From sequence record MH791411.1: a DNA stretch of 64,000 nucleotides, one strand, 5' to 3'. Made by a program: the position numbers and the translations under genes. Source of the DNA: Escherichia phage Ecwhy_1. Below the pieces are notes generated by a model. That model was not told the DNA's origin and did not search any database. It saw nothing but the letters and a program-made list of their open reading frames with translations. Of this stretch, positions 1 to 64,000 are shown in pieces (positions within the stretch are counted from its first letter, which is position 1; each line of letters opens with the position of its first letter).

Positions 1-63
1 TTAACGCTGAAGTTTAAAAATGCCTTGACTTTTTTATGATTCAGTACTAAATCCTTTTACGCA

Positions 64-273
64 TTAATCCTTCGTTACGCTTACGATTATCTGTGTATCC
101 CCATAGTCCTGCCATACTTCCACGCCAGCCGTCGCCTTGGTTAGTCGTGCTGTCATCTGCTTAATGGTCTTAGGCTTTAGTGGAACCTGTTGCAGTACTG
201 TACGCATAGCACTATCGACGTTATCATGTACGCCTGCAATAGTGCCTAGAACGCTATATACTGTATAGATCAT
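64..273 (-). CDS. hypothetical small protein (69 aa)
   Basis: ORF; SD CAGGAG upstream of ATG. Confidence 0.55.
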   Translation of the reverse strand: MIYTVYSVLGTIAGVHDNVDSAMRTVLQQVPLKPKTIKQMTARLTKATAGVEVWQDYGDTQIIVSVTKD

Positions 274-341
274 GTGTATGTACTCCTGATATAGTTAAGG
301 CCGCTAGAGAGCGGCCTATGATGTTTGATGATGTGTAACGC

Positions 342-743
342 TTACAGTCCTAAGATAGTGCGTGCTTCGTTACGTTCCGTACACAGCTGCATGATGTGAG
401 CAAGTAAGTCCTTGCTAATGTATCCGGTGTTCATAGCTTCACGAATAGATACATCATAAGCACCGAACCCAGTGCGAACGATACGCACATCATTCAGGTT
501 AGTATTATAGATACCGCCGAGATCAACGGCTTCGAATACTACATCAACAGAATATTCATTGTTGCCATCGTGGAAGTTTTCCAGTGCAATAGTATTGGAA
601 ACCGCCCAACGTTTGCAGTTTCCAATGATGCGGCACTGTTCCGGTTGGATAGTGCCATTACTTACAGCGTACTCCAGTGCATCTTTACCAAAAGTCCGAG
701 CCAGTACTAAAACGTCAGCGAAGGAAGTGATTGAGAAGGTCAT
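342..743 (-). CDS. hypothetical protein (133 aa)
   Basis: Track ORF 342-806 trimmed to internal ATG preceded by SD AAGGAG; sigma70-like promoter + 5'UTR hairpin upstream. Confidence 0.6.
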   Translation of the reverse strand: MTFSITSFADVLVLARTFGKDALEYAVSNGTIQPEQCRIIGNCKRWAVSNTIALENFHDGNNEYSVDVVFEAVDLGGIYNTNLNDVRIVRTGFGAYDVSIREAMNTGYISKDLLAHIMQLCTERNEARTILGL

Positions 744-828
744 GATAAAACTCCTTAATTTAGGAGGGAGAACCATTTCCCCCTCTCTATGTAAAACATT
801 ATACATGAATCTAAGTACTATGCAAGTA

Positions 829-1164
829 CTATTTCATTTTAATACCTGGATTCAGGTAGCGGTGAGATCCATATTCTGGATCGGTTTCGGTCCAGTACTG
901 TAAATCTATAGTACCTTTAGCGTTAATCTTATCTACCAGCTTATTCATCTTAGCGTATACTACATCAGCATCGATGCGTTTAAAGCCAGTGGCTTTAGTG
1001 AAGTAGTAGTGATTTGCTTCACTATCATTCAGGATGTACCGAGAACCGTCAGCCGTTTGTGCGACAATGAATGAGAATGATACTTTACGATCAAGGCCGT
1101 CGCAGTATACAGATGAATCATTGGTACGGATGAAAGCTTTAACGATAGCGATTGAAGTAGTCAT
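829..1164 (-). CDS. hypothetical protein (111 aa)
   Basis: ORF; SD AGGAG. Confidence 0.6.
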   Translation of the reverse strand: MTTSIAIVKAFIRTNDSSVYCDGLDRKVSFSFIVAQTADGSRYILNDSEANHYYFTKATGFKRIDADVVYAKMNKLVDKINAKGTIDLQYWTETDPEYGSHRYLNPGIKMK

Positions 1165-1314
1165 TTTGAATCTCCTAACTTTGTGGGCCGTCGCACCATT
1201 GCCGCCCTACGAGATACATTATTGCAGTACTGATATACTTTGTCAATACTTTTTTATTAATAGTTTTAGTTCCACCAGCAGATAGTTACTCACCGTTATT
1301 AACTATATATTTTG

Positions 1315-1400
1315 GATACACTTATGCACCCTGTGGGCTAGTTTTTGTCTATGCGTATATAATAGCAAAGGGACTGACCTGAGTCAATCCCTTTTTTTAT
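1315..1400 (-). repeat. repeated terminator-promoter-leader module (copies also at about 4065-4160, 7340-7430, 11345-11440)
   Basis: GATACACTTATGCACCCTGTGGGC..TATATAATAGCAAAGGGACTGACCGGAGTCAATCCCTTTTT. Confidence 0.55.
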
Positions 1401-1409
1401 TCTTTTTTG

Positions 1410-1610
1410 TTAGATGATTCTCCAATCATCAACGATCATGGTAAGATACCGAACCAGTGATTCGAGTGATTCGTGTTCTCGATAGTCTGACGCACCGCCA
1501 GCGGTACAAGTACAGCCGATTAAGCCGTTTTGCAATTCCTTAATCTGTACATCGATAAGGTTGGCTTTAGCTTCTTTCAGTACTTCAACCAGGGCGATAG
1601 CGATAGACAT
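1410..1610 (-). CDS. hypothetical small protein (66 aa)
   Basis: ORF; SD GGAG; promoter TTG..TATAAT + hairpin GGGGGAATAGTTCTCCC upstream. Confidence 0.55.
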   Translation of the reverse strand: MSIAIALVEVLKEAKANLIDVQIKELQNGLIGCTCTAGGASDYREHESLESLVRYLTMIVDDWRII

Positions 1611-1700
1611 AATGTTTTACTCCAAACTATTGGCGGGAGAACTATTCCCCCGCTCTATGTAAAACATTATACATTACTGGTTAGTACTGTCAAATAGTTT

Positions 1701-1958
1701 TTATGAAATATCTTCGATGTAGTCGGCCCATTTCATTTTTTCAGTACTGTCAATGGCTACCGGATTATTTGGATCAAACCATTCACCATTACCGCAATAC
1801 ATACCAACGGCTACGGTTTTATAGCCATCCTGGGCCGTACACCACGACATTGCACGATAGATATGGCCTTTAACTGGTTGTAGTACTGGTAACGTTTTAT
1901 GGTCTTCTACGTAGGCCATCGCTTGATGATTTACCCGATATTGTGTGAACTGTTCCAT
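1701..1958 (-). CDS. hypothetical protein (85 aa)
   Basis: ORF; SD AAGGGGAAAC; TTGACA-N17-TGTAAT upstream. Confidence 0.6.
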   Translation of the reverse strand: MEQFTQYRVNHQAMAYVEDHKTLPVLQPVKGHIYRAMSWCTAQDGYKTVAVGMYCGNGEWFDPNNPVAIDSTEKMKWADYIEDIS

Positions 1959-2034
1959 TATGTTTCCCCTTGTAGTTAGTAAAGTTATTACATCAGTACT
2001 ATCAAGCTATGTCAATAGTACTGAAATAAAACTT

Positions 2035-2259
2035 TTAGATTAGATTATTGAGGCCGTCAATGGTAGACTCACTTTCTTCTTTCTCCCATTGTCGGTAGTA
2101 CTTCCATGCTTCATGATAGGTGGCGATTAGTTCATCTTTTTGATCCTGGTTACATGCCAGTACTGAATCACGGTGAGCGGTGTTATAGATAGAATCGAAT
2201 GATTTCTTCTCTTCTGCCAGGTTAGCTACTTCCCGCATCAGTTCATCAAAGTTAGCCAT
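2035..2259 (-). CDS. hypothetical protein (74 aa)
   Basis: ORF; SD AAAGGAG; TTGCAT-N17-TATAAT then perfect hairpin GGGGGAGATATCCTCCCCC. Confidence 0.6.
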   Translation of the reverse strand: MANFDELMREVANLAEEKKSFDSIYNTAHRDSVLACNQDQKDELIATYHEAWKYYRQWEKEESESTIDGLNNLI

Positions 2260-2326
2260 TTTATTACTCCTTTTAGTGGGGGAGGATATCTCCCCCTATG
2301 CAAAACATTATACTTTGTTTTAGTTA

Positions 2327-2590
2327 TTATGCAAGTACTTTTTTCATATAAACATTAAATTCTACACCGCCGTAACCTTCCACGATGATATGTTTTGCGT
2401 TATCACGTTTGCACATAGTGAAACCATCGTTTACGTGTTTTGCATTTTCCAGGGCGACATCACCGATAGCGGCACATACGGCACTAATAACAGTATTCCG
2501 CAAAGTACTGGTATCATTGGCGGTCATAGTAGTTTGCAGTACTACGTTGTCGTATACGTGTGCATTGATAGTGATTTCGATAGTGTTCAT
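2327..2590 (-). CDS. hypothetical protein (87 aa)
   Basis: Track ORF trimmed to MNTIEI start with SD CAGGAG; promoter+hairpin upstream. Confidence 0.6.
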   Translation of the reverse strand: MNTIEITINAHVYDNVVLQTTMTANDTSTLRNTVISAVCAAIGDVALENAKHVNDGFTMCKRDNAKHIIVEGYGGVEFNVYMKKVLA

Positions 2591-2677
2591 GGTGTATCTC
2601 CTGGACTTGAGGGGAAACCATTTCCCCCTCTCGATATAAAACATTATACGTTAATCTAACTACAATGCAAGTACTTT

Positions 2678-2869
2678 TTAAATTTTATTTCCGATATAGT
2701 CCGGCATGTTCTTTTCAGTCATACGCTTTGCTAATGTCTGCATATGGCTTATAGCGTTCAAGGTGTCTTCCTCCAGGGATGAATCGAGATAATCAGGATC
2801 ATTCTTCACCTTGCAATGATTATGATAGCGTAGTACTGCCAGTACTTTTTTAACTTCTTCTACTGTCAT
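2678..2869 (-). CDS. hypothetical small protein (63 aa)
   Basis: ORF; 4-nt overlap with upstream gene suggests coupling. Confidence 0.5.
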   Translation of the reverse strand: MTVEEVKKVLAVLRYHNHCKVKNDPDYLDSSLEEDTLNAISHMQTLAKRMTEKNMPDYIGNKI

Positions 2870-3138
2870 AATAAGTACCCCACTTCGTTAGCTTTCAGGT
2901 TAGTATCAATCATCAGTGGATTTTTGTAGTTCACAAAACGAGTAGTTTTCTCGATAGCGAATCCCATATAATCCAGCTTACTAACAGTACATTCATTCTT
3001 AAAAACTTCTTTCGCTGCATCGATGGCTGATTGCATGGATAACCGACCATCTAAATTAATGTTTCCAAATGATCCACCAGCAGAAGTAGGATTACCGTTC
3101 ATATCTTTAATGATCATAGTAGCGGAGTAGCTGGACAT
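2866..3138 (-). CDS. hypothetical protein (90 aa)
   Basis: ORF; SD AAAGGAAAC; TTGACA-N17-TATAAT + hairpin GGGGAGAACTATTCTCCCC upstream. Confidence 0.6.
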   Translation of the reverse strand: MSSYSATMIIKDMNGNPTSAGGSFGNINLDGRLSMQSAIDAAKEVFKNECTVSKLDYMGFAIEKTTRFVNYKNPLMIDTNLKANEVGYLL

Positions 3139-3163
3139 AATTTTGTTTCCTTTTATTGGTGTG

Positions 3164-3182
3164 GGGAGAACTATTCTCCCCT
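3164..3182 (-). promoter_or_regulatory. 5'UTR hairpin GGGGAGAA-CTA-TTCTCCCC (example of recurring G-rich leader hairpins)
   Basis: Perfect 8-bp inverted repeat between -10 and SD; no T-run after it on the transcribed strand. Confidence 0.55.
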
Positions 3183-3193
3183 TGATGTAAACT

Positions 3194-3222
3194 ATTATAC
3201 AGTACTAAAATACTTTGTCAAA
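3194..3222 (-). promoter_or_regulatory. sigma70-like promoter TTGACA-N17-TATAAT (example of about 40 similar units)
   Basis: Reverse strand reads TTGACAAAGTATTTTAGTACTGTATAAT; AGTACT in spacer. Confidence 0.6.
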
Positions 3223-3227
3223 TACTT

Positions 3228-3635
3228 TTATTCGCCCATATAGATTAGATTATCATCGCCTACATAGGGATCGCAAACGTTGATTTCTTCACAGTACTTC
3301 GTGAATACATCGCCATAGTGACCTAAACCACGATCCCAAAAACCAGTTCCGTGACCTTCGCGGGTAAGGAACAGATCATGACCAGCTTGCTCATAACCGT
3401 AATCAATAAACATACCGCGAACTACTTCCAGATCATTACCGTGTTTCTCAATGAAGCGAGAACATGCAATCACCGCCGCTTGACGTGCTTCATCAGATAA
3501 CTCATAATCTTCCAGGTAATCGCCGTTATCATTATGTACAGTACTGAATTGCATAGCTTCAATGTAAGCTACAACCATTGCAGCATGATTTTTATCGTTA
3601 GTGATGTTCCGAGCGAGATTAGTAGTAGTAGACAT
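3228..3635 (-). CDS. hypothetical protein (135 aa)
   Basis: ORF; SD AAGGAATAAAATC; promoter+hairpin upstream. Confidence 0.6.
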   Translation of the reverse strand: MSTTTNLARNITNDKNHAAMVVAYIEAMQFSTVHNDNGDYLEDYELSDEARQAAVIACSRFIEKHGNDLEVVRGMFIDYGYEQAGHDLFLTREGHGTGFWDRGLGHYGDVFTKYCEEINVCDPYVGDDNLIYMGE

Positions 3636-3718
3636 GATTTTATTCCTTATTGTATTGGGGAGAACTATTCTCCCCTTGATGTAAACTATTATACAGTACT
3701 GATATACTTTGTCAATAC

Positions 3719-3940
3719 TTAATTACGTTTAAAATGATATGTGCCTTTATCATCCTGTACGCCCCATACTGATTTACCATCAACACCAGTGAAGCCGGAT
3801 TGTAATTCAATATGGAAACCATTATTATCAACTACAAAAACTTTTTTATTTTCATCCCGATAACATTGATATTCTGAATCAACATTAAAGGCCGCATCAT
3901 TCAGACGATTGGAAGCGTAAATGCAAGTCATTGTAGTCAT
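3719..3940 (-). CDS. hypothetical protein (73 aa)
   Basis: Track ORF trimmed to MTTMTC start; promoter+hairpin upstream. Confidence 0.55.
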   Translation of the reverse strand: MTTMTCIYASNRLNDAAFNVDSEYQCYRDENKKVFVVDNNGFHIELQSGFTGVDGKSVWGVQDDKGTYHFKRN

Positions 3941-4164
3941 GATTTTATTCCTTAATATACCAGGGAGAACCATTCCCCCTCTCGATATAAAACATTATAC
4001 TTGATTCTAAGTACAATGCAAGTACTTTTTTAAAAATAGTTTTCAGTACTGAATACTTATATAATAGATACACTTCCGCACCCTATGGGTCAGTGAGTTA
4101 TCTCTCAATGGATATATAATAGCAAAGGGACTGACCGGAGTCAATCCCTTTTTTTAATCTTTTT

Positions 4165-4749
4165 TTATCGTGTTACCTTACTTGCTGCCACATCACGCTT
4201 TTTATAGTACTGATTCCAGATATTGCTGGTTAAACCGTAATCAAGTACTTTAATAAGTCCATTACGATCCTGGCCGATATTCTGTTTTCTGATATCTCTT
4301 ATCGTTAGTGTTGATAATGTATCATCAACGTGTTGTAGTGCATCAGCAAAGCGGTGCTGGCGTTCGATTGCATTACGTTTAATATTGTACTTTAATTCAT
4401 TGCACGCGTTTACGTGCTTCACACTGCCTTTGCTTGCAGTACTCAACCGATCCATAACGATAAACATATTATCAGGATCGCATAAATGCATATGCACCTT
4501 TGCAAAGTACTGTTTCAATTGAGGGCGGTCATAGTCTAAAAAATTCCATACCTTACATTCAGTTTCATTTTGTTCTACACCCGCATCACAATTCGCGACC
4601 TTAATCACTAACCGATCATTTAAAGCGAAAACTATACGGGAAGAACCAGCACCGATGATCTCCAGGCCAGCTAACCGACAAGCTGAAAGGATCTCTTTGT
4701 TGGTTTCCATTTCTGACAGTGTACGGATGAATTTAGTATAATTACGCAT
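4165..4749 (-). CDS. protein kinase-like protein (194 aa)
   Basis: Trimmed to MRNYTKF start with SD AAGGAG; motifs IGAGSSRIV (Gly loop), VIKV (Lys), DIRKQN (catalytic-loop-like), DYG (DFG-like). Confidence 0.5.
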   Translation of the reverse strand: MRNYTKFIRTLSEMETNKEILSACRLAGLEIIGAGSSRIVFALNDRLVIKVANCDAGVEQNETECKVWNFLDYDRPQLKQYFAKVHMHLCDPDNMFIVMDRLSTASKGSVKHVNACNELKYNIKRNAIERQHRFADALQHVDDTLSTLTIRDIRKQNIGQDRNGLIKVLDYGLTSNIWNQYYKKRDVAASKVTR

Positions 4750-4780
4750 TGCATGTTCTCCTTGAGTTAATGAAACTATA

Positions 4781-5023
4781 TTACAGTACTTTACTATCAA
4801 TGGCAACTACTTTTTTAACATTAACGGCGTGGATCACTTCCTTCGTGTTTTTAGTACTGAATACTTTCGCCGCTCCTTGTTCGACCGTGATACGATAGCG
4901 ACCATTAACATCAACCATATTAATAAAGTCCGGCGTGCTGAATGGTGTTGTTTTACATTTGAGTACTGTTAACAGTTCCACCAGCGATGTAGTTTCTTTG
5001 ATACGTTTTTCTAAAGTAATCAT
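4781..5023 (-). CDS. hypothetical protein (80 aa)
   Basis: Trimmed to MITLEK start; TTGACA-N17-TACTAT and SD GGGGGAAAC upstream. Confidence 0.55.
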   Translation of the reverse strand: MITLEKRIKETTSLVELLTVLKCKTTPFSTPDFINMVDVNGRYRITVEQGAAKVFSTKNTKEVIHAVNVKKVVAIDSKVL

Positions 5024-5080
5024 TTTGTTTCCCCCGTGTTGGTATGTACATATAGTACTAAAACATTTGAGTACTGTCAA

Positions 5081-5299
5081 TTAGATAATATTATATTTCT
5101 TAAAATAAAATGCGTCCTGTGTTGGTTGATACTCGATACCGTTACCGTTATTGACTTCAACTAATAAACCTTTGTCAATTAGTTTTTTAATAGTACGATA
5201 CCCTTGTTGAAAATTGGTAAAATGTGAATCATTACGAAAGGTATAACCGTGCTTAACTGCTTCATCAATAGTTTTCTTTTCGATTTTAGATAATTTCAT
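5081..5299 (-). CDS. hypothetical protein (72 aa)
   Basis: Trimmed to MKLSKI start; promoter/leader near-identical to that of 4781-5023. Confidence 0.55.
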   Translation of the reverse strand: MKLSKIEKKTIDEAVKHGYTFRNDSHFTNFQQGYRTIKKLIDKGLLVEVNNGNGIEYQPTQDAFYFKKYNII

Positions 5300-5352
5300 T
5301 TTGTTTCTCCCGTGTTGGTATGTGTACATAGTACTAAAACAATTGAGTACTG

Positions 5353-5607
5353 TCAACGTGATATTAGTTTTATTTTCTTATTGTATTGTTGATGCTCATA
5401 AAGGTTTATCTTTCCTGTGTTCTCGATTACTATCCTGTTGTTAGTGTCCACGTCGATTACACGCAGTTTCCCGTTGCTTAACTTCCTAGGTAATAGGTTA
5501 CCATTAATAAACTCATTAGCAAGCTGTACGGCCTTTGTGATGATTCTCTGAGGTGCTTTATAGTGTACCCGTAAGATGTTATCTTTATATAGTTGAACCT
5601 TAATCAT
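5353..5607 (-). CDS. hypothetical protein (84 aa)
   Basis: ORF; SD AGGA; follows an intrinsic terminator. Confidence 0.55.
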   Translation of the reverse strand: MIKVQLYKDNILRVHYKAPQRIITKAVQLANEFINGNLLPRKLSNGKLRVIDVDTNNRIVIENTGKINLYEHQQYNKKIKLISR

Positions 5608-5620
5608 TTTGTTTGTCCTA

Positions 5621-5647
5621 TAAAAAAGGCGGGAACTGATCCCGCCG
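5621..5647 (-). terminator. intrinsic terminator
   Basis: Hairpin GGCGGGATCAGTTCCCGCC + TTTTTTAT on - strand. Confidence 0.6.
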
Positions 5648-5668
5648 TGTTGTTAGTACTGCAAGTTA

Positions 5669-6064
5669 TTAGATAACCTGGCGGCGTTTACTGTATACTG
5701 TTACACGATTACCCTTACGATCATGTCGGATCTCTTTCTGGTTGCGAATCAGTTCACTTGGACGCTTAAGGTTTGCCAGGTGATCCGCGTGAGTCCATGC
5801 GGTGTGGTTTACCTGTACTTTGATATCAGAATCAGCGATAAACTCATCTTGTGCGTCAAGTATTGCCGCCAGCATATCCGCTCGTTTTAGTTCTGCTGCT
5901 GTCAGTACTGGCTCAGGTGAATTCACAATATCAGAGATTTCTTTGAACTGTACGGCCCAGCGTTGACCTTTCGTTGCATCTTTGCCCATGTCTTTAAATG
6001 CTGCTCCTTCCTCGCGTGCAACAATACGGGCAGCTTCACGGGTAGCGTAGAATTTAGTAATCAT
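5669..6064 (-). CDS. hypothetical protein (131 aa), paralog of 19079-19345
   Basis: ORF; shared motifs KFYATREAARIVAR..FKDMG and DRKGNRVTVY; TTGACA-N17-TATAAT upstream. Confidence 0.6.
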   Translation of the reverse strand: MITKFYATREAARIVAREEGAAFKDMGKDATKGQRWAVQFKEISDIVNSPEPVLTAAELKRADMLAAILDAQDEFIADSDIKVQVNHTAWTHADHLANLKRPSELIRNQKEIRHDRKGNRVTVYSKRRQVI

Positions 6065-6159
6065 GGTATACATCCTATTAGTTGAGTTAGTACTACAAGT
6101 TAGAGTCTATTATAAAGTACTATCTGGGCAATGTCAAATAGTACTTTAAATGGATTCTA

Positions 6160-6483
6160 TTACATGTCTTTCTTACGTTTTACATCGTGGTAGCGAACTG
6201 TTATTTCTTTGTTGATCTCTTCCTCGATGCGATGAATAACTTTTTCTTTCGGGTTGAAACCTATAACGGTTTCTTTAATGATCTCCAAGCCCGTGTATTC
6301 GCCTTGTGTACCGTAACCGTATGTAAAGGTTTCGTGTCCCAGGTCTTCCCAGCGGTCGCCAATTAACGCAGACACGTAGCAAGAGTGGTAAGTATTGCCG
6401 TGTGAATCAGTCCACCGATTAACGTTAATGTCAAAGGAGGTTACAATTTTCAATTCTACTTTCTGGGCAAGGATCATAGCCAT
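6160..6483 (-). CDS. hypothetical protein (107 aa), paralog of 13003-13326
   Basis: ORF; shared motif RWTDSHGNTYHSC..FTYGY; promoter+hairpin upstream. Confidence 0.6.
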   Translation of the reverse strand: MAMILAQKVELKIVTSFDINVNRWTDSHGNTYHSCYVSALIGDRWEDLGHETFTYGYGTQGEYTGLEIIKETVIGFNPKEKVIHRIEEEINKEITVRYHDVKRKKDM

Positions 6484-6570
6484 TTTTATTTCTCTCTCTT
6501 TGTTAGGAGGGGAACCATTCCCCTCGCTTGATGTAAACTATTATACAGTACTAAGATACTTTGTCAATAC

Positions 6571-6753
6571 TTATTTTTTGGAAAGTTTACGCATTAATTC
6601 TACGCTTTCTTGTGAACGTTTTGCTACCTGGCAAGCTGTATGGGCAGTAAACATTTTTGTATAGTCTGACGCTTTGCCACCGAACCGAGCGGCACGTTCA
6701 CGGGCACTTGGAACTAATACTATTTCTTTATTACAGATAGTGCACTTAGCCAT
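6571..6753 (-). CDS. hypothetical small protein (60 aa)
   Basis: Trimmed to MAKCTICNKE start; promoter/leader duplicated from the 6160-6483 gene. Confidence 0.5.
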   Translation of the reverse strand: MAKCTICNKEIVLVPSARERAARFGGKASDYTKMFTAHTACQVAKRSQESVELMRKLSKK

Positions 6754-6841
6754 TTTTATTTCTCTCTCTTTGTTAGGAGGGGAACCGTTTCCCCTCACTT
6801 GATGTAAACTATTATACAGTACTAAGATACTTTGTCAATAC

Positions 6842-7117
6842 TTAAGTATTGTAAATGTCGTGAATAGTGATAAAGTTTTTACGACCGTAAACATGTAAAT
6901 CAGTATCAATGTAGTGCTTATCAAGTACATCCTCGACGCTTAAAGACGTGTCGTGAATATCTTCATAAAATTGTGGATCAACAATCGTGCTTAAGTCATC
7001 TGGCGTTAACTTATCGTTAAGGCATTGAACCGCCTGGATATCTGCTTCACGTTTCCATTGTTCCAGATTAGTAGTCAGTACTTGCTCGATTTCGTTAGCT
7101 GTAAGTAAAGTCCGCAT
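6842..7117 (-). CDS. hypothetical protein (91 aa)
   Basis: ORF; SD AAGGAAAC; tandem promoters with long conserved leader upstream. Confidence 0.6.
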   Translation of the reverse strand: MRTLLTANEIEQVLTTNLEQWKREADIQAVQCLNDKLTPDDLSTIVDPQFYEDIHDTSLSVEDVLDKHYIDTDLHVYGRKNFITIHDIYNT

Positions 7118-7185
7118 TTTAATGTTTCCTTATCAGTGGTTGATGTAAGTATTATACTCGTTTACTTTCTATTGTCAAACTATTT

Positions 7186-7262
7186 TATCAGGGGAGTTTT
7201 TCGTATGTCTTACTCCTGGACTACTTAACGGGGTTACTTATTTCGTTCCCCGTCCTGATGTA
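7186..7262 (-). promoter_or_regulatory. conserved ~75-nt structured leader, copy 1
   Basis: Near-identical to 18400-18478, related to 14990-15060. Confidence 0.5.
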
Positions 7263-7432
7263 AAACATTATACTTGATTCTAAGTACAATGCAAGTACTT
7301 TTTTAAAAATAGTTTTCAGTACTAGCCACCAGCAAACAATAGATACATTTATGCACCCTGTGGGCTAATTTGTTTCTATGCGTATATAATAGCAAAGGGA
7401 CTGACCGGAGTCAATCCCTTTTTCAAATATTT

Positions 7433-7582
7433 TTAAACTTCTTTCGGGTTGCGATATGTGATAGCGTTCGGGTACATTTGTTTAATGTTATTCCATGCCT
7501 GGTTAACATTATAACCACTTGATCGAATCAGTTGGTTATTACCGACACCTTGAAACACTACTTCAAATAAGAATTCTTTCAT
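7433..7582 (-). CDS. hypothetical small protein (49 aa, not in ORF track)
   Basis: ATG overlaps stop of upstream gene (ATGA); SD GAGG. Confidence 0.35.
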   Translation of the reverse strand: MKEFLFEVVFQGVGNNQLIRSSGYNVNQAWNNIKQMYPNAITYRNPKEV

Positions 7583-7752
7583 GCTTTCACCTCTCGATCT
7601 GCTTTGCCTTTACGCCAGGCCGTTGCTAATTGTTCGCGTTGCCATAAGTCGAGTGATACGTAAAGTTTTGCATTATCACCCTTCGGATATTCGCCAGTAG
7701 TACCAATCCGATAAAACAGATCTTTCAGTACTGTTAATTCTACCTGGACCAT
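7579..7752 (-). CDS. hypothetical small protein (57 aa)
   Basis: Trimmed to MVQVEL start; promoter+hairpin upstream. Confidence 0.5.
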   Translation of the reverse strand: MVQVELTVLKDLFYRIGTTGEYPKGDNAKLYVSLDLWQREQLATAWRKGKADREVKA

Positions 7753-7839
7753 TATACTTTCCTCTTTGTTAGGAGGGGAACTATTCCCCTTCCGATATAA
7801 AACATTATACACTTTATTCAGTACTGTGCAAGTACTTTT

Positions 7840-8052
7840 TTAATCTTTCAGCCAATGATCCTGAATGAATTTTTCACCGGAACCTTGCTGCATTGATTGT
7901 AACAGACGTTCGCGATGAGCGGCGGCGAATTGCTCAGTACTATGCGTTACACCTGGTTGATATCTGGATTCACCATTTGGGGCGATGTATTGTACATCCC
8001 ACGGTTTTTCGTTAGTATCAGACCATTTACGAACGATTAGTTGACCTTGCAT
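7840..8052 (-). CDS. hypothetical protein (70 aa)
   Basis: ORF; SD AAGAGGAAAG; promoter + hairpin GGGGAGAATCATTTCTCCCC. Confidence 0.6.
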   Translation of the reverse strand: MQGQLIVRKWSDTNEKPWDVQYIAPNGESRYQPGVTHSTEQFAAAHRERLLQSMQQGSGEKFIQDHWLKD

Positions 8053-8135
8053 TTTTCTTTCCTCTTAGTGGGGAGAATCATTTCTCCCCTTCATGTAAAC
8101 TATTATACAGTACTGGATTGCATTGTCAATAGTTT

Positions 8136-8459
8136 TTATTCACCTTGTTTGAATATAGTTTTCTCCATTGATTCCATGATTGCAACCAATACAGCATGGA
8201 TCTCACTTAACGCGGCATCACTAAAAGCATTAATGAATAGGCAATCATTCTCGCGAATATTTTTAATGTACTTATCAGCAGTGGTTGCGAATTCATTCAA
8301 CGGCAGATCAAATGCTTTATCCCATAATGGATGGCGTAACTGTAACAGTACTGGATTATCACGATCACCAGGGGAAAACGTACCAGTGATGAAACATACG
8401 CCCGGAATACTTTCGAACTGGCAACGGACTTCCTTTGTGATAGTAGTATGAATGTACAT
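8136..8459 (-). CDS. hypothetical protein (107 aa)
   Basis: ORF; SD AGAGGATAAC. Confidence 0.55.
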   Translation of the reverse strand: MYIHTTITKEVRCQFESIPGVCFITGTFSPGDRDNPVLLQLRHPLWDKAFDLPLNEFATTADKYIKNIRENDCLFINAFSDAALSEIHAVLVAIMESMEKTIFKQGE

Positions 8460-8486
8460 TTATTGTTATCCTCTATTAAATTAATA

Positions 8487-8675
8487 TTACAGTTTATGAA
8501 TTAATTCTTTATCTAAGCGATAGCGTACATTATTAATGGTAACAGCATTATTTTTAATGCTACGCTGTACGGGTCCACCAGCAATAACAAACGTTGCTTT
8601 ATTGCCCCGAACAATGATAGCACTTCCAGGATTACCGAAATCATCTTGTACTAAAATACTTGATAAGTTTTCCAT
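8487..8675 (-). CDS. hypothetical small protein (62 aa)
   Basis: ORF; SD AAGAGGAAAT; promoter+hairpin upstream. Confidence 0.55.
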   Translation of the reverse strand: MENLSSILVQDDFGNPGSAIIVRGNKATFVIAGGPVQRSIKNNAVTINNVRYRLDKELIHKL

Positions 8676-8753
8676 TTTTATTTCCTCTTAGTAGGGGAAG
8701 ATGTTTCCCCTTGATGCAAGTACTATAACAGTACTGAAAACTAAATGCAAGTA

Positions 8754-9110
8754 CTATGATAAAATCATGATAGGATATTCACTATCTATCAATACCTCGA
8801 ATCCGAAACCTTCGTACCATTCTTTAAGATTAAAGGCGTTATCTTCTCCCGTATCGCATTCTAAGATGATACAATCTGAATCATCGGCGGCATCAATAAA
8901 GGCATTCATTAATTCGTTACCTTCACCATTGCCCCGACTATCAGGATCAACATAAAGAGAATCAATAAACGCTACACGGTCATAATCAAGATCCGGTGCA
9001 ATGATTCCACGTTTAACAAACCAGTACTGCAATTGTGCTACTTTGCCCTGTACTTGATAGCCAGTGATCTCGCCATTGTCAGTAGTACGCGTGATATGTT
9101 GTATTCCCAT
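8754..9110 (-). CDS. GNAT-like acetyltransferase (118 aa), tentative
   Basis: Motifs RGNGEGN (R-x-x-G-x-G) and NAFNLKEWYEGFGF resemble GNAT motifs A/B; SD GAGGATAG. Confidence 0.45.
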   Translation of the reverse strand: MGIQHITRTTDNGEITGYQVQGKVAQLQYWFVKRGIIAPDLDYDRVAFIDSLYVDPDSRGNGEGNELMNAFIDAADDSDCIILECDTGEDNAFNLKEWYEGFGFEVLIDSEYPIMILS

Positions 9111-9173
9111 GATTACTATCCTCAGTTAAGATATAAAACATTATACACTATCTTTCAGTACTGTCAATACTTT

Positions 9174-9431
9174 TTATCTCATAGATCTATGCCAACAATT
9201 ACGCGGATCTCTTTTAAAAGTACTATCATGATCCTCCTGGCAAGTAATACAATACATGCACCCTATAACGGCCTGGCGTCGATTCTCAGGGATTTTATCG
9301 CCGCAGTCGAGGCAATGTACAAGTGATTCTCTTTGTGCGTTAATTTGCTTTCTAGCGTGGTTAACGGCGGCCTGAATCACTGCATGAATCTCGTCTTGTT
9401 CGGCCCCGTCTTTCGCGTATCCTACTGCCAT
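9174..9431 (-). CDS. TraR/DksA-like C4 zinc-finger protein (85 aa)
   Basis: C-x2-C...C-x2-C with CGDKIPENRR; SD GAGG. Confidence 0.55.
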   Translation of the reverse strand: MAVGYAKDGAEQDEIHAVIQAAVNHARKQINAQRESLVHCLDCGDKIPENRRQAVIGCMYCITCQEDHDSTFKRDPRNCWHRSMR

Positions 9432-9589
9432 TATTTTAACCTCATTATAAAAATACTATAGTACTGTAATGCTACAATAATACTACTAGTGTTTATCTTA
9501 TTCAAACCATATGATACTACATATCCACCAGCATTACCACGAATAGTAACGCCTTTGTACTGTCTATATAAATTCAACTGCGTATATTG

Positions 9590-9668
9590 CCTTTGATCAA
9601 GAATTGATCAGAATTATACGCCTTATGCTAAATTGATCCAGTACTTTTTTGATCATTTATTGATCGAT
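9590..9668. repeat. cluster of five TTGATC motifs (GATC sites)
   Basis: TTGATCAAGAATTGATCAGAA..AATTGATCC..TTTTTTGATCATTTATTGATCG. Confidence 0.5.
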
Positions 9669-9760
9669 ATTATATAGTTACATTTGTGCACCCTATGGGT
9701 TAGTGACGTTCTCGTCTTGATGTAAGTATTATGCCAGTACTGGAGGATATTGTCAATAGA

Positions 9761-9964
9761 TTATTTTAATTTTTTTCTGTCATTGATTAATGCTTTCAGT
9801 ACTATACTAATAACTTGCAATGATTCATCAATGACAATGAAATTATTCTCTTTCATTAGATGATAGTTACCATTGATTGTATATTCTAACGAGTACTGTT
9901 TACGTTTAATTTTTGATAATGTTTCTATTTGTTTTTGTACTGATTTCATGCTAATCATTGTCAA
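9761..9964 (-). CDS. hypothetical small protein (67 aa)
   Basis: ORF; weak SD AGGA. Confidence 0.45.
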   Translation of the reverse strand: MTMISMKSVQKQIETLSKIKRKQYSLEYTINGNYHLMKENNFIVIDESLQVISIVLKALINDRKKLK

Positions 9965-10064
9965 ACGTCCTGTAACGCATTCTAACGAGATAAACGGTTT
10001 AGTACTGGCATTGTATAGGGTAAATGATTAAAGCCCACCAGCGTTAACCAGTGGGCTATAATAT

Positions 10065-10208
10065 TACATCTTGCGGATAATCTTAACAGTATCTTTCACC
10101 GATTTACCGTTTTGCTGACATTGCTCGATCATCGCGTATTGTTCTGCGGTCAGATCCTCGCCAGTTTTTGCCAGTACTGCGTCGATGAATGAATCCAGTG
10201 CGATCATT
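10065..10208 (-). CDS. hypothetical small protein (~47 aa, not in track)
   Basis: TTGACA-N17-TATAAT, SD AAGAGAGAAAT, ATG; coordinates approximate. Confidence 0.35.
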
Positions 10209-10297
10209 TTATTTCTCTCTTAGGTTAAGTTAACTACTGTTTATAAAACTTATTATACAGTACTATCAATCTATGTCAATAGTACTGGTAATATATT

Positions 10298-10477
10298 TTA
10301 GCGGTAGTCGTCGTATGCTTTATTCACCTGGCGAATATAACTTTCAAAGGCTTCGTCTACCGTTTCATACTCCCGAACATAATCACCATATGAAACTACA
10401 TACATACCTTTTTGATCTTCAAACGTCATGATGATAGAATCCAGACCAACGATTTCAGTTTTTGCGATGATAGCCAT
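10298..10477 (-). CDS. hypothetical small protein (59 aa, not in track)
   Basis: TTGACA-N17-CATAAT, SD AAGGAA, ATG. Confidence 0.4.
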   Translation of the reverse strand: MAIIAKTEIVGLDSIIMTFEDQKGMYVVSYGDYVREYETVDEAFESYIRQVNKAYDDYR

Positions 10478-10560
10478 TTTTTAATTCCTTAGTAGTGTAG
10501 TTGATAAAAGTTATTATGTCAGTACTATCAAACTATGTCAATAGTACTGTGATAATATTT

Positions 10561-10773
10561 TTAGTTAATGATAGTCAGTGTAAAATTGTAATCACCGCAG
10601 CGATATAGCACGTTATTCCCAAATGTCCCAACTAATCGCACATCACACAAAACGCCGGTTTTTTCTTTTACTTCCTTGATACTTGTAACTCCTGTAATAT
10701 CTTTATTAAAGTATTCATGATCTGAAAATAAAACTTGTTTTGCATTTTTTAATTTCGACCGGATATTAGCCAT
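10561..10773 (-). CDS. hypothetical protein (70 aa)
   Basis: ORF; SD AGAGAGAAAAC; promoter + hairpin GGGGAGAAAAACTTCTCCCC. Confidence 0.55.
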   Translation of the reverse strand: MANIRSKLKNAKQVLFSDHEYFNKDITGVTSIKEVKEKTGVLCDVRLVGTFGNNVLYRCGDYNFTLTIIN

Positions 10774-10869
10774 TTTGTTTTCTCTCTCTGTTAGTGGGGA
10801 GAAGTTTTTCTCCCCTTGATGTAAACTATTATACAGTACTATAATCTATTGTCAAACTATTTTTTTATA

Positions 10870-11211
10870 TTATTCGAAATCTTCTGGACCGGACTGATAA
10901 TCATCTTCACCGTATGCACTTTCTAACCGCTCGCCAGTGTGATCATCAGTTAGTGAGTCATCCTCATAGTTCACGTCTACGCCAGTGATGTAAAACTGGC
11001 TATCGTCTGGATCATTGAAATTAATTTTCTGTATGTTTACAATAACTGTATTGATGCCCAGGACACCGCCATCAGCCGTTACAAAGTACTGATAGTTTTC
11101 GCAACCGCCTGAATTGAAACCGTAATTAATTTCGGCCCGACCATCATTTAAACGCAGTGCCTGGGCGATGATTTCGTTTTCAAAGTTAGATTGAGCAATT
11201 GAGATAGTCAT
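10870..11211 (-). CDS. hypothetical protein (113 aa)
   Basis: Trimmed to MTISIA start; promoter+hairpin upstream. Confidence 0.6.
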   Translation of the reverse strand: MTISIAQSNFENEIIAQALRLNDGRAEINYGFNSGGCENYQYFVTADGGVLGINTVIVNIQKINFNDPDDSQFYITGVDVNYEDDSLTDDHTGERLESAYGEDDYQSGPEDFE

Positions 11212-11663
11212 GATTTGTTTCCTTATTACCAGGGGAAACCGTTTCCCCCTCTCGATGTAAAACATTATACGCTTATTGAGATAGTTTGCAAGTACTTTCT
11301 ACAAATACTTTTAAAATAGTTTTCAGTACTCAATACTCATATAATAGATACACTTATGCACCCTGTGGGCTAGTGAGCTATCTCTCAATGAATATATAAT
11401 AGCAAAATGGCTGACCGGAGTCAACCACTTTTTTCATTTATTTTTAGCTTTTAGAATCGCCGCCTTTCGCGTCATGCCTTGCTTGATGTATTCTTGTACT
11501 TTCGCTTTACGTGCATTCGCTTTATTTGCTTTCGTAAATGCCGAACAACTTTTATAGTTTAAACCTGTTGGATTCATTTAAATCACCATAAAGAATAGAT
11601 AGGTTACTAACAACGCCGCGATCAATGCACCGACCAGGGCCGAACTATAGTAAGCTAATGTTT

Positions 11664-11816
11664 TCATTTTTTAGCCTGAAAGTAATGTTTAATTTGAGCG
11701 GCGGTCAGTGCACAATTACGCAGGAAGTTTTCTGTATAACTGCGGCGAGTACTGAAAGAGAATTGACCTTTGCCGTTACCGATAGTAACATCAAACCGAG
11801 CGTTGTATTGTTTCAT
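11664..11816 (-). CDS. hypothetical small protein (50 aa)
   Basis: Trimmed to MKQYNARF start; SD AGGAGAATC; promoter+hairpin. Confidence 0.45.
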   Translation of the reverse strand: MKQYNARFDVTIGNGKGQFSFSTRRSYTENFLRNCALTAAQIKHYFQAKK

Positions 11817-11897
11817 TTTGATTCTCCTGTTATTGGGGAGAATCATTTCTCCCCTTCATGTAAAACATTATACAGTACTAAAAACTAATTGCAAGTA

Positions 11898-12044
11898 CTA
11901 TTTTTTAGATTTACGCAAACTTTCTACCATCTCAGGAGTAAGGCCCGGCGGGTAGGAAACTACTTCATCAACGAAACGTAAAGGGAATACCCCAGCGAAA
12001 GGTGAACGTGCTTTCTTAGTATTACTCTTTTTTGATGCTTTCAT
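11898..12044 (-). CDS. hypothetical small basic protein (48 aa, not in track)
   Basis: SD AAGGAATATG; promoter+hairpin upstream. Confidence 0.4.
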   Translation of the reverse strand: MKASKKSNTKKARSPFAGVFPLRFVDEVVSYPPGLTPEMVESLRKSKK

Positions 12045-12113
12045 TTCATATTCCTTAATTAGTGGGGAGAATCATTTCTCCCCTTCATGTAAAACATTAT
12101 ACGCGTTTAAAAA

Positions 12114-12323
12114 CTAATTGCAAGTACTATTTGAAAGTAAATGCTCATACGCTGCATTAACTACGTTTTCAATAACCGACTGTACAGAAAGATCCCCCAC
12201 GTCCTGGCTATAGTAGAAATCGCTTACAGTGGTGTCATCGTATGCAAATACTTTACCAGGTACTGCATCAATCACATACATATTAACCTTTAAGATGTCG
12301 ATCTTATCCTGTACAGTAAGCAT
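12114..12323 (-). CDS. hypothetical protein (69 aa)
   Basis: ORF; SD AAAGG. Confidence 0.5.
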   Translation of the reverse strand: MLTVQDKIDILKVNMYVIDAVPGKVFAYDDTTVSDFYYSQDVGDLSVQSVIENVVNAAYEHLLSNSTCN

Positions 12324-12328
12324 ATTAA

Positions 12329-12601
12329 TTAACCTTTTAAGTACTGGCTTAAGTAGTCTTGTTGATCTTCGGTGATTGCAGCCATCTTCCCTAGTACTGG
12401 ATTAATGATATAATCCCCTGTAACGTCCTGTAACGCATTCTCAGGCGGTTTAACGGCTGGGGTAGCCATAGCCATCGCCTGGACTTGTTCGACGCTATAA
12501 CGCTCATATAGGCGGCATTCTTCCGGTGTTAACATAGCATCAATGCGTTTCATTGGTTTAATGATGCTTTCAACTTCATTCAGTACTTGATTAACGTTCA
12601 T
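12329..12601 (-). CDS. hypothetical protein (90 aa)
   Basis: ORF; weak SD. Confidence 0.55.
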   Translation of the reverse strand: MNVNQVLNEVESIIKPMKRIDAMLTPEECRLYERYSVEQVQAMAMATPAVKPPENALQDVTGDYIINPVLGKMAAITEDQQDYLSQYLKG

Positions 12602-12652
12602 GGTATAATCCCCAATATAAGCGGCCTGAATCGACCGCTAACGATGTTTTGA

Positions 12653-12922
12653 TTAATAGGTGTATGGTTGACGTTCAAACAATGATTGCACGTTGTACGC
12701 CCCACTAATGGGCTTTGCTGGTAAATCAATTTTATATTGCTCACGCTTAAAGATAATAAAACGGCAATTGTTTTTAACATCAAAATTGATTGAACGTTCC
12801 AGTAGTTTACCATCGTGCACAAATACAAGATAACCGCTCGCTACTTGTTTTGTAGTACTGGTTGCAACCATAGACCGCCGAACATGTGTACCTGCGTCGA
12901 TTAAAGTACTGATATTTTTCAT
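12653..12922 (-). CDS. hypothetical protein (89 aa)
   Basis: ORF; SD AAGAGGAACG; preferred over overlapping 12598-12828. Confidence 0.55.
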   Translation of the reverse strand: MKNISTLIDAGTHVRRSMVATSTTKQVASGYLVFVHDGKLLERSINFDVKNNCRFIIFKREQYKIDLPAKPISGAYNVQSLFERQPYTY

Positions 12923-13002
12923 TATACGTTCCTCTTAAGTTAATTTAATTTCTTTCCCCTATGCAGACACTATATCAAAGTATCTGCATAAAGTAAAGCT
13001 AA

Positions 13003-13326
13003 TTAAAGATCTTTTTTGCGTTTAACATTCTGTACAGTACAATGCAACGGGATATTAAGATCATTGCACAAACGAGTAAGGGAGGTTTCATCAGTATTAA
13101 GCCCGTCTACTGATTCCTTTAATAGATCTAACGCCGTTTGTTGATATGCATCTTCATAGCCATAAGTAAATGATTCAACCGCCAGATCATTCAAACCGTT
13201 ATCCAGTTCGACGCTTACATGACAAGAATGATAAGTATTGCCATATGAATCAGTCCAACGTTTACCGTCAACATTGATTGCACGGATTGCAGCCAGGGAA
13301 ACGGTGTTAATGATAGTTTTAGCCAT
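13003..13326 (-). CDS. hypothetical protein (107 aa), paralog of 6160-6483
   Basis: ORF; SD AAGGAATAC; TTGACA-N17-CATAAT upstream. Confidence 0.6.
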   Translation of the reverse strand: MAKTIINTVSLAAIRAINVDGKRWTDSYGNTYHSCHVSVELDNGLNDLAVESFTYGYEDAYQQTALDLLKESVDGLNTDETSLTRLCNDLNIPLHCTVQNVKRKKDL

Positions 13327-13415
13327 TTTTGTATTCCTTAAATTAATATGTTGTCTTGATAAAATCTATTATGCCAGTACTATCAAACTATGTCAATAGT
13401 ACTGTGATAATATTT

Positions 13416-13628
13416 TTACTTACTTTCTTTCGCTGCTTTGTGCGTTGCCACTGCCATAACCACATCAGCACGAACAAAGTTTTTAACCGTGTCGCTGTAA
13501 TAATTGATCGCTTCATCAATATCTGCGAACATCCGATACATACCGCACCACGATACTTTATAACCTGCTTTCACTTCTTCCAGCTTAACCAGTGATTTGT
13601 TAACTTTGATTTTAGTAATGATAGCCAT
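13416..13628 (-). CDS. hypothetical protein (70 aa)
   Basis: ORF; SD GAGGAAAAT; promoter duplicated from 13003 gene. Confidence 0.55.
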   Translation of the reverse strand: MAIITKIKVNKSLVKLEEVKAGYKVSWCGMYRMFADIDEAINYYSDTVKNFVRADVVMAVATHKAAKESK

Positions 13629-13707
13629 TTTATTTTCCTCAGTTGTCTTGATAAAATCTATTATGCCAGTACTATCAAACTATGTCAATAGCACTGTGAT
13701 AATATTT

Positions 13708-13851
13708 TTACTTACTTTTTGCTTTCTTGATTGCTTCCACCTGGTCGGCCCATTCTTTACCCCATACTTGTAAATTATAATGGTACTGGCAAAGAGCAAC
13801 GCCCCGCTTTAAACCCGTAATAGATTTCTGACCACATTGACAAGTTTTCAT
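13708..13851 (-). CDS. hypothetical small Cys-containing protein (47 aa, not in track)
   Basis: SD AAGGAAAC; promoter + hairpin upstream. Confidence 0.4.
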   Translation of the reverse strand: MKTCQCGQKSITGLKRGVALCQYHYNLQVWGKEWADQVEAIKKAKSK

Positions 13852-13937
13852 TTTAGTTTCCTTGTAGTGGGGAGAACCATTTTCTCCCCTTGATGTAATG
13901 TATTATACTTTATTCGATTTACTTTGCAAGTACTTTT

Positions 13938-14165
13938 TTAATTTAATTCATCAAGGCAAAGGATACGCTCAACGCCCAAATCAGTTAAACTAATCGACGG
14001 CACTTGATAGGTTTCAATGTATGCTACACTTGCCCACTGACCGAACTCATTAACGGCCCAGGTATTCATTGCATTTTGCAATTCCGCACCTTCCTTGTTG
14101 GTAATGACTGCAACTACTTGTTCGTTGCCAGTAGTACCAGATACGCGAGTAATGATAATAGCCAT
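13938..14165 (-). CDS. hypothetical protein (75 aa)
   Basis: Trimmed to MAIIIT start; promoter+hairpin. Confidence 0.55.
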   Translation of the reverse strand: MAIIITRVSGTTGNEQVVAVITNKEGAELQNAMNTWAVNEFGQWASVAYIETYQVPSISLTDLGVERILCLDELN

Positions 14166-14401
14166 TGTTTTGATTCCTTTGATTTGGAAGGAGAACCGTT
14201 TCCCCCTCTCGATGTAAAACATTATACGCTAATCTCTTAATCGTGCAAGTACTTTTTATTACTTTTTGCAAAATACTTTAAACGCTCTCAATCGCGTTCT
14301 TACAGCCTTAACGCCACCAGCTAGGGCAATGCATCAGATAATCAGTTTAATGCGTTAGAATCGTTTCTAGGCGGTGCTGGTGGCATGGTAAACGATAAAC
14401 A

Positions 14402-14430
14402 CAAAAAAGCCCACCGTTTAAGGTGGGCTA
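14402..14430 (-). terminator. intrinsic terminator
   Basis: Hairpin AGCCCACC-TTAAAC-GGTGGGCT + TTTTTTGT on - strand. Confidence 0.65.
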
Positions 14431-14450
14431 GTGATTCAGTACTTTAATTG

Positions 14451-14933
14451 TTATGCTTCAACTTTGCGATGAGATTCGATCCATTCCTCGCGAGTCATAC
14501 CGCTGGCGTTAATCGCGTCCAGTACTACCGCAATGCAGTTACCACGCACCGGAATCAGATATTCTTCCCCGTTGTCCAGTACTACCGCTACGCGTTCCTG
14601 AATCCATTTTTTGGCTTTTACTTCTGGCTTGTCTTCCCCATACTTAACCGCCAGGGCTTTTTGTGCCATCTCTGTAACTACTTCCAGATCCAATCCAACT
14701 ACTGCCGCCTGAATACTTTCGATTGTTGCTTGTAGTTCTGCTTCACGGGCCGCCTTTGCCGCTTCAATTTCTGCCGCTTTATTTGCTTGTAGTTCTTTCG
14801 CAGTACTGTACGCGATGTTAAAATTATTGCGTACCGCTTTCATGGTATCGTTATCCAGTTCAGCCAGGATCTCAGCCGCGACGTTAGTTTCATTTGCTAC
14901 CAGTGCTTTGATGAATGATTTTACATTAGCCAT
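14451..14933 (-). CDS. hypothetical Ala/Glu-rich protein (160 aa)
   Basis: Trimmed to MANVKS start; SD GAGGA; long structured leader; terminator downstream. Confidence 0.6.
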   Translation of the reverse strand: MANVKSFIKALVANETNVAAEILAELDNDTMKAVRNNFNIAYSTAKELQANKAAEIEAAKAAREAELQATIESIQAAVVGLDLEVVTEMAQKALAVKYGEDKPEVKAKKWIQERVAVVLDNGEEYLIPVRGNCIAVVLDAINASGMTREEWIESHRKVEA

Positions 14934-14989
14934 TTTATAAATCCTCAATTAAAGTTTAGTTTACGTTTATTAGTGTATCAAAGTTTTCT

Positions 14990-15060
14990 CGACGTGTCCA
15001 GTTTTTCGTTCGACTTACTGGCGGTCTACTTAGTGCTCCCCGTCTTGATGTAATACATTC
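14990..15060 (-). promoter_or_regulatory. conserved structured leader, copy 2 (diverged)
   Basis: Shares ACATCAAGACGGGGA..AAGTA..CGAAAAACT with copies 1 and 3. Confidence 0.4.
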
Positions 15061-15130
15061 TACGCTTTTCTGCGGTAATGTCAACTACTTTCTTAAAACT
15101 ATTTTCAAAGTATCTCAGTACTACGATACT

Positions 15131-15160
15131 ACAAAAACAAAAAAGCCCACCAGGTGGGCT
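15131..15160 (-). terminator. intrinsic terminator
   Basis: Hairpin AGCCCACCTGGTGGGCT + T-run on - strand. Confidence 0.6.
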
Positions 15161-15166
15161 ATGTAC

Positions 15167-15397
15167 TTAATCAGTGAGTAAAATATTAAACACTTTACCA
15201 TTTAACGTTATTGGTGCACTGCTACCAGGCACAAGATCCGTTAGTATACCTGCAATCGCTTTATCATTGGCTACCTTTCCAGTGTCCAACAGTACTACAG
15301 TACTGATAAGATTAACGCTCGTTTCAATATCATAATGCACGGCGTTAAGTAGTTGTGTAGTACTGCTTTCGTTAAGTAAAACAATTCGCTTAGTCAT
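15167..15397 (-). CDS. hypothetical protein (76 aa)
   Basis: ORF; terminator downstream. Confidence 0.5.
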   Translation of the reverse strand: MTKRIVLLNESSTTQLLNAVHYDIETSVNLISTVVLLDTGKVANDKAIAGILTDLVPGSSAPITLNGKVFNILLTD

Positions 15398-15418
15398 GAT
15401 GTTACCCCGTAGTATCTA

Positions 15419-15718
15419 TCAACGGCAATTAATAACGCCGGTATGAGTTACTTTCTCGGTATCCATTACAGTGACCGAACCGCGTTTAGCACTGGCATCA
15501 TAATAAATTGTCGTGCTACCGTTTTCGTCTTCTTCATGGAACGGGCCGTTTTTAAATGCTTCCGGCTGGATCTCTAAATCCTTTAATACAATCTCGCCAG
15601 TTCTTTCATCGGTCATTGCAACAGTGCACTGAATGAATTTTTCACTACTTACATCTAATGACGCATTAACAGCGAAAGAGGAAACAGATAAAGCCAGGGC
15701 GATGATTGCAATTTTCAT
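15419..15718 (-). CDS. secreted protein (99 aa), predicted signal peptide
   Basis: N-terminus MKIAIIALALSVSSFAVNA; SD AAGGATAATC; promoter+hairpin. Confidence 0.6.
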   Translation of the reverse strand: MKIAIIALALSVSSFAVNASLDVSSEKFIQCTVAMTDERTGEIVLKDLEIQPEAFKNGPFHEEDENGSTTIYYDASAKRGSVTVMDTEKVTHTGVINCR

Positions 15719-15802
15719 TTGATTATCCTTAGTTACCAGGGGAAACCGTTTCCCCTTGCGATGTAAAATATTATACAGTACTAAAAACTAATTGCAAGTA
15801 CT

Positions 15803-16039
15803 TTATGATTTTTTATAAAACATTTCAGCAGTGATATTTTTACCCGTTGGCTGTACTTTATCCAGAATTTTTTGATGCCCTGGTCGTCCAAAGGAATATG
15901 ATCCGTAAACAGTAAACCAGTAGTTACCCTCAGTGTTTACATGTACAGCACAATAAGGAACACCACGCGATTCATCACTAGTAAAGTGTGATACCGTTCC
16001 CGTTACATTCGCAGACGTTGATTTGATTTGTTCGACCAT
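15803..16039 (-). CDS. hypothetical protein (78 aa)
   Basis: ORF; SD AAGGAATAAG; promoter+hairpin. Confidence 0.55.
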   Translation of the reverse strand: MVEQIKSTSANVTGTVSHFTSDESRGVPYCAVHVNTEGNYWFTVYGSYSFGRPGHQKILDKVQPTGKNITAEMFYKKS

Positions 16040-16148
16040 TTTCTTATTCCTTAGTTACCAGGGGAACCGCTCCCCCTATGCAAAACATTATACGCGTTTA
16101 AAAACTAATTGCAAGTATTTTAATAAAAAGTATTTGAAAAATAGTTGT

Positions 16149-16290
16149 TGACAAGTGCATCCAGTACTGGCATAATTACTACATCAAGACGAAACAGTCA
16201 CTAACCCACCGGGTGCCGAGATCCGTCTATTAAATGATTCAGTACTGAAAAAGTAACGGGGAGTTATTATCTCCCCGTGTTGTTATTTTG
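16149..16290 (+). ncRNA. candidate small RNA: + strand promoter plus about 100 nt ending at a bidirectional hairpin
   Basis: TTGACA (16149)-N17-CATAAT; leader ACATCAAGACGAAACAGTCACTAACCCACCGGGTGC; hairpin GGGGAG..CTCCCC at 16256-16278 + T-rich; no ORF. Confidence 0.35.
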
Positions 16291-16504
16291 TAAGGTATAA
16301 ACAGAAGTCGCCTTTATTTGCTACGCCGCCAGTGTAACGCGAGGAATAGTTAGAAACGTCCTGGACTTCTGCTATTACCAGGGTATCATCATTCAATTCG
16401 TCGCAGAAGCAAACGGCTGGATCTTGTACGCCGATTTTGTCGGCATGTTCCCGCATAGATTTAACCAGTGCTTCCAGTTGGGAAAGAGTAGTGATATTAG
16501 CCAT
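16283..16504 (-). CDS. hypothetical protein (73 aa)
   Basis: Trimmed to MANITT start; promoter+hairpin. Confidence 0.55.
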   Translation of the reverse strand: MANITTLSQLEALVKSMREHADKIGVQDPAVCFCDELNDDTLVIAEVQDVSNYSSRYTGGVANKGDFCLYLTK

Positions 16505-16588
16505 TTTATTTTCCTCATTACCAGGGAGAACCATTTCTCCCTTTGATGTAAACCATTATACAGTACTGAAAACTAATTGCAAGTACTT

Positions 16589-16777
16589 TTAATTAAATTC
16601 CATAAAATCATTTTCAACGTGCACAACAATCTGATTATTTTTAAAGGACGCAGAAAACTCTATACAATCATAAACCGCTTTTTCTGTTACCAGACTATGA
16701 GCACCAATCGGATTAATTGGGGATTGAATTGTTTCAATCTCGTTACCTTGTTCATTAACGATTAAAATATTAAACAT
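16589..16777 (-). CDS. hypothetical small protein (62 aa)
   Basis: ORF; SD CAGGAGTAAC. Confidence 0.5.
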   Translation of the reverse strand: MFNILIVNEQGNEIETIQSPINPIGAHSLVTEKAVYDCIEFSASFKNNQIVVHVENDFMEFN

Positions 16778-16816
16778 TGCCGTTACTCCTGGATAGTGTT
16801 AACTCGATATAAAGTA

Positions 16817-16999
16817 TTATACGCCTTTATTGCTTAGTGTCCAGTGATCACGCATCATACGCCCCGCACGATCCCAGCTAGTAGGCATGGGTATGCCTTG
16901 CAATTCGTTAGGGGAGATCTCGACCTCGATCCCTACATCAATAACAGTCATTCCAGCTTTCGCAGCTTGCTCGCGGATAACCTCAGATAATGTTGTCAT
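16817..16999 (-). CDS. hypothetical small protein (60 aa)
   Basis: ORF; SD CAGGAGC; leader duplicated with 16589 gene. Confidence 0.5.
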   Translation of the reverse strand: MTTLSEVIREQAAKAGMTVIDVGIEVEISPNELQGIPMPTSWDRAGRMMRDHWTLSNKGV

Positions 17000-17073
17000 G
17001 ATTAAAGCTCCTGGATAGTGTTAACTCGATATAAAGTATTATACAGTACTGAAAACTAATTGCAAGTACTTTT

Positions 17074-17334
17074 TTAATATTGTTTGTCGTCGTCTTCCTC
17101 GATGAATTGACCGACGAAATGATCTACTTTCGCTTTGAGGCTTTTATAATCTTCTTCTACTTCCGTTAAACGTTCCTGGTAGTATTCCAATGCTTCAAGA
17201 TACGCCGCCTCAGCAGTTTTTGCACGCATAGCTAAATTCATTCCACGCGTTTCATCAAATAGCCAATAACCATCGGTGCACTGGCTAATAGATAATGACT
17301 TGCTTAGTACTGTATAGCTAATTACTTTACTCAT
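17074..17334 (-). CDS. hypothetical protein (86 aa)
   Basis: ORF; SD GAGGGTTATC. Confidence 0.55.
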   Translation of the reverse strand: MSKVISYTVLSKSLSISQCTDGYWLFDETRGMNLAMRAKTAEAAYLEALEYYQERLTEVEEDYKSLKAKVDHFVGQFIEEDDDKQY

Positions 17335-17391
17335 TAGATAACCCTCAGTAAAGGCGGGAACTATTACCCGCCATTATCTCAGTACTGAATA

Positions 17392-17631
17392 TTACATTCC
17401 AACCATTGCAGCACGGATCGCAGTAGTGCTATACTTAAAGCCGTCCGGCGTTGTAGTAGTACCGTTGGCTTTTAATCTGCGGTACATACATTCCGCAGCA
17501 ATATCTTTAGTTCTACTTTGTGCGATGCAACTTTGAGCAAGCCGATACAATGACTCACCGTTATTAATCCAAAGGCTTACATTCCAATGAGTTTTGTTTT
17601 TGTGTCCGTTGTAAGTTTTAGTACTAGCCAT
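17392..17631 (-). CDS. hypothetical protein (79 aa), paralog of 19432-19671
   Basis: Trimmed to MASTKT start; shared motif GHKNKTHWNVSLWINN..PDGFKYSTTAIRAAMVGM. Confidence 0.6.
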   Translation of the reverse strand: MASTKTYNGHKNKTHWNVSLWINNGESLYRLAQSCIAQSRTKDIAAECMYRRLKANGTTTTPDGFKYSTTAIRAAMVGM

Positions 17632-17721
17632 TTTTAAATCCTCGTTTGAGCGGGGAACCACTCCCCGCCTCGATATAAAGTATTATACGCTTTTAAACTT
17701 AGTTTGCAAGTACTTTTTAAA

Positions 17722-18333
17722 TTAATATTCGATTGATTCCACTACGCCATCAATAACATTGAATTGATACTCGTTACCCTCAATCAGTGCCGTAATGTTT
17801 TCAGTAGTGAATTGATCCTCATATGCATTCTCTAAATCACGGTACAACTTGCGGGACAATTCACGAATAGTTTCAGTGAGTAGTTCCTCAAGCTCATTAA
17901 CTAACGTTTCTTGTTTTGCGGTTAAATCAGTGTAAGCCGATTCAATGTACCCGCTTACAGTATTCTCATGCGAGTAGTGGGAGTGCGAACGTTTTACACT
18001 CATCGCCAAATCATCTTCATTCAGCAAGTGACGGATTGAGCGATACTTAGTTAATGCTCTTACCTTGCGTAAAAACTTCACTGCGTCAACGTGGTCAGTA
18101 CTGATTGATGCACCGTCACCCTGGGACCAAAAACCACTGAATTGTATTTCAGCGTCATTAATGCCATATTCCGGTAGTACTGTTTCTTTATAGTATTCAA
18201 TTTCACTTTCAGAAAAATAATTGTCGTTTGAGTTTTTTTCACGTTCCCGAACCAGTTCGATAGCTGACGTTTGTTGTTCTGCGTTCAATTCAGAAAAAGC
18301 CATAACATAAGTAGTAGTAGTGATAGTTTTCAT
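17722..18333 (-). CDS. hypothetical acidic protein (203 aa)
   Basis: ORF; SD GAGGGTTAC; tandem promoters with long leader. Confidence 0.65.
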   Translation of the reverse strand: MKTITTTTYVMAFSELNAEQQTSAIELVREREKNSNDNYFSESEIEYYKETVLPEYGINDAEIQFSGFWSQGDGASISTDHVDAVKFLRKVRALTKYRSIRHLLNEDDLAMSVKRSHSHYSHENTVSGYIESAYTDLTAKQETLVNELEELLTETIRELSRKLYRDLENAYEDQFTTENITALIEGNEYQFNVIDGVVESIEY

Positions 18334-18399
18334 TTTGTAACCCTCATTCAGTAGTTGATGTAAGTATTATACGCTTTTAAAAACATTTGTCAAACTATT

Positions 18400-18478
18400 T
18401 TATCAGGGGAGTTTTTCGTGTGCCTTACTCCTGGGCTACTTAACGGGAAGTTACTTATTTCGTTCCCCGTCCTGATGT
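18400..18478 (-). promoter_or_regulatory. conserved structured leader, copy 3
   Basis: Near-identical to 7186-7262. Confidence 0.5.
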
Positions 18479-18557
18479 AAAACATTATACGCCTTTAAAC
18501 ATAGTTTGCAAGTACTTTTTAAAAATAGTTTTCAGTACTGAATAGTAAAAAAAAGTA

Positions 18558-18650
18558 TTGACAGCATTATCAAGTACTGGTATAATATACCCCATGACAA
18601 CAGCTAACCCACCGGGTGCACAATTGTAACTATACTAAACTAATTTTTCT
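18558..18650 (+). ncRNA. candidate small/antisense RNA from a + strand promoter
   Basis: TTGACA-N17-TATAAT then AACCCACCGGGTGCAC; convergent with a - strand promoter at about 18700-18735. Confidence 0.3.
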
Positions 18651-18760
18651 ATAGATACACTCCCGCACCCTATGGGCTACGGCTTATCTGCCAATGAATA
18701 CATTATGCCAGTACTGACAAAATAAGTCAATACCGGCAATTGTAAAGATTTGTAAACTGC

Positions 18761-18997
18761 TTATACTGCAATCGCGTCCAGGCTATAATAATAATAAGTG
18801 CCGTATTGGTGTACTTTATTACCTTTTATTTCAGTACTGAATGAATCCGAACGGTTTGCATATGATGTTAATTTAAAGTACTTTGATTTGCTGATACGTT
18901 GCCATACACCACAGATCCGCTGTAAGTAAGTAGTTTTATTCGTGGTAGTATCTTTTACGGTTTTAACTTCAGTCATATACATATTAGTCATTTTCAT
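18761..18997 (-). CDS. hypothetical protein (78 aa)
   Basis: ORF; SD GGAG (start may be the third codon ATG); promoter + hairpin. Confidence 0.5.
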   Translation of the reverse strand: MKMTNMYMTEVKTVKDTTTNKTTYLQRICGVWQRISKSKYFKLTSYANRSDSFSTEIKGNKVHQYGTYYYYSLDAIAV

Positions 18998-19078
18998 TAC
19001 TCCAGGTTATAGGCGGGAAGAGTTCCCGCTCTCGATGTAAAACATTATACGCCATTAAACATAGTTTGCAAGTACTTT

Positions 19079-19345
19079 TTATTCAAGTACTGCAATCTTT
19101 TTAGTACGGTACACGGTCACGCGGTTGCCCTTTCGGTCGAGCTTTATTTCTACCACTCGACGCGATACACTATCGGGACTTTTTAAGGCCGCTAACCAGT
19201 ACTGTAATGATCTGGCGGTACTACGCTTTACAATGGCCCAACGTTTACCACGTTCCGATTGTACGCCCATATCTTTAAACGTTGCCCCGTCCTGGCGTGC
19301 GGCGATCCGAGCTTGTTCACGCGTCGCAAAATACTTAATTTTCAT
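19079..19345 (-). CDS. hypothetical protein (88 aa), paralog of 5669-6064
   Basis: Trimmed to MKIKYF start; SD AAGGGCAAC. Confidence 0.6.
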   Translation of the reverse strand: MKIKYFATREQARIAARQDGATFKDMGVQSERGKRWAIVKRSTARSLQYWLAALKSPDSVSRRVVEIKLDRKGNRVTVYRTKKIAVLE

Positions 19346-19431
19346 GCTGTTGCCCTTATCGTTGGTGTATGAATAAAACACTATTATAAAGTACTATCGC
19401 AAAAAAATGATAGTACTTTAAATAAATTCTA

Positions 19432-19671
19432 TTACATTCCAACCATCGCCGCACGGATCGCAGTAGTGCTATATTTGAATCCGTCCGGTGTTTTATCTTG
19501 TCCAGTCTGTTCTAAAAATAACATCATATGACGGGCCGCATCATTGCGATTAGTGCTATCGTTAATAAAGTCCTGGGCCAACCGATACAATCCCTCATCG
19601 TTATTAATCCAAAGGCTTACATTCCAATGAGTTTTGTTTTTGTGACCTAAGAACATTTTTGATTTAGCCAT
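19432..19671 (-). CDS. hypothetical protein (79 aa), paralog of 17392-17631
   Basis: Trimmed to MAKSKMF start; promoter+hairpin. Confidence 0.6.
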   Translation of the reverse strand: MAKSKMFLGHKNKTHWNVSLWINNDEGLYRLAQDFINDSTNRNDAARHMMLFLEQTGQDKTPDGFKYSTTAIRAAMVGM

Positions 19672-19764
19672 TTTTTTAATCCTCTTATATAGTGGGGAAC
19701 TATTCCCCACCTGATGTAAAACATTATACGCCATTAAACATAGTTTGCAAGTACTTTATTAAAC

Positions 19765-20127
19765 TTATTTGTAAATTTTGCCACTGTCAGCCCATACCAG
19801 GAAACGAGGCATATTATCCCATGCATCTTGTTTTAAGTTTAAGCCGTGCAATTCCTCAGTTGTTGCCATCCCTGGTACTGGCTTACTACACACCGCGAAA
19901 TTTTCGCCCATATACTGATAAACCATCGTCAAATCATTTGAGATCATTATATGGATCATTGAATCCAGCATCAAAGTAGCGGCGTATTGTTCACGCTTAA
20001 GCGGCAACATTGCAATAAGTTCCCGATAAGCTGCAATGTGAATTTTTACAGTTTCAGCCGGAAGACCTTTCATCTCATCGCGGAAGTTTACCAGGTTAAG
20101 CATGATTTTATTGATTTGAGTCGCCAT
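19765..20127 (-). CDS. hypothetical protein (120 aa)
   Basis: Trimmed to MATQINK start; promoter+hairpin. Confidence 0.6.
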   Translation of the reverse strand: MATQINKIMLNLVNFRDEMKGLPAETVKIHIAAYRELIAMLPLKREQYAATLMLDSMIHIMISNDLTMVYQYMGENFAVCSKPVPGMATTEELHGLNLKQDAWDNMPRFLVWADSGKIYK

Positions 20128-20242
20128 CGTTTTAATCTCTCTTAATGTGTAGCGGGAAGTGTTCCCGCTCTCGATGTAAAACATTATACGCTTTTATCAG
20201 TACGGTGCAAGTACTTTCTACAAATACTTTTAAAATAGTTTT

Positions 20243-20329
20243 CTTTCTATATAGGAGTACTATTATTCAGTACTGCAATCATCCAGGGGAACTATCTTTC
20301 TATATAGGAGTACTATTATTCAGTACTGA
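20243..20329. repeat. 34-bp direct repeat, two copies
   Basis: TCTTTCTATATAGGAGTACTATTATTCAGTACTG at about 20243 and 20296. Confidence 0.6.
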
Positions 20330-20490
20330 ATCAATCCACTAAATCATCCCTATACCCCGTAAAACGTCCTCAGACGCATTCTAACGCATTAATACACATA
20401 AGCTATACATTTGCACCATTCCAATCATTCCAGGGCTTTACAGGCCGTTTAAACGCGTTAAATTATTTTCAATTATTTTGTTTTTAGGTA

Positions 20491-20600
20491 TTGACTTGAT
20501 CCTGAAAAAGCGTATAATTACTACATAGACGCGAGAAAGCGGATACCCCAGGGGGTGGGAAGATCCGTCCAAAATTCAAGATATAAAAAAAGGATACACT
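20491..20600 (+). ncRNA. candidate + strand transcript in the non-coding region
   Basis: TTGACT-N16-TATAAT; leader with CCCCAGGGGGTGGG and GATCCGTCC. Confidence 0.3.
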
Positions 20601-20706
20601 CCCGCACCCTAGCAGGTAAACGCACTTTCTCAGTACTGAAATATAGTACCATAGTCCGGCCCAGGATAGCAAGCAAATTAATTAAAACTTTTTTGCTTCC
20701 AGGGTA

Positions 20707-20800
20707 TTGCTTTATTTTTCCAGTACTGTATAATAGTTCCATCAAGTCGAGAAAGACTCAAGCCCACCGGGTGCATAGTTACGCCCAAAATTCAGTACTG
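20707..20800 (+). ncRNA. candidate + strand transcript in the non-coding region
   Basis: TTGCTT..TGTATAAT (extended -10); leader CCATCAAGTCGAGAAAGACTCAAGCCCACCGGGTGC. Confidence 0.3.
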
Positions 20801-20954
20801 AAAAAATTTTTAAAAATATCCGGCCAGGCCGTTGACATTGCCCCCAGTTTATAAGATAATGATTCCAGATTCAGAAAAATCTAACACCAGATACTGCGGG
20901 GAAACTATCCCCACGCGGTAGGGGAACTATTGGAAAAAACAAAATAAAATTTTG

Positions 20955-21145
20955 ATTTAGCCGTCTATACTTCCAGACGTGTAACCATCTAGCCGTTTAG
21001 CCGTCCAAACGTCTAGCCATCCAGCCATCCAGAAATCTAGCCGTTTAGCCGTCTAGATGGATAGCCATCTTTACTTCCAGACTTCTGGAGGGCTAGACAT
21101 ATCTACGCCCAAAATCCATCCAGGGTAACTACGCCCAAAATCCGT
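20955..21145. repeat. iteron-like cluster of short direct and inverted repeats
   Basis: About 10 copies of TAGCCGT/TAGCCAT in about 120 bp; CTACGCCCAAAATCC twice; palindromes CCAGA..TCTGG, GATGG..CCATC. Confidence 0.5.
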
Positions 21146-22166
21146 CAGTACTATACCATAGATCTATCTTTTGAAAGGGAGTATTCAGTACTGCCATCAT
21201 AGCCCTCACTATGTTACCCTAGGAGGATGAAGACCATCATGTAGTACTGAATACTGTTAGAGGGAATCCACCAGCTTGTGCTGGTGGCATAATGCTTTAG
21301 ATTAAAATCAGTACTGACACCATTCTGTTAATATCAGTACTGTTATTACGATTTTCATATGAGGTTCAAAAAGATGTACCACCACAGGAGGAACTATCTT
21401 TTCTGTACTGTCTCACGACAGGAGGTAGAGTAAATGAATTGTTCGCAGCAACTCATCACCCTATGTAGAACATTATACAGTACTGAATCATAAAGTCAAT
21501 AACTTTCTTTCATCTTTCAGTACTGATATTCTTGAGAACTACCCGACTACAAACATCATTATATCCCACAAATCATAAACGTCCCAACGTAAATTTCAAC
21601 TTTCGAAGATCCAACTTTTATTTCATAGGTACTCCAAAATTTTTAGGATCGAGATTTAGGATGGAGTACTAACCAACTTTTTGCTGGAGCCTCAAGGGGT
21701 AATGGAATTTTACCCCGAAGGGTAAAGGGGTAATTGAAATTAAGGTGAAAGTAATAATTCAGTACTAATCATTGCGTGATTACTTTTGATTACATTTGAT
21801 GTAATTTGCAAAATGGAAAAGGAGCTTGGAAACTACAAAGTACGGCAGACTTCCTCTGCCTACTTAGTGGGATATCGCCACCTTCAGTACTGAATACTTT
21901 TAGGGCAGTACTGAATCCTTCCCTAGCATTCTTGAGTAATCTTGTCTATAATAATCAGTACTGAATCATATATAATCATTCTGTGATTCTACGGTGCTCA
22001 TATAAATGTTTATATATGATTACTTATGACTACATATGATTACGGGGTTTAGCCTGGGGAGAATCCTAGTGATCGCATTTGTCCAGGCTGAATTTTAACA
22101 ATTCTTCTAATTGTTAAAGCCTGTCCAATGCTTTCCCTGCGGAGCTTCCCCTGTCTATATGTTGAA

Positions 22167-22373
22167 TTACTTCCTATATATAAGCATTAACATATAGTAG
22201 TACTGATTATGCTGTACATTCTCTTTAATATTATAAGGGTCTATAGCAATCTCGGTACATCTGTTAAATGCATATCTATTAAATGCCAGTACTATTATAG
22301 ATCTAATCCATGCTTGGTCAGTCGGTGGTAGTTTACTTATATAGTACTCTTTATAGTTTTTTATGTTCTGCAT
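22167..22373 (-). CDS. small paralog family member (68 aa)
   Basis: Tandem family; N-terminal (K/E)EYY motif, hydrophobic C-terminus. Confidence 0.55.
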   Translation of the reverse strand: MQNIKNYKEYYISKLPPTDQAWIRSIIVLAFNRYAFNRCTEIAIDPYNIKENVQHNQYYYMLMLIYRK

Positions 22374-22384
22374 AGTATACCTTA

Positions 22385-22576
22385 TTATTTCAAAGTACCA
22401 TATAGTACTCTTAATAGGAAGTAGTACGTATTAGAGATATCATTAGTAGTTAAAACAATCTTTGTACACATATTAAATTCGTATTGAGTCATTGCCAGGG
22501 GGATTAAATTGTTAACCCATGCTTGTTCGTTTTCTTTTAGTTTACTTATATAGAAATCTTTATGTTCTTTATTCAT
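22385..22576 (-). CDS. small paralog family member (63 aa)
   Basis: Tandem family; MNKEHKDFY start. Confidence 0.55.
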   Translation of the reverse strand: MNKEHKDFYISKLKENEQAWVNNLIPLAMTQYEFNMCTKIVLTTNDISNTYYFLLRVLYGTLK

Positions 22577-22778
22577 ATAGGAATAGTATACCTATGATGC
22601 CGGAGTACATATTAGTACTGTTATTATTGTCGTTTGCGTTTAAAGTCATTTGAATACAATTATTGTAGCATACTCTGCCGAAATAAGTATCAGTACTTAA
22701 AGGTGCTGTAGTCCTTAGAAACATTTGTTCTGTGGGGCTGAGGTGTTTGGAGTAGAATTCTTTATGTTCTTTATTCAT
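22569..22778 (-). CDS. small paralog family member (69 aa)
   Basis: Tandem family; near-duplicate of 23152-23358. Confidence 0.55.
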   Translation of the reverse strand: MNKEHKEFYSKHLSPTEQMFLRTTAPLSTDTYFGRVCYNNCIQMTLNANDNNNSTNMYSGIIGILFLYE

Positions 22779-22783
22779 ATTAG

Positions 22784-22969
22784 TTAGTGTCTGTATATAA
22801 GTAATAGTAAGAATACGTACTGCACCTGTTCATCTTTAGTATTGAGTACTGTACGTATTGCGTCATGGAACAAGAATATAGTACTTGGGTCATTAGAATT
22901 TAAGGGGTTTACGGGGACGGCGTGTTTGTAGTTCCCTTTAACAAATTGTGTGTAGTATTCTCTATGCAT
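22784..22969 (-). CDS. small paralog family member (61 aa)
   Basis: Tandem family; MHREYYTQF start. Confidence 0.55.
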   Translation of the reverse strand: MHREYYTQFVKGNYKHAVPVNPLNSNDPSTIFLFHDAIRTVLNTKDEQVQYVFLLLLIYRH

Positions 22970-22970
22970 A

Positions 22971-23159
22971 TCAGTACCTATATATTAGGGCGAGAATGTA
23001 GTACAGTTTATATGTATTATAATCTGGGTTGATAGCACATAGTGTGTGGTAGTGGAATTGTTTGGTATTTTTCTTATCCTTGATATCTATTGGGTTTAGT
23101 GGTATAAGCATTTGGGAGTTTAGTTCCAGATGGTTTAAGTAGAATTCTTTGTTATTCAT
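22971..23159 (-). CDS. small paralog family member (62 aa)
   Basis: Tandem family; C-terminus LALIYRY. Confidence 0.55.
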   Translation of the reverse strand: MNNKEFYLNHLELNSQMLIPLNPIDIKDKKNTKQFHYHTLCAINPDYNTYKLYYILALIYRY

Positions 23160-23358
23160 AGAAGAATATTAGTCCCATTACGCCTGAGTACTGAATATTT
23201 TTGTTATTGTTTTCTAAAGCTTCTAGAGTAATACGTATACAATTATTAAAGCAATCTCTGGCGTGTGGTGTATCTAAACTTAAAGGTGATACACTCCTTA
23301 GAAACATTTGTTCTGATGCACTGAGGTGTTTGGTGTAAAATTCTTTCTGTTCGTTCAT
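23152..23358 (-). CDS. small paralog family member (68 aa)
   Basis: Tandem family. Confidence 0.55.
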   Translation of the reverse strand: MNEQKEFYTKHLSASEQMFLRSVSPLSLDTPHARDCFNNCIRITLEALENNNKNIQYSGVMGLIFFYE

Positions 23359-23368
23359 ATTGGCCTCT

Positions 23369-23557
23369 TTAGTACACGAAAGCTAGGTACAGGGTATGAT
23401 ACAGTACTCGATGATAGCTATCAAAATCTAGTATACATGCTTTAGTGCACATAGTAAAGTACACTTTATCGTTTTGAGCATTGATACCGCGAGGTTTATC
23501 TAATAGATTAGTACTGAGGTACATTGGGAAATATTTTGTGTAGTATTCTTTATGCAT
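23369..23557 (-). CDS. small paralog family member (62 aa)
   Basis: Trimmed to MHKEYY start. Confidence 0.5.
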   Translation of the reverse strand: MHKEYYTKYFPMYLSTNLLDKPRGINAQNDKVYFTMCTKACILDFDSYHRVLYHTLYLAFVY

Positions 23558-23558
23558 A

Positions 23559-23747
23559 TTAGTACCTGAATATAAGTAGGATAGTGTTATATAATTGGTC
23601 ATAGCTACTACTATTTTCTATACTGCGTTCTATGCAATTATTGAATCCCAGTACTGCCAAATCGTTATCCAGGGGGACTTTATATCTGGCGTAGTGTTCA
23701 AAAATACTGGGGAGAAATTGTGTGTAGTATTCTTTGTGGTTGTTCAT
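23559..23747 (-). CDS. small paralog family member (62 aa)
   Basis: Tandem family; MNNHKEYY start. Confidence 0.55.
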   Translation of the reverse strand: MNNHKEYYTQFLPSIFEHYARYKVPLDNDLAVLGFNNCIERSIENSSSYDQLYNTILLIFRY

Positions 23748-23748
23748 A

Positions 23749-23940
23749 TTAGTACTTATATATTAGTAAAAGGATGTGATACAGTACTCTATTATAGTCC
23801 TCAATATCTATCGAGGATTTAGTGCACTTAATGAAATAGTCTTTTTCGTAGTCTTTTTCTATACTCAATTGTTTTGTTGGTACAAGGTGTTGGAGATACA
23901 TTGGGAGTTTCTCTATGTAGTATTCTTTGTGGTTATTCAT
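23749..23940 (-). CDS. small paralog family member (63 aa)
   Basis: Tandem family; MNNHKEYY start. Confidence 0.55.
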   Translation of the reverse strand: MNNHKEYYIEKLPMYLQHLVPTKQLSIEKDYEKDYFIKCTKSSIDIEDYNRVLYHILLLIYKY

Positions 23941-23948
23941 ATTATGTG

Positions 23949-24122
23949 TTATTTCGTGAAAACAAGGGTTAGTACTGCATAGTACAAGTCATACGTATCT
24001 TTAGGGTTAATAGCACCTTTAATACATTCTTTCATTACTTCATTATAGATAATTTTAGTACTGAATGTATTGGATGTTACTATATCGGAATTAAGGTACG
24101 AGAGGTAGAATTCTTTATACAT
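23949..24122 (-). CDS. small paralog family member (57 aa)
   Basis: Trimmed to MYKEFY start. Confidence 0.5.
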   Translation of the reverse strand: MYKEFYLSYLNSDIVTSNTFSTKIIYNEVMKECIKGAINPKDTYDLYYAVLTLVFTK

Positions 24123-24774
24123 AGTTTGTAATATACGTAATGAGGTGATGAAATTTCTTATCAGTACTGATAAGTTCCTGTACATGTTTTGTTAGTTTGT
24201 ACGCGTTTTTATAGAGTCCTGGATTATCGATTACAGTACTGTACATGAATTCTTCTTCCTCGGATAATTCTTTGTGTTCTAGTTCTTTGAGGAATTGCAG
24301 TACTGTATCAGTTTCGTTAGTACGTTGCTTTTGGAAGAAGTGCATGTTATCGTGTATTTTTTCTGAACCCATGCAGTACATATCGCCGATTTGGAATTGT
24401 GCAGTACTGATATCATGGGTGCTATTACAATTCCCGAAGAAGTATACATTCCCGAAAGATAGAATTATAGTGCACGGGATATTATCCATGTGTATATAGA
24501 TAGATGCATTCTTTAGTGCTTTTGTGCTGGTATTAGTACTCAATACTTTTAAATCAGTATTATAGATATTAATAAAAGCAAGAGCTATATTATTTTTCTT
24601 CAAGTACGATTTGAGGTTCTTAGATACGAGAACATTTCTGGATTTTTTCTTTTTATTTCGTTTCTTTAGTACATTTGGGTCGTAAGTATATACTGGTGTA
24701 AAAGATTCTGCTTGAATACTGTTGAGGTATTTAAAGTGCTTAAGGTATTGTTTACTGTGTGCATTAAGTTTCAT
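24115..24774 (-). CDS. hypothetical protein (219 aa) embedded in the small-paralog array
   Basis: ORF; Lys-rich central region; no family motif. Confidence 0.55.
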   Translation of the reverse strand: MKLNAHSKQYLKHFKYLNSIQAESFTPVYTYDPNVLKKRNKKKKSRNVLVSKNLKSYLKKNNIALAFINIYNTDLKVLSTNTSTKALKNASIYIHMDNIPCTIILSFGNVYFFGNCNSTHDISTAQFQIGDMYCMGSEKIHDNMHFFQKQRTNETDTVLQFLKELEHKELSEEEEFMYSTVIDNPGLYKNAYKLTKHVQELISTDKKFHHLITYITNYV

Positions 24775-24785
24775 TTGGTTTTCCT

Positions 24786-24965
24786 TTATACAGATGCGAG
24801 AGCGAGGATTTCCCTGAAGGGATTATCTTTTGTTAGTGCGTGATGAATGCAGCTATTGAGATTAATATTTTTAGTACTGTTAGTTGCCAGGTTGTAGTAC
24901 TTCACGAAGGTGTCGTACATGAAACGGTCTTTAATGCTTATGTGTTCTATATAGTATTCTTGCAT
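24786..24965 (-). CDS. small paralog family member (59 aa, not in track)
   Basis: MQEYYIEH start; SD AAGGAATAAT. Confidence 0.45.
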   Translation of the reverse strand: MQEYYIEHISIKDRFMYDTFVKYYNLATNSTKNINLNSCIHHALTKDNPFREILALASV

Positions 24966-24973
24966 ATTATTCC

Positions 24974-25162
24974 TTACATAGAGATGAGTTTCAGTACATC
25001 AATATACATATAACGTTCAGATGACATTACACGGGTAGTGATAATCTCAATCGATATATTTTTAATTCCATGTGCAGATGATTGATGGTGCTGAATAAAT
25101 GAGTTGTGCATACTTTGTTCTATGTGGTTTAGTTTATTGAAGTAGTACTCAAAAGTGTTCAT
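24974..25162 (-). CDS. small paralog family member (62 aa)
   Basis: MNTFEYY start; C-terminus VLKLISM. Confidence 0.55.
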   Translation of the reverse strand: MNTFEYYFNKLNHIEQSMHNSFIQHHQSSAHGIKNISIEIITTRVMSSERYMYIDVLKLISM

Positions 25163-25169
25163 GTCTACC

Positions 25170-25349
25170 TTAGATTGAGATTAGTTTAAGTACTTCTCTG
25201 TACGTGTACTTTTCGTTTTGTGCTTCTACTGTACATGATAGTAGGTATCGTTTTTTATCTCTTTTGTTCCCGACTGTGTAGTACCTTTGGAATTTATTAT
25301 AGTTGTATCTATCTTTGTGCTGGAGGTTATAGATATAGAATTCTTGCAT
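25170..25349 (-). CDS. small paralog family member (59 aa, not in track)
   Basis: MQEFYIYN start; C-terminus REVLKLISI. Confidence 0.45.
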   Translation of the reverse strand: MQEFYIYNLQHKDRYNYNKFQRYYTVGNKRDKKRYLLSCTVEAQNEKYTYREVLKLISI

Positions 25350-25357
25350 AGAGTACC

Positions 25358-25543
25358 TTATATTGCTATCAGTTTGAGTACTTCAATATATGTGCGGTAC
25401 TCTGCTTTAATTAAATTTGTACACACTGTAAGGGAATTTCTTTGTATAAGTTTATTGCCGCTTTTATACGCATTTCTCCACACATAGAGATGAGATCTTT
25501 CAGGCATAGATAGTTTATTTGTATAGTACTCAAATGTATTCAT
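25358..25543 (-). CDS. small paralog family member (61 aa)
   Basis: MNTFEYY start. Confidence 0.55.
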   Translation of the reverse strand: MNTFEYYTNKLSMPERSHLYVWRNAYKSGNKLIQRNSLTVCTNLIKAEYRTYIEVLKLIAI

Positions 25544-25551
25544 ATATTACC

Positions 25552-25755
25552 TCAAATAGAGATTAGTTTAAGTACTTCTCTGTATGTGTACTTTTCGTTT
25601 TGTGCATCTCTTGTGCTTGTATATAGGTATCCTCGACGATATTTGTTGCTCCCGTTCTTGTAGTTGAATTCGAACTTATTGTAGATGAATCTATCGCCAG
25701 GCTGTAATTTACTTAAGTACAATTCAATGCTCATAGTATTCTCTTTACATATCAA
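25552..25755 (-). CDS. small paralog family member (67 aa; start may be internal MSIELY)
   Basis: C-terminus REVLKLISI. Confidence 0.5.
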   Translation of the reverse strand: MICKENTMSIELYLSKLQPGDRFIYNKFEFNYKNGSNKYRRGYLYTSTRDAQNEKYTYREVLKLISI

Positions 25756-25930
25756 TAAGTTTCAGTACTGCTCTGTACGTGTACTTAGTTGTTAGTGCTT
25801 CTTTTATAGCAATACAGAAGTAATGTTGTTTGTCTCTTATACTACCGCGTTTGTAGTACCATACATTGGAGTTGTGGGTGTACTTGTCCCTGTCGGATAG
25901 ATTTAGGTAATAGTATAATATATGATTCAT
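25745..25930 (-). CDS. small paralog family member (61 aa)
   Basis: C-terminus RAVLKLIDM. Confidence 0.55.
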   Translation of the reverse strand: MNHILYYYLNLSDRDKYTHNSNVWYYKRGSIRDKQHYFCIAIKEALTTKYTYRAVLKLIDM

Positions 25931-26139
25931 GGTAATGTAATTAGCCTTATTATGTTAAAGTACTCGGTCCCTGGTACACCTTGTAGAATATTATCAACTA
26001 CATTTTCTTGGTGCAGGATTAATACATTCGGTGCGGTTCTTTTAAGGTTTTTTAAAGTACTGTATTCTTGTTTAAGGATGAACTGTACATCTTTAGGGAG
26101 AATATCTAAGTAGTACTGGTGTATGTTCATAGTTTTCAT
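25927..26139 (-). CDS. small paralog family member (70 aa)
   Basis: MKTMNIHQYY start. Confidence 0.55.
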   Translation of the reverse strand: MKTMNIHQYYLDILPKDVQFILKQEYSTLKNLKRTAPNVLILHQENVVDNILQGVPGTEYFNIIRLITLP

Positions 26140-26150
26140 ATAGTACTCTT

Positions 26151-26336
26151 TTAGAACTTAAAGATGAGGTTCATGATAGATAAGTACTTAGTTTCAGGAA
26201 ATTGATGTTCTATTGCATAACGTGTCTCCAGTCTGAAGTCAAATTTATAAAAGGGACTATTCATATCCATAGGTTCATTGGGAAATGAATCTCTGTATTG
26301 TTTGTGCAGCTTACTACAGTAGAATTCTTTATACAT
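26151..26336 (-). CDS. small paralog family member (61 aa)
   Basis: MYKEFY start. Confidence 0.55.
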   Translation of the reverse strand: MYKEFYCSKLHKQYRDSFPNEPMDMNSPFYKFDFRLETRYAIEHQFPETKYLSIMNLIFKF

Positions 26337-26337
26337 A

Positions 26338-36652: not shown

Positions 36653-37840
36653 ATGTTACCTTTTGCAAGAATGGTTAAGTACGGGAATAAAGTCATTCCA
36701 TATGTTCCCAATTTTACTAAATTAGTCACCCCAGCAGTTGGTTATTCATTTACATGCACAATGCTGCTTGATGTAAATGGATCAGTGTGGGCTATGGGTC
36801 TTCAGAATGCAGGAATTTTTGGGTTAGGTAATACTACACAGGTTACTGAATGGACAAAAATATATAACAATGTTAAAGATTTTTGGTGCAGCACGGGGAA
36901 TGGTTTTTGTCTAATACGAACAAATGATGATAGATTCTTTTATAGTGGTTTAGATAAATGGCTAGGTAACAATACAACAAATACTGTAACAACATTCACT
37001 GAATGTACGAGTTATTTTACACAATTTGGTATTTCAAAAATCAAAGAAATATATGTAGGTCTTGATTATGCTTTGATTTTAGGTACTGATAATAGTTTAT
37101 ATTTGTTAGGTGATAATAAAAATTCAAAGTTTGGTTTAAACACTGCATCATATTTTAATAAATTTACATTTTTAGTCGATAATGTTAAAAAATTCTGTTC
37201 ATCCATCACACCATCTAACTGGATTATTAAACTAGATAATACAATATGGCGTACTGGGACAACATCTCATGGAACGTTGGGAAATGGAGTTCAAAACACA
37301 TATATATTTCCTTGGGTTCAATATAAGGGCACACCTGTTACCGAAGCTATAGACGTTTTTTGTAGTGCGAGTTATATTGGTATTATAACTAAAGGTACAC
37401 CAGAATCATGTCCTATGTATACACTAGGCTATCAAGCTGATGGTCAGTTGGGTAATAATACTACAGCAGGGGGTTATAAATTAACGCCAACATTATCGAA
37501 AACCGTTCCAGATGATAGTGAATTCATTCGAATTGAAAACATCTCATCCCGTGGTCTGGTATATTATAGCTCTGGTAAAATTTATAGTACTGGTTATAAT
37601 AACAATGGTCAGTTGGCAAATAATACTAAAATCAATTCTGGTTCATTTGTTGAAGCAATTTTACCTAATGGTGTTAACTTTAAGAAAAGTGAATCACTTG
37701 TAGCTGGGAACGATGCAACGTTGTATATGTACATTAATAATAAATTATACTACGCGGGGAAATCTCCTGATAATATTTCAGCAAGTAGTTCGTCTGTCAT
37801 GAAAGAATTCCCACTTCCAACAATTAATGCCAGTACTTGA
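36653..37840 (+). CDS. RCC1-like repeat protein, paralog 9 (395 aa)
   Basis: MLPFARMVKYGN; SD AAAGGAGG. Confidence 0.75.
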   Translation: MLPFARMVKYGNKVIPYVPNFTKLVTPAVGYSFTCTMLLDVNGSVWAMGLQNAGIFGLGNTTQVTEWTKIYNNVKDFWCSTGNGFCLIRTNDDRFFYSGLDKWLGNNTTNTVTTFTECTSYFTQFGISKIKEIYVGLDYALILGTDNSLYLLGDNKNSKFGLNTASYFNKFTFLVDNVKKFCSSITPSNWIIKLDNTIWRTGTTSHGTLGNGVQNTYIFPWVQYKGTPVTEAIDVFCSASYIGIITKGTPESCPMYTLGYQADGQLGNNTTAGGYKLTPTLSKTVPDDSEFIRIENISSRGLVYYSSGKIYSTGYNNNGQLANNTKINSGSFVEAILPNGVNFKKSESLVAGNDATLYMYINNKLYYAGKSPDNISASSSSVMKEFPLPTINAST

Positions 37841-37892
37841 TACTGGCTTTTCTTTTTGTATTAAATATAGTATAATGAATAAAGGAGGGAAT

Positions 37893-39044
37893 ATGTTACC
37901 TTTTGCAAGAATGGTTAAGTACGGGAATATTGCACCAGTTCCTGTAGTTCCTACAATAAAAGATTTTAAGATTGGATTTTCACATGAAGTGTTATTGGAC
38001 AGTGCAGGTGATGTATGGGGTATTGGATACAATACAGATGGACAGTTGGGATTTCTGGATGCTAACACAAATTCAATAGGAATGTGGTCTAAGATACATG
38101 AGAATGTTAGATTAATTGGCGTTACTGCCAATTATACTGTAGTTGTTACAAATGATAATAGAATACTTTACGCCGGAAATAACTTAATTTCTAGTACTAC
38201 AACGCTTGGGTGGAACGATATAACGTCCAGTATGGGAGAGGTTGCAGTGGATAGTATAGATACATTATATTGCACAGATGGAATGATGCATATTAAAACT
38301 GCTGATGGCTCTTTATATGCATATGGACGTAATATGAACGCGAACGCTGGAGTTACAGGCGTTTCTGGCGTTATTAGTGTTGCAACTAAAGTTAGTGGTT
38401 TACCATCGGCAGTGAAGGATATACGATATACGTTTAGTTATGGTTCAGTACTATGCCAATTTGATACCACTTCGGTATATGGATGGGGAAGAAATGTCAA
38501 TGGTGAATTAGGTCAGGGGAATGCAGCCGCAGTTCCTGCCCCATACCTATTGGCGGGAGCTTCTATTGTTATAGGTACTTCTTATAATGCTACTGCCATT
38601 GTTTCTGGTACTGGAACGTTAGTTACATGTGGTGGACAAAATAATGGTCAGTTAGGTAATGGTATTACTACTGCTGGTAATGTATACATATATGGTGCTA
38701 GGTCATACCCTGGCGATCTTAATAATATAAGAAGTCCAGTAGATTGTAGTACAACTTATACTTCCGCATTTATGAGTACAGATGGTATATATTACACGGG
38801 TTCGAACCGAAGTGTTTTTGGTGGTGCGAGTGGTTCTGCTACTGTTGCATTATATACTAAATGTAGTGATTTGCCAATATTATATTCCAATATAACTCAG
38901 TGGGGTAGTGGTACTATTGGTGGGGCGATATGTAGCAGAACTGAATTATATCAGTGTGGTACAGGTAGATACATTGCCGGAGATGGACAGAACGCAACTA
39001 GGTATGGGTTTAGAAAGACACCATTACCTTGGGATGTTTATTGA
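37893..39044 (+). CDS. RCC1-like repeat protein, paralog 10 (383 aa)
   Basis: MLPFARMVKYGN; SD AAAGGAGGG. Confidence 0.75.
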   Translation: MLPFARMVKYGNIAPVPVVPTIKDFKIGFSHEVLLDSAGDVWGIGYNTDGQLGFLDANTNSIGMWSKIHENVRLIGVTANYTVVVTNDNRILYAGNNLISSTTTLGWNDITSSMGEVAVDSIDTLYCTDGMMHIKTADGSLYAYGRNMNANAGVTGVSGVISVATKVSGLPSAVKDIRYTFSYGSVLCQFDTTSVYGWGRNVNGELGQGNAAAVPAPYLLAGASIVIGTSYNATAIVSGTGTLVTCGGQNNGQLGNGITTAGNVYIYGARSYPGDLNNIRSPVDCSTTYTSAFMSTDGIYYTGSNRSVFGGASGSATVALYTKCSDLPILYSNITQWGSGTIGGAICSRTELYQCGTGRYIAGDGQNATRYGFRKTPLPWDVY

Positions 39045-39114
39045 AATAATGCCAGTACTCTGTACTGGCTTTTCTTTTTGATTAAATATAGTATAAAGAA
39101 TAAAGGAGGGAATT

Positions 39115-40251
39115 ATGTTACCTTTTGCAAGAATGGTTAAGTACGGGAATATAAAAGTAAAGAGTACTATACAAAAAGTTATACTTGGTGGTGGTGGTCA
39201 ATGTGTGGTAACATTACTCAGTGATGGTAGAGTGTATGGACGTGGTTACAACACTACACATGGGTTAGGTACTGGTACAACAACATTCGTAAGTGATTGG
39301 GTATTAATGGGAGATAATATTGTTGATATCCATTCAAATGGTGTTACTGGAACATTCCTTATTACCAAAGAAAATAGAATATTGTATTCTGGTTTTGCGA
39401 CACCAATCAATGGCACAACATCACATTATACACGTTTCACTGATTTAACATCAACTGTATTTGCTGCGGTGGATGTTAGTAATATTAAAACAATTACGGG
39501 AAATGGTAATGTTACAATGGTTCTTTTGAATGATGGTTCACTTTATGGGAGTGGTGCAAATATAGGGGTTATAGGTAATGGTAGTAACGTTGCATTATCA
39601 ACACAAACATATGTGACTAATGATGTGCGTGATGTGAAAACATATCCATCAATGAACACTATAACAAAAAATAATAATCAAATATTGGCTAGTGGTATTT
39701 TATACCAAGGCGTGAACGGTACAAATTCATCAATAAACACGTCTTCATATACATTACTGTACACATTACCGAGTTCTGATTGTTTTCAATTTGCATTTGA
39801 TACATATACATTTGGATATGTTGACCCTAGTACTAACACTTCTTATATAAGAGGTATACCAATAAATGGTTCATTAGGTAATGGCGTTACTAATAATACA
39901 GCAGTTACAACATGGGTTACTAAAGTTTGGAATACACCAATTGATAGTTCTATACCTAATAAATCATATACAACTAACCATGTCTCCTTGTTCAATGATG
40001 GAAACTTATGGACAACTGGTGCATCTAGTGTAGGTTATTCCAATGGTACAAATAGCACAACAGCTAATACATGGACCAGTTCATCTAATTTACCATTCAA
40101 CACTAATAACATAACAGACTATGCTTTTGGTGGTAGTATTACTGTAGTGGTAATCGACTACAGGACTATGTACATACTAGCTAACAACGCCATTGCTGGT
40201 ACTGCTACGACAACTTATAAATTTGAGCCATATAATTCTCCACCAGTTTAA
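39115..40251 (+). CDS. RCC1-like repeat protein, paralog 11 (378 aa)
   Basis: MLPFARMVKYGN; SD AAAGGAGGG; -10 variant TATAAAG. Confidence 0.75.
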   Translation: MLPFARMVKYGNIKVKSTIQKVILGGGGQCVVTLLSDGRVYGRGYNTTHGLGTGTTTFVSDWVLMGDNIVDIHSNGVTGTFLITKENRILYSGFATPINGTTSHYTRFTDLTSTVFAAVDVSNIKTITGNGNVTMVLLNDGSLYGSGANIGVIGNGSNVALSTQTYVTNDVRDVKTYPSMNTITKNNNQILASGILYQGVNGTNSSINTSSYTLLYTLPSSDCFQFAFDTYTFGYVDPSTNTSYIRGIPINGSLGNGVTNNTAVTTWVTKVWNTPIDSSIPNKSYTTNHVSLFNDGNLWTTGASSVGYSNGTNSTTANTWTSSSNLPFNTNNITDYAFGGSITVVVIDYRTMYILANNAIAGTATTTYKFEPYNSPPV

Positions 40252-40283
40252 TATAATGCCAGTACTATGTACTGGCTTTTCTT

Positions 40284-40934
40284 TTACATATTATATAATG
40301 TGAATGCAGTCACTTTACCAGTTGTTGTTAGTTCATTATAAAGATACTCCAAGATTCTCGCACACTCTAAGTATATCTCGATATCATCATGAATAAGTGA
40401 GTACTGAAATAGCTGTTCTTCAGGTAATTTGTATTGACTTCCTTTTAATGAATTGAGAATATCTTTCACATCATCAAGTACTGGGTAAAGTACGAAATCT
40501 TCATCATATTTTGAAGCAATAAATTCAAATCCACCACCATCAGTACTAGATATACCAATCAGTACTTTATCAATCAAGTTAATGTTTATATAACGGTTGT
40601 GATTTGGGTGAATTGAAATCTCAAACATAAGAGTACTGTTACAATCAACATCAATATACAAATATACATCATTGAATTTATAAGTTAAGCAACCGTACTC
40701 AAGAAAATCAGAGCAAATAATTGATGAGTTTTTTCTCGTCTCTGCGTAATGCATCTTGATATTCTTTTCACGCATAAGTAATTCGAACTTTGCACTAAAC
40801 TTGCCACCAGCAAGATAGTTAGTATTAGGACGTTTGTAACTTGCAACTGGTCGGTGGGATGATGTAAAGTATTTTTTTGTGAATCGTTTATGTTTAGTGA
40901 AATATTCTTGATAGAACTTACTTCTTTTATTCAT
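40284..40934 (-). CDS. hypothetical protein (216 aa), opposite strand inside the RCC1-like array
   Basis: ORF; convergent with paralog 11 and sharing its terminator hairpin. Confidence 0.6.
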   Translation of the reverse strand: MNKRSKFYQEYFTKHKRFTKKYFTSSHRPVASYKRPNTNYLAGGKFSAKFELLMREKNIKMHYAETRKNSSIICSDFLEYGCLTYKFNDVYLYIDVDCNSTLMFEISIHPNHNRYININLIDKVLIGISSTDGGGFEFIASKYDEDFVLYPVLDDVKDILNSLKGSQYKLPEEQLFQYSLIHDDIEIYLECARILEYLYNELTTTGKVTAFTLYNM

Positions 40935-41011
40935 GAGTACCTCAATTAAATCGCTGTAAAATTGTACATTATAAAATGATTAAATAAAGTATAACACAAG
41001 GAGATTTTATC

Positions 41012-42136
41012 ATGTTACCTTTCGTATTGTTATTTGATTATGGGAACGAAAAACAAGAAAGTTCTTATGATGTTAGTGTATATGGAAACAATAACTACAT
41101 TTTAAATAAACAAACTGGAAACCTTTTTGCATCCGGTGCTGCGGCATTCATGGGTGATAACACAGTTAAGTATTATATTACCCAAATAGAATCAAATGTT
41201 CATAGCTGTGAGATAGGTTTCCTATCATCATGGATAATTAAGAAGGACAAAACTGTTTTCATTTTAGGAAACAAAAGCAGTATAGGATTAACTGGTTCGA
41301 CAACATCATGGTTCGAAATTACAAATTTATTTTCTGCTGTTCCTGAAATATGGGACAACCTATTTGAATGTAAAGTTCAATTGGGATATAACTGTATACG
41401 TGTTATGACACCACTAGGATCAATCTATGCGATTGGTACAAACACTTATGGTGCATTGGGTACTGGTACTACATCCTCATCAACTTCGTTCGTTAAAAGT
41501 GGTGCTGTGGATGCTGTACGCATGGAATCAACAGAACGTTCAGTGTTCTATCAAAACAGTTCTGGACAATGGTTTGGATGTGGTGATAACACATATGGTA
41601 TACTAGGTCTAGGAACTACCGCGAGTCGTGTAAACTCATACACCGCACCAGTATGGACTAATGCAGAAGCTGTTAGCTTCTCTAACCGTGGGATCATATA
41701 CAGCCTCAATGGTACTCTATACTCATGTGGTGACAAAGTTAATGGTCAGCTAGGGGATGGATATACACAAAGCATAGACGCTGCCAGGAGCACACCATAC
41801 ACCATAGGAACCGCATTCCAAATTGGTAAGGCAATAACATCAGCTACACAAGCATCAGCCAACGTATTCATTGGTAAAGATAATAAGTTCTATGGTACTG
41901 GTAGTATTGCTGCTGGTATAAATGGTAGTGCTAGTGCTGCATTAAGTAAAGTTACTGCGTTATCAGCATCACTACCACCTGACATTACATACAATGATAT
42001 TATAACATTTAATACAGGGACCGTAACTTTTATTCAAGCAAAAGGACAACTATATTATGTTGGTAGAAGAACTTACATAGATAATAGTTCAGACGTTACC
42101 ACACAGTTCAGTGTAATTGGTGGCTTAGATAATTAA
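41012..42136 (+). CDS. RCC1-like repeat protein, divergent paralog 12 (374 aa)
   Basis: MLPFVLLFDYGN; blocks GTNTYGALGTG, GDNTYGILGLG, VNGQLGDGY; SD AAGGAG. Confidence 0.7.
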   Translation: MLPFVLLFDYGNEKQESSYDVSVYGNNNYILNKQTGNLFASGAAAFMGDNTVKYYITQIESNVHSCEIGFLSSWIIKKDKTVFILGNKSSIGLTGSTTSWFEITNLFSAVPEIWDNLFECKVQLGYNCIRVMTPLGSIYAIGTNTYGALGTGTTSSSTSFVKSGAVDAVRMESTERSVFYQNSSGQWFGCGDNTYGILGLGTTASRVNSYTAPVWTNAEAVSFSNRGIIYSLNGTLYSCGDKVNGQLGDGYTQSIDAARSTPYTIGTAFQIGKAITSATQASANVFIGKDNKFYGTGSIAAGINGSASAALSKVTALSASLPPDITYNDIITFNTGTVTFIQAKGQLYYVGRRTYIDNSSDVTTQFSVIGGLDN

Positions 42137-42139
42137 AAT

Positions 42140-42172
42140 TAATCCAGTACTATTATAGTACTGGATTTTTTA
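42140..42172. terminator. bidirectional terminator between the RCC1-like array and the membrane-protein operon
   Basis: Palindrome TCCAGTACTATTATAGTACTGGA + TTTTTT. Confidence 0.6.
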
Positions 42173-42544
42173 TTATAACATACGTTTTTTACGAATAGTA
42201 TTGTGGATATTTTTTAAGTAGTTCACACCTTTACACAACCCATAAAATACACCAGCACATACACCAAATGCAGGTATCATACATGCAAACATCGTTATCA
42301 ATTCCCACATCTCCATGCCATCTTGATTCGGTCCAAGGTCAAAGATAACAACCGAAACCAAACCTGTGATACTTAGCATATAATATGCCATGAAGATAAT
42401 AAAAGAAACAATACCAACGTCAGATTTTACTGAATTTAGCATATTATATACTGGGGTTACACAGAAGTAATACAATAACCAAATCAAAGAACCTAAACTA
42501 AACACAATAATAGTAATGATTGAAAATATTTCACGATAACTCAT
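42173..42544 (-). CDS. small polytopic membrane protein, tandem family (123 aa)
   Basis: Hydrophobic helices; basic C-terminus NTIRKKRML; SD GAGGG. Confidence 0.6.
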   Translation of the reverse strand: MSYREIFSIITIIVFSLGSLIWLLYYFCVTPVYNMLNSVKSDVGIVSFIIFMAYYMLSITGLVSVVIFDLGPNQDGMEMWELITMFACMIPAFGVCAGVFYGLCKGVNYLKNIHNTIRKKRML

Positions 42545-42545
42545 T

Positions 42546-42908
42546 TTAGTCCCTCGTGCCTAAACGCTCATGGATTTCGGAAATCTTATGATACATCCAC
42601 GCCAGCAACTCAACGGATGCACAGAGAATAACCACACACAGTGTTAGTGAACATACCATAATACCAAATGTTATAAAATTCGAACTCGATGTTAATAATG
42701 CAACCAGCATTAGAATAAAACCAAAATTGAATGCTGTACTCAACACAGTATATGCTGGACTATATCTCCTTTGTATTACATCATATATATTTGATAATGG
42801 TCGCTTATGGAAGTACTTCCCAATGCACACGAATGCATTCAGTGAGAAGATAAATGTATACGCCATTACCATTAATTGACCAATAAAAGATAATTCAATA
42901 TTATTCAT
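42546..42908 (-). CDS. small polytopic membrane protein, tandem family (120 aa)
   Basis: Hydrophobic helices; basic C-terminus; SD GAGGATAAC. Confidence 0.6.
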   Translation of the reverse strand: MNNIELSFIGQLMVMAYTFIFSLNAFVCIGKYFHKRPLSNIYDVIQRRYSPAYTVLSTAFNFGFILMLVALLTSSSNFITFGIMVCSLTLCVVILCASVELLAWMYHKISEIHERLGTRD

Positions 42909-42909
42909 G

Positions 42910-43281
42910 TTATCCTCGTTTGCGGTATTTGATGCTTTGGTGCATTCTCTGAAAATGTGGAACTAATACATATTGTACGGTTTGCCAAATTACCATCAGA
43001 TTATGGACAGCACCACCGAGTAGACCAAACACTACACAGATAATTGCCAGTACTGGATCACCATCTACCATACCCCATTTGAATATATGTAAAATCCATA
43101 CAGTGATAAGTAGTAATAAACTAATCCAATACGTAGTAAAAAATCCTGCATGTAATTCATAGTCATCAGCAATTTCATCGTATACGGTTTCCAAGAAGGA
43201 TACACAGAAGAACTTGCCAATAATAACAATTGTACTAATAAACAACATAGCAGTTAATATAATAAGTGCAATTTCCATCAC
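42910..43281 (-). CDS. small polytopic membrane protein, tandem family (123 aa)
   Basis: Hydrophobic helices; C-terminus KYRKRG; SD GAGGGATG. Confidence 0.6.
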   Translation of the reverse strand: MMEIALIILTAMLFISTIVIIGKFFCVSFLETVYDEIADDYELHAGFFTTYWISLLLLITVWILHIFKWGMVDGDPVLAIICVVFGLLGGAVHNLMVIWQTVQYVLVPHFQRMHQSIKYRKRG

Positions 43282-43592
43282 ATCCCTCGTTTACGCTTTT
43301 GATTGCGTCTAAATTCGGTTAGCCCACGAGTAATCGGTGGCATCAGACTACATAAAAAAATAACAGTTGTTGGTAATAACATGAAGTCAATCATTGCTGT
43401 ATTAACAGGTGGTTCACATATCAAATAATACAAGCAAGTAATACTAATTATGGTTGACCCAATAAAAGGAATACAAAATTCTTTTATCTGTTTTTCAACA
43501 TAATCAAACATCTTCAGTACAAATAAAAATCCAACCCAACACATAATAAAATAGAATGAATAAAGCGTGTAAATCAATGTTACGATATCCAT
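43278..43592 (-). CDS. small polytopic membrane protein, tandem family (104 aa)
   Basis: Hydrophobic helices; C-terminus RRNQKRKRGM; SD GAGG. Confidence 0.6.
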   Translation of the reverse strand: MDIVTLIYTLYSFYFIMCWVGFLFVLKMFDYVEKQIKEFCIPFIGSTIISITCLYYLICEPPVNTAMIDFMLLPTTVIFLCSLMPPITRGLTEFRRNQKRKRGM

Positions 43593-43930
43593 TAGTACCT
43601 CGCATCAGGAACTTTAGCACGTAATTTATGAACGACTGGGAACAACAACAAACTTACATATGCAATAGTTGAACCCCAATAGAATACTAATATAATTGGT
43701 TCACCATTGGAACGGAACCCTCTACTAATCATTGAGTAGTGAATAATTGGCATAATCATCGCCATACCAAACCATGCGTGTAATTTTAATTGCAACAGGT
43801 GTTCAGAGATGAATACTGAAATTGGTCGTTTGAAGAACCACATAAGAAAGTAGAATCCAGCACTAAGAATATAGTACATAATACTAACTTTCATATACCA
43901 CGGCAGTAAGTGTAAAAAATATTCCATCAT
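43592..43930 (-). CDS. small polytopic membrane protein, tandem family (112 aa)
   Basis: Hydrophobic helices; SD GGAGGAATG. Confidence 0.6.
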   Translation of the reverse strand: MMEYFLHLLPWYMKVSIMYYILSAGFYFLMWFFKRPISVFISEHLLQLKLHAWFGMAMIMPIIHYSMISRGFRSNGEPIILVFYWGSTIAYVSLLLFPVVHKLRAKVPDARY

Positions 43931-44274
43931 TCCTCCGGTATCTTGTTTCGAAGTTCAATCATAACACAACAAATTTTAATGGTCAAGTAAAAAACTACAC
44001 ATATCATACCCAATGTACCGTAAACTGCGGAGAATGCTGGCAGTACCTTTCCTGTGAGTGTTGCTACAATACATGCTATCAATGTTGATGCAAACAACGA
44101 TTGATTAATGAAAGAATTCATAAAATCTTCACCATTACGCTTATAGAATTGTCGTTTAAAATACCATCCTAGAAACATAACTACCCAAAATGTTACATAA
44201 CCTGTTAGAATAATCCCTGCAATTGAATGTGCAACAGAACTACTCTTTAAAAACTCAAGATAAGATTCAAACAT
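43927..44274 (-). CDS. small polytopic membrane protein, tandem family (115 aa)
   Basis: Hydrophobic helices; C-terminus ELRNKIPEE. Confidence 0.6.
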   Translation of the reverse strand: MFESYLEFLKSSSVAHSIAGIILTGYVTFWVVMFLGWYFKRQFYKRNGEDFMNSFINQSLFASTLIACIVATLTGKVLPAFSAVYGTLGMICVVFYLTIKICCVMIELRNKIPEE

Positions 44275-44612
44275 TAGAAGTCCCCACGAATTTTTGCTCT
44301 ACCATTAATGATGAGATTAAACAAGTATATCAGCACCCAAATTAGTAATCCAAGGAATACAATATATTGTGATATTGAGTTCAACTGTGGATTAGCACAA
44401 TAAATTAAGTGTGCGATAAGACCAACAATTGCAAACATACCTTGGATAATAGTGAAAAGAAGTAGTGAAATGTTTCCATCAGGATACAGTTTGAAAACGA
44501 TTTTCTTTTTAAAATACCATAGTACTACAACTAGTGCATGATAAAAGAAAAAACCAAACAGATAAATCAAAGTAATACTAAGCATTGTATCTGAATTAAA
44601 AAACTCAAGCAT
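44274..44612 (-). CDS. small polytopic membrane protein, tandem family (112 aa), first gene of operon
   Basis: SD CAGGAG; TTGACA promoter upstream. Confidence 0.6.
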   Translation of the reverse strand: MLEFFNSDTMLSITLIYLFGFFFYHALVVVLWYFKKKIVFKLYPDGNISLLLFTIIQGMFAIVGLIAHLIYCANPQLNSISQYIVFLGLLIWVLIYLFNLIINGRAKIRGDF

Positions 44613-44679
44613 ATCGTATCTCCTGTGGTGAATATTAAGTTATAGTACTACACTATGGTAGTACTGTCAATACATGTAA

Positions 44680-45450
44680 TTAAATTTTCTCAAGGAACAA
44701 GTTTTCGCACTGCTCTTCCCAATCATACGGATTGTTGTTGTATACTGCTGAAATCAACAGAGGCATACGCAGTGAAGGAGCACGAAGTGCATCTTCATGT
44801 TTCAGCATCCAATTCAGGATTGCTTTGCTACCATTACTATTAACACCTTTAGTTGACAGGATGTTGGTCTTGTTCATTACGTTTTCAATGTGAATCATGA
44901 TATCGCTTTTAGTCTGGATCTGTAAGTCAACATACACAGAGCGAGACATAAGAGCAGCATAGTGAGCAGACATTTTGGTTTTAGCTTTAGCATTCAGTGC
45001 TAAATCTTTGTTAGTAATGAATACGATACGACCGTTAAAATCAAAGCTGTTAGGGATACCGTTGGTAGTTAAGTACTTAGAGCTAGTCATGTAAGACACA
45101 GTACGTTTACCGCTGTCCAGTACAGCTTTGAGCAGGTTCATACCGTCTTCTGAATCAAAGATGCTGTCCATATCATCCAGTACTAATACGTTGGTGCTGT
45201 GACGATTCTTGTACAGAACTTCATACAGAGCAAGAGTAGTCATCTTACCACTGATAGTAGCTACGTTCCATTCTGCTGCGTCATGAGCTTTCTGGAGGCG
45301 TTGTGACAGGGTGTAAGTCTTACCAACACCAGGTGCACCGCTGACAACCATACTTTTTACAGTACTGTTATCGTCGAGCAAACACTCAAGAGCAACCATC
45401 ATGGAGTTGAAGTTTTTCTGAATTTGAATGCTACGTGCTTCTCTGGTCAT
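44680..45450 (-). CDS. P-loop NTPase (AAA+/DnaC-IstB-like ATPase), 256 aa
   Basis: Walker A GAPGVGKT, Walker B-like VLVLDDMD; SD GAGGATAAC. Confidence 0.6.
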   Translation of the reverse strand: MTREARSIQIQKNFNSMMVALECLLDDNSTVKSMVVSGAPGVGKTYTLSQRLQKAHDAAEWNVATISGKMTTLALYEVLYKNRHSTNVLVLDDMDSIFDSEDGMNLLKAVLDSGKRTVSYMTSSKYLTTNGIPNSFDFNGRIVFITNKDLALNAKAKTKMSAHYAALMSRSVYVDLQIQTKSDIMIHIENVMNKTNILSTKGVNSNGSKAILNWMLKHEDALRAPSLRMPLLISAVYNNNPYDWEEQCENLFLEKI

Positions 45451-45517
45451 TTCGTTATCCTCATCAATTGATGAAATAATTATAGCAAAAAGGGCTGACC
45501 TAAGTCAACCCTTTTGT

Positions 45518-46861
45518 TTAGTTTTGTTTCACCCCACCCCATTTTTCATAGATGGCAATAATTTTATCTATGTTGTTTGGTGTAGTTGTTTCTGTATACC
45601 CATCCCCCACCTCTCTTTTAGTGAAGATTGGACAAAACTGCCTTTTACATTCATTTTCTGCGTTAGTACAATTTCCAACACTTGGAAAGCGATACGAATA
45701 CATTGGTTTTATATCAAAAATACTATTCAAATTTTGTTTTGAAACTCGATTGCCCTTTACTGTTTCTTTTCCATATTTCACACCAACACATACCCCGCTG
45801 TCCATTATTACATGAATATATGTATATGTTGCACACTTTCCGGCATCATATGGGTTACCTTGATGTTTATCTAAAAAGTTCGTTATAGATGTTTTATATG
45901 GTAAATTATTACTACTCCCCATCAACATTATGTTAGTTTTCTGATTTGGTTTTTCTGGATTGTGTTCAAACCCTATAAATTTATCATTTGAATTACGAAA
46001 TTCTAATTCCTTTTTTATACGATATACATACTGTGATTTAGTCCAGTGGAAATTAGTTGAACACCTACACGGTATAATATGTGCAGATGATAAATCATTT
46101 AGTGTTGCGTAGAATACACCATCACATACACCAGCTTGTACATATTCATCATAACTACACTTCGCACACACAAATTTGTATAAACGATAATTTCCCCTCA
46201 TCTTTTCTGATGGTTGAATTGTAAATTCATTAGTTAAATGACCATTATTATTAATTTTATCTATATGATATTGTAGTGGTTTAGAGTTAGTTTTAGTTAT
46301 TGACTCTTTTTTACATTTCATACAACCAAATGTTTTATTTTTTGATGTTAACGTATTAATATTAGAAATCGAACAAAACACATTATGTTTGTTACAATAA
46401 ATTAGTATCTCAGTGTTGGTAGCATTAATTTTATCATAAGAACCAAGACCCAATAATGTATATATCCCACCACTGAATTTTTTGAATTGTTCAATAATAG
46501 TCATAATATGTTGTGTATTTGTTTTCTTTGTCCACTTTGTTGCAGATTTCTTTTTAGTAATATGTATGGAGTTTATTCCCAATCCATATATTAAACCATT
46601 CGGGACATCATATTTTTTAAGATAGTGTTTACTATTATTGTAAATGAAATATCCCAAAATCGAGTTATCATTATTGGAAAAATCATCTTGGGGTAATTTA
46701 TTAAAATCCATATGGTTGAAATCTTTTGTTGGATGGCGTTCTGATAAAATAATACGAGTTATTTTATCAGAATCGACCATTTTTGAACAAATTGTAATTC
46801 TAACATCTTGTATGAAATTCAATTTGGTACATTTAAAAGGTACTTTAATATCAACACGCAT
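45518..46861 (-). CDS. hypothetical Cys-rich protein (447 aa)
   Basis: ORF; SD AAGGAG; several C-x2-C pairs (CMKCKK, CAKCS). Confidence 0.6.
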   Translation of the reverse strand: MRVDIKVPFKCTKLNFIQDVRITICSKMVDSDKITRIILSERHPTKDFNHMDFNKLPQDDFSNNDNSILGYFIYNNSKHYLKKYDVPNGLIYGLGINSIHITKKKSATKWTKKTNTQHIMTIIEQFKKFSGGIYTLLGLGSYDKINATNTEILIYCNKHNVFCSISNINTLTSKNKTFGCMKCKKESITKTNSKPLQYHIDKINNNGHLTNEFTIQPSEKMRGNYRLYKFVCAKCSYDEYVQAGVCDGVFYATLNDLSSAHIIPCRCSTNFHWTKSQYVYRIKKELEFRNSNDKFIGFEHNPEKPNQKTNIMLMGSSNNLPYKTSITNFLDKHQGNPYDAGKCATYTYIHVIMDSGVCVGVKYGKETVKGNRVSKQNLNSIFDIKPMYSYRFPSVGNCTNAENECKRQFCPIFTKREVGDGYTETTTPNNIDKIIAIYEKWGGVKQN

Positions 46862-47090
46862 TACTTAAAACTCCTTTCCAGTACTGAACCCGTCCAGCAC
46901 CATTAATCTTAGCTTGAATCTTATCTTTTTCGACAAGACCTTCTTTGTAATCGATGGAAGTATTATCGCACTGAATTACATCTAAGTCAAGTACTTCTTG
47001 TGTACTTAATGAAGTATTGTCTGCAATTTGTTGTAATGTAATGATATCAGTACCGAAGAATTCTGCTAAACGTATAAAAGATAGTTTCAT
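46851..47090 (-). CDS. hypothetical protein (79 aa)
   Basis: ORF; SD AGAGGCAATAC. Confidence 0.55.
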   Translation of the reverse strand: MKLSFIRLAEFFGTDIITLQQIADNTSLSTQEVLDLDVIQCDNTSIDYKEGLVEKDKIQAKINGAGRVQYWKGVLSNAC

Positions 47091-47210
47091 GTATTGCCTC
47101 TTGAGATGATGAAATAATTATAGCAAAAAGGGCTGACCTAAGTCAACCCTGTTTTAAAGTTTTTTTAATATGTTGATAACGACGGTATGTATTCACCATC
47201 TGTCATCATT

Positions 47211-47948
47211 TCACACGATATCCCCATATGGTTTAATTGTTTTTAGACACCAAGGAATAGGAATCCCATATTCAGAACCCCATAAATCTGAATAAGAATT
47301 ATAGAGTTCACCAAGTTCTTTCATCTGTTCATAGTTGTTCAACAACTGATATTGAAAGTCTAAGCCTTCATCCCCAACTGGTACAAACTTATTACCAAGT
47401 AGGTTATTTTTTACTTTACCTATATGTATGCCATGTGTCGCATCAGATATCGTCCCATCACTTTCTAACCAAAACGATCCATCATATGATCCACTACCTC
47501 TACGAATATAAATTCTTTCTCCATATGGAACAATAGCTGGAGTTGTCATATCATGCAATGCATTATTGTACTTATTATCTTTATCAAAAGTATTAATACT
47601 ACCTTCAGAAAAAGATTTATTATTAGAAAGAATAAAGTATGCCATATCATTTATTAATTGTGATGGAACCCATCCATGCGAATCACCATCAGAACCTACG
47701 TTGTAATAAGTAATTTCGTTTCCTAATTTATCAACTGTAATATCAATATCATATACAGGAAATGACCCACTATAACGTTCATAACCATGAGCATCGAATG
47801 TTAAATATCCATTATTATCTAATATCATACTATAAGTACTATTATTAATAACAATAGTAAGTTCTTTTTGTTTTCCACATTTTAAGGTAGTTCGCGAATA
47901 AGTTAATTCATAATATGTTTTGTATAAGTAATGTTCTTCTATCAACAT
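47211..47948 (-). CDS. hypothetical protein (245 aa)
   Basis: ORF; SD AAGGATATTTAA. Confidence 0.6.
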   Translation of the reverse strand: MLIEEHYLYKTYYELTYSRTTLKCGKQKELTIVINNSTYSMILDNNGYLTFDAHGYERYSGSFPVYDIDITVDKLGNEITYYNVGSDGDSHGWVPSQLINDMAYFILSNNKSFSEGSINTFDKDNKYNNALHDMTTPAIVPYGERIYIRRGSGSYDGSFWLESDGTISDATHGIHIGKVKNNLLGNKFVPVGDEGLDFQYQLLNNYEQMKELGELYNSYSDLWGSEYGIPIPWCLKTIKPYGDIV

Positions 47949-48146
47949 TTAAATATCCTTGTTGGATAATCATAACGTTAGTTCGTTAATGATTATTATA
48001 TAAAGGATGATAACTAACTATTTTTCAAGTTAATATATTCACCCCATAAATTATATATATTGTTTTCAACACAATCATCATCGCTTAATTCTATCATTGA
48101 CGATATAAGTACTGAATAGTTCATTACACATCTGTCACTACATCAA

Positions 48147-48341
48147 CTAATCCTCACTGAAAACAACAATAAGGAATGACACGAACAATGCCGCATAACA
48201 AGGAGCTATCTTCATGTACCACGGGACTTCATAATACCATGTACCCAATTCATCCCACGAAAAGAGTATACTCACACCGAAGCCGATTAGCGATAGTACA
48301 ATAAAAGAAATCCAGAAACGCTTTGAATATACTAATAACAT
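48147..48341 (-). CDS. small membrane protein (64 aa)
   Basis: Two hydrophobic segments; SD AAAGGAAC. Confidence 0.5.
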   Translation of the reverse strand: MLLVYSKRFWISFIVLSLIGFGVSILFSWDELGTWYYEVPWYMKIAPCYAALFVSFLIVVFSED

Positions 48342-48379
48342 GTTATGTTCCTTTGTGTGACCGAAGTTAACCCTTACCT

Positions 48380-48895
48380 TTAATAATTATTCATTTCATC
48401 TTTGATTTGTTCTTCAATTTCGTCGAACATATCAGTACTAGATTCTATATTACTACTTACGTCCTGCATATCTTTAACGTACTGTGGGCGTTCAACGTCA
48501 GTAAATTTATACCACATAGGCTTCATATGGAGCTTCTCAATCAAACGCTCACGAGACATTTTAATCTCTGACTCCGATGGTACGTAGTCATTACAAAACT
48601 CAGCAGGGAAGCCGCTAATGTCGTTTACTTCAGTGTTTTGAATCTTCATCCCACGACGCAAACATTCGTTAACAATATCAATATGACGCTTCTGTAAGTA
48701 CAATAACTTGTTGTAGAAGAATGTTACATGACCTGAACCTAACAGGTAAGTACTGTTAATTTTGAAATCACGGACTCGCTTACGTGCTTGAACATGTTTT
48801 TGTACAGCACCAAACACACGTGGGAGTTCACGATATTCAGCCATCAGATGTTGGTCAGCAAGTTCTTTAACGTGTACTAAGTTAATGCGTGTCAT
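48380..48895 (-). CDS. denV: pyrimidine dimer DNA glycosylase (T4 endonuclease V homolog), 171 aa
   Basis: N-terminal ~130 aa aligns from memory to T4 DenV ([42 protein letters not shown]); acidic C-terminal extension; SD GAGAGGATG. Confidence 0.85.
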
Positions 48896-48936
48896 GTATT
48901 CATCCTCTCGTTTCGATGAAATGATTATAGCAAAAA

Positions 48937-48956
48937 GGGCTGACCGAAGTCAACCC
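48937..48956 (-). terminator. terminator hairpin carrying the -35 of the next promoter (example; 8 copies between 45491 and 60069)
   Basis: - strand GGGTTGACTTCGGTCAGCCC + TTTTTGCTATAAT: stem contains TTGACT, T-run runs into TATAAT. Confidence 0.55.
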
Positions 48957-49237
48957 GTTTTGAAAGGATTTTTTAATGGTTTTCGTACTGTATGTATTTT
49001 GCTTTGTAGTTCTTCTTCCCACAAAACATTTATATTATAAACTAAATCATTGTAGTCACTGTTCACAAAGATAAAATCATACTTCTCATTAAAAGTATGA
49101 GAAATCAATTGCATTTTCATAAGTATTATTGAACTTTTAAATTTATATGTTTCTTTTTCTTCTCCAGTTTTTGAACTTTGTATATTTTTTATAAATTCCA
49201 TGAATTCATCATTGGTCATTGTTTCAGCATCCAACAA
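48950..49237 (-). CDS. hypothetical protein (95 aa)
   Basis: ORF; weak SD. Confidence 0.45.
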   Translation of the reverse strand: MLDAETMTNDEFMEFIKNIQSSKTGEEKETYKFKSSIILMKMQLISHTFNEKYDFIFVNSDYNDLVYNINVLWEEELQSKIHTVRKPLKNPFKTG

Positions 49238-49496
49238 TACCCAACTTCACAATCTCATACCCATCCAAATATCCATATGAACACTCAGGCGTTTCATAAG
49301 ATGAACCATCATGGATGCCCTGGCATTGACTTTTGGAATTCTCAAGCAATCGTTGCAGTACTGATACGTCATCAAGAACGTAATACAAGTTAGCATATAG
49401 GTCCGTTACAATACAGTACTCCAACATGTCAAATGTATCAATCGAAATTTCAACCTTAGCAAATTGTTTCTTTTCTTTATTATACAGTGCGTACAT
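49224..49496 (-). CDS. hypothetical protein (90 aa)
   Basis: Trimmed to MYALYNK start with SD GGAG. Confidence 0.5.
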   Translation of the reverse strand: MYALYNKEKKQFAKVEISIDTFDMLEYCIVTDLYANLYYVLDDVSVLQRLLENSKSQCQGIHDGSSYETPECSYGYLDGYEIVKLGIVGC

Positions 49497-49497
49497 A

Positions 49498-49869
49498 TTA
49501 ATCTCCATAATCAAGTTTAACTAACTTACCACCCAGATACCCAAAGTTTTCTGGCTTCGCATCTGAATAGAAGAAGTCAGTACTCAACTCTGAATCCAAT
49601 GCTAAAGCACACAACTCCACCCAAAATAAACCCCTATGTTGTACTGGCTTACAACGTTTCTGTACAGTTACTAGTCCAGTACATGATGACCACAACGTAG
49701 GGCAGATACCACTATCACTACGCTTGGAGTACTGCATCCAAGAACGTTCATTGAGGTTAGCTATCATCCCTGTTAAGAATAGCTTCCAACTTTTAAAGGT
49801 TGGAATCTTGATAGCATATTCCCCAATGAGTATGACAGTTCGTGTTGCACCTTTCAAATCTATATTCAT
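49498..49869 (-). CDS. short kinase-like protein (123 aa)
   Basis: Motifs EYAIKIP (Lys), DAKPENFG (catalytic-loop-like), KLDYGD (DFG-like), ending right after DYG; no clear SD. Confidence 0.45.
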   Translation of the reverse strand: MNIDLKGATRTVILIGEYAIKIPTFKSWKLFLTGMIANLNERSWMQYSKRSDSGICPTLWSSCTGLVTVQKRCKPVQHRGLFWVELCALALDSELSTDFFYSDAKPENFGYLGGKLVKLDYGD

Positions 49870-49878
49870 ATTTTTTAA

Positions 49879-50130
49879 TTAGAAGAACACAAACCAAGTC
49901 CAGAATAAATTCCACACTACAAATAAAGACATAGTGGTTTTATGTACAATATCAGCAGTACTGGTCCATCCTCCACCGTGTCCTATTCCATTTATGAATA
50001 GAACTAAGAACAAGATACCATTTACTACAATAGTACATAGTAAGTACACAAACACATTCCATGCAAGTTCAGGGGATACTAACGTAAATGGTAAAACAAT
50101 TAGTAGTATTAGAACTAATAAAATTTTCAT
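49879..50130 (-). CDS. small membrane protein (83 aa)
   Basis: Hydrophobic N-terminus; SD GTGAGG. Confidence 0.55.
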   Translation of the reverse strand: MKILLVLILLIVLPFTLVSPELAWNVFVYLLCTIVVNGILFLVLFINGIGHGGGWTSTADIVHKTTMSLFVVWNLFWTWFVFF

Positions 50131-50158
50131 TTATCGCCTCACTTAATTAACGTGACAA

Positions 50159-50335
50159 TTAGTACGAATCAGATTCCCAGTACTCGATTGCTTCTTTCAG
50201 CAATTCTTTAGCACGTTGTTTTGCAATGCGAGCGGGTAACAGATATGTGTACATTAACTGACGCTTCACTTCATTCAGTGAAAGCTGTTCATGGTACAGT
50301 GCATCCATCAGTCGATTACGAGTACGTAGTTTCAT
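50159..50335 (-). CDS. hypothetical small protein (58 aa, not in track)
   Basis: SD AAGGATAAC; replaces overlapping + strand track ORF 50221-50424. Confidence 0.4.
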   Translation of the reverse strand: MKLRTRNRLMDALYHEQLSLNEVKRQLMYTYLLPARIAKQRAKELLKEAIEYWESDSY

Positions 50336-50346
50336 ATAAGTTATCC

Positions 50347-50901
50347 TTATTTCAAAGAATCATAGTAAGCAGTGTCAAAGATTGGAGTCATAATAACATA
50401 GTCAATACGGTCAATGTAAGTTGAACTCCACATTTCTGGTTTGTCATAAAATTGACGCTCGCGTTCATTCATACGAGTCAGTACTTCTTCCAATTTACTA
50501 CGTGAAGCCATCAATGTATTACGCGATCCATAAGTGAAGTACTCAGTCCATTGATATTCATATTCAGTACTGATAGATTGAATAGTACCATCTTTGAAAT
50601 GAGCTAAGGCATATCCTTTCTCTACAAAGTTATCAGGTGGAAGAACACTATCTGGATTAGTTTTCAATGCTTTGGTTAACTTTTCTTTAATTTCAGTTAA
50701 CGTGCATACTGAACGAATGTTCTTCAGGTTTGATACTTGAAAATCACTGTACTTTCCAAAGAAAAATACACGCCAATCTTTAGGTTCATTATCAGATACG
50801 GTAATATTCGGATGATGGGCGAGTAAACGAAGAAGGCCAGCTTTGTGACCGTTAATGTAGATCTCATGGATGTGGTTAGCAGTTTTCTTAAAAGTAATCA
50901 T
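50347..50901 (-). CDS. hypothetical protein (184 aa)
   Basis: ORF; SD GAGGAATTG; TTGACA-N17-TATAAT + hairpin GGGGATGAACTTCTCATCCCC. Confidence 0.65.
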   Translation of the reverse strand: MITFKKTANHIHEIYINGHKAGLLRLLAHHPNITVSDNEPKDWRVFFFGKYSDFQVSNLKNIRSVCTLTEIKEKLTKALKTNPDSVLPPDNFVEKGYALAHFKDGTIQSISTEYEYQWTEYFTYGSRNTLMASRSKLEEVLTRMNERERQFYDKPEMWSSTYIDRIDYVIMTPIFDTAYYDSLK

Positions 50902-50977
50902 GACAATTCCTCGATTGTGGGGATGAGAAGTTCATCCCCTTGATAAACATTATACAGTACTGAATGAGTTTGTCAAC

Positions 50978-51358
50978 TCAAAATAAATTCATTTCATGTG
51001 CGTATTGTGGTTCAAGATGCGATAAGTTTTTGAAGCTTTCTTTCAACTCAGCATCATCTACATACACCGTGCCTGGTACATTCCCCATAGTGAAACCTAC
51101 CCACACAGTCATGTCACCAGTCCCTAAGCGTGGCATTGATAGCGAACCATCAGGTGAAACATCAAACGCTACACTGAAGTCATCAGTAACAACGTCAGAA
51201 CCATTTTCGAGAATAATACATCCACTATCTTTAAGCTTCTGAATGTGGATAGCAGCCTCTACAGCACGTTTGAAGTTATAGTAAGACTCTTTATCCTCAA
51301 ACATTGATTGTTTAATCAGACGCTTGTTTAGCTCGGTTACTTTGTGCATTTGACGCAT
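50978..51358 (-). CDS. hypothetical protein (126 aa)
   Basis: ORF. Confidence 0.5.
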   Translation of the reverse strand: MRQMHKVTELNKRLIKQSMFEDKESYYNFKRAVEAAIHIQKLKDSGCIILENGSDVVTDDFSVAFDVSPDGSLSMPRLGTGDMTVWVGFTMGNVPGTVYVDDAELKESFKNLSHLEPQYAHEMNLF

Positions 51359-51615
51359 TACTTATCCATCTCCCACAGTTGTAGAATTTCATAAGAGCCT
51401 GGTGGTGCAGGATTCCTGATCTCAGGGAATTGAGTACTTTTAGGATTTCCACCAGCATTAAATTCGTCAAGTAATGATTCCAGTTCGCGACGATCCTGAA
51501 CAACATAAACACAATCACCTGAACCTTCTTCGAGAATCATTTCACTTCCTGCACAATCCCATACTATTGAGATACATAGAATCTCTTTTGTATTTTTATT
51601 ACGCAATGCAAACAT
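51358..51615 (-). CDS. hypothetical protein (85 aa)
   Basis: ORF; SD GGGGATTG; preferred over 51312-51518. Confidence 0.5.
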   Translation of the reverse strand: MFALRNKNTKEILCISIVWDCAGSEMILEEGSGDCVYVVQDRRELESLLDEFNAGGNPKSTQFPEIRNPAPPGSYEILQLWEMDK

Positions 51616-51624
51616 AGCAATCCC

Positions 51625-51993
51625 CTATCGATTTGGCATTTTATCTCGTAATTTCACAAGATAATCAATCACGGTACATCCTGAAATAAAGGTAATATAA
51701 GTACTGAAAAATCCTACCAGAATAAAGGCAACAAGCGTACTCCCATTTGGTTCTTCAGCTTTAATACCAATGATACCATCAGATGCAGTGAAAAATGTAG
51801 ACATAAACGTTAGACAGATGTACATCACTAATAAGAATTCATGTTCTAATGACGGATAAAAACGGTCAAAGAGTTTATAAAATTTAAAGTACAGTAGGAG
51901 TATACCAACAAAGGCATAGAAAGTAAACAGTGTTGTTATGATATATGATATTAAATTTAAATTATACATCTCAACGCTCCGGTAGATTATCAC
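51625..51993 (-). CDS. small polytopic membrane protein, second tandem cluster (122 aa)
   Basis: Hydrophobic helices; C-terminus KLRDKMPNR. Confidence 0.6.
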   Translation of the reverse strand: MIIYRSVEMYNLNLISYIITTLFTFYAFVGILLLYFKFYKLFDRFYPSLEHEFLLVMYICLTFMSTFFTASDGIIGIKAEEPNGSTLVAFILVGFFSTYITFISGCTVIDYLVKLRDKMPNR

Positions 51994-52318
51994 GTAATGT
52001 TTTGATTCGATTATACAATTTCATTGCTACATTTCCAAATAAACCAAAACCCATTACTAAAATGTATGCGATGAACATAGTAATAATCACAATAGTACCT
52101 AGACTGTAATGTACTGCACTAATACCCATTATTGTTTCTACAATGATGTGAGCAACAGAAATAATCAAAAGTACTACTACAATTGGATGATTTGGATACA
52201 TTCGGTTAAACAATGTTTTGTACTTAAAGAAGTACAGTACTCCACCAAATAAGAAGTACACAATGTAGATTGATGCAATAGCATAAGCAAAAGCATTAGT
52301 GTAGAAAATCATTATCAA
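51971..52318 (-). CDS. small polytopic membrane protein, second tandem cluster (115 aa)
   Basis: Hydrophobic helices; C-terminus TLRDNLPER. Confidence 0.6.
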   Translation of the reverse strand: MIMIFYTNAFAYAIASIYIVYFLFGGVLYFFKYKTLFNRMYPNHPIVVVLLIISVAHIIVETIMGISAVHYSLGTIVIITMFIAYILVMGFGLFGNVAMKLYNRIKTLRDNLPER

Positions 52319-52321
52319 TCC

Positions 52322-52660
52322 TTACTTTTCAGGGATTTTATCACGCCACTCATCAATACGATGAAGCAGTTTAAAGAGCAAAAATATCGGAACAGTAGCT
52401 ATCATAATGGCAATTGTTAGTAATGTCAACCCCGATACGAGATTTAATTCGTCAGTACTATATCCACATACCAGTGCTTCAATTATCCCCCACGTACATG
52501 CACAGAACATCATAAATGAAATGGGTGCATCGTAGTATATGCGTTGATACAAGGTTGTGTATCGGAAGAATGCAATAATGTAACAAAACATGTAATACAC
52601 CCAAATTAACGATACTACATAAAATGATACCTTATTAATTAATTCAAAATGTTGTTCCAT
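52322..52660 (-). CDS. small polytopic membrane protein, second tandem cluster (112 aa)
   Basis: Hydrophobic helices; C-terminus EWRDKIPEK. Confidence 0.6.
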   Translation of the reverse strand: MEQHFELINKVSFYVVSLIWVYYMFCYIIAFFRYTTLYQRIYYDAPISFMMFCACTWGIIEALVCGYSTDELNLVSGLTLLTIAIMIATVPIFLLFKLLHRIDEWRDKIPEK

Positions 52661-52670
52661 TTTTTTACCC

Positions 52671-52973
52671 CTACATATATTCTAAGAATAATGTATTAGC
52701 TTCGTCTATGTTCTTAAGATAATACATGTAATACAGATTTGGTTGTCCGTCTTTTGAACTCAAATCAAAGTACTTTAAACTATGCACCTTCATGACAAAA
52801 ACAAATAATGACTTAAAACCAATCTCACCGTACTTAATAAACAGTTCATCTAAATGAATGTAACTCTTAGTTTCAGATAATTCCTTCACATCAGCTTCAA
52901 TTTCTTGTAAGCGAAGTTTACCGATTAAGTTTTCAAATGAACGCATGATGTTGTTCCTTATGCTGGTACACAA
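52671..52973 (-). CDS. hypothetical protein (100 aa)
   Basis: ORF. Confidence 0.5.
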   Translation of the reverse strand: MCTSIRNNIMRSFENLIGKLRLQEIEADVKELSETKSYIHLDELFIKYGEIGFKSLFVFVMKVHSLKYFDLSSKDGQPNLYYMYYLKNIDEANTLFLEYM

Positions 52974-53371
52974 TTTTTTATAATGAATACACGTTTCATG
53001 AATGAACTTTCATATACGTACTTCAGTTTACCATTTTCACGCATACGATGAAACACATCTTTACCACTAGTACTCCATGTTGAACCAGTCTCTGCATCAA
53101 CATTGTTCATTACACCAGATGTTACGTTCACCCCGTACTTGAAGCTAAAGGTACTGCCTTCTTCTACTAGAGGGATTGGTGTACTACGTTCATGTTCCAG
53201 TACAAGTTTACTGCCGATGATGTTGTACGAAGTTAGCTTGCATTTTAAAACACCCATCTCTTGTGCAGTTGGGTAATTCTTCTCAAATAAATCAGATACT
53301 TCATTTGCATAACAAACTGAACTAATCATAAGAAGTAATGAACTGATAGAACGGAAAATAACTTTTAACAT
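52958..53371 (-). CDS. secreted protein (137 aa), predicted signal peptide
   Basis: N-terminus MLKVIFRSISSLLLMISSVCYA; SD GGAGGCAAAC. Confidence 0.6.
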   Translation of the reverse strand: MLKVIFRSISSLLLMISSVCYANEVSDLFEKNYPTAQEMGVLKCKLTSYNIIGSKLVLEHERSTPIPLVEEGSTFSFKYGVNVTSGVMNNVDAETGSTWSTSGKDVFHRMRENGKLKYVYESSFMKRVFIIKNCVPA

Positions 53372-53437
53372 GTTTGCCTCCAGTAGTTGATGAAATGATT
53401 ATAGCAAAAAGGGCCGACCGAAGTCAACCCTTTTCTT

Positions 53438-53788
53438 TTATATTTTACATGTCATGTCTGGTTTTGGCTTTTCATTCTTTGGCTTTTCAAATGGATTTGG
53501 CTTAGGGGACTTTTTATCTTTGTCATCTTTAGCTTTCTTTTTGTTTTCTTTTTTATCCGATTTGTCAGCTTTGTCTTTCTTATCTTTTGAATCTTTGTCA
53601 GCTTTAGATTGTGGTTCCTCACATACAGCAGTTTTTGGCTCCGGCATATCACATGAGTTATCCACAGGTTTAATGAACTCTTTACAGTTGTAGAAGTATA
53701 AACTTTCATTGGTAGTAAGATTGTGGAATCTAAAAGTATTTTCACCATTAGTATATACTTTCTTAGTACTCTCAATATCATTACACAT
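53438..53788 (-). CDS. hypothetical protein with Lys/Asp-rich low-complexity tail
   Basis: Track ORF begins at a GTG; first ATG used here; alternative frame 53452-53802 is also open. Confidence 0.35.
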   Translation of the reverse strand: MCNDIESTKKVYTNGENTFRFHNLTTNESLYFYNCKEFIKPVDNSCDMPEPKTAVCEEPQSKADKDSKDKKDKADKSDKKENKKKAKDDKDKKSPKPNPFEKPKNEKPKPDMTCKI

Positions 53789-53798
53789 TGCAACCGTG

Positions 53799-54050
53799 TC
53801 ACCGGAATTCACGCTCGATACCTAGTATATCCGACTTACGTTCAGATAGTATTCCAGACGTATATCGATCTTTGTTATCAAATGCATTGAACCCTATAGT
53901 TTTATAATTGTCATGTACCAATCCTCTAGTGTAAGACTTGGTATAGAACTCACCGTTTCTAAACTCCTGTCTAGCAATGGAGCACTGGTATTCAGTACTA
54001 TAAACTATATCAGTAAACAATACAAGTGAAAATAAAACATATTTAAACAT
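53799..54050 (-). CDS. secreted protein (83 aa), predicted signal peptide
   Basis: N-terminus MFKYVLFSLVLFTDIVYS; SD AGAGGTAATG. Confidence 0.55.
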   Translation of the reverse strand: MFKYVLFSLVLFTDIVYSTEYQCSIARQEFRNGEFYTKSYTRGLVHDNYKTIGFNAFDNKDRYTSGILSERKSDILGIEREFR

Positions 54051-54121
54051 TGCATTACCTCTTATAAAACCCTCTACAATATTTACAAAAAAAGGTTGAC
54101 CGAAGTCAACCTTTTAAATGT

Positions 54122-55633
54122 TTATTTTTTATCCTTTCCAACACCACGGTCGTACTCTTTGAATGAGTTATCAAGTGTAGTTAGTGCATACTCATATGCT
54201 TCTGGTGATTCAATGTCAACATCATCTGCACCATTTACTAAATCAGCCCAAGCCTTTTGAAGTTTACGAGCATTGTTACCAACATTATCTTTAATCCAAC
54301 TAATGTTTTTGTTGATACTTTTACTATCAGCACCTGCTTTTTTACCAATCTCGGATATCCACATCATTAGCTTTTGAAGTTCATGAATTGATTTATCGGT
54401 CATTTCAAGATGTTCTTCTTCCATACCTTCGGAATCAGATGAACCAACGTCAATTCCATGTTTAGCTAATAGTTTACCAAGTTCAAAGAATGCAGCTTCA
54501 GCAGGGAAGTCATAACCTTTGTCTTTATAGTTATTCCATGCACTATCAAACTCGTCAACAAAACGGTTAGCATAATCTGGATTTTTAACTAATGCTTTAT
54601 ATACTGCCATTGCATGTTCAAAACCTTCTTTATCTGACCCAAACTCTTCCATCTCAGGACGATGAATGTATCCATCCATATCAACGGTATCAGGTAGATC
54701 TTCTTGCTCAGGCTCAACATCTTTCTGTTCAACTGCACCTTCTTCATCTTTACGTAGTAGATATCCATCAGGTGTCACTTTCTCACCATGTTCTGCTTCA
54801 TACTTTTTCATAGTGTTGAATGCAGCATCCATAGCTGTTACGAAGCGACTTTTCTCACCTTGTACATAAGATTTAAGTGCACTGTTAACTGCATCTGATA
54901 CGAGCTTAACCTTATCATCTTTACCTTCTAAACGGTTTTCAAGTTTAGCCAGTACATTCTTGACTTGCTGGGCATTAGCACGTTCTGCTTTACCAATACT
55001 ATCAAAAATTTTAAGAATACCATCAAGACTTGCTTCACCCTGTTCAGGTTCTTTGGAATCTTCTTTGTGTGTACCTTCAAGTGCACGCATGATAGTACTG
55101 AATACTTCAGTAGGTTCAGTGCTCTTATTACCTTTCATTGCATCAAGTACAGCTTGTGCTTTACCTTTGAGTTCTTCTTTAGGAACTGCCTGTAGTGCTT
55201 TGACAATACCCTGAATCAACTGTGGTTTGTTAGCAAAGATCTTACCTAAGTTATCAGATAACTCTTTAACAGGGTTAGCAGCTTTAGGAGCTTCTGGTTT
55301 TGGTTCTTCTTTAGGAACTGCTTGTTCTTTCTCAGCACGTTCCATATCAGCAAGGCGTTGTTTCTGTGTTGCGTTAAGAAGACCTAATGAGTTAACATAA
55401 CGTAGCTTTTCTAGCTCAGTCATGTTCTCAGTACTCTTAACTTCACCTGCTTCTGCGTTTGCCTTACCAGCTAAACCTGTCCCTTGATTACGTGAACCAC
55501 GTGACCCCTGTCCTGCTTGGTAGCTATTTTGACGACGATTGCGTTCACTCCATTTATCAGAGTGACCTGCCATGTTCCCGCCATTTTTATCAGTAAATTG
55601 ACCTGGCATTTGATTTCTCTCCATAGATTTCAT
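54122..55633 (-). CDS. hypothetical protein (about 500 aa), G/N/Q/R-rich N-terminus
   Basis: ORF (start may be ATG at 55609 with SD GGAGAG); shares motif with 56481-56864. Confidence 0.65.
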   Translation of the reverse strand: MKSMERNQMPGQFTDKNGGNMAGHSDKWSERNRRQNSYQAGQGSRGSRNQGTGLAGKANAEAGEVKSTENMTELEKLRYVNSLGLLNATQKQRLADMERAEKEQAVPKEEPKPEAPKAANPVKELSDNLGKIFANKPQLIQGIVKALQAVPKEELKGKAQAVLDAMKGNKSTEPTEVFSTIMRALEGTHKEDSKEPEQGEASLDGILKIFDSIGKAERANAQQVKNVLAKLENRLEGKDDKVKLVSDAVNSALKSYVQGEKSRFVTAMDAAFNTMKKYEAEHGEKVTPDGYLLRKDEEGAVEQKDVEPEQEDLPDTVDMDGYIHRPEMEEFGSDKEGFEHAMAVYKALVKNPDYANRFVDEFDSAWNNYKDKGYDFPAEAAFFELGKLLAKHGIDVGSSDSEGMEEEHLEMTDKSIHELQKLMMWISEIGKKAGADSKSINKNISWIKDNVGNNARKLQKAWADLVNGADDVDIESPEAYEYALTTLDNSFKEYDRGVGKDKK

Positions 55634-55714
55634 ATTGTTTATTCTCTATGACTATATTTATAGTATAAAGAAAAGGTTGACCGAAGTCAACCCTATTTTC
55701 ACTGTACTATACCA

Positions 55715-56011
55715 TTAGTAGTTACAGTCAGCTTTCGCTGTGAATGTTTTACTTTCACCTCGTTGTGTGGTGATTCGTCCGAGTAAAGTAGTTTTGTCAA
55801 TAGTCATTGTAGTTAGTACTGGAACATTACCTTCAAAGTCAATAGCTTTGAAATTGTAGGTGGTTTCATTCTCCACTACACTTGGACCAAAGAGTTCATA
55901 TGTGTTGATTTCAAGTGTGTCACCATCTGAACGCAACAGTGTGCAGTCCAGATTAGGAGTAGCCAGTACTGGGAAAGCCAAAAACATCATCATTACAATA
56001 ATTAATTTCAT
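55715..56011 (-). CDS. secreted protein (98 aa), predicted signal peptide
   Basis: N-terminus MKLIIVMMMFLAFPVLA; SD CAGGAG. Confidence 0.6.
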   Translation of the reverse strand: MKLIIVMMMFLAFPVLATPNLDCTLLRSDGDTLEINTYELFGPSVVENETTYNFKAIDFEGNVPVLTTMTIDKTTLLGRITTQRGESKTFTAKADCNY

Positions 56012-56271
56012 TTCACTTCTCCTGTTTTTTTCTTAGGATCAACCAATGACCAAATGAAGAATCCGAGAATTACAAGTACCCACAGAATCATGATAAAGAA
56101 AGCGAACAGTACAATAGTGTTTGTCAAAAAGAAATACAATAGAATGTTCGACCCAATACTACATACAATCAATGCAGCTTCATGTTTAACAACACGAATG
56201 GCTGTAATGAGTGCAGGAAGAAATCCGACAAATAACAGTACTAACGCATATAGTGATAATGTTTCAGCCAT
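56008..56271 (-). CDS. small membrane protein (87 aa)
   Basis: Hydrophobic helices; SD AAGGGATATC. Confidence 0.55.
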   Translation of the reverse strand: MAETLSLYALVLLFVGFLPALITAIRVVKHEAALIVCSIGSNILLYFFLTNTIVLFAFFIMILWVLVILGFFIWSLVDPKKKTGEVK

Positions 56272-56480
56272 GATATCCCTTATTTGGTTTGTTCAAAACT
56301 AGGTGTATTGATATAGGTGTCAATTGAATAACATACTGTACCCACTACAACAGCAGCGATTAGGGCAGCGATGATGAATTTAGTACCTTGCATAATTTAA
56401 TACCTCACGTTGTTTGTATTTTGTATCACTTGATGAAAATATTATACGACAAAGGGCTGACTGAAGTCAACCCCTTTTAA

Positions 56481-56864
56481 TTATTTTTTAAACTTATGTT
56501 TTTCGCCTTCAATAGAGTTCACGATGTCATCATGAATCTTGCGAAGGTTATGAGTTTTCTTTAGTGCTTCATGTAGTGCACGGAATGCTGCGTGTACTGT
56601 TGCCTTGAAGTGCTCTTTAGGAGTCACTTTAAGTTTCTCAATGATATCACGTACATAAATTGGATGATCTTCAAATACACGATTCAATTCATGGCCTAGT
56701 GATTCTAAACTGAAAGCTTTTTCGCGTGAAGGACGATCATGTGCAAGACTTTGGTCAGGCTTTAGTAGACCTAGTGAATCAAGATACTTATGCTTATGTG
56801 CATTATCAATTCCAGAAATATCCACATCATGCGATGGATCTTTCTTATTCCATTTATCAACCAT
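56481..56864 (-). CDS. hypothetical protein (127 aa), related to N-terminal part of 54122-55633
   Basis: Shared Y-x-(N/D)-SLGLL motif; SD AAGGAGTATG. Confidence 0.6.
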   Translation of the reverse strand: MVDKWNKKDPSHDVDISGIDNAHKHKYLDSLGLLKPDQSLAHDRPSREKAFSLESLGHELNRVFEDHPIYVRDIIEKLKVTPKEHFKATVHAAFRALHEALKKTHNLRKIHDDIVNSIEGEKHKFKK

Positions 56865-56975
56865 TTCATACTCCTTAAAGAGATAAATTACTTTAATATT
56901 TATACTTCATGTGCTGTTTATTTCAACAGACACTTAAGATTATATCACATATGAAATGGTTGTTCCAAAGTCAAA

Positions 56976-57419
56976 TCAGTACTGTTTAAGTTCTGAACTG
57001 AAGATAAAGGAATCCATATCTTCTAGTGTTAACTTCAAGTTCGGTGTGTACTTTAATATCACACATTCAGGTTTCTTAATGGCAGCTTGATAGGCAGCAA
57101 TTGCCAACTGTTGAAGCTGCTCTGGTGTGTAGTTCATGCGTTCTGCATTGAATACGATGTTCTTAATATCACCACCTGGCAGCTTCTCAAACTCACGCAT
57201 AACAGCAGCCATCACATCATCAGATGTATTCTTATAAGCCCAATGAGGTAGTTGCATAACGTCATAAATCTCGCCATTGTCGTTCATAAGAGAGATCCAT
57301 TTTTTACCGTCCGATGAACTAAACAGACGACCTTTAATAGCAATGTTCTCTACCAAATTAACAAAGGCAAATATGTCTTGCTCATTTAGTTCAATGCTAT
57401 TAACGTTAATCCAACCCAT
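56976..57419 (-). CDS. hypothetical protein (147 aa)
   Basis: Trimmed to MGWINV start with SD GGAG. Confidence 0.55.
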   Translation of the reverse strand: MGWINVNSIELNEQDIFAFVNLVENIAIKGRLFSSSDGKKWISLMNDNGEIYDVMQLPHWAYKNTSDDVMAAVMREFEKLPGGDIKNIVFNAERMNYTPEQLQQLAIAAYQAAIKKPECVILKYTPNLKLTLEDMDSFIFSSELKQY

Positions 57420-57432
57420 ACTACATCTCCAG

Positions 57433-58005
57433 TTATAAATCACGAACGACATTCATTAAACACAATTTGGGCTTTATCGCATTCAAAACCCATATGCATT
57501 CTTTGTAAGTTGCTATTATAGCATCTAAATGCTCAGTTACAATGCTTTCTTGAAAATATTCTTCTTCATTGAGCTTTGCTAAATTAGTCACATCACATGT
57601 AGGTACTATAGGTCTGGATTGTACACCCATTCCATTATTGATATTGGTAAAATGTAAAAAATTGTACTTCACCACACCGTTATCTACACTTATGATACAT
57701 GTCAAATGTTCCAACTCAGTTAGTTCGGTATTACAAGTGACATGAATGAATCCAGCATTATAGGCTCTATAATCATCTACTAATATCTCAAAATCATTAC
57801 GTTTAAATATAAGTGAAATGAGTTTGTCTTGTGGTTTAACCTTCTGAAATTTTACCGAATTTACGTATGATACTTTAATCTTAGATGAAATTATCTTTTT
57901 ACTAAGTGCAGTTAATTCTTCTTTAGCCTTAAAAGTTAAAGTTATAGGTCTAAATCTAGAACTTTTGTTCTTCTTTGATACTTTGAACTTACCTTTTCTA
58001 TTCAT
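57433..58005 (-). CDS. hypothetical basic protein (190 aa)
   Basis: ORF; terminator hairpin and SD upstream. Confidence 0.6.
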   Translation of the reverse strand: MNRKGKFKVSKKNKSSRFRPITLTFKAKEELTALSKKIISSKIKVSYVNSVKFQKVKPQDKLISLIFKRNDFEILVDDYRAYNAGFIHVTCNTELTELEHLTCIISVDNGVVKYNFLHFTNINNGMGVQSRPIVPTCDVTNLAKLNEEEYFQESIVTEHLDAIIATYKECIWVLNAIKPKLCLMNVVRDL

Positions 58006-58019
58006 TAATTAAACCCCAC

Positions 58020-58052
58020 ATAAAGTAAAAGGGTTGGAATAATACCAACCCT
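58020..58052 (-). terminator. intrinsic terminator
   Basis: Hairpin GGGTTGG-TATTATTCC-AACCC + TTTTACTTT on - strand. Confidence 0.5.
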
Positions 58053-58059
58053 ATATCTT

Positions 58060-58296
58060 TTATTTTTTAATAGATTCATAAAGCAGAAACAACCAAATAA
58101 ACATTGATGAACAAACTACTACTGGGATTAATGTAAATTCAGTAAAGAATAAAAGTATTCCATAAGTTAGTATGCAACATAAGTTTACGTACATAATTGC
58201 TTCTGCATTTTTATTTTTCATTTTATATGCAATGAATGTTGGTGACCACATTACCAAAAATGCAAACAACGCACATATGATGATTATAGTTTCCAT
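58060..58296 (-). CDS. small membrane protein (78 aa)
   Basis: Hydrophobic helices; SD GGAGGTG. Confidence 0.55.
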   Translation of the reverse strand: METIIIICALFAFLVMWSPTFIAYKMKNKNAEAIMYVNLCCILTYGILLFFTEFTLIPVVVCSSMFIWLFLLYESIKK

Positions 58297-58366
58297 ATTA
58301 CACCTCCGTAAAATAATGTTCTGTACTGCTATTATTTACAGAGAATATCTGAAAAATTGATCTAGA

Positions 58367-58591
58367 TCAATTTTTAGTCACTTTACAATTTGAATCTTTT
58401 TTGTACTGAACAATCACATTGTTCTTAAGGAAGATGATGGTCCCATAGGAACCTTGGGCTGCAACTTCAACAATATGGTTCTTATATGTTTCAGTATATC
58501 CTTCCATCTCGTTGATACACACTACATGATACTTTGGTTTAGCACATACAACAGTACTCAAGAATAGCAGTACTAGTACTAGATATTTCAT
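58367..58591 (-). CDS. secreted protein (74 aa), predicted signal peptide
   Basis: N-terminus MKYLVLVLLFLSTVVCA; SD AAGGTAATAA. Confidence 0.55.
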   Translation of the reverse strand: MKYLVLVLLFLSTVVCAKPKYHVVCINEMEGYTETYKNHIVEVAAQGSYGTIIFLKNNVIVQYKKDSNCKVTKN

Positions 58592-58641
58592 TTTATTACC
58601 TTATAAACAAGAACAGGAATCCTTTTACGGATTCCTATAAT

Positions 58642-58935
58642 TTAGTCCTTTAATGTACCATTGTGTAAACGATTATACACATCATTGCGACGCAACTCAA
58701 CAATATCTTCAGCGTACTTCATTGTAAACGCCCATGCTTTTGGATGCACATTAAGCTTCATACGAATGCGATTCTTCATCAATTCACCGCTTAGGCGAAC
58801 AAACTCATGAACACCACGACTTCCGTACTCTGAAATCAAATCATTGATGTACATGTTGCGAAGGGTTTCGTCTGTACATTCTTTAACCATTTCTACGTCT
58901 GCCACGATGCTTGCATTTACTGAAGTACTGATCAT
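58642..58935 (-). CDS. hypothetical protein (97 aa)
   Basis: ORF; SD AAGGTAAC. Confidence 0.55.
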   Translation of the reverse strand: MISTSVNASIVADVEMVKECTDETLRNMYINDLISEYGSRGVHEFVRLSGELMKNRIRMKLNVHPKAWAFTMKYAEDIVELRRNDVYNRLHNGTLKD

Positions 58936-58946
58936 TTTAAGTTACC

Positions 58947-59213
58947 TTATTTGAATTGGACTGTAATTTTATCACCTTCAACTACGAACTTACAGTCGTA
59001 GCGACGGGCCATATCCATATACATATGCTCAGAATACCACGGAACATCAATAACTGGATGCTCTGCGTATTGTAGCACTTCACGGTCACCAACAGTAGTG
59101 ATGACGAAAGGAATGTTCATCTCTCGCAAAAACAACTCGGCACCTGGTGAACGATTGACAAACTCAGTGTCGTTACGCAAAGTAAAACCATTGTATTGTA
59201 ATTTAAGCTTCAT
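58947..59213 (-). CDS. hypothetical protein (88 aa)
   Basis: ORF; SD AGAGGATAATC. Confidence 0.55.
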   Translation of the reverse strand: MKLKLQYNGFTLRNDTEFVNRSPGAELFLREMNIPFVITTVGDREVLQYAEHPVIDVPWYSEHMYMDMARRYDCKFVVEGDKITVQFK

Positions 59214-59227
59214 GATTATCCTCTAAG

Positions 59228-59572
59228 TTAATACCATTCTTTTAAACCATCAAGTTCGGCTATGTGAGTAATTATAACACAGATAACACTCAGGTCAAGC
59301 ATTATTTGCTCATAATTTAATTTTATTCTATCATCACTGTATGCTCTAAAAACAACATCAAAGTCAAAGTAGTTATCGTTTTCATCATTCATTGGAATGA
59401 TTCTATATCTACGTCTACCATCATCATTGAATACAGTCAAACATTGTTTGAATTTCTTCATTAACTGTGTAGTCAATGCATTGTAATATGCAACATCATA
59501 TTGTGTACAACGTGGGTCATTGGGTAGATAAAACGATACAAATTTTTTTAATTCTATTTGAGTCTTATCCAT
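59228..59572 (-). CDS. hypothetical protein (about 114 aa)
   Basis: Trimmed to MDKTQI start with SD GAGG. Confidence 0.5.
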   Translation of the reverse strand: MDKTQIELKKFVSFYLPNDPRCTQYDVAYYNALTTQLMKKFKQCLTVFNDDGRRRYRIIPMNDENDNYFDFDVVFRAYSDDRIKLNYEQIMLDLSVICVIITHIAELDGLKEWY

Positions 59573-60005
59573 ATACAGCCTCATGTATTACTCTTTTACT
59601 TTGGCGGTACTCATCCTTTGCTTCTCTCACTGACATGATACGAACCAGATTGGCACTACCACAATAGTACTGAACCTGACTACGACCAATGTCAACATGA
59701 TTATCAGGAACTTCATATACTGATACAGCAAACCCTGCACGATGTAATTTACCCAAGTCCATAGTAAAGAACTTAAACAAATCATTCAAACTCTGACAGC
59801 CAAATGCCCAGCCACGTTTGATTGAATAGATTCCATCTTCAGTTGGTTCTGGTTGGAATTGCGAAGGCGTGGTCATGCACAAACGGTCAAATCCATTTTT
59901 AGTACTGTATCGTGAAGAGTACCGTGCGAACGGCCCTACTGTTTTTGCTGGATCTAAGTTAGGTTCAATATAACTGAATTTAAGTTCAAAACGATATACG
60001 TACAT
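59565..60005 (-). CDS. hypothetical protein (146 aa)
   Basis: ORF; SD GGGGATTTTAAT; terminator-promoter hairpin upstream. Confidence 0.6.
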   Translation of the reverse strand: MYVYRFELKFSYIEPNLDPAKTVGPFARYSSRYSTKNGFDRLCMTTPSQFQPEPTEDGIYSIKRGWAFGCQSLNDLFKFFTMDLGKLHRAGFAVSVYEVPDNHVDIGRSQVQYYCGSANLVRIMSVREAKDEYRQSKRVIHEAVYG

Positions 60006-60060
60006 AATTAAAATCCCCAGTAGTTGATGAAATAATTATAACAAAAAAGGTTGACCGAAG

Positions 60061-60252
60061 TCAACCTTTATTTTGAAGTTCTTGAACTAATTGTCGTACT
60101 TCTTTGATGTTATGACACTGCTTTACAGTGAAGTAATCATACTTACGACCATAGGTTCTTGGATCATCACCTTCCATATACTGCTGCACATCAAAGATTT
60201 GTAAGTAGGGATGCTGCATAACACGAATGTTACCACATTGATAAATCAACAT
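60061..60252 (-). CDS. hypothetical small protein (about 63 aa)
   Basis: Track ORF begins at a GTG; trimmed to ATG with SD GAGGA. Confidence 0.45.
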   Translation of the reverse strand: MLIYQCGNIRVMQHPYLQIFDVQQYMEGDDPRTYGRKYDYFTVKQCHNIKEVRQLVQELQNKG

Positions 60253-60256
60253 ATGT

Positions 60257-60607
60257 TTAGTCCTCATATTTACACAAGCCACCGAATGTTGCCTGTTTTG
60301 CTGCCTTACGCATCATCACAAGTTTAACATACTGTTCGCCATTACTTTCTTCATATACATCAACTTGAAGAAATGCAAGCATATTGGGATCAGTATCGTT
60401 CGAGTACTGCGTAAAACTAATGTCACCTACAGTATGTTCTTTAACAAAATTATACACTTCACCATCGATATAAACGATAGTATGGTCATCGCTATCACCT
60501 TGGTAAATGTGTTTAATATCACCTTCAGTACAGACTAGTCCAGGTAATGGTTCTGCATAAGACATACCACATATAATCATACAAACAAAAAACAAAATTA
60601 CTTTCAT
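60257..60607 (-). CDS. secreted protein (116 aa), predicted signal peptide
   Basis: N-terminus MKVILFFVCMIICGMSYA; SD AAAGGAAAC. Confidence 0.6.
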   Translation of the reverse strand: MKVILFFVCMIICGMSYAEPLPGLVCTEGDIKHIYQGDSDDHTIVYIDGEVYNFVKEHTVGDISFTQYSNDTDPNMLAFLQVDVYEESNGEQYVKLVMMRKAAKQATFGGLCKYED

Positions 60608-60987
60608 GATTTGTTTCCTTTGGATAAAATGGATTTCTTCACTTTGTACTGCTTGTAGTTATTATACCAAACATCGATTACATAAATCAAGTACCAAAGT
60701 GATGGATATAATGATAGACCAATAAAAACTGAAAAAATACTTGTATTAATAAAACCAATACAGTGCAGTGTAAATGCAACGATTAGAATACCAATCGTAA
60801 TCATACTAGCTGAATATGGTACGCTATCAGATGCGAACCATGAATCAACCTTACTAATTAAAGTATACTTCCCAGTACTAACAGCATAAACAATTGCTAC
60901 TATACCAAATAATGCCATTGAAATAGTTATTACTGAGTTAATAAGAATCGGAGTAATTAATACATAAAGCATTACATCGTTTATCAT
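60604..60987 (-). CDS. small polytopic membrane protein (127 aa)
   Basis: Hydrophobic helices; SD AAGGTATAAC. Confidence 0.6.
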   Translation of the reverse strand: MINDVMLYVLITPILINSVITISMALFGIVAIVYAVSTGKYTLISKVDSWFASDSVPYSASMITIGILIVAFTLHCIGFINTSIFSVFIGLSLYPSLWYLIYVIDVWYNNYKQYKVKKSILSKGNKS

Positions 60988-60997
60988 TTGTTATACC

Positions 60998-61363
60998 TTA
61001 AAGTTCACAATGAATATTCAATTTATCAATATCCTGATCGCGTTTGTTCGACGAATCTTGATAAATGACTATGTAAATATCCCCATCCTTTGTCTTGGGG
61101 TCCACTATCAATATTACATTTGCTATTATACCAGCATCTGATTTATATGTCGATACCTTTTTATTCCCAATCAAACTCTCGGCCCTGAAACGGTAAACCT
61201 CATTATCTACGACAATATTGTTTCCATTTTGTGGGTCATTAGAAAGTACATGCCATGTTCCATCGTTTCCCATACAATCAAGGTAAGCAGGTACGGCTGT
61301 ACTGAACCTTGAATAAAGCATGAATACTACAAACACCATTATCATTCTTATATATTTTTTCAT
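60998..61363 (-). CDS. secreted protein (about 121 aa), predicted signal peptide
   Basis: Trimmed to MKKYIRMIMVFVVF start with SD AGAGG. Confidence 0.55.
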   Translation of the reverse strand: MKKYIRMIMVFVVFMLYSRFSTAVPAYLDCMGNDGTWHVLSNDPQNGNNIVVDNEVYRFRAESLIGNKKVSTYKSDAGIIANVILIVDPKTKDGDIYIVIYQDSSNKRDQDIDKLNIHCEL

Positions 61364-61441
61364 TATAACCTCTAACGAGCAATACTTCTGCACATATTAT
61401 TTGTACAGAAGTATTTAATACTATTAGAGACTTTTTGAACG

Positions 61442-61768
61442 TTACTTCTTACTAGTTAGTTTATCTTTCAAGATATCAAACCAAATGGAAACTTTACCAG
61501 CAAACAATGCATTAGTAAACCACACAATACCAACAATGTTCTCAACTAAATTCATAATTGAAACAAATGGTCCAATTGGTAATACAAAACTTACTAACCA
61601 TGACAGTACTGAAATAAGTACTACAACGAAGAAGATTCGTACAATGGGTGAGTCTAACATAAACAACTCACGAAACTCATCACGCTCGGTTTCGTCTTTA
61701 ATGAAGAATTCGAAAACCATAACCCATAACAGAATTAGAGCAGGAATTGAAATTAGAACTGATAACAT
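61442..61768 (-). CDS. small polytopic membrane protein (108 aa)
   Basis: Hydrophobic helices; SD GAGGATATAA. Confidence 0.6.
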   Translation of the reverse strand: MLSVLISIPALILLWVMVFEFFIKDETERDEFRELFMLDSPIVRIFFVVVLISVLSWLVSFVLPIGPFVSIMNLVENIVGIVWFTNALFAGKVSIWFDILKDKLTSKK

Positions 61769-61826
61769 GTTTTATATCCTCAAGTTTAAGTGTTAAGTTT
61801 CAGACTACAAGAACCATTATACAGTA

Positions 61827-62069
61827 CTACAAACGTTTGTCAACAGGTTTTTCTTCAATAAGCATAAGATAACTGAAGACGAATAGTAATACAGATGCCA
61901 TATCAATAACCGTAAAGCTCACGGGAATGATAATAGACACTAGAATGAGTGCCACGTTTAGCAAGAATACAGTAGTGATATCCACCAGCTTTCGTTTAGT
62001 GGCTACTGCTACTAGTGTAGGGTAGAACATAAACAATAATGCAACTACAAAACTCAATACTAGATACAT
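61827..62069 (-). CDS. small membrane protein (80 aa)
   Basis: Hydrophobic helices; SD AAGGTGAAAA. Confidence 0.55.
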   Translation of the reverse strand: MYLVLSFVVALLFMFYPTLVAVATKRKLVDITTVFLLNVALILVSIIIPVSFTVIDMASVLLFVFSYLMLIEEKPVDKRL

Positions 62070-62722
62070 TTCTTTTTCACCTTAAGAAAATTATAACATA
62101 AAACAACCTCAACATCTGGCTCATCATACAAGTACTCAAAGCGTTCTTTACTACGCTTAGTACCGATGTACTCACCATTCTTATGCCAACGCCACCCACC
62201 ACTCTCTGGTTGGTCAGACTTCAGTACTGGATGATAGCACATGACAATTTCTTCTGGACCTTCAATAAGGTTCTTGTACTTCGTCAAAATCTGTTCAAGC
62301 GTATCTGCTACACCATAAGACGAGTGCATAAGATAAGACTCAGGACGTGGACGACCACTTGGTAGAATGTCATCAGTACTATTAAAGATAGCACGGAAGT
62401 CTTCTGACGTGTATAAACTTCCATCTTCATGGATCATTGGATACTCATCTACTACATCATAATCAGTGAAGTGTTCAATCGCATGTCCTGGTCTGTAACC
62501 TGCGAGGATACCTGTATGTTTCGTCTGTACAATAGTCATAACAGATGTACTATTGTTTACATTAGGATCATGAATTTCAGCCCAAAAAGGATGATGAGGA
62601 TCAAATTTAGCATTAACTAAAGTACAATCACCAATGTAGTCGAAATTAGTTTCTTTAAAGTTCAAAGAAACACCACGCAATGCCCAATCAGGAGAAGTGA
62701 TGAAATTAAGATTAACTAACAT
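62060..62722 (-). CDS. hypothetical protein (220 aa)
   Basis: ORF; SD GAGGATAC; TTGACA..GATATAAT upstream. Confidence 0.65.
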   Translation of the reverse strand: MLVNLNFITSPDWALRGVSLNFKETNFDYIGDCTLVNAKFDPHHPFWAEIHDPNVNNSTSVMTIVQTKHTGILAGYRPGHAIEHFTDYDVVDEYPMIHEDGSLYTSEDFRAIFNSTDDILPSGRPRPESYLMHSSYGVADTLEQILTKYKNLIEGPEEIVMCYHPVLKSDQPESGGWRWHKNGEYIGTKRSKERFEYLYDEPDVEVVLCYNFLKVKKKCI

Positions 62723-62756
62723 AGTATCCTCAGTTGCGGTTGTTTTGATACAGTTA

Positions 62757-62969
62757 TTATATCAAAGACGTGTCAATTTGTACAACATTTATTGTAACTA
62801 TTTCGTACATAAAATCAATTGCATTGAACTCTGCATACCACTCTACAATCTCACAAGCAGCATCAACTTGGTTTTTCGCATTAACACGTCTGGCATAGGT
62901 GCTGCTCATTTTGAATCTACCATATTCATAGACATTGTAGACACCATGACACCACCACATCTTAGTCAT
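62757..62969 (-). CDS. hypothetical small protein (about 70 aa)
   Basis: Trimmed to MTKMWW start overlapping stop of upstream gene. Confidence 0.4.
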   Translation of the reverse strand: MTKMWWCHGVYNVYEYGRFKMSSTYARRVNAKNQVDAACEIVEWYAEFNAIDFMYEIVTINVVQIDTSLI

Positions 62970-63180
62970 TAATGCTAGGCCATACAGTGAATTGTAAGTC
63001 TTGGTATTCAAATTTACCAATATCATTCTTCTTACGGAATGATTCTTCAACCTGAATTTCTGCGTCGTACTGACCATCGGCCTTTACTACGTACTTAAAA
63101 TATTCTACATGTGAAAAACGATACCCTTCTCCGTCTTGCTTGGATACTTGTACTGACCCTTCAACTAGATATAAATTCAT
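62962..63180 (-). CDS. hypothetical protein (72 aa)
   Basis: ORF; SD GGAGAATGAC. Confidence 0.55.
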   Translation of the reverse strand: MNLYLVEGSVQVSKQDGEGYRFSHVEYFKYVVKADGQYDAEIQVEESFRKKNDIGKFEYQDLQFTVWPSIND

Positions 63181-63183
63181 TTG

Positions 63184-63405
63184 TCATTCTCCATCATATT
63201 CAGTGAGTATTACACTATGTACTGTTTCAATATAGCGTTGTGTTTTTGGTGTGTTGTACTTAGTTACTTCATCAAACAATTTAAATAGTGCATGTGTTGG
63301 ACTTAATGCACGAACAAATACATCAATCTTCTGTACTTCTTTCTTATAACCACGTACATTATTAAACTCAGATACATGCTCATACACAATGTAGTAACGA
63401 TTCAT
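63184..63405 (-). CDS. hypothetical protein (73 aa)
   Basis: ORF; ATGA overlap with upstream gene. Confidence 0.55.
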   Translation of the reverse strand: MNRYYIVYEHVSEFNNVRGYKKEVQKIDVFVRALSPTHALFKLFDEVTKYNTPKTQRYIETVHSVILTEYDGE

Positions 63406-63917
63406 ATATTAAGTAGTTCCATAAATTCATCGATCAAGGAAGTTCTAATGCACATAACAAATTCAAAATCAACATCGATAGTATCGAGTAGTTTGAACAA
63501 CTTTGGTACATTTGGATCATTCAACTGGAAGTTATGAATCAAGCTCTGTTGAAACACACTTTCTTCAGTACTGTAATCAATAACAAAATATTCAGCTACA
63601 CCTGGAGGTGAATAAACATCATATAATATCTGACGTTTATTGTGTGTTTCTGAACCAGGACAATATATAAGTTCTATTTCATACGAACCTGCCGAGGATC
63701 TATCATAAAACACAATCTCAGTACTAGTTATTTCACTACCATCACTTCTTTCATAAAAACATACATCGGCATATCGTTTACCATTGGGCTTCAAGATCTC
63801 ATGAGTTGTTTTACCATAACATTTATCAGTTTCAATGTGTACTTTGCCTTGATATTCAGAACGTCTTACATCATTTCCACGATTAAACAATATGTTCAAC
63901 AACTCATTAATATCCAT
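63402..63917 (-). CDS. hypothetical protein (171 aa)
   Basis: ORF; SD GAGGCGAAATA. Confidence 0.6.
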   Translation of the reverse strand: MDINELLNILFNRGNDVRRSEYQGKVHIETDKCYGKTTHEILKPNGKRYADVCFYERSDGSEITSTEIVFYDRSSAGSYEIELIYCPGSETHNKRQILYDVYSPPGVAEYFVIDYSTEESVFQQSLIHNFQLNDPNVPKLFKLLDTIDVDFEFVMCIRTSLIDEFMELLNI

Positions 63918-63918
63918 T

Positions 63919-64000
63919 ATTTCGCCTCGATAACCTTAAGGTTAACAAAATCACCTTTTACTTTCATACATTTGAATTCAGTGCGTGTTTCATCACCACT
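63919..64000 (-). CDS. 3' end of a gene running off the window (partial)
   Basis: Open frame to window edge, stop overlapping downstream ATG (TAATG). Confidence 0.3.

Follow-up and report, generated by a model that had tools for sequence, protein, structure and literature searches.

PeSL-type promoter/stem-loop cassettes in the early-gene block of an Asteriusvirus-type jumbo coliphage

Introduction

Promoter-early stem-loop (PeSL) cassettes are known from the T4-type phages RB49/phi1, PST/T4 and nt-1/KVP40 (Arbiol et al. 2010, PMC2839356; Comeau et al. 2014, PMC4122927). In this study, we analyzed a 64,000-nucleotide stretch of Escherichia phage Ecwhy_1 (MH791411.1; "the window"), an Asteriusvirus-type jumbo coliphage, and found that its repeated promoter/hairpin units are a variant of these described cassettes. 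As in PeSLs, a near-consensus σ70 promoter with an AT-rich upstream region adjoins a stable G(n)-loop-C(n) stem-loop with G·T pairs, and a Shine-Dalgarno sequence (SD) and ATG close the unit at its 3′ end; a plastic region holds dozens of copies ahead of small ORFans, and the cassettes bound indels and replacements between close relatives. The likeness extends to the positional subclasses of PeSLs, with two minor classes here (II and III) carrying the stem-loop over the −35 hexamer. The main class (class I) differs in that (i) the genome is that of an Asteriusvirus jumbo phage rather than a member of the Straboviridae; (ii) the stem-loop starts 8 to 14 nt past the −10 hexamer, within the gene's own predicted 5′ leader, whereas in the RB49 PeSLs, which we inspected directly, it lies between the −35 and −10 hexamers or over them; (iii) there is no U-tract; (iv) the initial transcribed sequence is conserved; and (v) AGTACT motifs stand beside both promoter hexamers. 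The preliminary description of this DNA, made from the sequence alone, did not mention the kinship with PeSLs.

Results and Discussion

The minus strand from 20184 to 1 corresponds to the ∼20 kb immediately past the genome end and shares 98% identity with the initial 20 kb of phage fEgEco12. A census of this block, with start codons corrected by eye, gave ∼58 genes, with a promoter plus leader hairpin at 26 (45%), a promoter lacking the leader hairpin at ∼15 and no promoter of their own at ∼16. The repeated unit noted earlier is real, but it does not precede "nearly every" small gene. Promoter-like sites scoring at least 10/12 in 1-20000 number ∼41 on the minus strand against ∼7 on the plus strand, and set against these ∼41 promoters are only ∼10 canonical terminators, leaving runs of up to ten promoters uninterrupted by a terminator. 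Among the products of the block are a DksA/TraR-type zinc finger and a protein-kinase-like protein, the latter a weak match (E 0.004) below Pfam's cutoff.

Class I units follow a constant order, namely, near-consensus σ70 promoter, TTTACATC(R)AG leader, hairpin, A-rich tail, SD and ATG; they are listed below, followed by three variants.

20125..20210, minus: class I, TTGCAC-16-TATAAT, leader, hairpin AGCGGGAA-CAC-TTCCCGCT (20169-20151), SD, ATG
19669..19750, minus: class I, hairpin GGTGGGGAA-TAG-TTCCCCACT (19711-19691)
18989..19071, minus: class I, hairpin GCGGGAA-CTC-TTCCCGC (19029-19013)
17629..17709, minus: class I, hairpin GGCGGGGAG-TGG-TTCCCCGCT (17669-17649), with G·U pairs
16502..16582, minus: class I, hairpin AGGGAGAA-ATGG-TTCTCCCT (16542-16523)
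16037..16114, minus: class I, hairpin TAGGGGGA-GCGG-TTCCCCTG (16078-16059)
15716..15797, minus: class I, hairpin AGGGGAAA-CGG-TTTCCCCT (15756-15738)
14163..14248, minus: class I, hairpin GAGGGGGAA-ACGG-TTCTCCTTC (14208-14187); fEgEco12/JNE01 breakpoints at 14208 and 14178
13849..13929, minus: class I, hairpin GGGGAGAA-AATGG-TTCTCCCC (13889-13869); cassette and ORF also in rV5-like phage A73
12042..12123, minus: class I, hairpin GGGGAGAA-ATGA-TTCTCCCC (12083-12064)
11814..11894, minus: class I, hairpin GGGGAGAA-ATGA-TTCTCCCC (11854-11835)
11209..11291, minus: class I, hairpin AGGGGGAA-ACGG-TTTCCCCT (11250-11231)
10771..10855, minus: class I, hairpin GGGGAGAA-AAAC-TTCTCCCC (10815-10796)
8673..8750, minus: class I, promoter weaker (TTGCAT-17-TATAGT), hairpin AGGGGAA-ACATC-TTCCCCT (8711-8693); the GNAT-gene indel relative to slurp01 has its right-hand breakpoint here
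8050..8129, minus: class I, hairpin GGGGAGAA-ATGA-TTCTCCCC (8089-8070)
7750..7831, minus: class I, hairpin AGGGGAA-TAG-TTCCCCT (7790-7774)
6751..6838, minus: class I, hairpin GAGGGGAA-ACGG-TTCCCCTC (6796-6777)
6481..6567, minus: class I, near-duplicate of 6751-6838, hairpin GAGGGGAA-TGG-TTCCCCTC (6525-6507)
3938..4021, minus: class I, hairpin AGGGGGAA-TGG-TTCTCCCT (3980-3962), with one G·U pair
3633..3715, minus: class I, hairpin GGGGAGAA-TAG-TTCTCCCC (3675-3657)
3136..3221, minus: class I, hairpin GGGGAGAA-TAG-TTCTCCCC (3181-3163)
2588..2670, minus: class I, hairpin GAGGGGGAA-ATGG-TTTCCCCTC (2630-2609)
2257..2334, minus: class I, hairpin GGGGGAG-ATATC-CTCCCCC (2296-2278)
1608..1693, minus: class I, hairpin GCGGGGGAA-TAG-TTCTCCCGC (1653-1633)
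741..825, minus: class I, hairpin GAGGGGGAA-ATGG-TTCTCCCTC (785-764)
50899..50976, minus: class I, the only one outside the block, hairpin GGGGATGA-ACTTC-TCATCCCC (50939-50919)
7185..7300, minus: long-structure variant, class I promoter and leader followed by a ∼75-nt branched structure replacing the simple hairpin; second promoter downstream; weak match to covariance model R1
18400..18511, minus: second copy of the long-structure variant
1162..1246, minus: variant read from the sequence, TTGACA-17-AATAAT, with an interrupted leader stem GGGCGGC..GACGGCCC

The window contains 19 copies of the leader motif TTTACATC, compared to 5.4±2.4 in shuffles, and 15 of them lie on the minus strand inside 1-20184; hairpins with a G-rich and a C-rich arm number 25 in this block, plus the one at 50939-50919. 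Across the 26 units the geometry is near-identical, with stems of 7 to 9 bp, loops of 3 to 5 nt, free energies of −8.9 to −14.4 kcal/mol, stem starts most often 12 nt after TATAAT and stem ends 17 to 24 nt upstream of ATG. Leaders fold more stably than their shuffles (mean z-score of −3.6), and in the two that we folded in full (8101-8050 and 3687-3633) the hairpin is the sole structure, leaving the SD and AUG unpaired in the minimum-energy fold. Covariance model R1, run over the whole window, matched 24 minus-strand sites strongly and 3 weakly; on the plus strand it matched only once (E 0.59), at the palindromic complement of the 6796 hairpin. The three example hairpins of the preliminary description are found at 3675/3181, 2296 and 15756/2630, their sequences having been given as the plus-strand reading. 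The promoter spacer, written there as N17, is 16 bp; in 17 of the 26 units AGTACT and the −35 hexamer overlap by the first T of the latter, and a second AGTACTG directly adjoins TATAAT in 10.

Conservation of structure over differing sequence, as proposed earlier, was borne out by the covariation analysis suggested at the time. In an alignment of 70 distinct copies from eight sources, 96.9% of the cells are paired, both partners change in four of the eight pairs, giving 71 cells of this kind, a level reached in 0 of 500 shuffles, and pairing falls to 58 to 83% once the partner columns are slid. G·U or U·G cells number 39 compared to at most 12 for A·C, and most of the A·C cells are register artefacts. 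This bias and the covariation favor pairing in the sense RNA over a protein operator. Among orthologs, compensatory changes occur at 2630 (A-U to C-G in JNE01 and slurp01) and at 15756 (A-U to G-C). Moreover, Klebsiella phage Muenster (Alcyoneusvirus) arranges promoter, leader, hairpin and SD in the same way, but its stems are unrelated, for example, GGGAATGAA/TTCATTCCC, GGGGATACA/TGTATCCCC and GGGAAATTAG/CTAATTTCCC. Selection acts on the stem-loop as sense-RNA base-pairing, in keeping with an RNA element of the 5′ leader.

These data make it very improbable that the hairpin has no present function and is a hitch-hiking remnant of one much-copied ancestral cassette. Many copies are near-identical, recent paralogs, the commonest hairpin (GGGGAGAA-ATGA-TTCTCCCC) being found in 10 of the 70 distinct copies aligned, so that part of the apparent conservation is shared ancestry. 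Stems of close orthologs, with substitutions of 3.9% and 1.8% compared to 3.2% in coding sequence, are not clearly more conserved than the latter, and both points also count against the explanation that we favor below. A mere remnant, however, fits poorly with the pairing kept in 41 distinct hairpin sequences, the compensatory changes at two orthologous sites, the unrelated stems in the same place in another genus, and the polarity and position kept in the unrelated family of phage A73.

The stems resemble intrinsic (Rho-independent) terminators in being GC rich, 7 to 9 bp long and closed by a small loop, but they sit within the predicted 5′ leader of the gene that they precede and have no U-tract. 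The 8 nt after the stem contain on average 1.6 T in class I, compared to 4.3 in class III and 6.5 in the true terminators of the window. The minor classes are as follows.

13375..13404, minus: class II, inverted repeat CAGTACTATTGA-CATAGT-TTGATAGTACTG across the promoter −35 hexamer, lacking a leader hairpin
13696-13667, 10549-10520, 10287-10258 and 2024-1993: other class II copies; 6148-6113: variant
7394..7421, minus: class III, stem-loop AAAGGGATTGAC-TCCG-GTCAGTCCCTTT enclosing the −35 hexamer, then T residues
11431-11404, 4151-4124 and 1394-1367: other class III copies in the block
60069, 56476, 55694, 54115, 53435, 48956, 47150 and 45515: class III copies beyond the block

Class III is a terminator-promoter composite. 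Judged by their flanking sequence, class I hairpins are not intrinsic terminators, in agreement with the earlier reading of the unit as a promoter followed by a hairpin without a T-run. The PeSL authors proposed an attenuator or terminator role (PMC2839356), by which the stem-loop would halt or lower transcription from upstream promoters, perhaps partly its own, and would insulate tandem strong promoters and curb the build-up of expression, with short aborted leader RNAs as a by-product. In their assay, the PeSL211/210 stem-loop lowered lacZ expression equally to rrnB T1 (PMC2839356), and premature termination is common in the 5′ UTRs of Pseudomonas phages (PMC10914365). Insulation would be useful given the scarcity of canonical terminators in the block, and where the start site is downstream of the stem-loop, as in RB49 and classes II and III, only read-through transcripts would be affected. 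For class I, we nonetheless consider this role rather unlikely: the sequence after the stem is A rich (4.0 A in 8 nt) as well as T poor, real termination sites of the same genome have clear U-tracts, no class I hairpin is listed as terminator-like in the minus-strand scan, and a terminator 20 nt into its own transcript would reduce expression of that gene.

We lean toward the view that these are mobile early-gene cassettes of the PeSL type and that their hairpin probably works in cis on what becomes of early mRNA, as an element of stability, processing or insulation. In the first-injected ∼20 kb, each gene or short gene group would carry a five-part cassette of host σ70 promoter, conserved initial transcribed sequence, GC-rich stem-loop, unstructured A-rich tail with SD, and ATG. 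As a 5′-proximal module, the stem-loop may limit 5′-end-dependent decay or processing and may keep the SD/AUG region unstructured regardless of the downstream ORF; because up to ten promoters stand in series without terminators, it would also lie between the cistrons of read-through transcripts, where it could block 3′ exonucleases. Known 5′-terminal stabilizers, that is, the ompA leader, the T7 phi10 leader GGGAGACCACAACGGTTTCCC and synthetic 5′ hairpins, are likewise short GC-rich hairpins near the mRNA 5′ end followed by an unstructured SD region, and they sit on highly expressed mRNAs; the phi10 leader shares the G-rich 5′ arm and C-rich 3′ arm. Classical stabilizers tolerate only 2 to 4 unpaired 5′ nucleotides, whereas a predicted start 6 to 8 nt after TATAAT would leave 4 to 7 ahead of the stem, which counts against this classical reading. 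Also against a role in stability, scanning RNase E reportedly bypasses simple stem-loops easily (PMC9943677), and the position of the RB49 and class II and III stem-loops upstream of the start means that a role in the gene's own 5′ leader cannot be general to PeSLs.

Alternatively, single-stranded ACAUC(R)AG and the hairpin could together mark early mRNAs for recognition by an RNA-binding factor of phage or host origin, possibly for N/boxB-like antitermination, RegB-like timed destruction or translational repression. The TTTACATC(R)AG leader is conserved and its spacing to the hairpin is fixed, the block codes for the early regulators named above, and a single-stranded box ahead of a small GC hairpin near the beginning of early transcripts recalls boxA and boxB of the lambda nut site. 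Unlike nut, which occurs once per operon, there are 26 copies here; we identified no N-like protein, and Rfam gave no matching family. Loops (TAG, ATGG, ACGG, ATGA, AAAC, CAC, CTC and others) and stems vary among units, making a sequence-specific reader unlikely; both differ completely in Muenster, and the leader hairpin is missing at ∼15 early promoters. We therefore give this signal little credence.

Mobility of the cassettes, the other part of the reading that we favor, is reflected in genome comparisons. Eleven of the 12 distinct indel or replacement breakpoints relative to fEgEco12, JNE01 and slurp01 fall in cassettes or within ∼40 nt of them; where the GNAT gene is absent, one chimeric cassette remains, and in one replacement promoter and leader are common while hairpin and ORF differ. 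The conserved promoter and leader would provide the homology for swapping, duplication, deletion and interphage movement of promoter/hairpin/ORF modules. Such breakpoints and chimeric junctions would also be expected if the element acted in DNA only, as a recombination hotspot, cruciform or protein operator, with the RNA hairpin incidental; the stems are perfect DNA palindromes whose centers lie ∼20 bp past the predicted start, and crossovers of the reported PeSL mini-circles lie in the stem-loop or beside it (PMC2839356). Yet the breakpoints here lie mostly in the promoter spacer, leader or tail rather than in the stem, and homologous recombination would be satisfied by the conserved promoter and leader, with no need of a hairpin. 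An operator, moreover, would retain its half-site sequence, whereas the arms co-vary, with G·T tolerated on one strand and A·C rare, and we regard a purely DNA-level element as improbable. Using cassette 3633..3715 as the BLAST query, we found the same promoter-hairpin-ORF modules with homologous ORFs in phage A73, an unrelated, rV5-like member of the Vequintavirinae. Neither the breakpoints nor this sharing with unrelated phages had figured in the first account of this DNA.

The class I cassette and its setting

The repeated unit of the leftward block (minus strand, 20184 to 1) is real and far beyond chance. TTTACATC occurs 19 times in the window against 5.4±2.4 times in shuffled sequences, with 15 minus-strand copies within the block, and a consensus scan of 1-20000 found ~41 promoter-like sites matching at least 10 of 12 positions on the minus strand compared to ~7 on the plus strand. 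Filtering hairpins by energy left 25 in the block whose 5' arm is rich in G and whose 3' arm is rich in C; with a further one at 50939, this gives 26 units, here called class I cassettes. In 25 of these, TTGACA or TTGCA(A/T/C) lies 16 bp from TATAAT, so that the spacer, previously given as 17, measures 16 bp; the exception to the consensus is the unit at 8750-8673 (TTGCAT-17-TATAGT). Most units that were read have an A/T-rich run such as AAAAAGTAC upstream. In 17 of 26 units, the −35 hexamer shares its first T with an AGTACT, and in 10 of 26 an AGTACTG adjoins the −10 hexamer. From TATAAT to the stem there are 8 to 14 nt (mode 12), containing (R)NTTTACATC(R)AG; the hairpin has a 7- to 9-bp stem (ΔG −8.9 to −14.4 kcal/mol) and a 3- to 5-nt loop, its 5' arm is G-rich in all 26 units, and an A-rich tail of 17 to 24 nt that includes the SD leads to the ATG. 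The folding energy of the leaders is on average 3.6 standard deviations better than that of shuffles, and in the two full leaders that were folded, the hairpin is the sole structure, with SD and AUG unpaired. The start site is predicted 6 to 8 nt past TATAAT, at an A of TTTACA, which would leave 4 to 7 unpaired nucleotides before the stem, as counted from the position of the −10 hexamer. An exact-pattern scan of IMG/VR for TATAATNNTTTACATCNNNGGGG returned two loci only.

Positions 1-20184 share 98% identity over 94% of their length with 1630-20904 of the related phage fEgEco12, and the block also matches ~40 other Asteriusvirus jumbo coliphages (PBECO4/121Q/G17-like, Rak2-related). Because its minus strand corresponds to fEgEco12 g01-g056, the first genes past the genome terminus, and because annotations of several relatives mark the region as a direct terminal repeat, the block is the first-entering, early region transcribed by host RNA polymerase. 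In related phages, RpoD-like promoters are known to cluster in comparable blocks of short ORFs, with no hairpins reported (PMC5259590).

A gene table transferred from fEgEco12 and completed by hand holds ~58 minus-strand genes in the block, of which 26 have a promoter and a leader hairpin, ~15 a promoter only, and ~16 neither, the last being translationally coupled or operonic. The preliminary description had assigned promoter and hairpin to nearly every small gene; the unit itself stands, but its coverage is just under half (26 of ~58). The genes downstream of cassettes mostly encode hypothetical proteins of 47 to 140 aa. Recognizable domains are rare among the early genes, and three were found:

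4165-4749, minus strand: short protein-kinase-like gene (weak Pfam match; kinase annotation in relatives)
9174-9431, minus strand: DksA/TraR C4 zinc-finger protein
8754-9110, minus strand: GNAT acetyltransferase, its presence varying between close relatives

Start codons transferred from fEgEco12 lie at 20184, 16534, 776, and 18997, and the SD-supported ones at 20127, 16504, 741, and 18991. In public annotations, several genes begin at an ATG or GTG in or before the hairpin loop, with the SD-like G-arm 2 to 3 nt upstream. Such codons are present in ~10 of 26 loops and are probably incidental: as mini-ORFs or decoy starts, they would have an SD-to-AUG distance (2 to 3 nt) that is too short, and their frames are inconsistent. 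The combination of SD-like G-arm and loop ATG or GTG explains the mis-called starts in fEgEco12 and affects the public annotations of these phages.

Conservation of the hairpin as an RNA structure

Aligning all 26 units with MAFFT put the arms out of register, and the covariance model of the leader hairpin, R1, was built from 11 units whose loops have 4 nt. Within the window, R1 gave 24 strong and 3 weak minus-strand matches; its sole match on the plus strand (E 0.59) is the hairpin at 6796 read as its complement. The window, six Asteriusvirus loci, and one Vequintavirinae locus together yielded 157 matches, the best 150 of which, amounting to 70 distinct rows, formed the covariation set. Standard pairs fill 96.9% of cells in these rows, compared to only 58 to 83% when the 3' partners are slid, and two-sided changes (G-C to A-U or to C-G) occur in 4 of 8 pairs and 71 cells, a level that 500 column shuffles never reached. 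The hairpins comprise 41 distinct sequences, with at least 13 different loops. G·U pairs, present in at least nine of the units, are far more frequent in the set than A·C (39 cells, counting U·G, against 12), and most A·C cells are register shifts within G-runs forced by the model. Since a palindrome alone would read alike on both strands, the excess of G·U over A·C indicates that the arms pair in the sense strand, hence in the mRNA.

Among the orthologous cassettes of three relatives (fEgEco12, JNE01, and slurp01; loci L001, L002, and L006), to which the breakpoint analysis below also applies, compensatory changes were found at two sites, 2630 and 15756. Loops change fastest (7.7%), and the stems, at 3.9% and 1.8% with coding sequence at 3.2%, are not clearly slower. 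Given that the R1 alignment is biased toward its own structure and many of its rows are related, we regard the likeness to another genus as the strongest independent evidence for a conserved structure. In the Klebsiella Alcyoneusvirus Muenster, read by eye, the layout of AGTACTTGAC, CAGTACTGTATAAT, GTATTACATCAAA, hairpin, and SD appears as in the window, and the stems (GGGAATGAA/TTCATTCCC, GGGGATACA/TGTATCCCC, AGAGATTCCAG/CTGGAATCTCT, and GGGAAATTAG/CTAATTTCCC) are unrelated to those of the window. R1 accordingly matches Muenster only weakly, and this evidence is a reading of sequence rather than a statistic. The earlier proposals that structure is kept while sequence varies, to be checked by covariation across the copies, and that the element acts at the RNA level are supported, the former by the covarying rows together with the Muenster stems and the latter by the G·U asymmetry.

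The same observations bear on recognition by proteins. A palindromic operator with fixed half-sites is excluded, as the arms covary, G·T wobble is tolerated, and G·U pairs are asymmetric between the strands. Hairpins of the nut/boxB type have a conserved loop and closing pairs that are read by a dedicated protein; the diversity of loops and hairpins and the unrelated Muenster stems speak against this type, and a sequence-specific RNA-binding protein is unlikely. Rfam gave no match at the gathering threshold across the window and two chance-level matches only at E < 1 in 1-21500, and a tRNA scan of the window gave nothing relevant.

Termination and attenuation

An intrinsic terminator consists of a GC-rich hairpin directly followed by a U-tract. 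Class I stems are followed within 8 nt by an average of 1.6 T (range, 0 to 4) and 4.0 A, with a background of ~2.4 T, compared to 6.5 T after the four clear terminators of the block (16278, 15160, 14429, and 5646), and a terminator scan of the minus strand listed none of the class I hairpins. The preliminary description had held that the hairpins are not terminators, and we agree: the missing U-tract argues against efficient intrinsic termination at these sites. That the hairpin might nevertheless terminate or attenuate transcription has experimental support for one stem-loop of phage RB49 (PMC2839356) and a precedent in Pseudomonas phages (PMC10914365), but such an attenuator fits poorly with the A-rich tails of class I.

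Relation to promoter-early stem-loops

Promoter-early stem-loop cassettes (PeSLs) have been described in T4-type phages, where they sit upstream of ORFans in hyperplastic regions and have been proposed to terminate or attenuate upstream transcription, to allow modular shuffling, and to form mini-circles; their stem-loop lies within or immediately around the promoter, in five positions that all end just before the start site (PMC2839356, PMC4122927). Class I cassettes share every sequence-level feature of PeSLs except position. They have a near-consensus sigma-70-like early promoter with AT-rich upstream sequence, a stable polyG-loop-polyC stem-loop with G·T pairs, many intergenic copies ahead of small ORFans where the genome is hyperplastic, and indel or replacement breakpoints at cassettes between close relatives. 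In RB49, direct inspection shows that stem-loops such as AGGGGATC-ggt-GATCCCCT precede the start site and lie either over the −35 and −10 hexamers or in the interval that separates these, whereas the class I stem begins 8 to 14 nt past TATAAT, at or beyond the predicted +1. Two further classes in the window match the stem-loop positions of PeSLs, and the class III composites at 45488-60069, which precede larger genes, correspond to the PeSL subclass whose stem-loop overlaps the −35 hexamer.

Cassette classes in the window
Class I: 26 copies, hairpin in the predicted leader
Class II: 6 copies, AGTACT-containing inverted repeat spanning the −35 hexamer
Class III: 12 copies, mostly at 45-60 kb, G/C stem-loop containing the −35 hexamer, then T residues
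45488-60069, minus strand: class III composite terminator-promoters, (A)AAGGGTTGAC-TTCG-GTCAGCCCTTTT-N-TATAAT-CATTTCATC

The class I element is a variant of the known PeSL cassette, new in the phage group and in the location of the stem-loop in the predicted leader; our literature search found no description of class I hairpins or of an AGTACT excess in Rak2-like phages. PeSLs, known from T4-like phages, are now extended to Rak2-like jumbo phages and rV5-like phages, and with them the idea of self-contained modules of promoter, stem-loop, and ORFan that recombine at their regulatory parts, which suggests that enterobacterial myoviruses draw on a common pool of portable cassettes for early expression. 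A stem-loop in the predicted leader, without a U-tract and with RNA-type covariation, also questions the reading of PeSL stem-loops as terminators only.

Exchange and transfer of modules

In alignments with fEgEco12, JNE01, and slurp01, 11 of 12 distinct breakpoints fall inside a promoter cassette or at most ~40 nt from one. Since selection that keeps genes intact would likewise confine surviving breakpoints to intergenic sites, chimeric junctions outweigh the counts. The GNAT gene (9110-8754) is missing in slurp01, which has a single chimeric cassette instead, made of the left −35 hexamer and the right −10 hexamer and hairpin. At 17639-16589, fEgEco12 carries a different small gene: promoter and leader are common up to ...ATATCGAG, after which hairpin and ORF differ. 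Within the window, the same promoter occurs with different hairpins (19750, 19071, and 18511) and the same hairpin with different promoters (12083 and 11854 versus 8089). These junctions and mixed combinations show that promoter, hairpin, and ORF behave like modules that can be exchanged separately and are joined at conserved segments.

A 90-nt cassette query matched Rak2-like Klebsiella phages, Salmonella Munch-like phages, and a jumbo phage of Erwinia; a surprise was that it also matched rV5-like Vequintavirinae (~140 to 150 kb). One of these, A73, carries two cassettes ahead of ORFs homologous to the window genes at 14165 and 13851, so that whole modules have been transferred horizontally.

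Possible functions of the leader hairpin

We favor the reading of the class I hairpin as a cis-acting RNA module, of which everything beyond the anatomy is what we infer; readings as a protein tag, as an element of DNA only, and as a feature with no function were all scored lower. As such a module, the 5'-proximal hairpin would moderate 5'-end-dependent decay or processing and would insulate the open, A-rich SD region from any downstream ORF. As many as ten promoters stand in succession with no terminator between them, so that in read-through transcripts the hairpin also lies between cistrons and could there act as a barrier to 3' exonucleases. Classical 5'-terminal stabilizers extend mRNA half-life with a stem at most about 0 to 4 unpaired nucleotides from the 5' end, and the predicted unpaired segment of class I (4 to 7 nt) is long for this type. 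Obstruction of scanning RNase E was marked down as a mechanism, since the enzyme is reported to bypass simple (orthogonal) stem-loops easily (PMC9943677). With its ~26 natural, sequence-diverse test cases, this one genome lends itself to studying the effect of a promoter-proximal hairpin on mRNA fate, and the cassettes would be compact, very strong expression modules.

It is improbable, in our estimation, that leader and shape-only hairpin together form an RNA "class tag" of early transcripts that is portable between unrelated coliphages. If they did, the single-stranded ACAUC(R)AG beside any stable stem would be recognized by a factor of the phage or the host, early mRNAs would share a common fate, such as protection during host mRNA destruction or synchronous shut-off, and the cassette would be a plug-and-play expression module moving with ORFans among Asteriusvirus, Alcyoneusvirus, and Vequintavirinae.

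Other repeats and candidate RNAs

The palindrome AGTACT occurs 286 times in 1-64000 against ~22 expected from base composition, most densely in 1-28000, and each of the top three hexamers by over-representation is contained in (C)AGTACT(G). In the early block, half of the sites lie inside coding sequence. AGTACT flanks both promoter hexamers, is found in hairpin loops in Muenster, and does not exceed its expected frequency in RB49 (0 sites) or A73 (4 sites).

CCCA(Y)(M)GGGTGC has nine copies, compared to 0.02 expected:

1337-1326, 4089-4078, 7364-7353, 9699-9688, 11369-11358, and 18676-18665, minus strand
16205-16216, 18608-18619, and 20763-20774, plus strand

The six minus-strand copies, which were checked, lie ~15 to 25 nt past the −10 hexamer (~40 to 50 nt past the −35 hexamer) of a dedicated strong promoter, often of the type with a stem-loop over the −35 hexamer, and (N5)TGTATC follows. 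Two copies face each other at ~18600-18680. The unit gave no Rfam match and is kept in Muenster (L009, ~8720-8815, 10160-10255, and 13825-13920); these units may represent small RNAs, or else transcription units of an origin- or primer-like kind.

At some sites, the place of the gene behind cassette promoter and leader is taken by a branched RNA structure of ~75 nt, with a second promoter after it:

7300-7185, 18511-18400, and 15084-14965, minus strand: branched-structure cassettes
A73 (L010), from 3905: branched-structure cassette

The copy at 7266-7185 folds with ΔG −21 kcal/mol and a z-score of −2.9, and the structure is a candidate noncoding RNA common to the window and an rV5-like phage.

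The noncoding DNA that separates the genome end from the first early gene holds an array at 20962-21113 of C(G/A)T(C/T)(T/C)AGC-like octamers with an 8-bp period (reference unit, 48 nt; nine overlapping copies at 8-bp steps). Repeats of TACGCCCAAAAT and, at 20242-20338, 44-nt AGTACT-containing units lie nearby, and an end, packaging, or origin function is possible for the region. Farther on, the plus strand of 26881-42136 carries 12 tandem ORFs of 358 to 414 aa; the one that was scanned, 29278-30459, matches RCC1-like repeat (beta-propeller) families. About every 1.2 kb (28038-40276), this ORF array contains one of ten palindromic hairpins, GCCAGTA(C/T)-N3-4-GTACTGGC, which contain GTAC and include one variant, ACCAGTAC, with an 8-nt loop.

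What the first reader, a model, noticed from the sequence alone, without database searches (positions are those of the whole stretch)
1..64000. Strong over-representation of the palindromic hexamer AGTACT, often as CAGTACTG
AGTACT appears in nearly every intergenic region: immediately upstream of -35 elements (AGTACTTGCA), inside promoter spacers (TTAGTACTGTATAAT), in terminator stems (GCCAGTACT..GTACTGGC) and in repeats. By eye there are well over a hundred copies (not counted exactly), against roughly 15 expected for a hexamer at this base composition. It may be a binding site for a phage regulator or a signature of a DNA modification or anti-restriction strategy.
Basis: seen in the sequence. 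Interest (0 to 1): 0.55.

Follow-up and report, generated by a model that had tools for sequence, protein, structure and literature searches.

The report
Iterated AGTACT palindrome in jumbo phage
The six-letter palindrome AGTACT is the commonest hexamer in this giant E. coli phage and its relatives, about 13 times commoner than chance. Selection keeps it there in genes, promoters and terminators, so it looks like a phage-specific DNA tag whose reader is still unknown.

Summary
AGTACT occurs 286 times in the 64-kb window, against 22 expected from base or dinucleotide content and 49±6 under a second-order Markov model. It is the most frequent hexamer.

The window comes from an Asteriusvirus, a 121Q/PBECO4-type jumbo coliphage about 98% identical to fEgEco12. 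Positions 1 to about 21,800 are its direct terminal repeat.

- **Location:** 63% of copies lie inside ORFs, in all three frames.
- **Codon choice:** synonymous codon shuffling of 233 long genes gives 145±12 copies against 528 observed.
- **Conservation:** sites change half as fast as their flanks across six relatives (p=1e-9).
- **Clade range:** the enrichment is shared by four genera (Asterius-, Alcyoneus-, Mimas- and Eneladusvirus). It always comes with a total absence of GCGC. It is missing from PA5oct, Atu_ph07, rV5 and E. coli.
- **Early promoters:** copies sit at two fixed positions, fused to the −35 element and abutting the −10 element. These positions are conserved between genera.
- **Terminators:** the RCC1-paralog terminators use the motif in their stems.

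No ScaI-like enzyme, extra methyltransferase or SlmA-type site explains it.

Best reading (moderate confidence): a selected, genome-wide recognition tag for an unidentified clade-specific phage protein, which also acts as an operator at early promoters. The accessible literature does not describe it.

The parts
1..64000 (.). Whole window: 286 copies of AGTACT (4.5 per kb). 180 lie fully inside ORFs in all three frames; 106 are intergenic or overlap ORF ends.
1..21800 (-). Direct-terminal-repeat part of the genome: small early genes on the minus strand, each with its own sigma-70-like promoter. It holds 140 AGTACT copies (about 6.4 per kb). The right boundary is approximate, at 21.6–21.9 kb.
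   Evidence: fEgEco12 g01-56 = g615-670; DTR 20,993 bp
16555..16587 (-). Early promoter with two phased copies: AGTAC fused to −35 TTGCAA (site 16582–16587) and AGTACT-G abutting −10 TATAAT (site 16562–16567), 20 bp apart. Four other promoters have both positions occupied. 17038–17070, 15770–15802 and 11867–11899 have the same AGTAC|TTGCAA layout. 10252–10286 has AGTACT-A before −35 TTGACA and 22-bp spacing.
2643..2675 (-). Early promoter of the 'AGTACTTGCA' type: a single copy fused to the −35 element. It is one of 20 such sites in 1–21,900.
3194..3221 (-). Early promoter of the 'TTGACA…AGTACTGTATAAT' type: a single copy abutting the −10 element. It is one of 13 such sites.
20240..20340 (-). 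A 53-bp direct repeat, two copies, each carrying CAGTACTGAATAATAGTACTCC. The sites are at 20256, 20269, 20309 and 20322. It lies in a long non-coding stretch close to the inner end of the terminal repeat.
29213..29232 (+). Intrinsic-terminator-like hairpin GCCAGTACT-TG-AGTACTGGC followed by a T-run, behind an RCC1-like paralog. The stem is built from two AGTACT copies. Further copies are at 32854–32872, 34102–34127, 35319–35346 and 42141–42167. Variants with one decayed copy are at 28038–28056, 36588–36606, 37829–37847, 39051–39069 and 40258–40276.
26881..42136 (+). Array of about 12 RCC1-like paralogous genes. It holds 34 internal AGTACT copies (2.4 per kb of coding DNA, about 7 times expectation), plus the copies in terminators and promoters between the genes.
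42173..64000 (-). Block of tightly packed minus-strand genes. 51 of its 56 copies lie inside ORFs (2.5 per kb coding) and its intergenic regions are mostly free of the motif. This shows the enrichment does not depend on promoters or terminators.

Best explanation
AGTACT is a selected, genome-wide DNA tag of the enterobacterial RaK2/121Q-like jumbo phages. I read it as a symmetric recognition site for a clade-specific, phage-encoded dimeric protein (binder or enzyme) that has not been identified.

**Shown**
- The word is kept at 2–3 copies per kb everywhere and 6–7 per kb in the terminal repeats.
- This is achieved through synonymous-codon choice, through use in promoters at fixed positions, and through use in terminator stems.
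- Individual sites evolve at about half the local rate.
- Density is conserved between genera, but position mostly is not.
- The host sample carries about 50–75 times fewer copies per kb.

**Inferred**
- The dense tag lets a phage factor tell phage DNA from host DNA. These phages have no recognisable hydroxymethylase or glucosyltransferase genes (RaK2) and no phage nucleus (Sharanji).
- This tag complements the complete lack of GCGC in the phage against about 7 per kb in the host sample.
- At early promoters the same factor binds two copies on one face of the helix. These copies are centred near −37 and −16, bracketing the −35 element and overlapping the region upstream of −10 that sigma-70 contacts.
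- It thereby controls early transcription, most likely shutting it off once the factor is made.
For: - **Enrichment:** 286 observed against 22–49 expected. Genome-wide in fEgEco12 the count is 1115 against 126, again the top hexamer.
- **Codon-level selection:** 528 observed against 145±12 after synonymous shuffling. 290 of 558 Ser-Thr dicodons are AGTACT, and the other two frames are also enriched 4–5 fold.
- **Purifying selection:** 3.9% per-base mismatch in sites against 7.6% in flanks over six relatives, p=1.2e-9, with gains and losses of the same order (36 lost, 27 gained).
- **Deep conservation of density:** 73 and 89 sites in 11 orthologue pairs of fEgEco12 and Serratia BF, with only 18 of 72 at the same codon.
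- **Clade distribution with outgroups lacking it**.
- **Palindromic core** with a symmetric flank preference and a consistent avoidance of G at −1 in all genera.
- **Fixed promoter positions:** −7 and −27/−28 relative to TATAAT in the window, GAP32 and CBB. 28 of 34 promoter-like sites in the terminal repeat are occupied.
- **Near-cognate words are mildly enriched**, not depleted, as expected from decaying selected sites.
- **Host contrast:** 3 AGTACT and 342 GCGC in 50 kb of E. coli K-12.
- **Background on the phages:** Sharanji forms no phage nucleus (PMC11895373). fEgEco12 DNA is cut normally by ten restriction enzymes (PMC13070987).
Against: - **No reader protein found:** Pfam found no helix-turn-helix, restriction-fold or extra methyltransferase family in 288 mid-size ORFs.
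- **Promoter positions may not be independent:** the promoters are paralogous copies, so shared positions may partly reflect common descent rather than independent constraint.
- **Unexplained deserts in fEgEco12:** an 8.6-kb stretch and a 5.8-kb stretch have no AGTACT at all. In and beyond them the asymmetric, strand-specific AGTACA is enriched (46 copies against 0 of its complement within 29.0–37.65 kb). A simple symmetric binder does not predict this.
- **Alternatives fit equally well:** a genome-wide tag is equally compatible with a modifying, nicking or priming enzyme.
- **Sampling limit:** the host contrast rests on one 50-kb E. coli sample.
Confidence: 0.4

Rival explanations
1. AGTACT is the target of a sequence-specific DNA modification, either methylation of A or C or something more exotic, made by a phage enzyme. 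The dense modified sites act as an epigenetic self-mark. They could protect against a phage nuclease or against ScaI-type host restriction, or time promoter activity through replication.
For: - The host sample, rV5, PA5oct and Atu_ph07 all under-represent AGTACT. If that reflects ScaI-type restriction pressure, which is my inference, a phage with about 1100 sites would need them shielded.
- The phage encodes two methyltransferases.
- RaK2 DNA is reported to be methylated and refractory to many enzymes (PMC3622015).
- The cyanobacterial HIP1 palindrome, the closest known analogue, is methylated by orphan methyltransferases (papers listed, plus my own knowledge).
Against: - The C5 enzyme is Dnmt3-like, and RaK2 bisulfite data point to CpG.
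- The other enzyme belongs to the Dam family, PF05869.
- No N4/N6 methyltransferase or ScaI-type nuclease turned up in 288 ORFs.
- Only 5 of 28 single-base site differences are the C>T or G>A changes expected from methyl-cytosine deamination.
- Modification by itself does not explain why more sites would be better.
Confidence: 0.2
2. AGTAC(T) is read on one strand by the replication or recombination machinery. It could be a hexamer-specific primase start site, or the site of a nickase that seeds recombination-dependent replication or clamp loading. Such a site must occur every few hundred bases on both strands, which a palindrome guarantees.
For: - Density is fairly uniform across all gene classes and is conserved, while position is not.
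- fEgEco12 has a region where the half-palindrome AGTACA is enriched on one strand only, with a small opposite-polarity cluster next to it (9 TGTACT against 2 AGTACA in 20.9–26.6 kb). That pattern resembles a polar signal around an origin.
- Host DNA would be a poor substrate.
Against: - It does not explain the fixed promoter positions or the doubled density in the terminal repeats.
- To my knowledge, known primases read three to five bases and their sites are not strongly enriched.
- No nickase was identified.
Confidence: 0.12
3. The signal works in RNA. AGUACU would be a self-complementary building block for hairpins, or the site of a phage endoribonuclease or RNA-binding protein that times mRNA decay, analogous to T4 RegB cutting GGAG.
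For: - Terminator stems are made of paired copies.
- Density is highest in the early-gene arrays.
- The AGTACA enrichment in fEgEco12 is on the sense strand.
Against: - A palindromic hexamer is unlikely for an RNA motif a priori: only 64 of 4096 hexamers are palindromes.
- Copies upstream of −35 lie outside the transcript started at that promoter.
- The second fEgEco12 desert has the opposite polarity relative to its genes.
- Late structural genes are enriched too.
Confidence: 0.08
4. The enrichment is a neutral by-product of a biased mutation or repair process, such as very-short-patch repair or biased gene conversion, that converts near-cognate words into AGTACT.
For: - In E. coli, Vsr repair linked to Dcm is known to inflate CCWGG (my own knowledge).
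- Sites persist longer than their flanks, which biased repair would also produce.
Against: - No one-step neighbour reachable by a transition is depleted: AGTATT/AATACT is at 1.4 times expectation and AGTGCT/AGCACT at 1.3. Only AGGACT/AGTCCT, a transversion neighbour, is low at 0.49.
- A 13-fold excess is far beyond known repair effects.
- fEgEco12 contains 5.8-kb and 8.6-kb stretches with no site at all inside the same genome, although both also lack GCGC.
- The fixed promoter positions argue for function.
Confidence: 0.05
5. A host protein reads the sites. The obvious candidate is SlmA, the nucleoid-occlusion factor, whose consensus site GTGAGTACTCAC has AGTACT at its core. Binding would explain the filamentation of infected cells.
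For: - AGTACT forms positions 4–9 of the SlmA-binding sequence (PMC3020112).
- Sharanji-infected cells filament (PMC11895373).
- The trait is confined to phages of Enterobacterales.
Against: - There are zero matches to GTRAGYRCTYAC in the window and in all 375 kb of fEgEco12.
- Only 31 of 2230 half-flanks fit GTR, which I estimate at about half the chance level.
- SlmA needs a purine at −1. G there is the rarest base (6–9%) in every genus, and in the window, fEgEco12 and RaK2 purines together make up only about 30%.
- LexA boxes are also absent: one CTGT-N8-ACAG match per strand.
Confidence: 0.03

Closest known systems
HIP1, the highly iterated palindrome GCGATCGC of cyanobacteria
   Same: - It is a short exact palindrome, many-fold over-represented.
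- It is scattered through coding DNA in all frames and through non-coding DNA.
- It is conserved as a clade signature rather than at fixed positions.
- It is useful for spotting foreign DNA.
- Its function is unresolved.
   Different: - HIP1 is an octamer in cellular genomes and is methylated by identified orphan methyltransferases (papers listed, plus my own knowledge).
- Here the word is a hexamer in a virus and no cognate enzyme was found.
- It occupies fixed positions in promoters.
- It is paired with total avoidance of a second word, GCGC.
GATC as used by Dam, SeqA and MutH in E. coli
   Same: It is a palindromic word spread over the whole genome as a tag. Dimeric proteins read it, and extra copies cluster in regulatory regions and inside some promoters.
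   Different: GATC is a tetramer near its chance frequency, and its readers and methylase are known. AGTACT is 13 times over chance and its reader is unknown.
DNA uptake sequences (Neisseria DUS, Haemophilus USS), Chi and KOPS
   Same: These are short words kept at high density by selection, found inside genes as well as between them. Uptake sequences are often used as inverted pairs in terminator stems.
   Different: Those words are asymmetric and orientation-dependent, and they serve uptake, RecBCD control or FtsK translocation. AGTACT is symmetric. Only the local AGTACA variant in fEgEco12 is polar.
ScaI/Eco255I-type restriction-modification site (AGTACT)
   Same: The recognition sequence is identical.
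   Different: Restriction sites are avoided by phages and hosts, as seen in E. coli, rV5 and PA5oct. No ScaI-type nuclease or N4-cytosine methylase was detected in the phage.
SlmA-binding sequence GTGAGTACTCAC
   Same: It shares the AGTACT core and is read by a dimeric helix-turn-helix protein.
   Different: The flanks required by SlmA are absent and even disfavoured, and there are no full sites in 375 kb.
T4 self/non-self discrimination by hydroxymethylcytosine (Alc, EndoII/EndoIV)
   Same: This is a functional analogy only: a genome-wide property that lets phage proteins treat phage and host DNA differently.
   Different: T4 uses a modified base. Here the proposed mark is sequence content alone: AGTACT-rich and GCGC-free. 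The analogy is an inference and is not shown.

Membership tests
Highly iterated palindrome (HIP-type genomic tag) | An exact short palindrome at least 10-fold over composition-based expectation, and the top-ranked word of its length | tested here: met
   286 against 21.6 (13.2-fold), the most frequent hexamer. 1115 against 126 in fEgEco12.
Highly iterated palindrome (HIP-type genomic tag) | Dispersed in coding DNA in all frames and in non-coding DNA, without conserved flanks | tested here: met
   180 coding copies (frames 74/39/67) and 106 intergenic. Flank information is at most 0.36 bit at ±1 and about 0 beyond.
Highly iterated palindrome (HIP-type genomic tag) | Maintained by selection at the DNA level, independently of protein sequence and codon usage | tested here: met
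   528 against 145±12 after synonymous shuffling. Sites change at half the rate of their flanks, p=1.2e-9.
Highly iterated palindrome (HIP-type genomic tag) | A signature of a clade, absent from outgroups and from the host | tested here: met
   Present in RaK2, GAP32, CBB, Serratia BF and fEgEco12. Not present at a comparable level in PA5oct, Atu_ph07, ME3 (only 2.4-fold), rV5 or E. coli K-12.
Highly iterated palindrome (HIP-type genomic tag) | A cognate orphan methyltransferase acting on the palindrome, as for HIP1 | tested here: inconclusive
   Only a Dnmt3-like C5 methyltransferase (m5CpG reported in RaK2) and a Dam-family enzyme were found. No methylome data are available.
Type II restriction-modification target (ScaI type) | A cognate endonuclease and/or methyltransferase encoded nearby or elsewhere in the genome | tested here: not met
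   Pfam scans of 288 ORFs of 95–420 aa found no restriction-enzyme family and no N4/N6 methyltransferase besides Dam. ORFans could hide one.
Type II restriction-modification target (ScaI type) | The site is resistant to the cognate enzyme because it is modified | not testable with these tools
   ScaI was not among the ten enzymes used on fEgEco12 DNA (PMC13070987).
SlmA-binding sequence | 12-bp palindrome GT-R-AG-Y-R-CT-Y-AC, with G1, T2, A4 and G5 essential | tested here: not met
   0 matches in the window and in fEgEco12. GTR flanks occur at 31 of 2230 half-sites. Consensus taken from PMC3020112.
Operator of a phage transcription regulator | Palindromic site at fixed positions overlapping core promoter elements, often in phased pairs | tested here: met
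   28 of 34 promoter-like sites in the terminal repeat carry AGTACT at −27 and/or −7 relative to TATAAT. The offsets are the same or within 1–2 bp in GAP32 and CBB.
Operator of a phage transcription regulator | An identified cognate DNA-binding protein and an effect on transcription | not testable with these tools
   No candidate emerged from the Pfam scans. No transcriptome of these phages was found.
Dispersed repeat element (REP/MITE-like) | Conserved sequence extending well beyond the core, in copies related by descent | tested here: not met
   No conservation beyond ±1. The contexts are diverse.
Polar motif (Chi, KOPS, uptake sequence) | An asymmetric word with strand or orientation bias | tested here: not met
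   AGTACT is its own reverse complement. Only the fEgEco12-specific AGTACA variant is polar.

The most novel reading that the evidence does not exclude
The enterobacterial RaK2/121Q-like jumbo phages lack both a phage nucleus and any sign of base hypermodification. They may instead use a purely sequence-based self/non-self code.

- **The two marks:** AGTACT runs at 3–7 per kb in phage DNA against about 0.06 per kb in the host sample. GCGC is at zero in about 375 kb of phage DNA against about 7 per kb in the host sample.
- **Positive mark:** AGTACT would be read by a phage protein that directs transcription control, protection or replication to phage DNA.
- **Negative mark:** GCGC would be the target of a phage nuclease, or another lethal activity, that destroys host DNA.
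Probability: 0.2. Interest if true: 0.85.

Novelty: new variant of a known kind. Interest (0 to 1): 0.75.

Why it matters
About 1100 copies of one hexamer, kept by selection for as long as four phage genera have been diverging, imply an abundant sequence-specific reader.

- how a jumbo phage without a nucleus or hypermodified bases keeps its DNA apart from the host's;
- how its roughly 30 near-consensus early promoters in each terminal repeat are switched;
- why GCGC is forbidden.

In practical terms, the AGTACT-rich, GCGC-free signature is a simple marker for recognising members of this clade in metagenomes, and for spotting recently acquired DNA within them. It also gives a direct handle for experiments (ScaI digestion, oligonucleotide pull-downs).

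HIP-type palindromes have been an unsolved problem in cyanobacteria for decades. A phage version with a much smaller gene set could make the question tractable.

Tried and rejected
- **Composition, codon usage or protein sequence as the cause:** rejected by Markov simulations and by synonymous and codon-order shuffles.
- **A longer repeat element:** rejected, because flanks carry no information.
- **Inflation by paralogous promoters and terminators only:** rejected. 233 long, mostly unique genes hold 528 copies, and the 42–64 kb block has 51 of its 56 copies inside ORFs.
- **SlmA sites:** rejected.
- **LexA boxes:** rejected. The promoter string TACTGTATA is only half of a box.
- **Very-short-patch-type repair bias:** not supported. 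No transition neighbour is depleted.
- **The C5 methyltransferase as the cognate enzyme:** unlikely. It is Dnmt3-like, and RaK2 shows m5CpG.
- **A ScaI-like enzyme, other methyltransferase or helix-turn-helix protein:** a Pfam scan of 288 fEgEco12 ORFs through two pseudo-alignments, plus 10 window ORFs, found nothing.
- **Known RNA families and tRNAs in the window:** none.
- **Literature:** no paper in the searchable library mentions AGTACT, ScaI sites or an iterated palindrome in these phages.
- **'Campylobacter phage' hits to the terminal repeat:** these looked odd. The one such record seen in the later protein search (A110a, about 146 kb) groups with rV5-like coliphages. The DNA matches themselves were not examined.

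Full report
**Identity of the window.** Megablast places the window in the Asteriusvirus group of jumbo coliphages (121Q, PBECO4, G17). The best match is fEgEco12 (PP777464.1) at about 98% identity. In fEgEco12 genes g01–g56 are repeated as g615–g670. The published description gives 20,993-bp direct terminal repeats (PMC13070987). Window positions 1 to about 21,800 correspond to this repeat in reverse orientation. The rest of the window is the adjoining unique region. It contains an array of RCC1-like paralogs (26.9–42.1 kb) and a block of small minus-strand genes.

**The observation.** AGTACT occurs 286 times and CAGTACTG 68 times. The expectation is 21.6 from base composition. Simulation gives 22.0±4.5 under a first-order Markov model, 48.9±6.2 under second order and 112.8±9.6 under third order. 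AGTACT is the commonest hexamer in the window, and the next palindrome reaches only 2.9 times its expectation. The hexamer is the unit. Outside it, only C at −1 and G at +1 (about 48%) and a shortage of G at −1 (8–9%) stand out.

**Where the copies are.** With my own approximate gene calls, 180 copies lie fully within ORFs (frames 74/39/67) and 106 are intergenic or overlap an ORF end. Density is 11.7 per kb in intergenic DNA at 1–26.8 kb and 14.4 per kb at 26.8–42.2 kb. It is 2.4–4.9 per kb in coding DNA, against 0.34 per kb expected. In the terminal repeat 43 of 52 intergenic regions carry a copy. At 42–64 kb only 3 of 21 do, yet that block still has 51 copies inside genes.

**Promoters.** The intergenic copies have three recurrent contexts. 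The minus strand of the terminal repeat carries 34 near-consensus sigma-70-type promoter-like sites.
- In 20 of them AGTAC is fused to a TTGCA-type −35 element.
- In 13 of them AGTACT-G abuts TATAAT.
- In 5 both are present, 20–22 bp apart.
- Only 6 have neither.

The offsets relative to TATAAT are −27 and −7 in the window. They are −27 to −29 and −7 in the terminal-repeat regions of GAP32 and CBB, which belong to another genus.

**Terminators.** The terminators behind the RCC1-like paralogs have stems of the form GCCAGTACT..AGTACTGGC followed by a T-run.

**Selection, not composition.** In 233 ORFs of at least 150 codons in fEgEco12 (222 kb) there are 528 copies. Shuffling synonymous codons within each gene gives 145±12 and shuffling codon order gives 104±10. 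Of 558 Ser-Thr dicodons, 290 are AGTACT, against about 93 expected from codon usage. The other two frames are enriched 4–5 fold.

Against six aligned stretches from five relatives at 86–96% identity, 289 of 325 aligned sites are intact. The per-base mismatch is 3.9% within sites and 7.6% in flanks (odds ratio 0.50, p=1.2e-9). There are 36 losses and 27 gains. The stretches overlap in part, so the p-value is only indicative.

In 11 orthologue pairs between fEgEco12 and Serratia phage BF (37–73% amino-acid identity), site numbers are similar (73 and 89). Only 18 of 72 aligned sites sit at the same codon position. Density is thus conserved more than position.

One-step neighbours of the word are mildly enriched rather than depleted, except AGGACT/AGTCCT at 0.49. 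Single-base differences at sites show no excess of C>T changes.

**Distribution.** fEgEco12 as a whole has 1115 copies against 126 expected. That is roughly 1.3–4 per kb over nearly all of the unique region, including the giant structural genes, and 6–7 per kb in both terminal repeats.

| Genome sample | AGTACT observed | AGTACT expected | GCGC observed | GCGC expected |
|---|---|---|---|---|
| RaK2 | 119 | 17 | 0 | 37 |
| GAP32 | 253 | 17 | 0 | 53 |
| CBB | 266 | 17 | 0 | 52 |
| Serratia phage BF, structural region | 126 | 17 | 0 | 41 |
| fEgEco12, structural region | 104 | 17 | 0 | 58 |
| PA5oct | 1 | 17 | 48 | 37 |
| Atu_ph07 | 1 | 8 | 39 | 35 |
| Acinetobacter phage ME3 | 20 | 8.5 | 7 | 18 |
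| rV5 | 2 | 14.5 | 58 | 121 |
| E. coli K-12, 50 kb | 3 | 11.6 | 342 | 215 |

In every genome that has the AGTACT excess, GCGC is completely absent: 0 in the window and 0 against 382 expected in fEgEco12.

**Candidate readers.**
- fEgEco12 encodes a 286-aa C5 methyltransferase whose closest solved relatives are Dnmt3 catalytic domains, and a Dam-family (PF05869) enzyme.
- The RaK2 paper reports two methyltransferases, m5CpG by bisulfite, and a digestion pattern consistent with Dam and CpG methylation, all as data not shown (PMC3622015).
- AGTACT contains no CpG or GATC.
- Pfam scans of 288 ORFs of 95–420 aa, plus ten window ORFs, found no restriction-enzyme family, no further DNA methyltransferase and no helix-turn-helix family at E≤1e-4.
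- SlmA, whose consensus site GTGAGTACTCAC has AGTACT at its core (PMC3020112), was tempting because Sharanji-infected cells filament (PMC11895373). However, the phage has no full site and disfavours the required flanks.

**Interpretation.** Five things are shown.
- The enrichment is real.
- It is selected at the DNA level.
- It is old and clade-specific.
- It is used at fixed promoter positions.
- It is coupled with GCGC absence.

From the exact palindrome, the symmetric flank preference and the phased promoter pairs, I infer that a dimeric phage protein reads the word. From the 50–75-fold contrast with host DNA, I infer that it serves as a self-mark. I put this reading at about 0.4. The rivals are a modification target (0.2), a priming or nicking signal (0.12), an RNA signal (0.08), a repair by-product (0.05) and a host factor (0.03).

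**An unexplained complication outside the window.** fEgEco12 has two stretches without any AGTACT, at 20.9–26.6 kb and 29.0–37.6 kb. At 29.0–37.65 kb the asymmetric AGTACA occurs 46 times on the sense strand, in all frames, while its complement TGTACT occurs 0 times. The AGTACA excess continues to about 60 kb. The first stretch has a small excess of the opposite polarity. GAP32 and CBB show no such deserts. This hints at a strand-specific component that none of the explanations fully covers.

**Novelty.** Full-text searches for AGTACT, ScaI, iterated palindromes and promoter motifs in papers on RaK2, CBB, fEgEco12, Sharanji and related phages found no mention of this feature. The closest known phenomenon is the cyanobacterial HIP1 palindrome. 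I therefore rate it a new variant of a known kind.

Noticed in passing
window 1-64000; also L001-L008, L009, L010, L011, L018: GCGC is completely absent. It is 0 in the window (52–67 expected) and 0 in 375 kb of fEgEco12 (382 expected). It is also 0 in the 50-kb samples of RaK2, GAP32, CBB and Serratia BF. PA5oct, Atu_ph07, rV5 and E. coli do have it. Many 6-bp palindromes (GGTACC, CTGCAG, CTCGAG, CCATGG and others) are also at zero in the window.
   Followed up: partly
window minus strand at 1272, 3074, 4978, 7326, 8575, 9525, 10035, 14314, 21268: The terminal repeat holds nine Chi sequences (GCTGGTGG) on the minus strand, against about 0.1 expected by my estimate. Several lie in intergenic regions. 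By my reading they are oriented to be recognised by RecBCD entering from the nearby genome end. fEgEco12 has 10 such copies in each repeat.
   Followed up: partly
window minus strand, e.g. 14206, 13889, 12083, 11854, 11249, 10815, 8089, 3675, 3181, 2628, 783: Most early promoters in the terminal repeat are followed within about 10–15 nt by a conserved G-rich hairpin (GGGGAGAA…TTCTCCCC) that lies upstream of the ribosome-binding site. It has no T-run. It looks like a 5'-UTR stem-loop shared by the early transcripts.
   Followed up: no
window minus strand near 1165-1409, 3974-4164, 7118-7432, 11212-11433 (also 9578-9760, 18596-18760): A repeated non-coding element of about 100 nt contains GGGATTGACTCCGGTCAGTCCC…TATTATAT and, downstream, AGCCCAYAGGGTGC (six copies). 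It looks like a promoter inside a hairpin driving a short conserved transcript. There is no Rfam or tRNA match.
   Followed up: partly
L001 (fEgEco12) 20,900-26,600 and 29,000-37,650, extending to about 60,000: Two stretches carry no AGTACT at all. In the second, AGTACA is 15-fold enriched on the sense strand only (46 against 0 TGTACT), in all three frames. The first has a small excess of the opposite polarity (9 TGTACT against 2 AGTACA). GAP32 and CBB do not show this.
   Followed up: partly
window 26881-42136: About 12 tandem RCC1-like paralogs of 360–415 aa lie on the plus strand. Relatives annotate them as 'chromosome condensation regulator'. Nearly all are followed by an almost identical terminator, and several are preceded by the same TATAGTATAATGAATAAAGGAGG promoter and ribosome-binding-site cassette.
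   Followed up: no
window 1-20000: Thirteen records labelled 'Campylobacter phage' match the terminal repeat. One such record appeared in the later methyltransferase search: A110a, about 146 kb, which groups with rV5-like coliphages. The label may therefore not reflect the phage's true affinity. The C5 methyltransferase is about 50% identical to that of rV5-like phages.
   Followed up: partly
window 20128-22166: About 2 kb around the inner end of the terminal repeat has almost no ORFs. It contains the 53-bp direct repeat with four AGTACT copies and two facing Chi sequences (21268 and 21280).
   Followed up: no

Follow-up and report, generated by a model that had tools for sequence, protein, structure and literature searches.

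PeSL (promoter-early stem-loop) cassettes were described in T4-type phages (Arbiol et al. 2010, PMC2839356; Comeau et al. 2014, PMC4122927). They are intergenic elements of ~100 bp in small-ORFan regions, where they are repeated many times and provide homology for shuffling. Specifically, in a PeSL a strong σ70-type early promoter follows an AT-rich region and is overlapped by a stem-loop, which terminates upstream transcription (PMC2839356, PMC4122927). PeSLs also mediate recombination or mini-circle formation, and close relatives carry indels at the cassettes. In the jumbo phage PA5oct, a relative of the RaK2 group, RNA-seq has defined highly transcribed non-coding RNAs of 236–451 nt in the long terminal repeat (PMC7318152).

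The window analysed here (the whole 64,000-nt stretch of Escherichia phage Ecwhy_1) is DNA of an Asteriusvirus, a jumbo phage that infects E. coli and belongs to the PBECO4/121Q/G17 group. An earlier note on this DNA described four copies of a single 90-bp module, which combines a terminator, a promoter and a conserved leader box. All four copies are present, with refined − strand extents, from the hairpin through the end of the conserved RNA, of 1311–1394, 4063–4151, 7338–7421 and 11343–11431. The four copies match far past the promoter and terminator consensus (covariance-model E-values 1.7e-8 to 4.9e-16). They have in common the hairpin GGGATTGACTCCGGTCAGTCCC, a TTGACT-17-TATTAT promoter with an A-tract upstream, and the box. 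Allowing up to three mismatches, the box has 12 matches versus 4.1 expected, a count reached in 0 of 100 shuffles, and the hairpin core has 14 matches versus 2.2 expected. The − strand anatomy that the note proposed, namely hairpin with TTGACT in its stem, −10 hexamer and box, is also confirmed; the hairpin lies past the stop of the upstream ORF.

The upstream part of the four copies is reminiscent of a PeSL. It consists of a predicted strong σ70-like promoter, preceded by AT-rich sequence, and a stable, terminator-like stem-loop predicted to overlap the promoter, and it is placed among the small ORFans of a hyperplastic region. There are two differences. The stem-loop here carries the −35 element, whereas the PeSL stem-loop lies mostly between −35 and −10 or over −10; and a PeSL ends in the SD and ATG of the downstream gene, whereas the four copies continue with the box module and a second promoter. 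Because the hosts of these cassettes are RaK2-like jumbo phages, the two are analogues, not homologues.

The hairpin of the four copies has 12 pairs, starts 14 nt past the upstream stop codon and is flagged as terminator-like on the − strand. It is followed by UUUGCUAUUAUAU on the − strand and by U7–8 on the + strand. A GC-containing hairpin with a U-tract, as expected of an intrinsic (Rho-independent) terminator, is thus predicted on both strands, and the same hairpin carries a terminator annotation in the G17 record. As in a PeSL, it would terminate transcription arriving past the upstream stop while holding the −35 element of a host σ70 promoter in its stem. Hairpins annotated as terminators in these genomes would therefore double as promoter elements. 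The window contains 13 hairpins of this PeSL-like cassette type.

The hairpin and the box can be separated. Nine further hairpins with TTGAC in the stem are located at 45–60 kb, all of them without a box, and the −35 element lies within a hairpin in only 4 of the 9 box-bearing units of the window (18 of 75 units overall). Thus, the four copies are not instances of a single 90-bp module. The description of it as portable holds insofar as the box module and the hairpin-promoter each recur, but they recur independently of each other. By sequence, two independent elements make up every one of the four copies: a terminator-promoter cassette and an RNA module of ~49 nt.

The box module is present in the window in nine copies plus two degenerate ones, on both strands, in the range 1–21 kb. 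The four listed copies are real, but the list was incomplete: a fifth unit lies within the range that they span, and four more and the degenerate pair lie beyond it. The units are as follows; start sites and 3′ ends, here and throughout, are sequence predictions.

1311–1352, − strand: box RNA module of copy 1, of the class without hairpin 1, with A-rich AUAGACAAAAACUA; box 1326–1338; 39.2 bits
1367–1394, − strand: terminator-like hairpin of copy 1; −35 TTGACT 1382–1387, −10 TATTAT 1359–1364, predicted start ~1352
3994–4021, − strand: P2, predicted promoter of the downstream ORF 3719–3973; TTGCAT-16-TATAAT, AAGTACTTGCA class
4063–4111, − strand: box RNA module of copy 2; hairpin 1 UGAG-AGAUAA-CUCA; box 4078–4090 (ACCCAUAGGGUGC); 65.4 bits
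4116–4121 (−10 TATTAT) and 4139–4144 (−35 TTGACT), − strand: promoter of copy 2, predicted start ~4109
4124–4151, − strand: terminator-like hairpin of copy 2, 14 nt past the stop of ORF 4165–4806
7338–7381, − strand: box RNA module of copy 3, from the covariance model; box 7353–7365
7394–7421, − strand: terminator-like hairpin of copy 3; −35 7409–7414, −10 7386–7391, predicted start ~7379
9673–9756, − strand: unit absent from the earlier list, without terminator hairpin; promoter TTGACA-17-CATAAT 9728–9756, predicted start ~9721
9673–9720, − strand: module of this unit; hairpin 1 GACG-AGAA-CGUC; box 9688–9700
11343–11391, − strand: box RNA module of copy 4; box 11358–11370; 64.1 bits
11404–11431, − strand: terminator-like hairpin of copy 4; −35 11419–11424, −10 11396–11401, predicted start ~11389
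16148–16290, + strand: inverted unit, a predicted transcription unit of ~110 nt; promoter 16148–16176, predicted start ~16183
16184–16231, + strand: module of the inverted unit; box 16204–16216; GC hairpin and U-tract at 16256–16290
18558–18634, + strand: + member of a convergent pair; promoter 18558–18586, module 18597–18634, predicted start ~18593
18650–18730, − strand: − member of this pair; promoter 18702–18730, module 18650–18697, predicted start ~18695
20491–20672, both strands: degenerate convergent pair; modules 20525–20573 (+) and 20589–20639 (−), variant boxes CCCCAGGGGGUGG and CCUGCUAGGGUGC, 15.5 and 12.6 bits
20707–20789, + strand: unit with promoter 20707–20734, module 20741–20789, box 20762–20774, predicted start ~20741

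The hairpin at 16256–16290 doubles as the terminator of the − strand ORF 16283–16534. The predicted starts of the convergent pair at 18558–18730 are ~100 nt apart, with no ORF between them. A Chi site is located at 7326–7333, just downstream of the copy 3 module.

The box module is tied to promoters. All nine exact boxes of the window follow a −10 hexamer by 20–27 nt and share one orientation relative to it, always ~20 nt downstream of a predicted σ70 start site. Among the 75 distinct units found with the covariance model, 84% have a σ70 match of at least 10/12, versus 4.6% of random sites. In 47 of the 75, the spacing to the −10 hexamer is identical, which places the predicted +1 at the A of 'CAT'.

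Comparison of the units defines the architecture of the module. Read from +1, the ~49-nt RNA is AU, hairpin 1, YUA, the box hairpin, GC and a conserved single-stranded tail. Hairpin 1 has a variable stem of 3–5 bp and an A-rich loop, the box hairpin has 4 bp (R-CCC, AYN loop, GGG-U), and the tail has the consensus RNARRU-SYR-UCU-AUA. The box is the second hairpin of a transcribed RNA module that begins at +1, and not a leader box for restarts between gene groups. Various σ70 promoters precede the module, which lies on either strand relative to genes, in convergent pairs or ahead of a terminator of its own.

Both helices are conserved as RNA. Hairpin 1 is formed by at least 12 different complementary stems. 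The 5′ and 3′ halves of the same unit pair better than permuted partners (7.78 versus 5.94 ± 0.33; 0 of 5000 permutations reach this value). All four pairs of hairpin 1 change on both sides in the Infernal alignment, in which 96.9% of cells are paired, although this alignment is fitted to the model and draws on paralogues and orthologues, which do not count as independent samples. With a covariation score of 0.380, the alignment exceeds all 500 shuffled versions (0.130 ± 0.009), and slid registers score 0.057 at most. The box hairpin closes with A-U in 38 rows and with G·U in 35, two C-G pairs are swapped for U-A, and the stem is kept in tetraloop variants. Read in promoter sense, the helices contain 50 G·U pairs and 16 mismatches, versus 1 G·U pair and 65 mismatches on the opposite strand. 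Covariation and G·U pairs thus identify the promoter-sense RNA as the structured strand. Single-sequence folding is not significantly better than that of shuffles (z ~ −1.3); the evidence for the structure is therefore comparative. The module is not coding, because match lengths (38–53 nt) differ by non-multiples of 3.

The covariance model finds 84 copies, the 75 distinct units among them, in RaK2, CBB, GAP32, Serratia BF (putative), 121Q (putative) and relatives, so the family has at least 75 distinct members in RaK2-like jumbo phages of Enterobacterales. Matches to a strict pattern in IMG/VR are limited to eight jumbo-phage contigs. By BLAST, RaK2 and CBB match at 100% identity, and GAP32 has a close relative of the CBB region. 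In each genome, the units are restricted to one early/terminal-repeat region of 20–40 kb. Unit positions are conserved among the window, G17 and 121Q (putative), the same intergenic slot is used in either orientation, and hairpin-1 types such as UGGC-AGAUAA-GCCG are common to different genera. Convergent pairs, with spacings of 30, 41 or 48 nt, account for 20 of the 75 units, at least 10 of the 75 are followed by a terminator, and only 3 lie directly before an SD and ATG; the context classifier leaves 25 of the 75 unassigned. In the whole window, Rfam 15 gives no match at the gathering score. At E ≤ 5, there are three matches in all (E 0.45–3.6), each of them elsewhere in the region. The module is absent from Rfam, from GenBank annotation and from the searchable literature. 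Neighbouring small − strand ORFs are hypothetical proteins in the G17 annotation. Among the 10 largest ORFs, six have no Pfam match at E ≤ 0.01 and one (a GNAT acetyltransferase) passes the Pfam cut-off. Pfam matches of the neighbouring ORFs are weak or uninformative, and no binding partner was identified among them.

Sequence comparison establishes the family and its distribution, its association with promoters, both helices and which strand is structured. The box module is probably a multicopy early non-coding RNA and a protein-binding site; the suggestion of the earlier note that the box is a protein-binding or processing site is plausible. We give an even chance to a reading in which the terminator-promoter cassette is joined to a multicopy structured early RNA module and the short RNA itself is the product. 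As soon as the DNA enters the cell, host RNA polymerase would transcribe the module from the early/terminal-repeat region. Hairpin 1, 2 nt from the 5′ end, would stabilise the RNA, and the invariant box hairpin and tail would form a sequence-specific site for a conserved protein. The product may be a trans-acting early small RNA, for example a decoy or a regulator. The RNA is favoured as the product because the slot is orientation-free, a terminator is often ~60 nt downstream or a partner ~100 nt away, and there is no ORF. In co-directional copies, including the four noted ones, the module would also lengthen the leader of the next gene. Transcripts from copy 2, for example, would continue into P2. 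In the four noted copies, no convincing terminator separates the module from the promoter that follows, and their RNA may therefore be just a long leader.

A more specific proposal, which we consider unlikely, is that the module has the dedicated role of an early decoy RNA, encoded in many copies, whose invariant hairpin and tail titrate a conserved Enterobacterales factor as a host-takeover or anti-defence device. In that case ~10–20 strong host-type promoters in the first-entering DNA would flood the cell with ~50-nt RNA, and convergent pairs would be collision-terminated mini-genes that release the module alone. The titrated factor could be a ribonuclease, an RNA polymerase accessory factor or an RNA-sensing defence protein.

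It is possible, though rather unlikely, that the module is instead a cis-acting leader that affects only its own transcript. It would do so by 5′ stabilisation, or by bringing a factor to the transcribing RNA polymerase or modifying this polymerase directly (nut/put/ops-like processive antitermination or anti-Rho activity), so that transcription from these promoters runs past the numerous early-region terminators. The position of the module, right after +1 with two hairpins like put and nut sites, and the density of terminators and promoters in the early region are consistent with this. Its geometry would also fit a hairpin-stabilised pause 10 nt past the box stem, with G at −10, a pyrimidine at −1 and a purine at +1 in 63 of 63 cases each (25 of the purines are G). 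Three units lie directly before an SD and ATG and ~17 before a same-strand promoter and gene, which speaks for this reading too. However, the downstream genes have their own promoter, and orientation is independent of genes; inverted units and convergent pairs would antiterminate nothing and would give antisense RNA. Many units are followed by a strong terminator within ~60 nt, and boxA (CGCTCTTA / GCTCTTTA) or the ops core has a loose match in only 1 of 63 units searched from −30 to +120.

It is improbable that the box acts at the DNA level, as a duplex or non-template-strand operator at +20 to +33 where a bound phage or host protein would shut off or pause early promoters, with the RNA incidental. 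The box is nearly palindromic (ACCC-N3-GGGT), at a fixed position past promoters and almost invariant across genera. However, its first position is G in about half of the copies, which breaks the DNA palindrome and keeps an RNA G·U pair; tetraloop variants alter the half-site spacing and keep the stem; and the adjoining hairpin 1 covaries as RNA, with the G·U asymmetry marking the transcript strand. We consider it very improbable that the units are purely mobile PeSL-like promoter/terminator cassettes with a functionless box, conserved only by copying and recombinational homogenisation. Intergenic cassettes of ~100 bp are repeated among ORFans here as PeSLs are (PMC2839356), and the flanking promoter families are repeated too. 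However, among phages of E. coli, Klebsiella, Pectobacterium, Cronobacter and Serratia, box and tail hardly vary, whereas the adjoining stem, which compensates, and the flanks diverge freely. Homogenisation within a genome cannot account for conservation between genera, where particular hairpin-1 types are shared as well. Finally, a functional + strand small RNA of the four copies, which would begin near GATACA, include GCACCCUGUGGGC and end at the hairpin and T-run, is scarcely tenable. The hairpin followed by T7–8 is a perfect + strand terminator, and in copies 2 and 4 a TATAAT lies shortly before AGATACA. However, copies 1 and 3 lack this hexamer, the promoter scan lists no + strand promoter there, and hairpin-less units would have no terminator on this strand. 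On it, the helices show 65 mismatches and 1 G·U pair, versus 16 and 50 in promoter sense, which largely refutes this reading.

For the favoured reading, a short RNA as product, a specific conserved binding partner is implied, because the 13-nt hairpin and the tail are invariant across genera while the neighbouring stem compensates. The RNA would come from about ten dedicated terminal-repeat promoters, and the identity of the partner would reveal a new host-takeover target or a new mode of early phage transcription control. RaK2-like jumbo phages are under development for therapy against E. coli, Klebsiella, Cronobacter, Pectobacterium and Serratia, and to our knowledge their early programme is almost entirely uncharacterised. 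A practical gain is a covariance model with which ~10 unannotated non-coding units per genome can be annotated.

Several known RNAs resemble the module in part. Like λ nut (boxA and boxB) and HK022 put, it is a short structured RNA that has small GC stems and purine-rich loops, lies just past early promoters and recurs at more than one of them. Unlike nut and put, the units are independent of gene orientation, form convergent pairs and are often immediately followed by a terminator; no N-like protein was identified, and we know of no apparent sequence similarity to put. The box resembles the RfaH ops element and class I pauses as a small, hairpin-forming conserved 12–13-mer in the promoter-proximal transcribed region. 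Its TAGGGTG is similar to ops TAGnnTG, and the spacing of G(−10) and Y(−1) past the hairpin would fit a pause signal. The ops consensus GGCGGTAGnnTG has no match in the window, and the ops residues critical for RfaH, G4 and G5, differ in the box. The GC-ACCC-loop-GGGU hairpin of skipping-rope RNA (RF02924) matches the reverse complement of the box over 13–15 nt. This is a coincidence: the match is antisense-only and forced by the search pattern, architecture, promoters and host range differ, and the skipping-rope covariance model has no match at E ≤ 5 in window positions 1–21.5 kb. The PA5oct RNAs are unrelated in sequence, the PA5oct terminal repeat having no match to covariance model R1; like the box modules, they are non-coding RNAs of a terminal repeat. 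Thus, the cassette is of a known type, and the ~49-nt structured RNA joined to it is previously undescribed.

The four − strand repeats described in the earlier note exist, and the series extends beyond them:
1311-1394, − strand: hairpin, promoter and box
4063-4151, − strand: hairpin, promoter and box
7338-7421, − strand: hairpin, promoter and box
11343-11431, − strand: hairpin, promoter and box

Their similarity is not due to chance, because the box (RCCCAYNGGGTGC in the promoter sense) is matched 12 times in the window at ≤3 mismatches (4.1 expected) and the hairpin core 14 times (2.2 expected). Each copy, read on the − strand, starts with a 12-pair hairpin about 14 nt past the stop codon of the upstream ORF. 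The hairpin stem contains TTGACT, TATTAT lies 17 nt further on, and the box comes after it. Downstream of the hairpin lie UUUGCUAUUAUAU on the − strand and U7-8 on the + strand, so that it is predicted to terminate transcription in both directions. In the annotation of phage G17, the same hairpin is an ARNOLD-predicted terminator, and the following ~190 bp is left blank.

The earlier note had read the repeat as one portable module. The terminator/promoter anatomy that it assigned to the − strand stands, but the hairpin and the box recur separately. The hairpin with TTGAC in its stem constitutes a separate family, represented 13 times in the window. Nine members stand in front of ordinary genes, each followed by TATAAT-TATTTCATC and then by the start of a − strand gene:
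45487-60083: nine further TTGAC-stem hairpins (AAAGGGTTGACTTCGGTCAGCCC; repeat families D9 and D15), without the box

Judged by sequence, these nine are the same putative terminator/promoter composite, located outside the early region and devoid of the box. Conversely, the box occurs nine times in the window (six on the − strand, three on the + strand), and the hairpin is present at only 4 of the 9. All nine boxes are located 20-27 nt 3′ of a −10 hexamer, in constant orientation relative to it. Beyond 21 kb of the window, a covariance-model search with filters off gave no credible match. Two further, degenerate units (promoter plus box module) form a convergent pair, and a ~35-bp direct repeat lies just 5′ of it:
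20525-20639, both strands: degenerate convergent pair of units
20240-20330: direct repeat (TTTCTATATAGGAGTACTATTATTCAGTACTG), twice, ~60 bp apart

About 35 jumbo phages of E. coli and Salmonella, all from the PBECO4/121Q/G17 group (Asteriusvirus), match the window at 95–99% identity. The 1-21 kb region of the window, part of the direct terminal repeat according to annotation in related records, contains small − strand ORFs, many with their own σ70-type promoter and a GC-rich 5′ hairpin upstream. Its proteins are almost all hypothetical, and no tRNA or tmRNA was found. The early gene promoters fall into two classes, each followed by CAT(C/G)AAG, a polyG/polyC 5′ UTR hairpin (GGGGAGAA...TTCTCCCC), SD and ATG:
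777-20239: ~18-25 early gene promoters (families D1, D2 and D8), TTGACA-16-TATAAT or AAGTACTTGCA-16-TATAAT
9733-9748 and 16161-16176: promoter spacers CCAGTACTGGCATAAT, examples of AGTACT sites

Promoters of the TTGCA class may constitute a second temporal class. More than 10-fold enrichment is seen for the palindromic hexamer AGTACT (131 versus 7.1 expected in 1-21 kb; 155 versus 14.9 in 21-64 kb). This hexamer is found just 5′ of −10 hexamers, inside −35 regions of the AAGTACTTGCA class, and 25-35 nt 3′ of box units; it may serve as a promoter element or as a site for a regulator.

The box belongs to a longer module. A covariance model, R1, was built from 16 units of identical geometry by gap-free seed alignment followed by Infernal realignment, which was used instead of a MAFFT alignment of 63 units that misaligned the first hairpin. 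R1 gave 84 matches, 75 of them distinct, in 221 kb searched. A σ70 match of at least 10/12 lies just upstream of 84% of units versus 4.6% of random sites, and the −10 lies at a single fixed distance in 47 of the 75 units, so the A of the conserved CAT is the predicted +1. From +1, the module comprises AU, hairpin 1, YUA, the box hairpin, GC and a conserved tail (RNARRU-SYR-UCU-AUA). Hairpin 1 has 3-5 bp, at least 12 different complementary stems, and A-rich loops (AGAUAA, GAGAAA, GCGAAA, AGAACAA). The stem is absent from 16 of 63 units, which retain the A-rich stretch. The box hairpin has the form R-CCC/GGG-U with an AYN triloop; several copies have a tetraloop with the stem intact.

The pairing of hairpin 1 is evident in an alignment-free test, in which its own halves pair at 7.78 versus 5.94 ± 0.33 for permuted halves (0 of 5000 permutations reach this value). 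On the Infernal alignment, which is fitted to the model and consists of interrelated copies that are not independent samples, 96.9% of cells are paired and the covariation score is 0.380, versus 0.130 ± 0.009 after shuffling and no more than 0.057 when registers are slid. Both-sided changes occur at all four pairs of hairpin 1. In the box hairpin, the closing pair is A-U in 38 rows and G·U in 35, and two C-G to U-A swaps occur at the innermost pair. Single-sequence folding energies of the module are unremarkable. The tail has no covarying partner by mutual information or by a cognate-pairing test, indicating that it is conserved as sequence. The minimum-free-energy fold had suggested a pseudoknot or long-range helix joining the tail to the A-rich loop or the 5′ end. 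This was rejected, since mutual information shows no partner and the pairing is not cognate-specific (10.40 versus 10.31 ± 0.22, P = 0.35; RNAduplex marginal, P = 0.045). Taken together, the box module is well supported as a structured RNA family, so far undescribed.

Read in the promoter sense, the helices contain 50 G·U pairs and 16 mismatches; on the opposite strand there are one G·U pair and 65 mismatches. This asymmetry establishes which strand is functional, namely the promoter-sense one, and speaks against an operator of duplex DNA.

Outside the window, the strict pattern (invariant columns) matched only eight IMG/VR contigs: seven measure 346-378 kb, and the eighth, from a metagenome, 109 kb. 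By BLAST, the contigs of RaK2 (Klebsiella) and CBB (Pectobacterium) were matched at 100% identity; GAP32 (Cronobacter) contains a close relative of the CBB region, Serratia phage BF contains a weaker relative (77% identity over 27% of the query), and one further contig shares ~79% identity with Salmonella phage Munch and Klebsiella phage fENko-Kae01. The units of a contig that we take to be 121Q align with those of the window. In every genome, the units are confined to a single contiguous 20-40 kb region, often annotated as a terminal repeat. A looser pattern added only a few units, in the same phages, one of these units being on a short unassigned metagenomic contig.

The slot of the units is constant, between the end of an operon and the next gene's own promoter, while their orientation varies. 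Co-directional units, including the four copies, lead into the following promoter, which belongs to the AAGTACTTGCA class; no convincing terminator separates module and promoter. Inverted units, such as the one at 16148-16290, point back at the bidirectional terminator of the upstream gene, and their predicted RNA is ~110 nt long. Convergent pairs account for 20 of the 75 units; their spacing is quantised at 30, 41 or 48 nt, their predicted start sites are ~100-110 nt apart, and no ORF lies between them. SD and ATG directly follow only three units:
Contig L011, 6035 (−): unit directly 5′ of SD and ATG
Contig L021, 12616 (+): unit directly 5′ of SD and ATG
Contig L004, 2057 (+): unit directly 5′ of SD and ATG, called by the classifier alone

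Translated by eye, the sequence downstream of the L011 and L021 units starts MPGQFRSKSGATLAGHSDKWSDENRR.

The near-invariance of the box module across genera, beside a freely compensating stem, implies that the module would undergo sequence-specific recognition, and orientation independence together with the frequent absence of a downstream gene suggests that the product is the short RNA itself. Our best guess, for which we see roughly even chances, is that the module is a multicopy early small RNA serving as a protein-binding decoy or regulator. Pfam searches of ORFs adjoining units revealed no obvious protein partner, only a weak kinase-like match and a GNAT acetyltransferase. The main rival, a rather doubtful one, is a leader acting in cis by loading or modifying RNA polymerase or by stabilising transcripts: G(−10)/Y(−1)/R(+1) past the box stem are spaced as expected of a hairpin-stabilised pause, but nut boxA and RfaH ops sequences are both absent. 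A DNA operator is less likely, given that the G·U asymmetry marks the transcript strand, as is a function-less mobile cassette. Less likely too is a small RNA from the + strand with its 3′ end at the hairpin and T-run, in view of the 65 helix mismatches and the lack of a conserved promoter on that strand. A small ORF in the module was rejected, because SD and ATG are missing and the lengths do not vary in steps of 3.

Several other features of the window were recorded. The window has 15 E. coli Chi sites (GCTGGTGG), a more than 20-fold enrichment over the expected 0.67 ± 0.82. The − strand carries 12 of them, in the orientation that RecBCD recognises when it comes in from the coordinate-1 end, and 9 of these 12 lie within the first 21.3 kb. 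This enrichment suggests genome-end protection against RecBCD. A tandem array at the border of the − strand early region and + strand genes adjoins a back-to-back Chi pair, and could be a terminal-repeat boundary, packaging site or origin. Twelve paralogous genes share the N-terminus MLPFVRM(F/V)(D/K)YGN, most with an identical promoter/SD region (TAAATATAGTATAATGAATAAAGGAGG) and a GCCAGTACT...AGTACTGGC terminator hairpin:
1272, 3074, 4978, 7326, 8575, 9525, 10035, 14314, 21268, 40804, 51449 and 61982, − strand: Chi sites
14376, 21280 and 28313, + strand: Chi sites
21268-21287: back-to-back Chi pair, CCACCAGC-TTGT-GCTGGTGG
20962-21113: imperfect 8-bp tandem repeats of the CGTCTAGC / CATCCAGC type (family D13)
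26848-41056, + strand: twelve tandem paralogous genes, ~1.2 kb (families D3, D6, D7, D12 and D16)

Compared with known elements, the box half is, by its sequence, a putative new non-coding RNA family. Rfam gave no match at gathering scores and only three at E ≤ 5, elsewhere in the region; the family is absent from GenBank annotation, and no description was found in the searchable literature on RaK2-like phages and Asteriusvirus transcriptomes. Host-sequence mimicry (no match in 5,426 E. coli genomes) and homology to the PA5oct terminal-repeat ncRNAs (no R1 match) were rejected. Skipping-rope RNA (RF02924), which occurs in numerous unrelated phage contigs (22-166 kb), was rejected as the identity of the box. 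The reverse complement of its ACCC-loop-GGGU hairpin equals the box over 13-15 nt, which we judge an antisense coincidence produced by the looser pattern in ~80 unrelated contigs:
Contig L031, 4903-4986 (+): skipping-rope RNA
Contig L022, 567-650 (+): skipping-rope RNA
Contig L047, 8934-9017 (+): skipping-rope RNA
~80 similar metagenomic phage contigs: skipping-rope RNA

The hairpin-plus-promoter half of the copies resembles the promoter-early stem-loop (PeSL) cassettes of T4-type phages, in which a strong σ70 promoter and an overlapping stem-loop terminator lie among ORFans (PMC2839356). The early gene promoters at 777-20239 have the classical PeSL layout. Three things set the four copies apart: their −35 is within the stem, they belong to a different group of phages, and they do not end in SD and ATG. 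By analogy, the terminator/promoter part of the copies behaves like a PeSL, a known type of element.

Follow-up and report, generated by a model that had tools for sequence, protein, structure and literature searches.

The T7 kinase gp0.7 (T7K) disarms many bacterial defences by promiscuous, pervasive phosphorylation (PMC13645617, Nature 2026). It carries a D-P-(V) motif in place of DFG, distant homologues were reported in the jumbo phages Munch and G17, and within the BASEL collection the search turned up kinases in T7-like phages and P1 only (PMC13645617). OspG is a 196-aa 'half kinase' made of subdomains I–VII which becomes active once ubiquitin binds (PMC3585378). ArkI, at 173–216 residues, belongs to the ePK superfamily, lacks subdomain VIII and binds tRNA through a basic surface (PMC9095486). 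Two proteins encoded by a jumbo coliphage are compared here with these systems.

The window, a 64-kb stretch (64,000 nucleotides) of Escherichia phage Ecwhy_1 (MH791411.1), comes from an Asteriusvirus-type jumbo coliphage of the PBECO4/121Q/G17 group; G+C content is 30–41%. By megablast, the regions of both genes are 95–99% identical to about 35–39 jumbo coliphage genomes of 326–386 kb, including fEgEco12, G17, 121Q, PBECO4, phAPEC6, BF17 and Sharanji. A first-pass annotation had singled out two short kinase-like proteins, at 4165–4749 (194 aa) and 49498–49869 (123 aa). An ORF check of the window finds both, on the minus strand, which had gone unstated. We refer to them as ORF1 and ORF2; their motifs were placed by translation together with alignment (profile alignment for the ORF1 catalytic loop, family alignment for ORF2).

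4165..4749, minus strand: ORF1, predicted long-form half-kinase, 194 aa from its ATG
4165-4167, minus strand: ORF1 stop codon
4630..4653, minus strand: ORF1 glycine-rich loop GAGSSRIV (G33-V40)
4597..4608, minus strand: ORF1 beta3 VIKV with the ATP-binding Lys K50
4558-4560, minus strand: ORF1 alphaC Glu E64
4279..4296, minus strand: ORF1 catalytic loop DIRKQN (D152...N157)
4234..4242, minus strand: ORF1 DFG equivalent DYG (D170-G172)
49498..49869, minus strand: ORF2, predicted short-form half-kinase, 123 aa, subdomains I–VII only
49498-49500, minus strand: ORF2 stop codon
49834..49851, minus strand: ORF2 G-loop remnant GATRTV (G7, R10 and V12 near-invariant across the family)
49807..49809, minus strand: ORF2 beta3 Lys K21 in AIKIP
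49747-49749, minus strand: ORF2 alphaC Glu E41
49546..49563, minus strand: ORF2 catalytic loop DAKPEN (D103-N108), which fits the Ser/Thr-kinase signature D-x-K-P-E-N
49504..49512, minus strand: ORF2 DFG equivalent DYG, beginning at D120

The motifs originally quoted, and their kinase-like order, are borne out in both ORFs, and judged from the family and profile matches given below this order is far beyond chance. An AAGGAG ribosome-binding site lies 5 nt upstream of the ORF1 ATG. The protein comprises N-terminal helices (residues 4–26), kinase subdomains I–VII (residues ~29–172) and a C-terminal helix and tail (173–194), with an invariant Arg (R38) replacing the third Gly of GxGxxG. The description of both proteins as ending just after the DFG-like motif is accurate for ORF2, in which a single Asp and then the stop codon follow DYG, but not for ORF1, which runs 22 residues further and includes a predicted helix at 175–182. 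Both had also been said to lack the C-lobe. Everything after subdomain VII (activation segment, APE, alphaF to alphaI) is indeed absent, but alphaE, the catalytic loop, beta7–beta8 and the DFG motif are retained in both.

Both proteins belong to PHROG 4301, a viral family labelled "unknown function", which matches ORF1 at E 1.8e-41 (residues 3–188) and ORF2 at E 1.8e-43 (residues 2–122). Munch_046, an ORF1 homologue annotated "putative protein kinase", matches the same family at E 2.4e-25. A BLASTP alignment of ORF1 with ORF2 is limited to the catalytic-loop and DYG region (E 0.011), and hhalign, comparing a 141-sequence short-form profile with that of the ORF1 subfamily, aligns 113 columns that extend from the G-loop as far as D-Y-G (probability 96.6%, E 5.3e-10). 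By these alignments ORF1 and ORF2 are distant paralogues within one large phage family. An HMM search of all six-frame ORFs found no third member in the window.

ORF1 matches Pkinase (PF00069) at E 0.004 and 17.0 bits, below the gathering cut-off of 31.7, its PK_Tyr_Ser-Thr match is also sub-threshold, and phmmer returns weak matches to MKK4, PknB-like kinases, PKC and PKA at the catalytic loop and DFG. An 11-sequence profile of the ORF1 subfamily (A2) aligns with MKK4/MKK7 over a stretch that starts at the G-loop and stops shortly after DFG (query 29–182, E 1.5e-4 to 4e-4). ORF2 alone has no match in Pfam or among PDB sequences, and a 14-sequence ORF2 profile found nothing among PDB sequences. 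The 141-sequence short-form profile gives marginal matches to TTK/Mps1 and MAP3K8 at alphaE, the catalytic loop and DFG (E 0.014–0.37, the TTK match being at 0.014); all other matches of this profile are likewise to protein kinases, apart from a single weak one to a DNA primase (E 0.13). Among 53 family members, weak sub-threshold matches were to Pkinase in 16 (best E 0.003) and to ABC1 in seven. NCBIfam gave no matches, and PADLOC reported a weak, generic similarity between ORF1 and the PD-T4-6 kinase.

The kinase reading also survives structure prediction, which gives both proteins a kinase-like fold rather than one unrelated to kinases or ATP-grasp proteins. AlphaFold2 models built on a 53-sequence alignment reach pLDDT 92.7 and pTM 0.81 for ORF2 and pLDDT 94.4 and pTM 0.90 for ORF1, a confidence which is not in itself proof of a stable monomer. 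The ORF2 model runs from beta1 to beta3 (with K21 in beta3) through a long alphaC (28–43, with E41), beta4, beta5 and alphaE (79–92) to a short helix, the catalytic loop (D103-N108), beta7, beta8 and the terminal D120-Y-G-D, and so comprises Hanks subdomains I–VII and nothing beyond. The ORF1 model adds two N-terminal helices (4–26), a helix between the hinge and alphaE, and a C-terminal helix (175–182). Against the PDB, Foldseek places ORF1 with APH(2''), MEK1, OSR1 and Lpg2603 (E about 2e-4). Against BFVD the top matches are phage proteins from RaK2, PBECO4 ("Protein kinase domain-containing protein"), CBB and RP12, followed by T7K-family kinases (E about 3e-6 to 4e-5, TMq about 0.55).

The models thus have the bilobal arrangement of the PKL fold, with a five-stranded N-lobe sheet and alphaC, hinge, alphaE, catalytic loop and beta7–beta8, but not the subdomains VIII–XI of canonical ePKs (activation segment with APE, alphaF Asp, alphaH–alphaI Arg). 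Compared with canonical PF00069 kinases, ORF1 and ORF2 lack the His-Arg of HRD and everything past DFG, and have Arg for the third Gly. Kinase cores are generally considered to be organised around the alphaF helix as a scaffold, and a 123-aa protein without this helix may fail to position substrates or be unstable on its own.

In architecture the two proteins match OspG and NleH, having subdomains I–VII only and retaining the catalytic residues. This is resemblance rather than membership, as sequence and profile searches found no relation of ORF1 or ORF2 to OspG, NleH or HopBF1. Those effectors are delivered by type III secretion and work inside eukaryotic cells, where their cofactors (ubiquitin or E2~Ub, HSP90) are eukaryotic too; ORF1 and ORF2 are phage proteins that act in bacteria. 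ORF2 is, moreover, about 70 residues shorter than OspG and lacks the C-terminal helix which OspG needs for ubiquitin binding. The PHROG 4301 family also resembles the ArkI/Ark1 RNA kinases (AQ578 family) structurally. These show no sequence similarity to ORF1 or ORF2, have an archaeal or bacterial housekeeping origin rather than a phage one, and retain subdomains IX and XI, which carry a YKR helix that binds RNA; all of these are absent in ORF1 and ORF2.

The T7K family (PHROG 2828/15752, including 121Q gp205) is likewise phage-encoded, early-expressed and characterised by short kinase domains, ending about 15–30 residues past the DFG-like motif. T7K shares with ORF1 a helical extension at the N-terminus and an 'AG(L/F)xxxGxG...VIKV' start. 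The families differ in the Mg-binding motif, which is D-P-V in T7K and D-Y-G in ORF1 and ORF2, and PHROG 4301 proteins lack the C-terminal shut-off or DNA-binding domain of T7K. With the similar start and a T7K homologue reported in G17, ORF1 was a candidate T7K relative, but this was rejected because no sequence similarity was detectable. ORF1 and ORF2 did not match phrog_2828 or 15752 at E<=0.1, Munch_046 matched neither, and HMM and phmmer comparisons of the three with T7K or gp205 gave no meaningful score. A family profile (A4) aligned with T7K by hhalign over 30 columns only (E 0.07), and hmmsearch scores were <=3.8 bits. By tblastn, T7K finds 121Q gene 205 (E 8e-3). Its 224-aa product, which served as a positive control, matches phrog_15752 at 1e-98 and T7K at 3e-12 and reads "ITDP" at the DFG position. 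By these comparisons gene 205 is the true T7K-like gene of Asteriusviruses, separate from ORF1 and ORF2, and the T7K homologues reported from Munch and G17 are not proteins of the ORF1 or ORF2 kind. Gene 205 is absent from its syntenic site in the window, where 121Q positions 3668-5070, counted within locus L004, give way to about 0.7 kb of unrelated sequence (52960-53679).

The truncated length is a property of the family. An exhaustive profile search over 1.84 billion representatives (50% identity) returned 2,120 at E<=1e-3, of which 666 also pass E<=1e-10. Most are 110–150 aa long, and the match extends to the last residue. Close homologues of ORF2 are all 118–127 aa long, with one residue following a terminal D-[YF]-G, and this length and ending hold at 45–67% identity across unrelated phages. 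We retrieved 198 family proteins, 192 of them single-domain. Among the latter, 120 end within two residues of the profile end at the D-Y-G motif, 16 extend 3–10 residues beyond it, 50 extend 11–40 (the ORF1-like long form) and six extend more than 40. No full-length (>250 aa) single-domain kinase was found in the best 150 of the 2,120, save tandem multi-copy proteins and a few with unrelated extensions; a few metagenomic proteins carry three to five long-form copies in tandem. The conserved length of 118–127 aa, the 120 of 192 members ending at the profile end and the 2,120 representatives indicate that the truncation is ancestral rather than a product of decay.

The active site is also under strong constraint. 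Across 195 diverse sequences (ORF2 numbering), the G-loop positions are conserved in 187 (G7), 192 (R10) and 188 (V12), the Arg which replaces the third Gly of GxGxxG being a family-specific invariant. The beta3 Lys K21 is kept in 193/195 and the alphaC Glu E41 in 194/195, with G34 (186), N38 (190) and R72 (162, plus 28 with Lys) also conserved. In the catalytic loop, D103 is found in 159 (plus 33 with Glu), K105 in 126, N108 in 156 (plus 31 with Ser) and G110 in 192. The terminal motif is conserved at D120 in 194, at Y121 in 168 (plus 19 with Phe) and at its Gly in 175. The short-form loop is the Ser/Thr-kinase signature D-x-K-P-E-N, while the Lys at D+2 is not conserved in the long form. Counting Asp/Glu and Asn/Ser swaps, the beta3 Lys, alphaC Glu, catalytic Asp and Asn and DFG Asp are each kept in about 98–99% of members. 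Read from the alignment, an active kinase's complement of ATP-binding, Mg-binding and catalytic-base residues is complete. This pattern fits an active phosphotransferase and argues against a pseudokinase or a truncation artefact; of the two options offered by the first-pass annotation, minimal kinase or pseudokinase, the latter now appears unlikely.

The short form occurs in 117 phage genome records and the long form in 59, the latter mostly from RaK2-like and Asteriusvirus-type jumbo phages. Short-form carriers include Asteriusviruses, T4-like Tequatrovirus and Dhakavirus phages (including the BASEL phage Bas45), a 145-kb coliphage, a Felix-O1-sized Salmonella phage, jumbo phages of Erwinia, Klebsiella, Aeromonas and Ralstonia, and 58-kb Pseudomonas siphoviruses. 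The family is also present in Vequintavirus-like phages, phiKZ-like jumbo phages and lambdoid prophages. Outside the window its members lie in accessory, moron or anti-defence-rich regions. In a Salmonella lambdoid prophage the short form occupies a moron slot with lysis genes on one side and terminase Nu1 on the other, one homologue sits in an accessory region with a Tad2-like gene, and another lies in a stretch between nrd genes. In Dhakavirus NC-G the short-form gene and the beginning of an RNA ligase gene overlap, and in Tequatrovirus Bas45 it sits beside a tRNA cluster. The neighbourhoods of six unrelated genomes share no conserved neighbour gene, which implies that the gene works as a stand-alone module. 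We also considered a C-lobe supplied in trans by a conserved neighbour and rejected it: those six genomes share none, and the local operon partners are all unknown-function PHROGs. Some Asteriusviruses carry truncated copies (SD-1_S14, 102 aa; TH47, partial; PBECO4 L7TKF0, 147 aa), and the genes are therefore dispensable.

ORF1 closes a short transcription unit in the window, with sigma-70-like sites upstream and a hairpin cassette downstream. Its orthologues sit in the ~21-kb direct terminal repeat, and records covering both repeats have two copies. ORF2 belongs to a closely packed run of genes. Its final GGAGAT codons double as the Shine-Dalgarno sequence of the next gene, phrog_8563 (49224-49496), whose ATG (at 49496) follows the ORF2 stop after one base. 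The transcription features are as follows, the promoter-like sites coming from a consensus scan only.

4778..4806, minus strand: weak sigma-70-like site TTGCCA-17-TAATAT, 9/12, directly upstream of ORF1
5052-5080 and 5328-5356: stronger sigma-70-like sites, 10/12, further upstream of ORF1
4124..4151, minus strand: hairpin terminator and promoter-like cassette (variant copy) at the end of the ORF1 transcription unit
50949..50976, minus strand: perfect sigma-70 consensus TTGACA-16-TATAAT, 12/12, heading the ORF2 gene run
48923..48957, minus strand: hairpin terminator and promoter cassette closing the ORF2 operon

In the ORF2 region, promoter-like sites are fewer by consensus scan than in shuffled sequence. 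Taken with the terminators and gene context, the promoters suggest that both genes would be expressed early by host RNA polymerase.

We hypothesize that ORF1 and ORF2 are half-kinases, that is, a protein-kinase-like fold cut to subdomains I–VII and ending at the Mg-binding D-Y-G. They would be active and transfer phosphate from ATP, most probably as Ser/Thr protein kinases. They would be made early, from promoters of the host type, and, by analogy with T7 gp0.7, would modify host or phage proteins during takeover or counter-defence. Because the activation segment, P+1 loop and alphaF to alphaI are missing, substrate recognition, and probably also stabilisation of the active conformation, would have to be supplied from outside. 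The likeliest source would be a bound target or host cofactor, as ubiquitin or E2~Ub is for OspG, with self-association as an alternative. We hold this reading, of active, partner-dependent half-kinases which most likely act on proteins in takeover or counter-defence, with moderate confidence.

The competitor we take most seriously, while still thinking it unlikely, is that these are active kinases with a substrate other than protein: RNA or tRNA (at a 2'-OH or 5'-OH, as for ArkI), a nucleotide or second messenger, or a small molecule as for APH and choline kinase. Such enzymes could shield tRNA of the phage or its host against anticodon nucleases, or switch off a defence signal. ArkI, as an ePK-superfamily member without subdomain VIII and with a basic tRNA-binding surface, is a precedent (PMC9095486). 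On structural grounds, a fold that has no activation segment or P+1 loop to bind a peptide also takes a substrate other than protein more readily. With a median pI of 9.1–9.5 the family is basic, and this, the resemblance to ArkI/Ark1 and the RNA ligase and tRNA neighbours in NC-G and Bas45 fit a nucleic-acid substrate as well as they fit a protein. Yet those neighbourhoods are not conserved, the neighbours being unrelated in the window, lambdoid prophages and other contigs, and the subdomains of ArkI that carry its RNA-binding YKR helix are missing here. Searches of PDB sequences matched protein kinases and found no similarity to ArkI, APH or choline kinases, and the D-x-K-P-E-N loop is that of Ser/Thr protein kinases. 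The usual motif of APH and choline-kinase enzymes is HxDxxxxN, in which the Lys is missing.

Less probable again, and in our view improbable, is that the proteins are non-catalytic modules which bind ATP or another nucleotide, acting as pseudokinase-like scaffolds, sponges or inhibitors that bind a host protein or sequester a nucleotide. Absence of the substrate-binding half and of the alphaF scaffold would be in keeping with this, as would small size and frequent placement in accessory regions, traits of phage inhibitor and sponge proteins (one homologue adjoins the Tad2-like gene), and the replacement of the catalytic Asp by Glu in 33/195 and of Asn by Ser in 31/195. Pseudokinases characteristically lose one or more catalytic residues, however, whereas here the whole catalytic set is near-invariant, beyond the residues that bind ATP, and such constraint is difficult to account for in a protein that does not catalyse. 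OspG shares the architecture and is a genuine kinase (PMC3585378). The chance that the short length is itself an artefact, from decaying fragments of full-length kinases or from a kinase split by frameshift or assembly from a downstream product, is very slight. The single base between the ORF2 stop and the next ATG and the truncated copies in a few Asteriusvirus records could be read this way. Against this, the catalytic residues are under strong constraint, the length and D-Y-G+1 ending recur in unrelated phages, and the best 150 of 2,120 representatives include no single-domain kinase above 250 aa apart from the tandem and extended proteins. The downstream neighbour, in addition, varies by lineage (phrog_8563 here, RNA ligase in NC-G, terminase Nu1 in prophages) and has no kinase C-lobe motifs. 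A pseudogene or frameshift origin was rejected given the conserved truncated length.

Proteins of the ORF1 type had been flagged as kinases before. A few GenBank records label orthologues "serine/threonine-protein kinase PRP4", "PknA" or "protein kinase domain-containing protein", and one paper mentions the type as "protein kinase, function unknown"; WNN14351.1 is the ORF1 orthologue. Nearly all of the family carries the label "hypothetical protein", and for ORF2-type proteins two Erwinia phage records are the exceptions. Our literature search found no account of the 123-aa short form, the family, its truncated architecture or experiments on its members. The half-kinase of the ORF1 type is thus a previously flagged kinase, while the widespread short form of ~120 residues ending at DFG seems undescribed.

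How much interest this holds depends on showing activity of the short form, which is predicted here only from sequence and a structural model. We offer tentatively, and with less conviction than the partner-dependent reading, the possibility that the ~120-residue short form is a self-sufficient active kinase. It would then be the smallest known enzyme with a protein-kinase fold, its active site or specificity being completed by docking to its target or by dimerisation, and a portable weapon of phages from many lineages against host defence or RNA-based immunity, constituting a second, much more widespread phage kinase system alongside T7K. If active, the short form would show that a protein-kinase fold can be as small as about 120 residues and that catalysis needs no alphaF-centred C-lobe scaffold; such tiny ATP-binding modules could also serve as engineering scaffolds. 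The PHROG 4301 family is far more widespread than T7K and constitutes a large reservoir of candidate phage kinases, with tractable E. coli phage models.

The number of kinase families carried varies among Asteriusviruses, since their T7 gp0.7-like kinase gene (gene 205 in phage 121Q, phrog_15752) is missing at its syntenic site in the window (52960-53679). There, ~1.4 kb of 121Q, comprising the end of gene 203 together with genes 204 and 205, has given way to ~0.7 kb of unrelated sequence, which also encodes the Lys-rich tail of the 53438-53812 product.

121Q NC_025447 104129-105531 (locus L004, the 121Q region, 3668-5070) versus window 52960-53679: replaced segment
52958-53371, minus strand: 137-aa protein with a signal-peptide-like N-terminus, encoded in the ~0.7-kb replacement

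In Asteriusviruses, orthologues of ORF1, the 194-aa long-form half-kinase, lie within the direct terminal repeat of ~21 kb (1-21525 in vB_Ec-M-J; 20,993 bp in fEgEco12), which corresponds to window ~1-21000, and records containing both terminal repeats hold two copies. The sign of the G+C skew in the window flips near 21-22 kb and a second time near 41-42 kb, where transcription changes direction; the first flip may fall at the terminal-repeat boundary.

Upstream of ORF1, each of two neighbouring small genes is extended in frame at its upstream end by a nearly identical sequence, MTVL[KN]CFST..YQHG.NKM (4781-5356, minus strand), which reflects a duplicated leader. By megablast, related genomes match this region at up to 12 places each, so the leader is scattered across the genome.

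5080 and 5356, minus strand: duplicated leader, with predicted promoter (TTGACA-17-TACTAT) and ribosome-binding site

A second repeated element is an intergenic cassette of ~35 bp, GGGTTGAC-TTCG-GTCAGCCC-TTTTTGCTATAAT, in which a G+C-rich hairpin is followed by a T-run, with TATAAT ~17 nt downstream of a -35-like TTGACT that sits inside the 5' arm of the hairpin. The cassette looks like an intrinsic terminator and a sigma-70 promoter combined in one element. Five matches were observed in the window versus zero expected by chance, and short blastn repeats likewise show copies.

45478-45512, minus strand: cassette copy
47116-47150, minus strand: cassette copy
48923-48957, minus strand: cassette copy
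53397-53431, minus strand: cassette copy
56440-56474, minus strand: cassette copy
4124-4151: variant copy

The transcription unit directly downstream of the operon of ORF2, the 123-aa short-form half-kinase, begins with a pyrimidine-dimer glycosylase gene.

48380-48895, minus strand: this glycosylase gene, of the T4 endonuclease V (DenV) type, matching phrog_1183 at E 4.5e-58

Outside the window, five metagenomic proteins of 638-969 aa (P0066, P0111, P0112, P0113 and P0130), from contigs of up to 185 kb, are each made up of 3-5 tandem ORF1-type half-kinase modules of ~200 aa. The G-loop, VxK, QNxxE and LDYG motifs are intact in every module, and one of the proteins bears the automatic JGI name 'Bud32'. 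Such an array of several minimal kinases within a single polypeptide is unusual.

The short form also occurs in the BASEL collection, where the T4-like Escherichia phage PaulHMueller (Bas45) encodes a 126-aa half-kinase, bas45_0262, with 41% identity to ORF2, flanked by ipI and a tRNA cluster (locus L012, the Bas45 region). The study of the T7 kinase reported BASEL kinases only from T7-like phages and P1 (PMC13645617), and its search therefore missed bas45_0262. This gene provides a tractable model.
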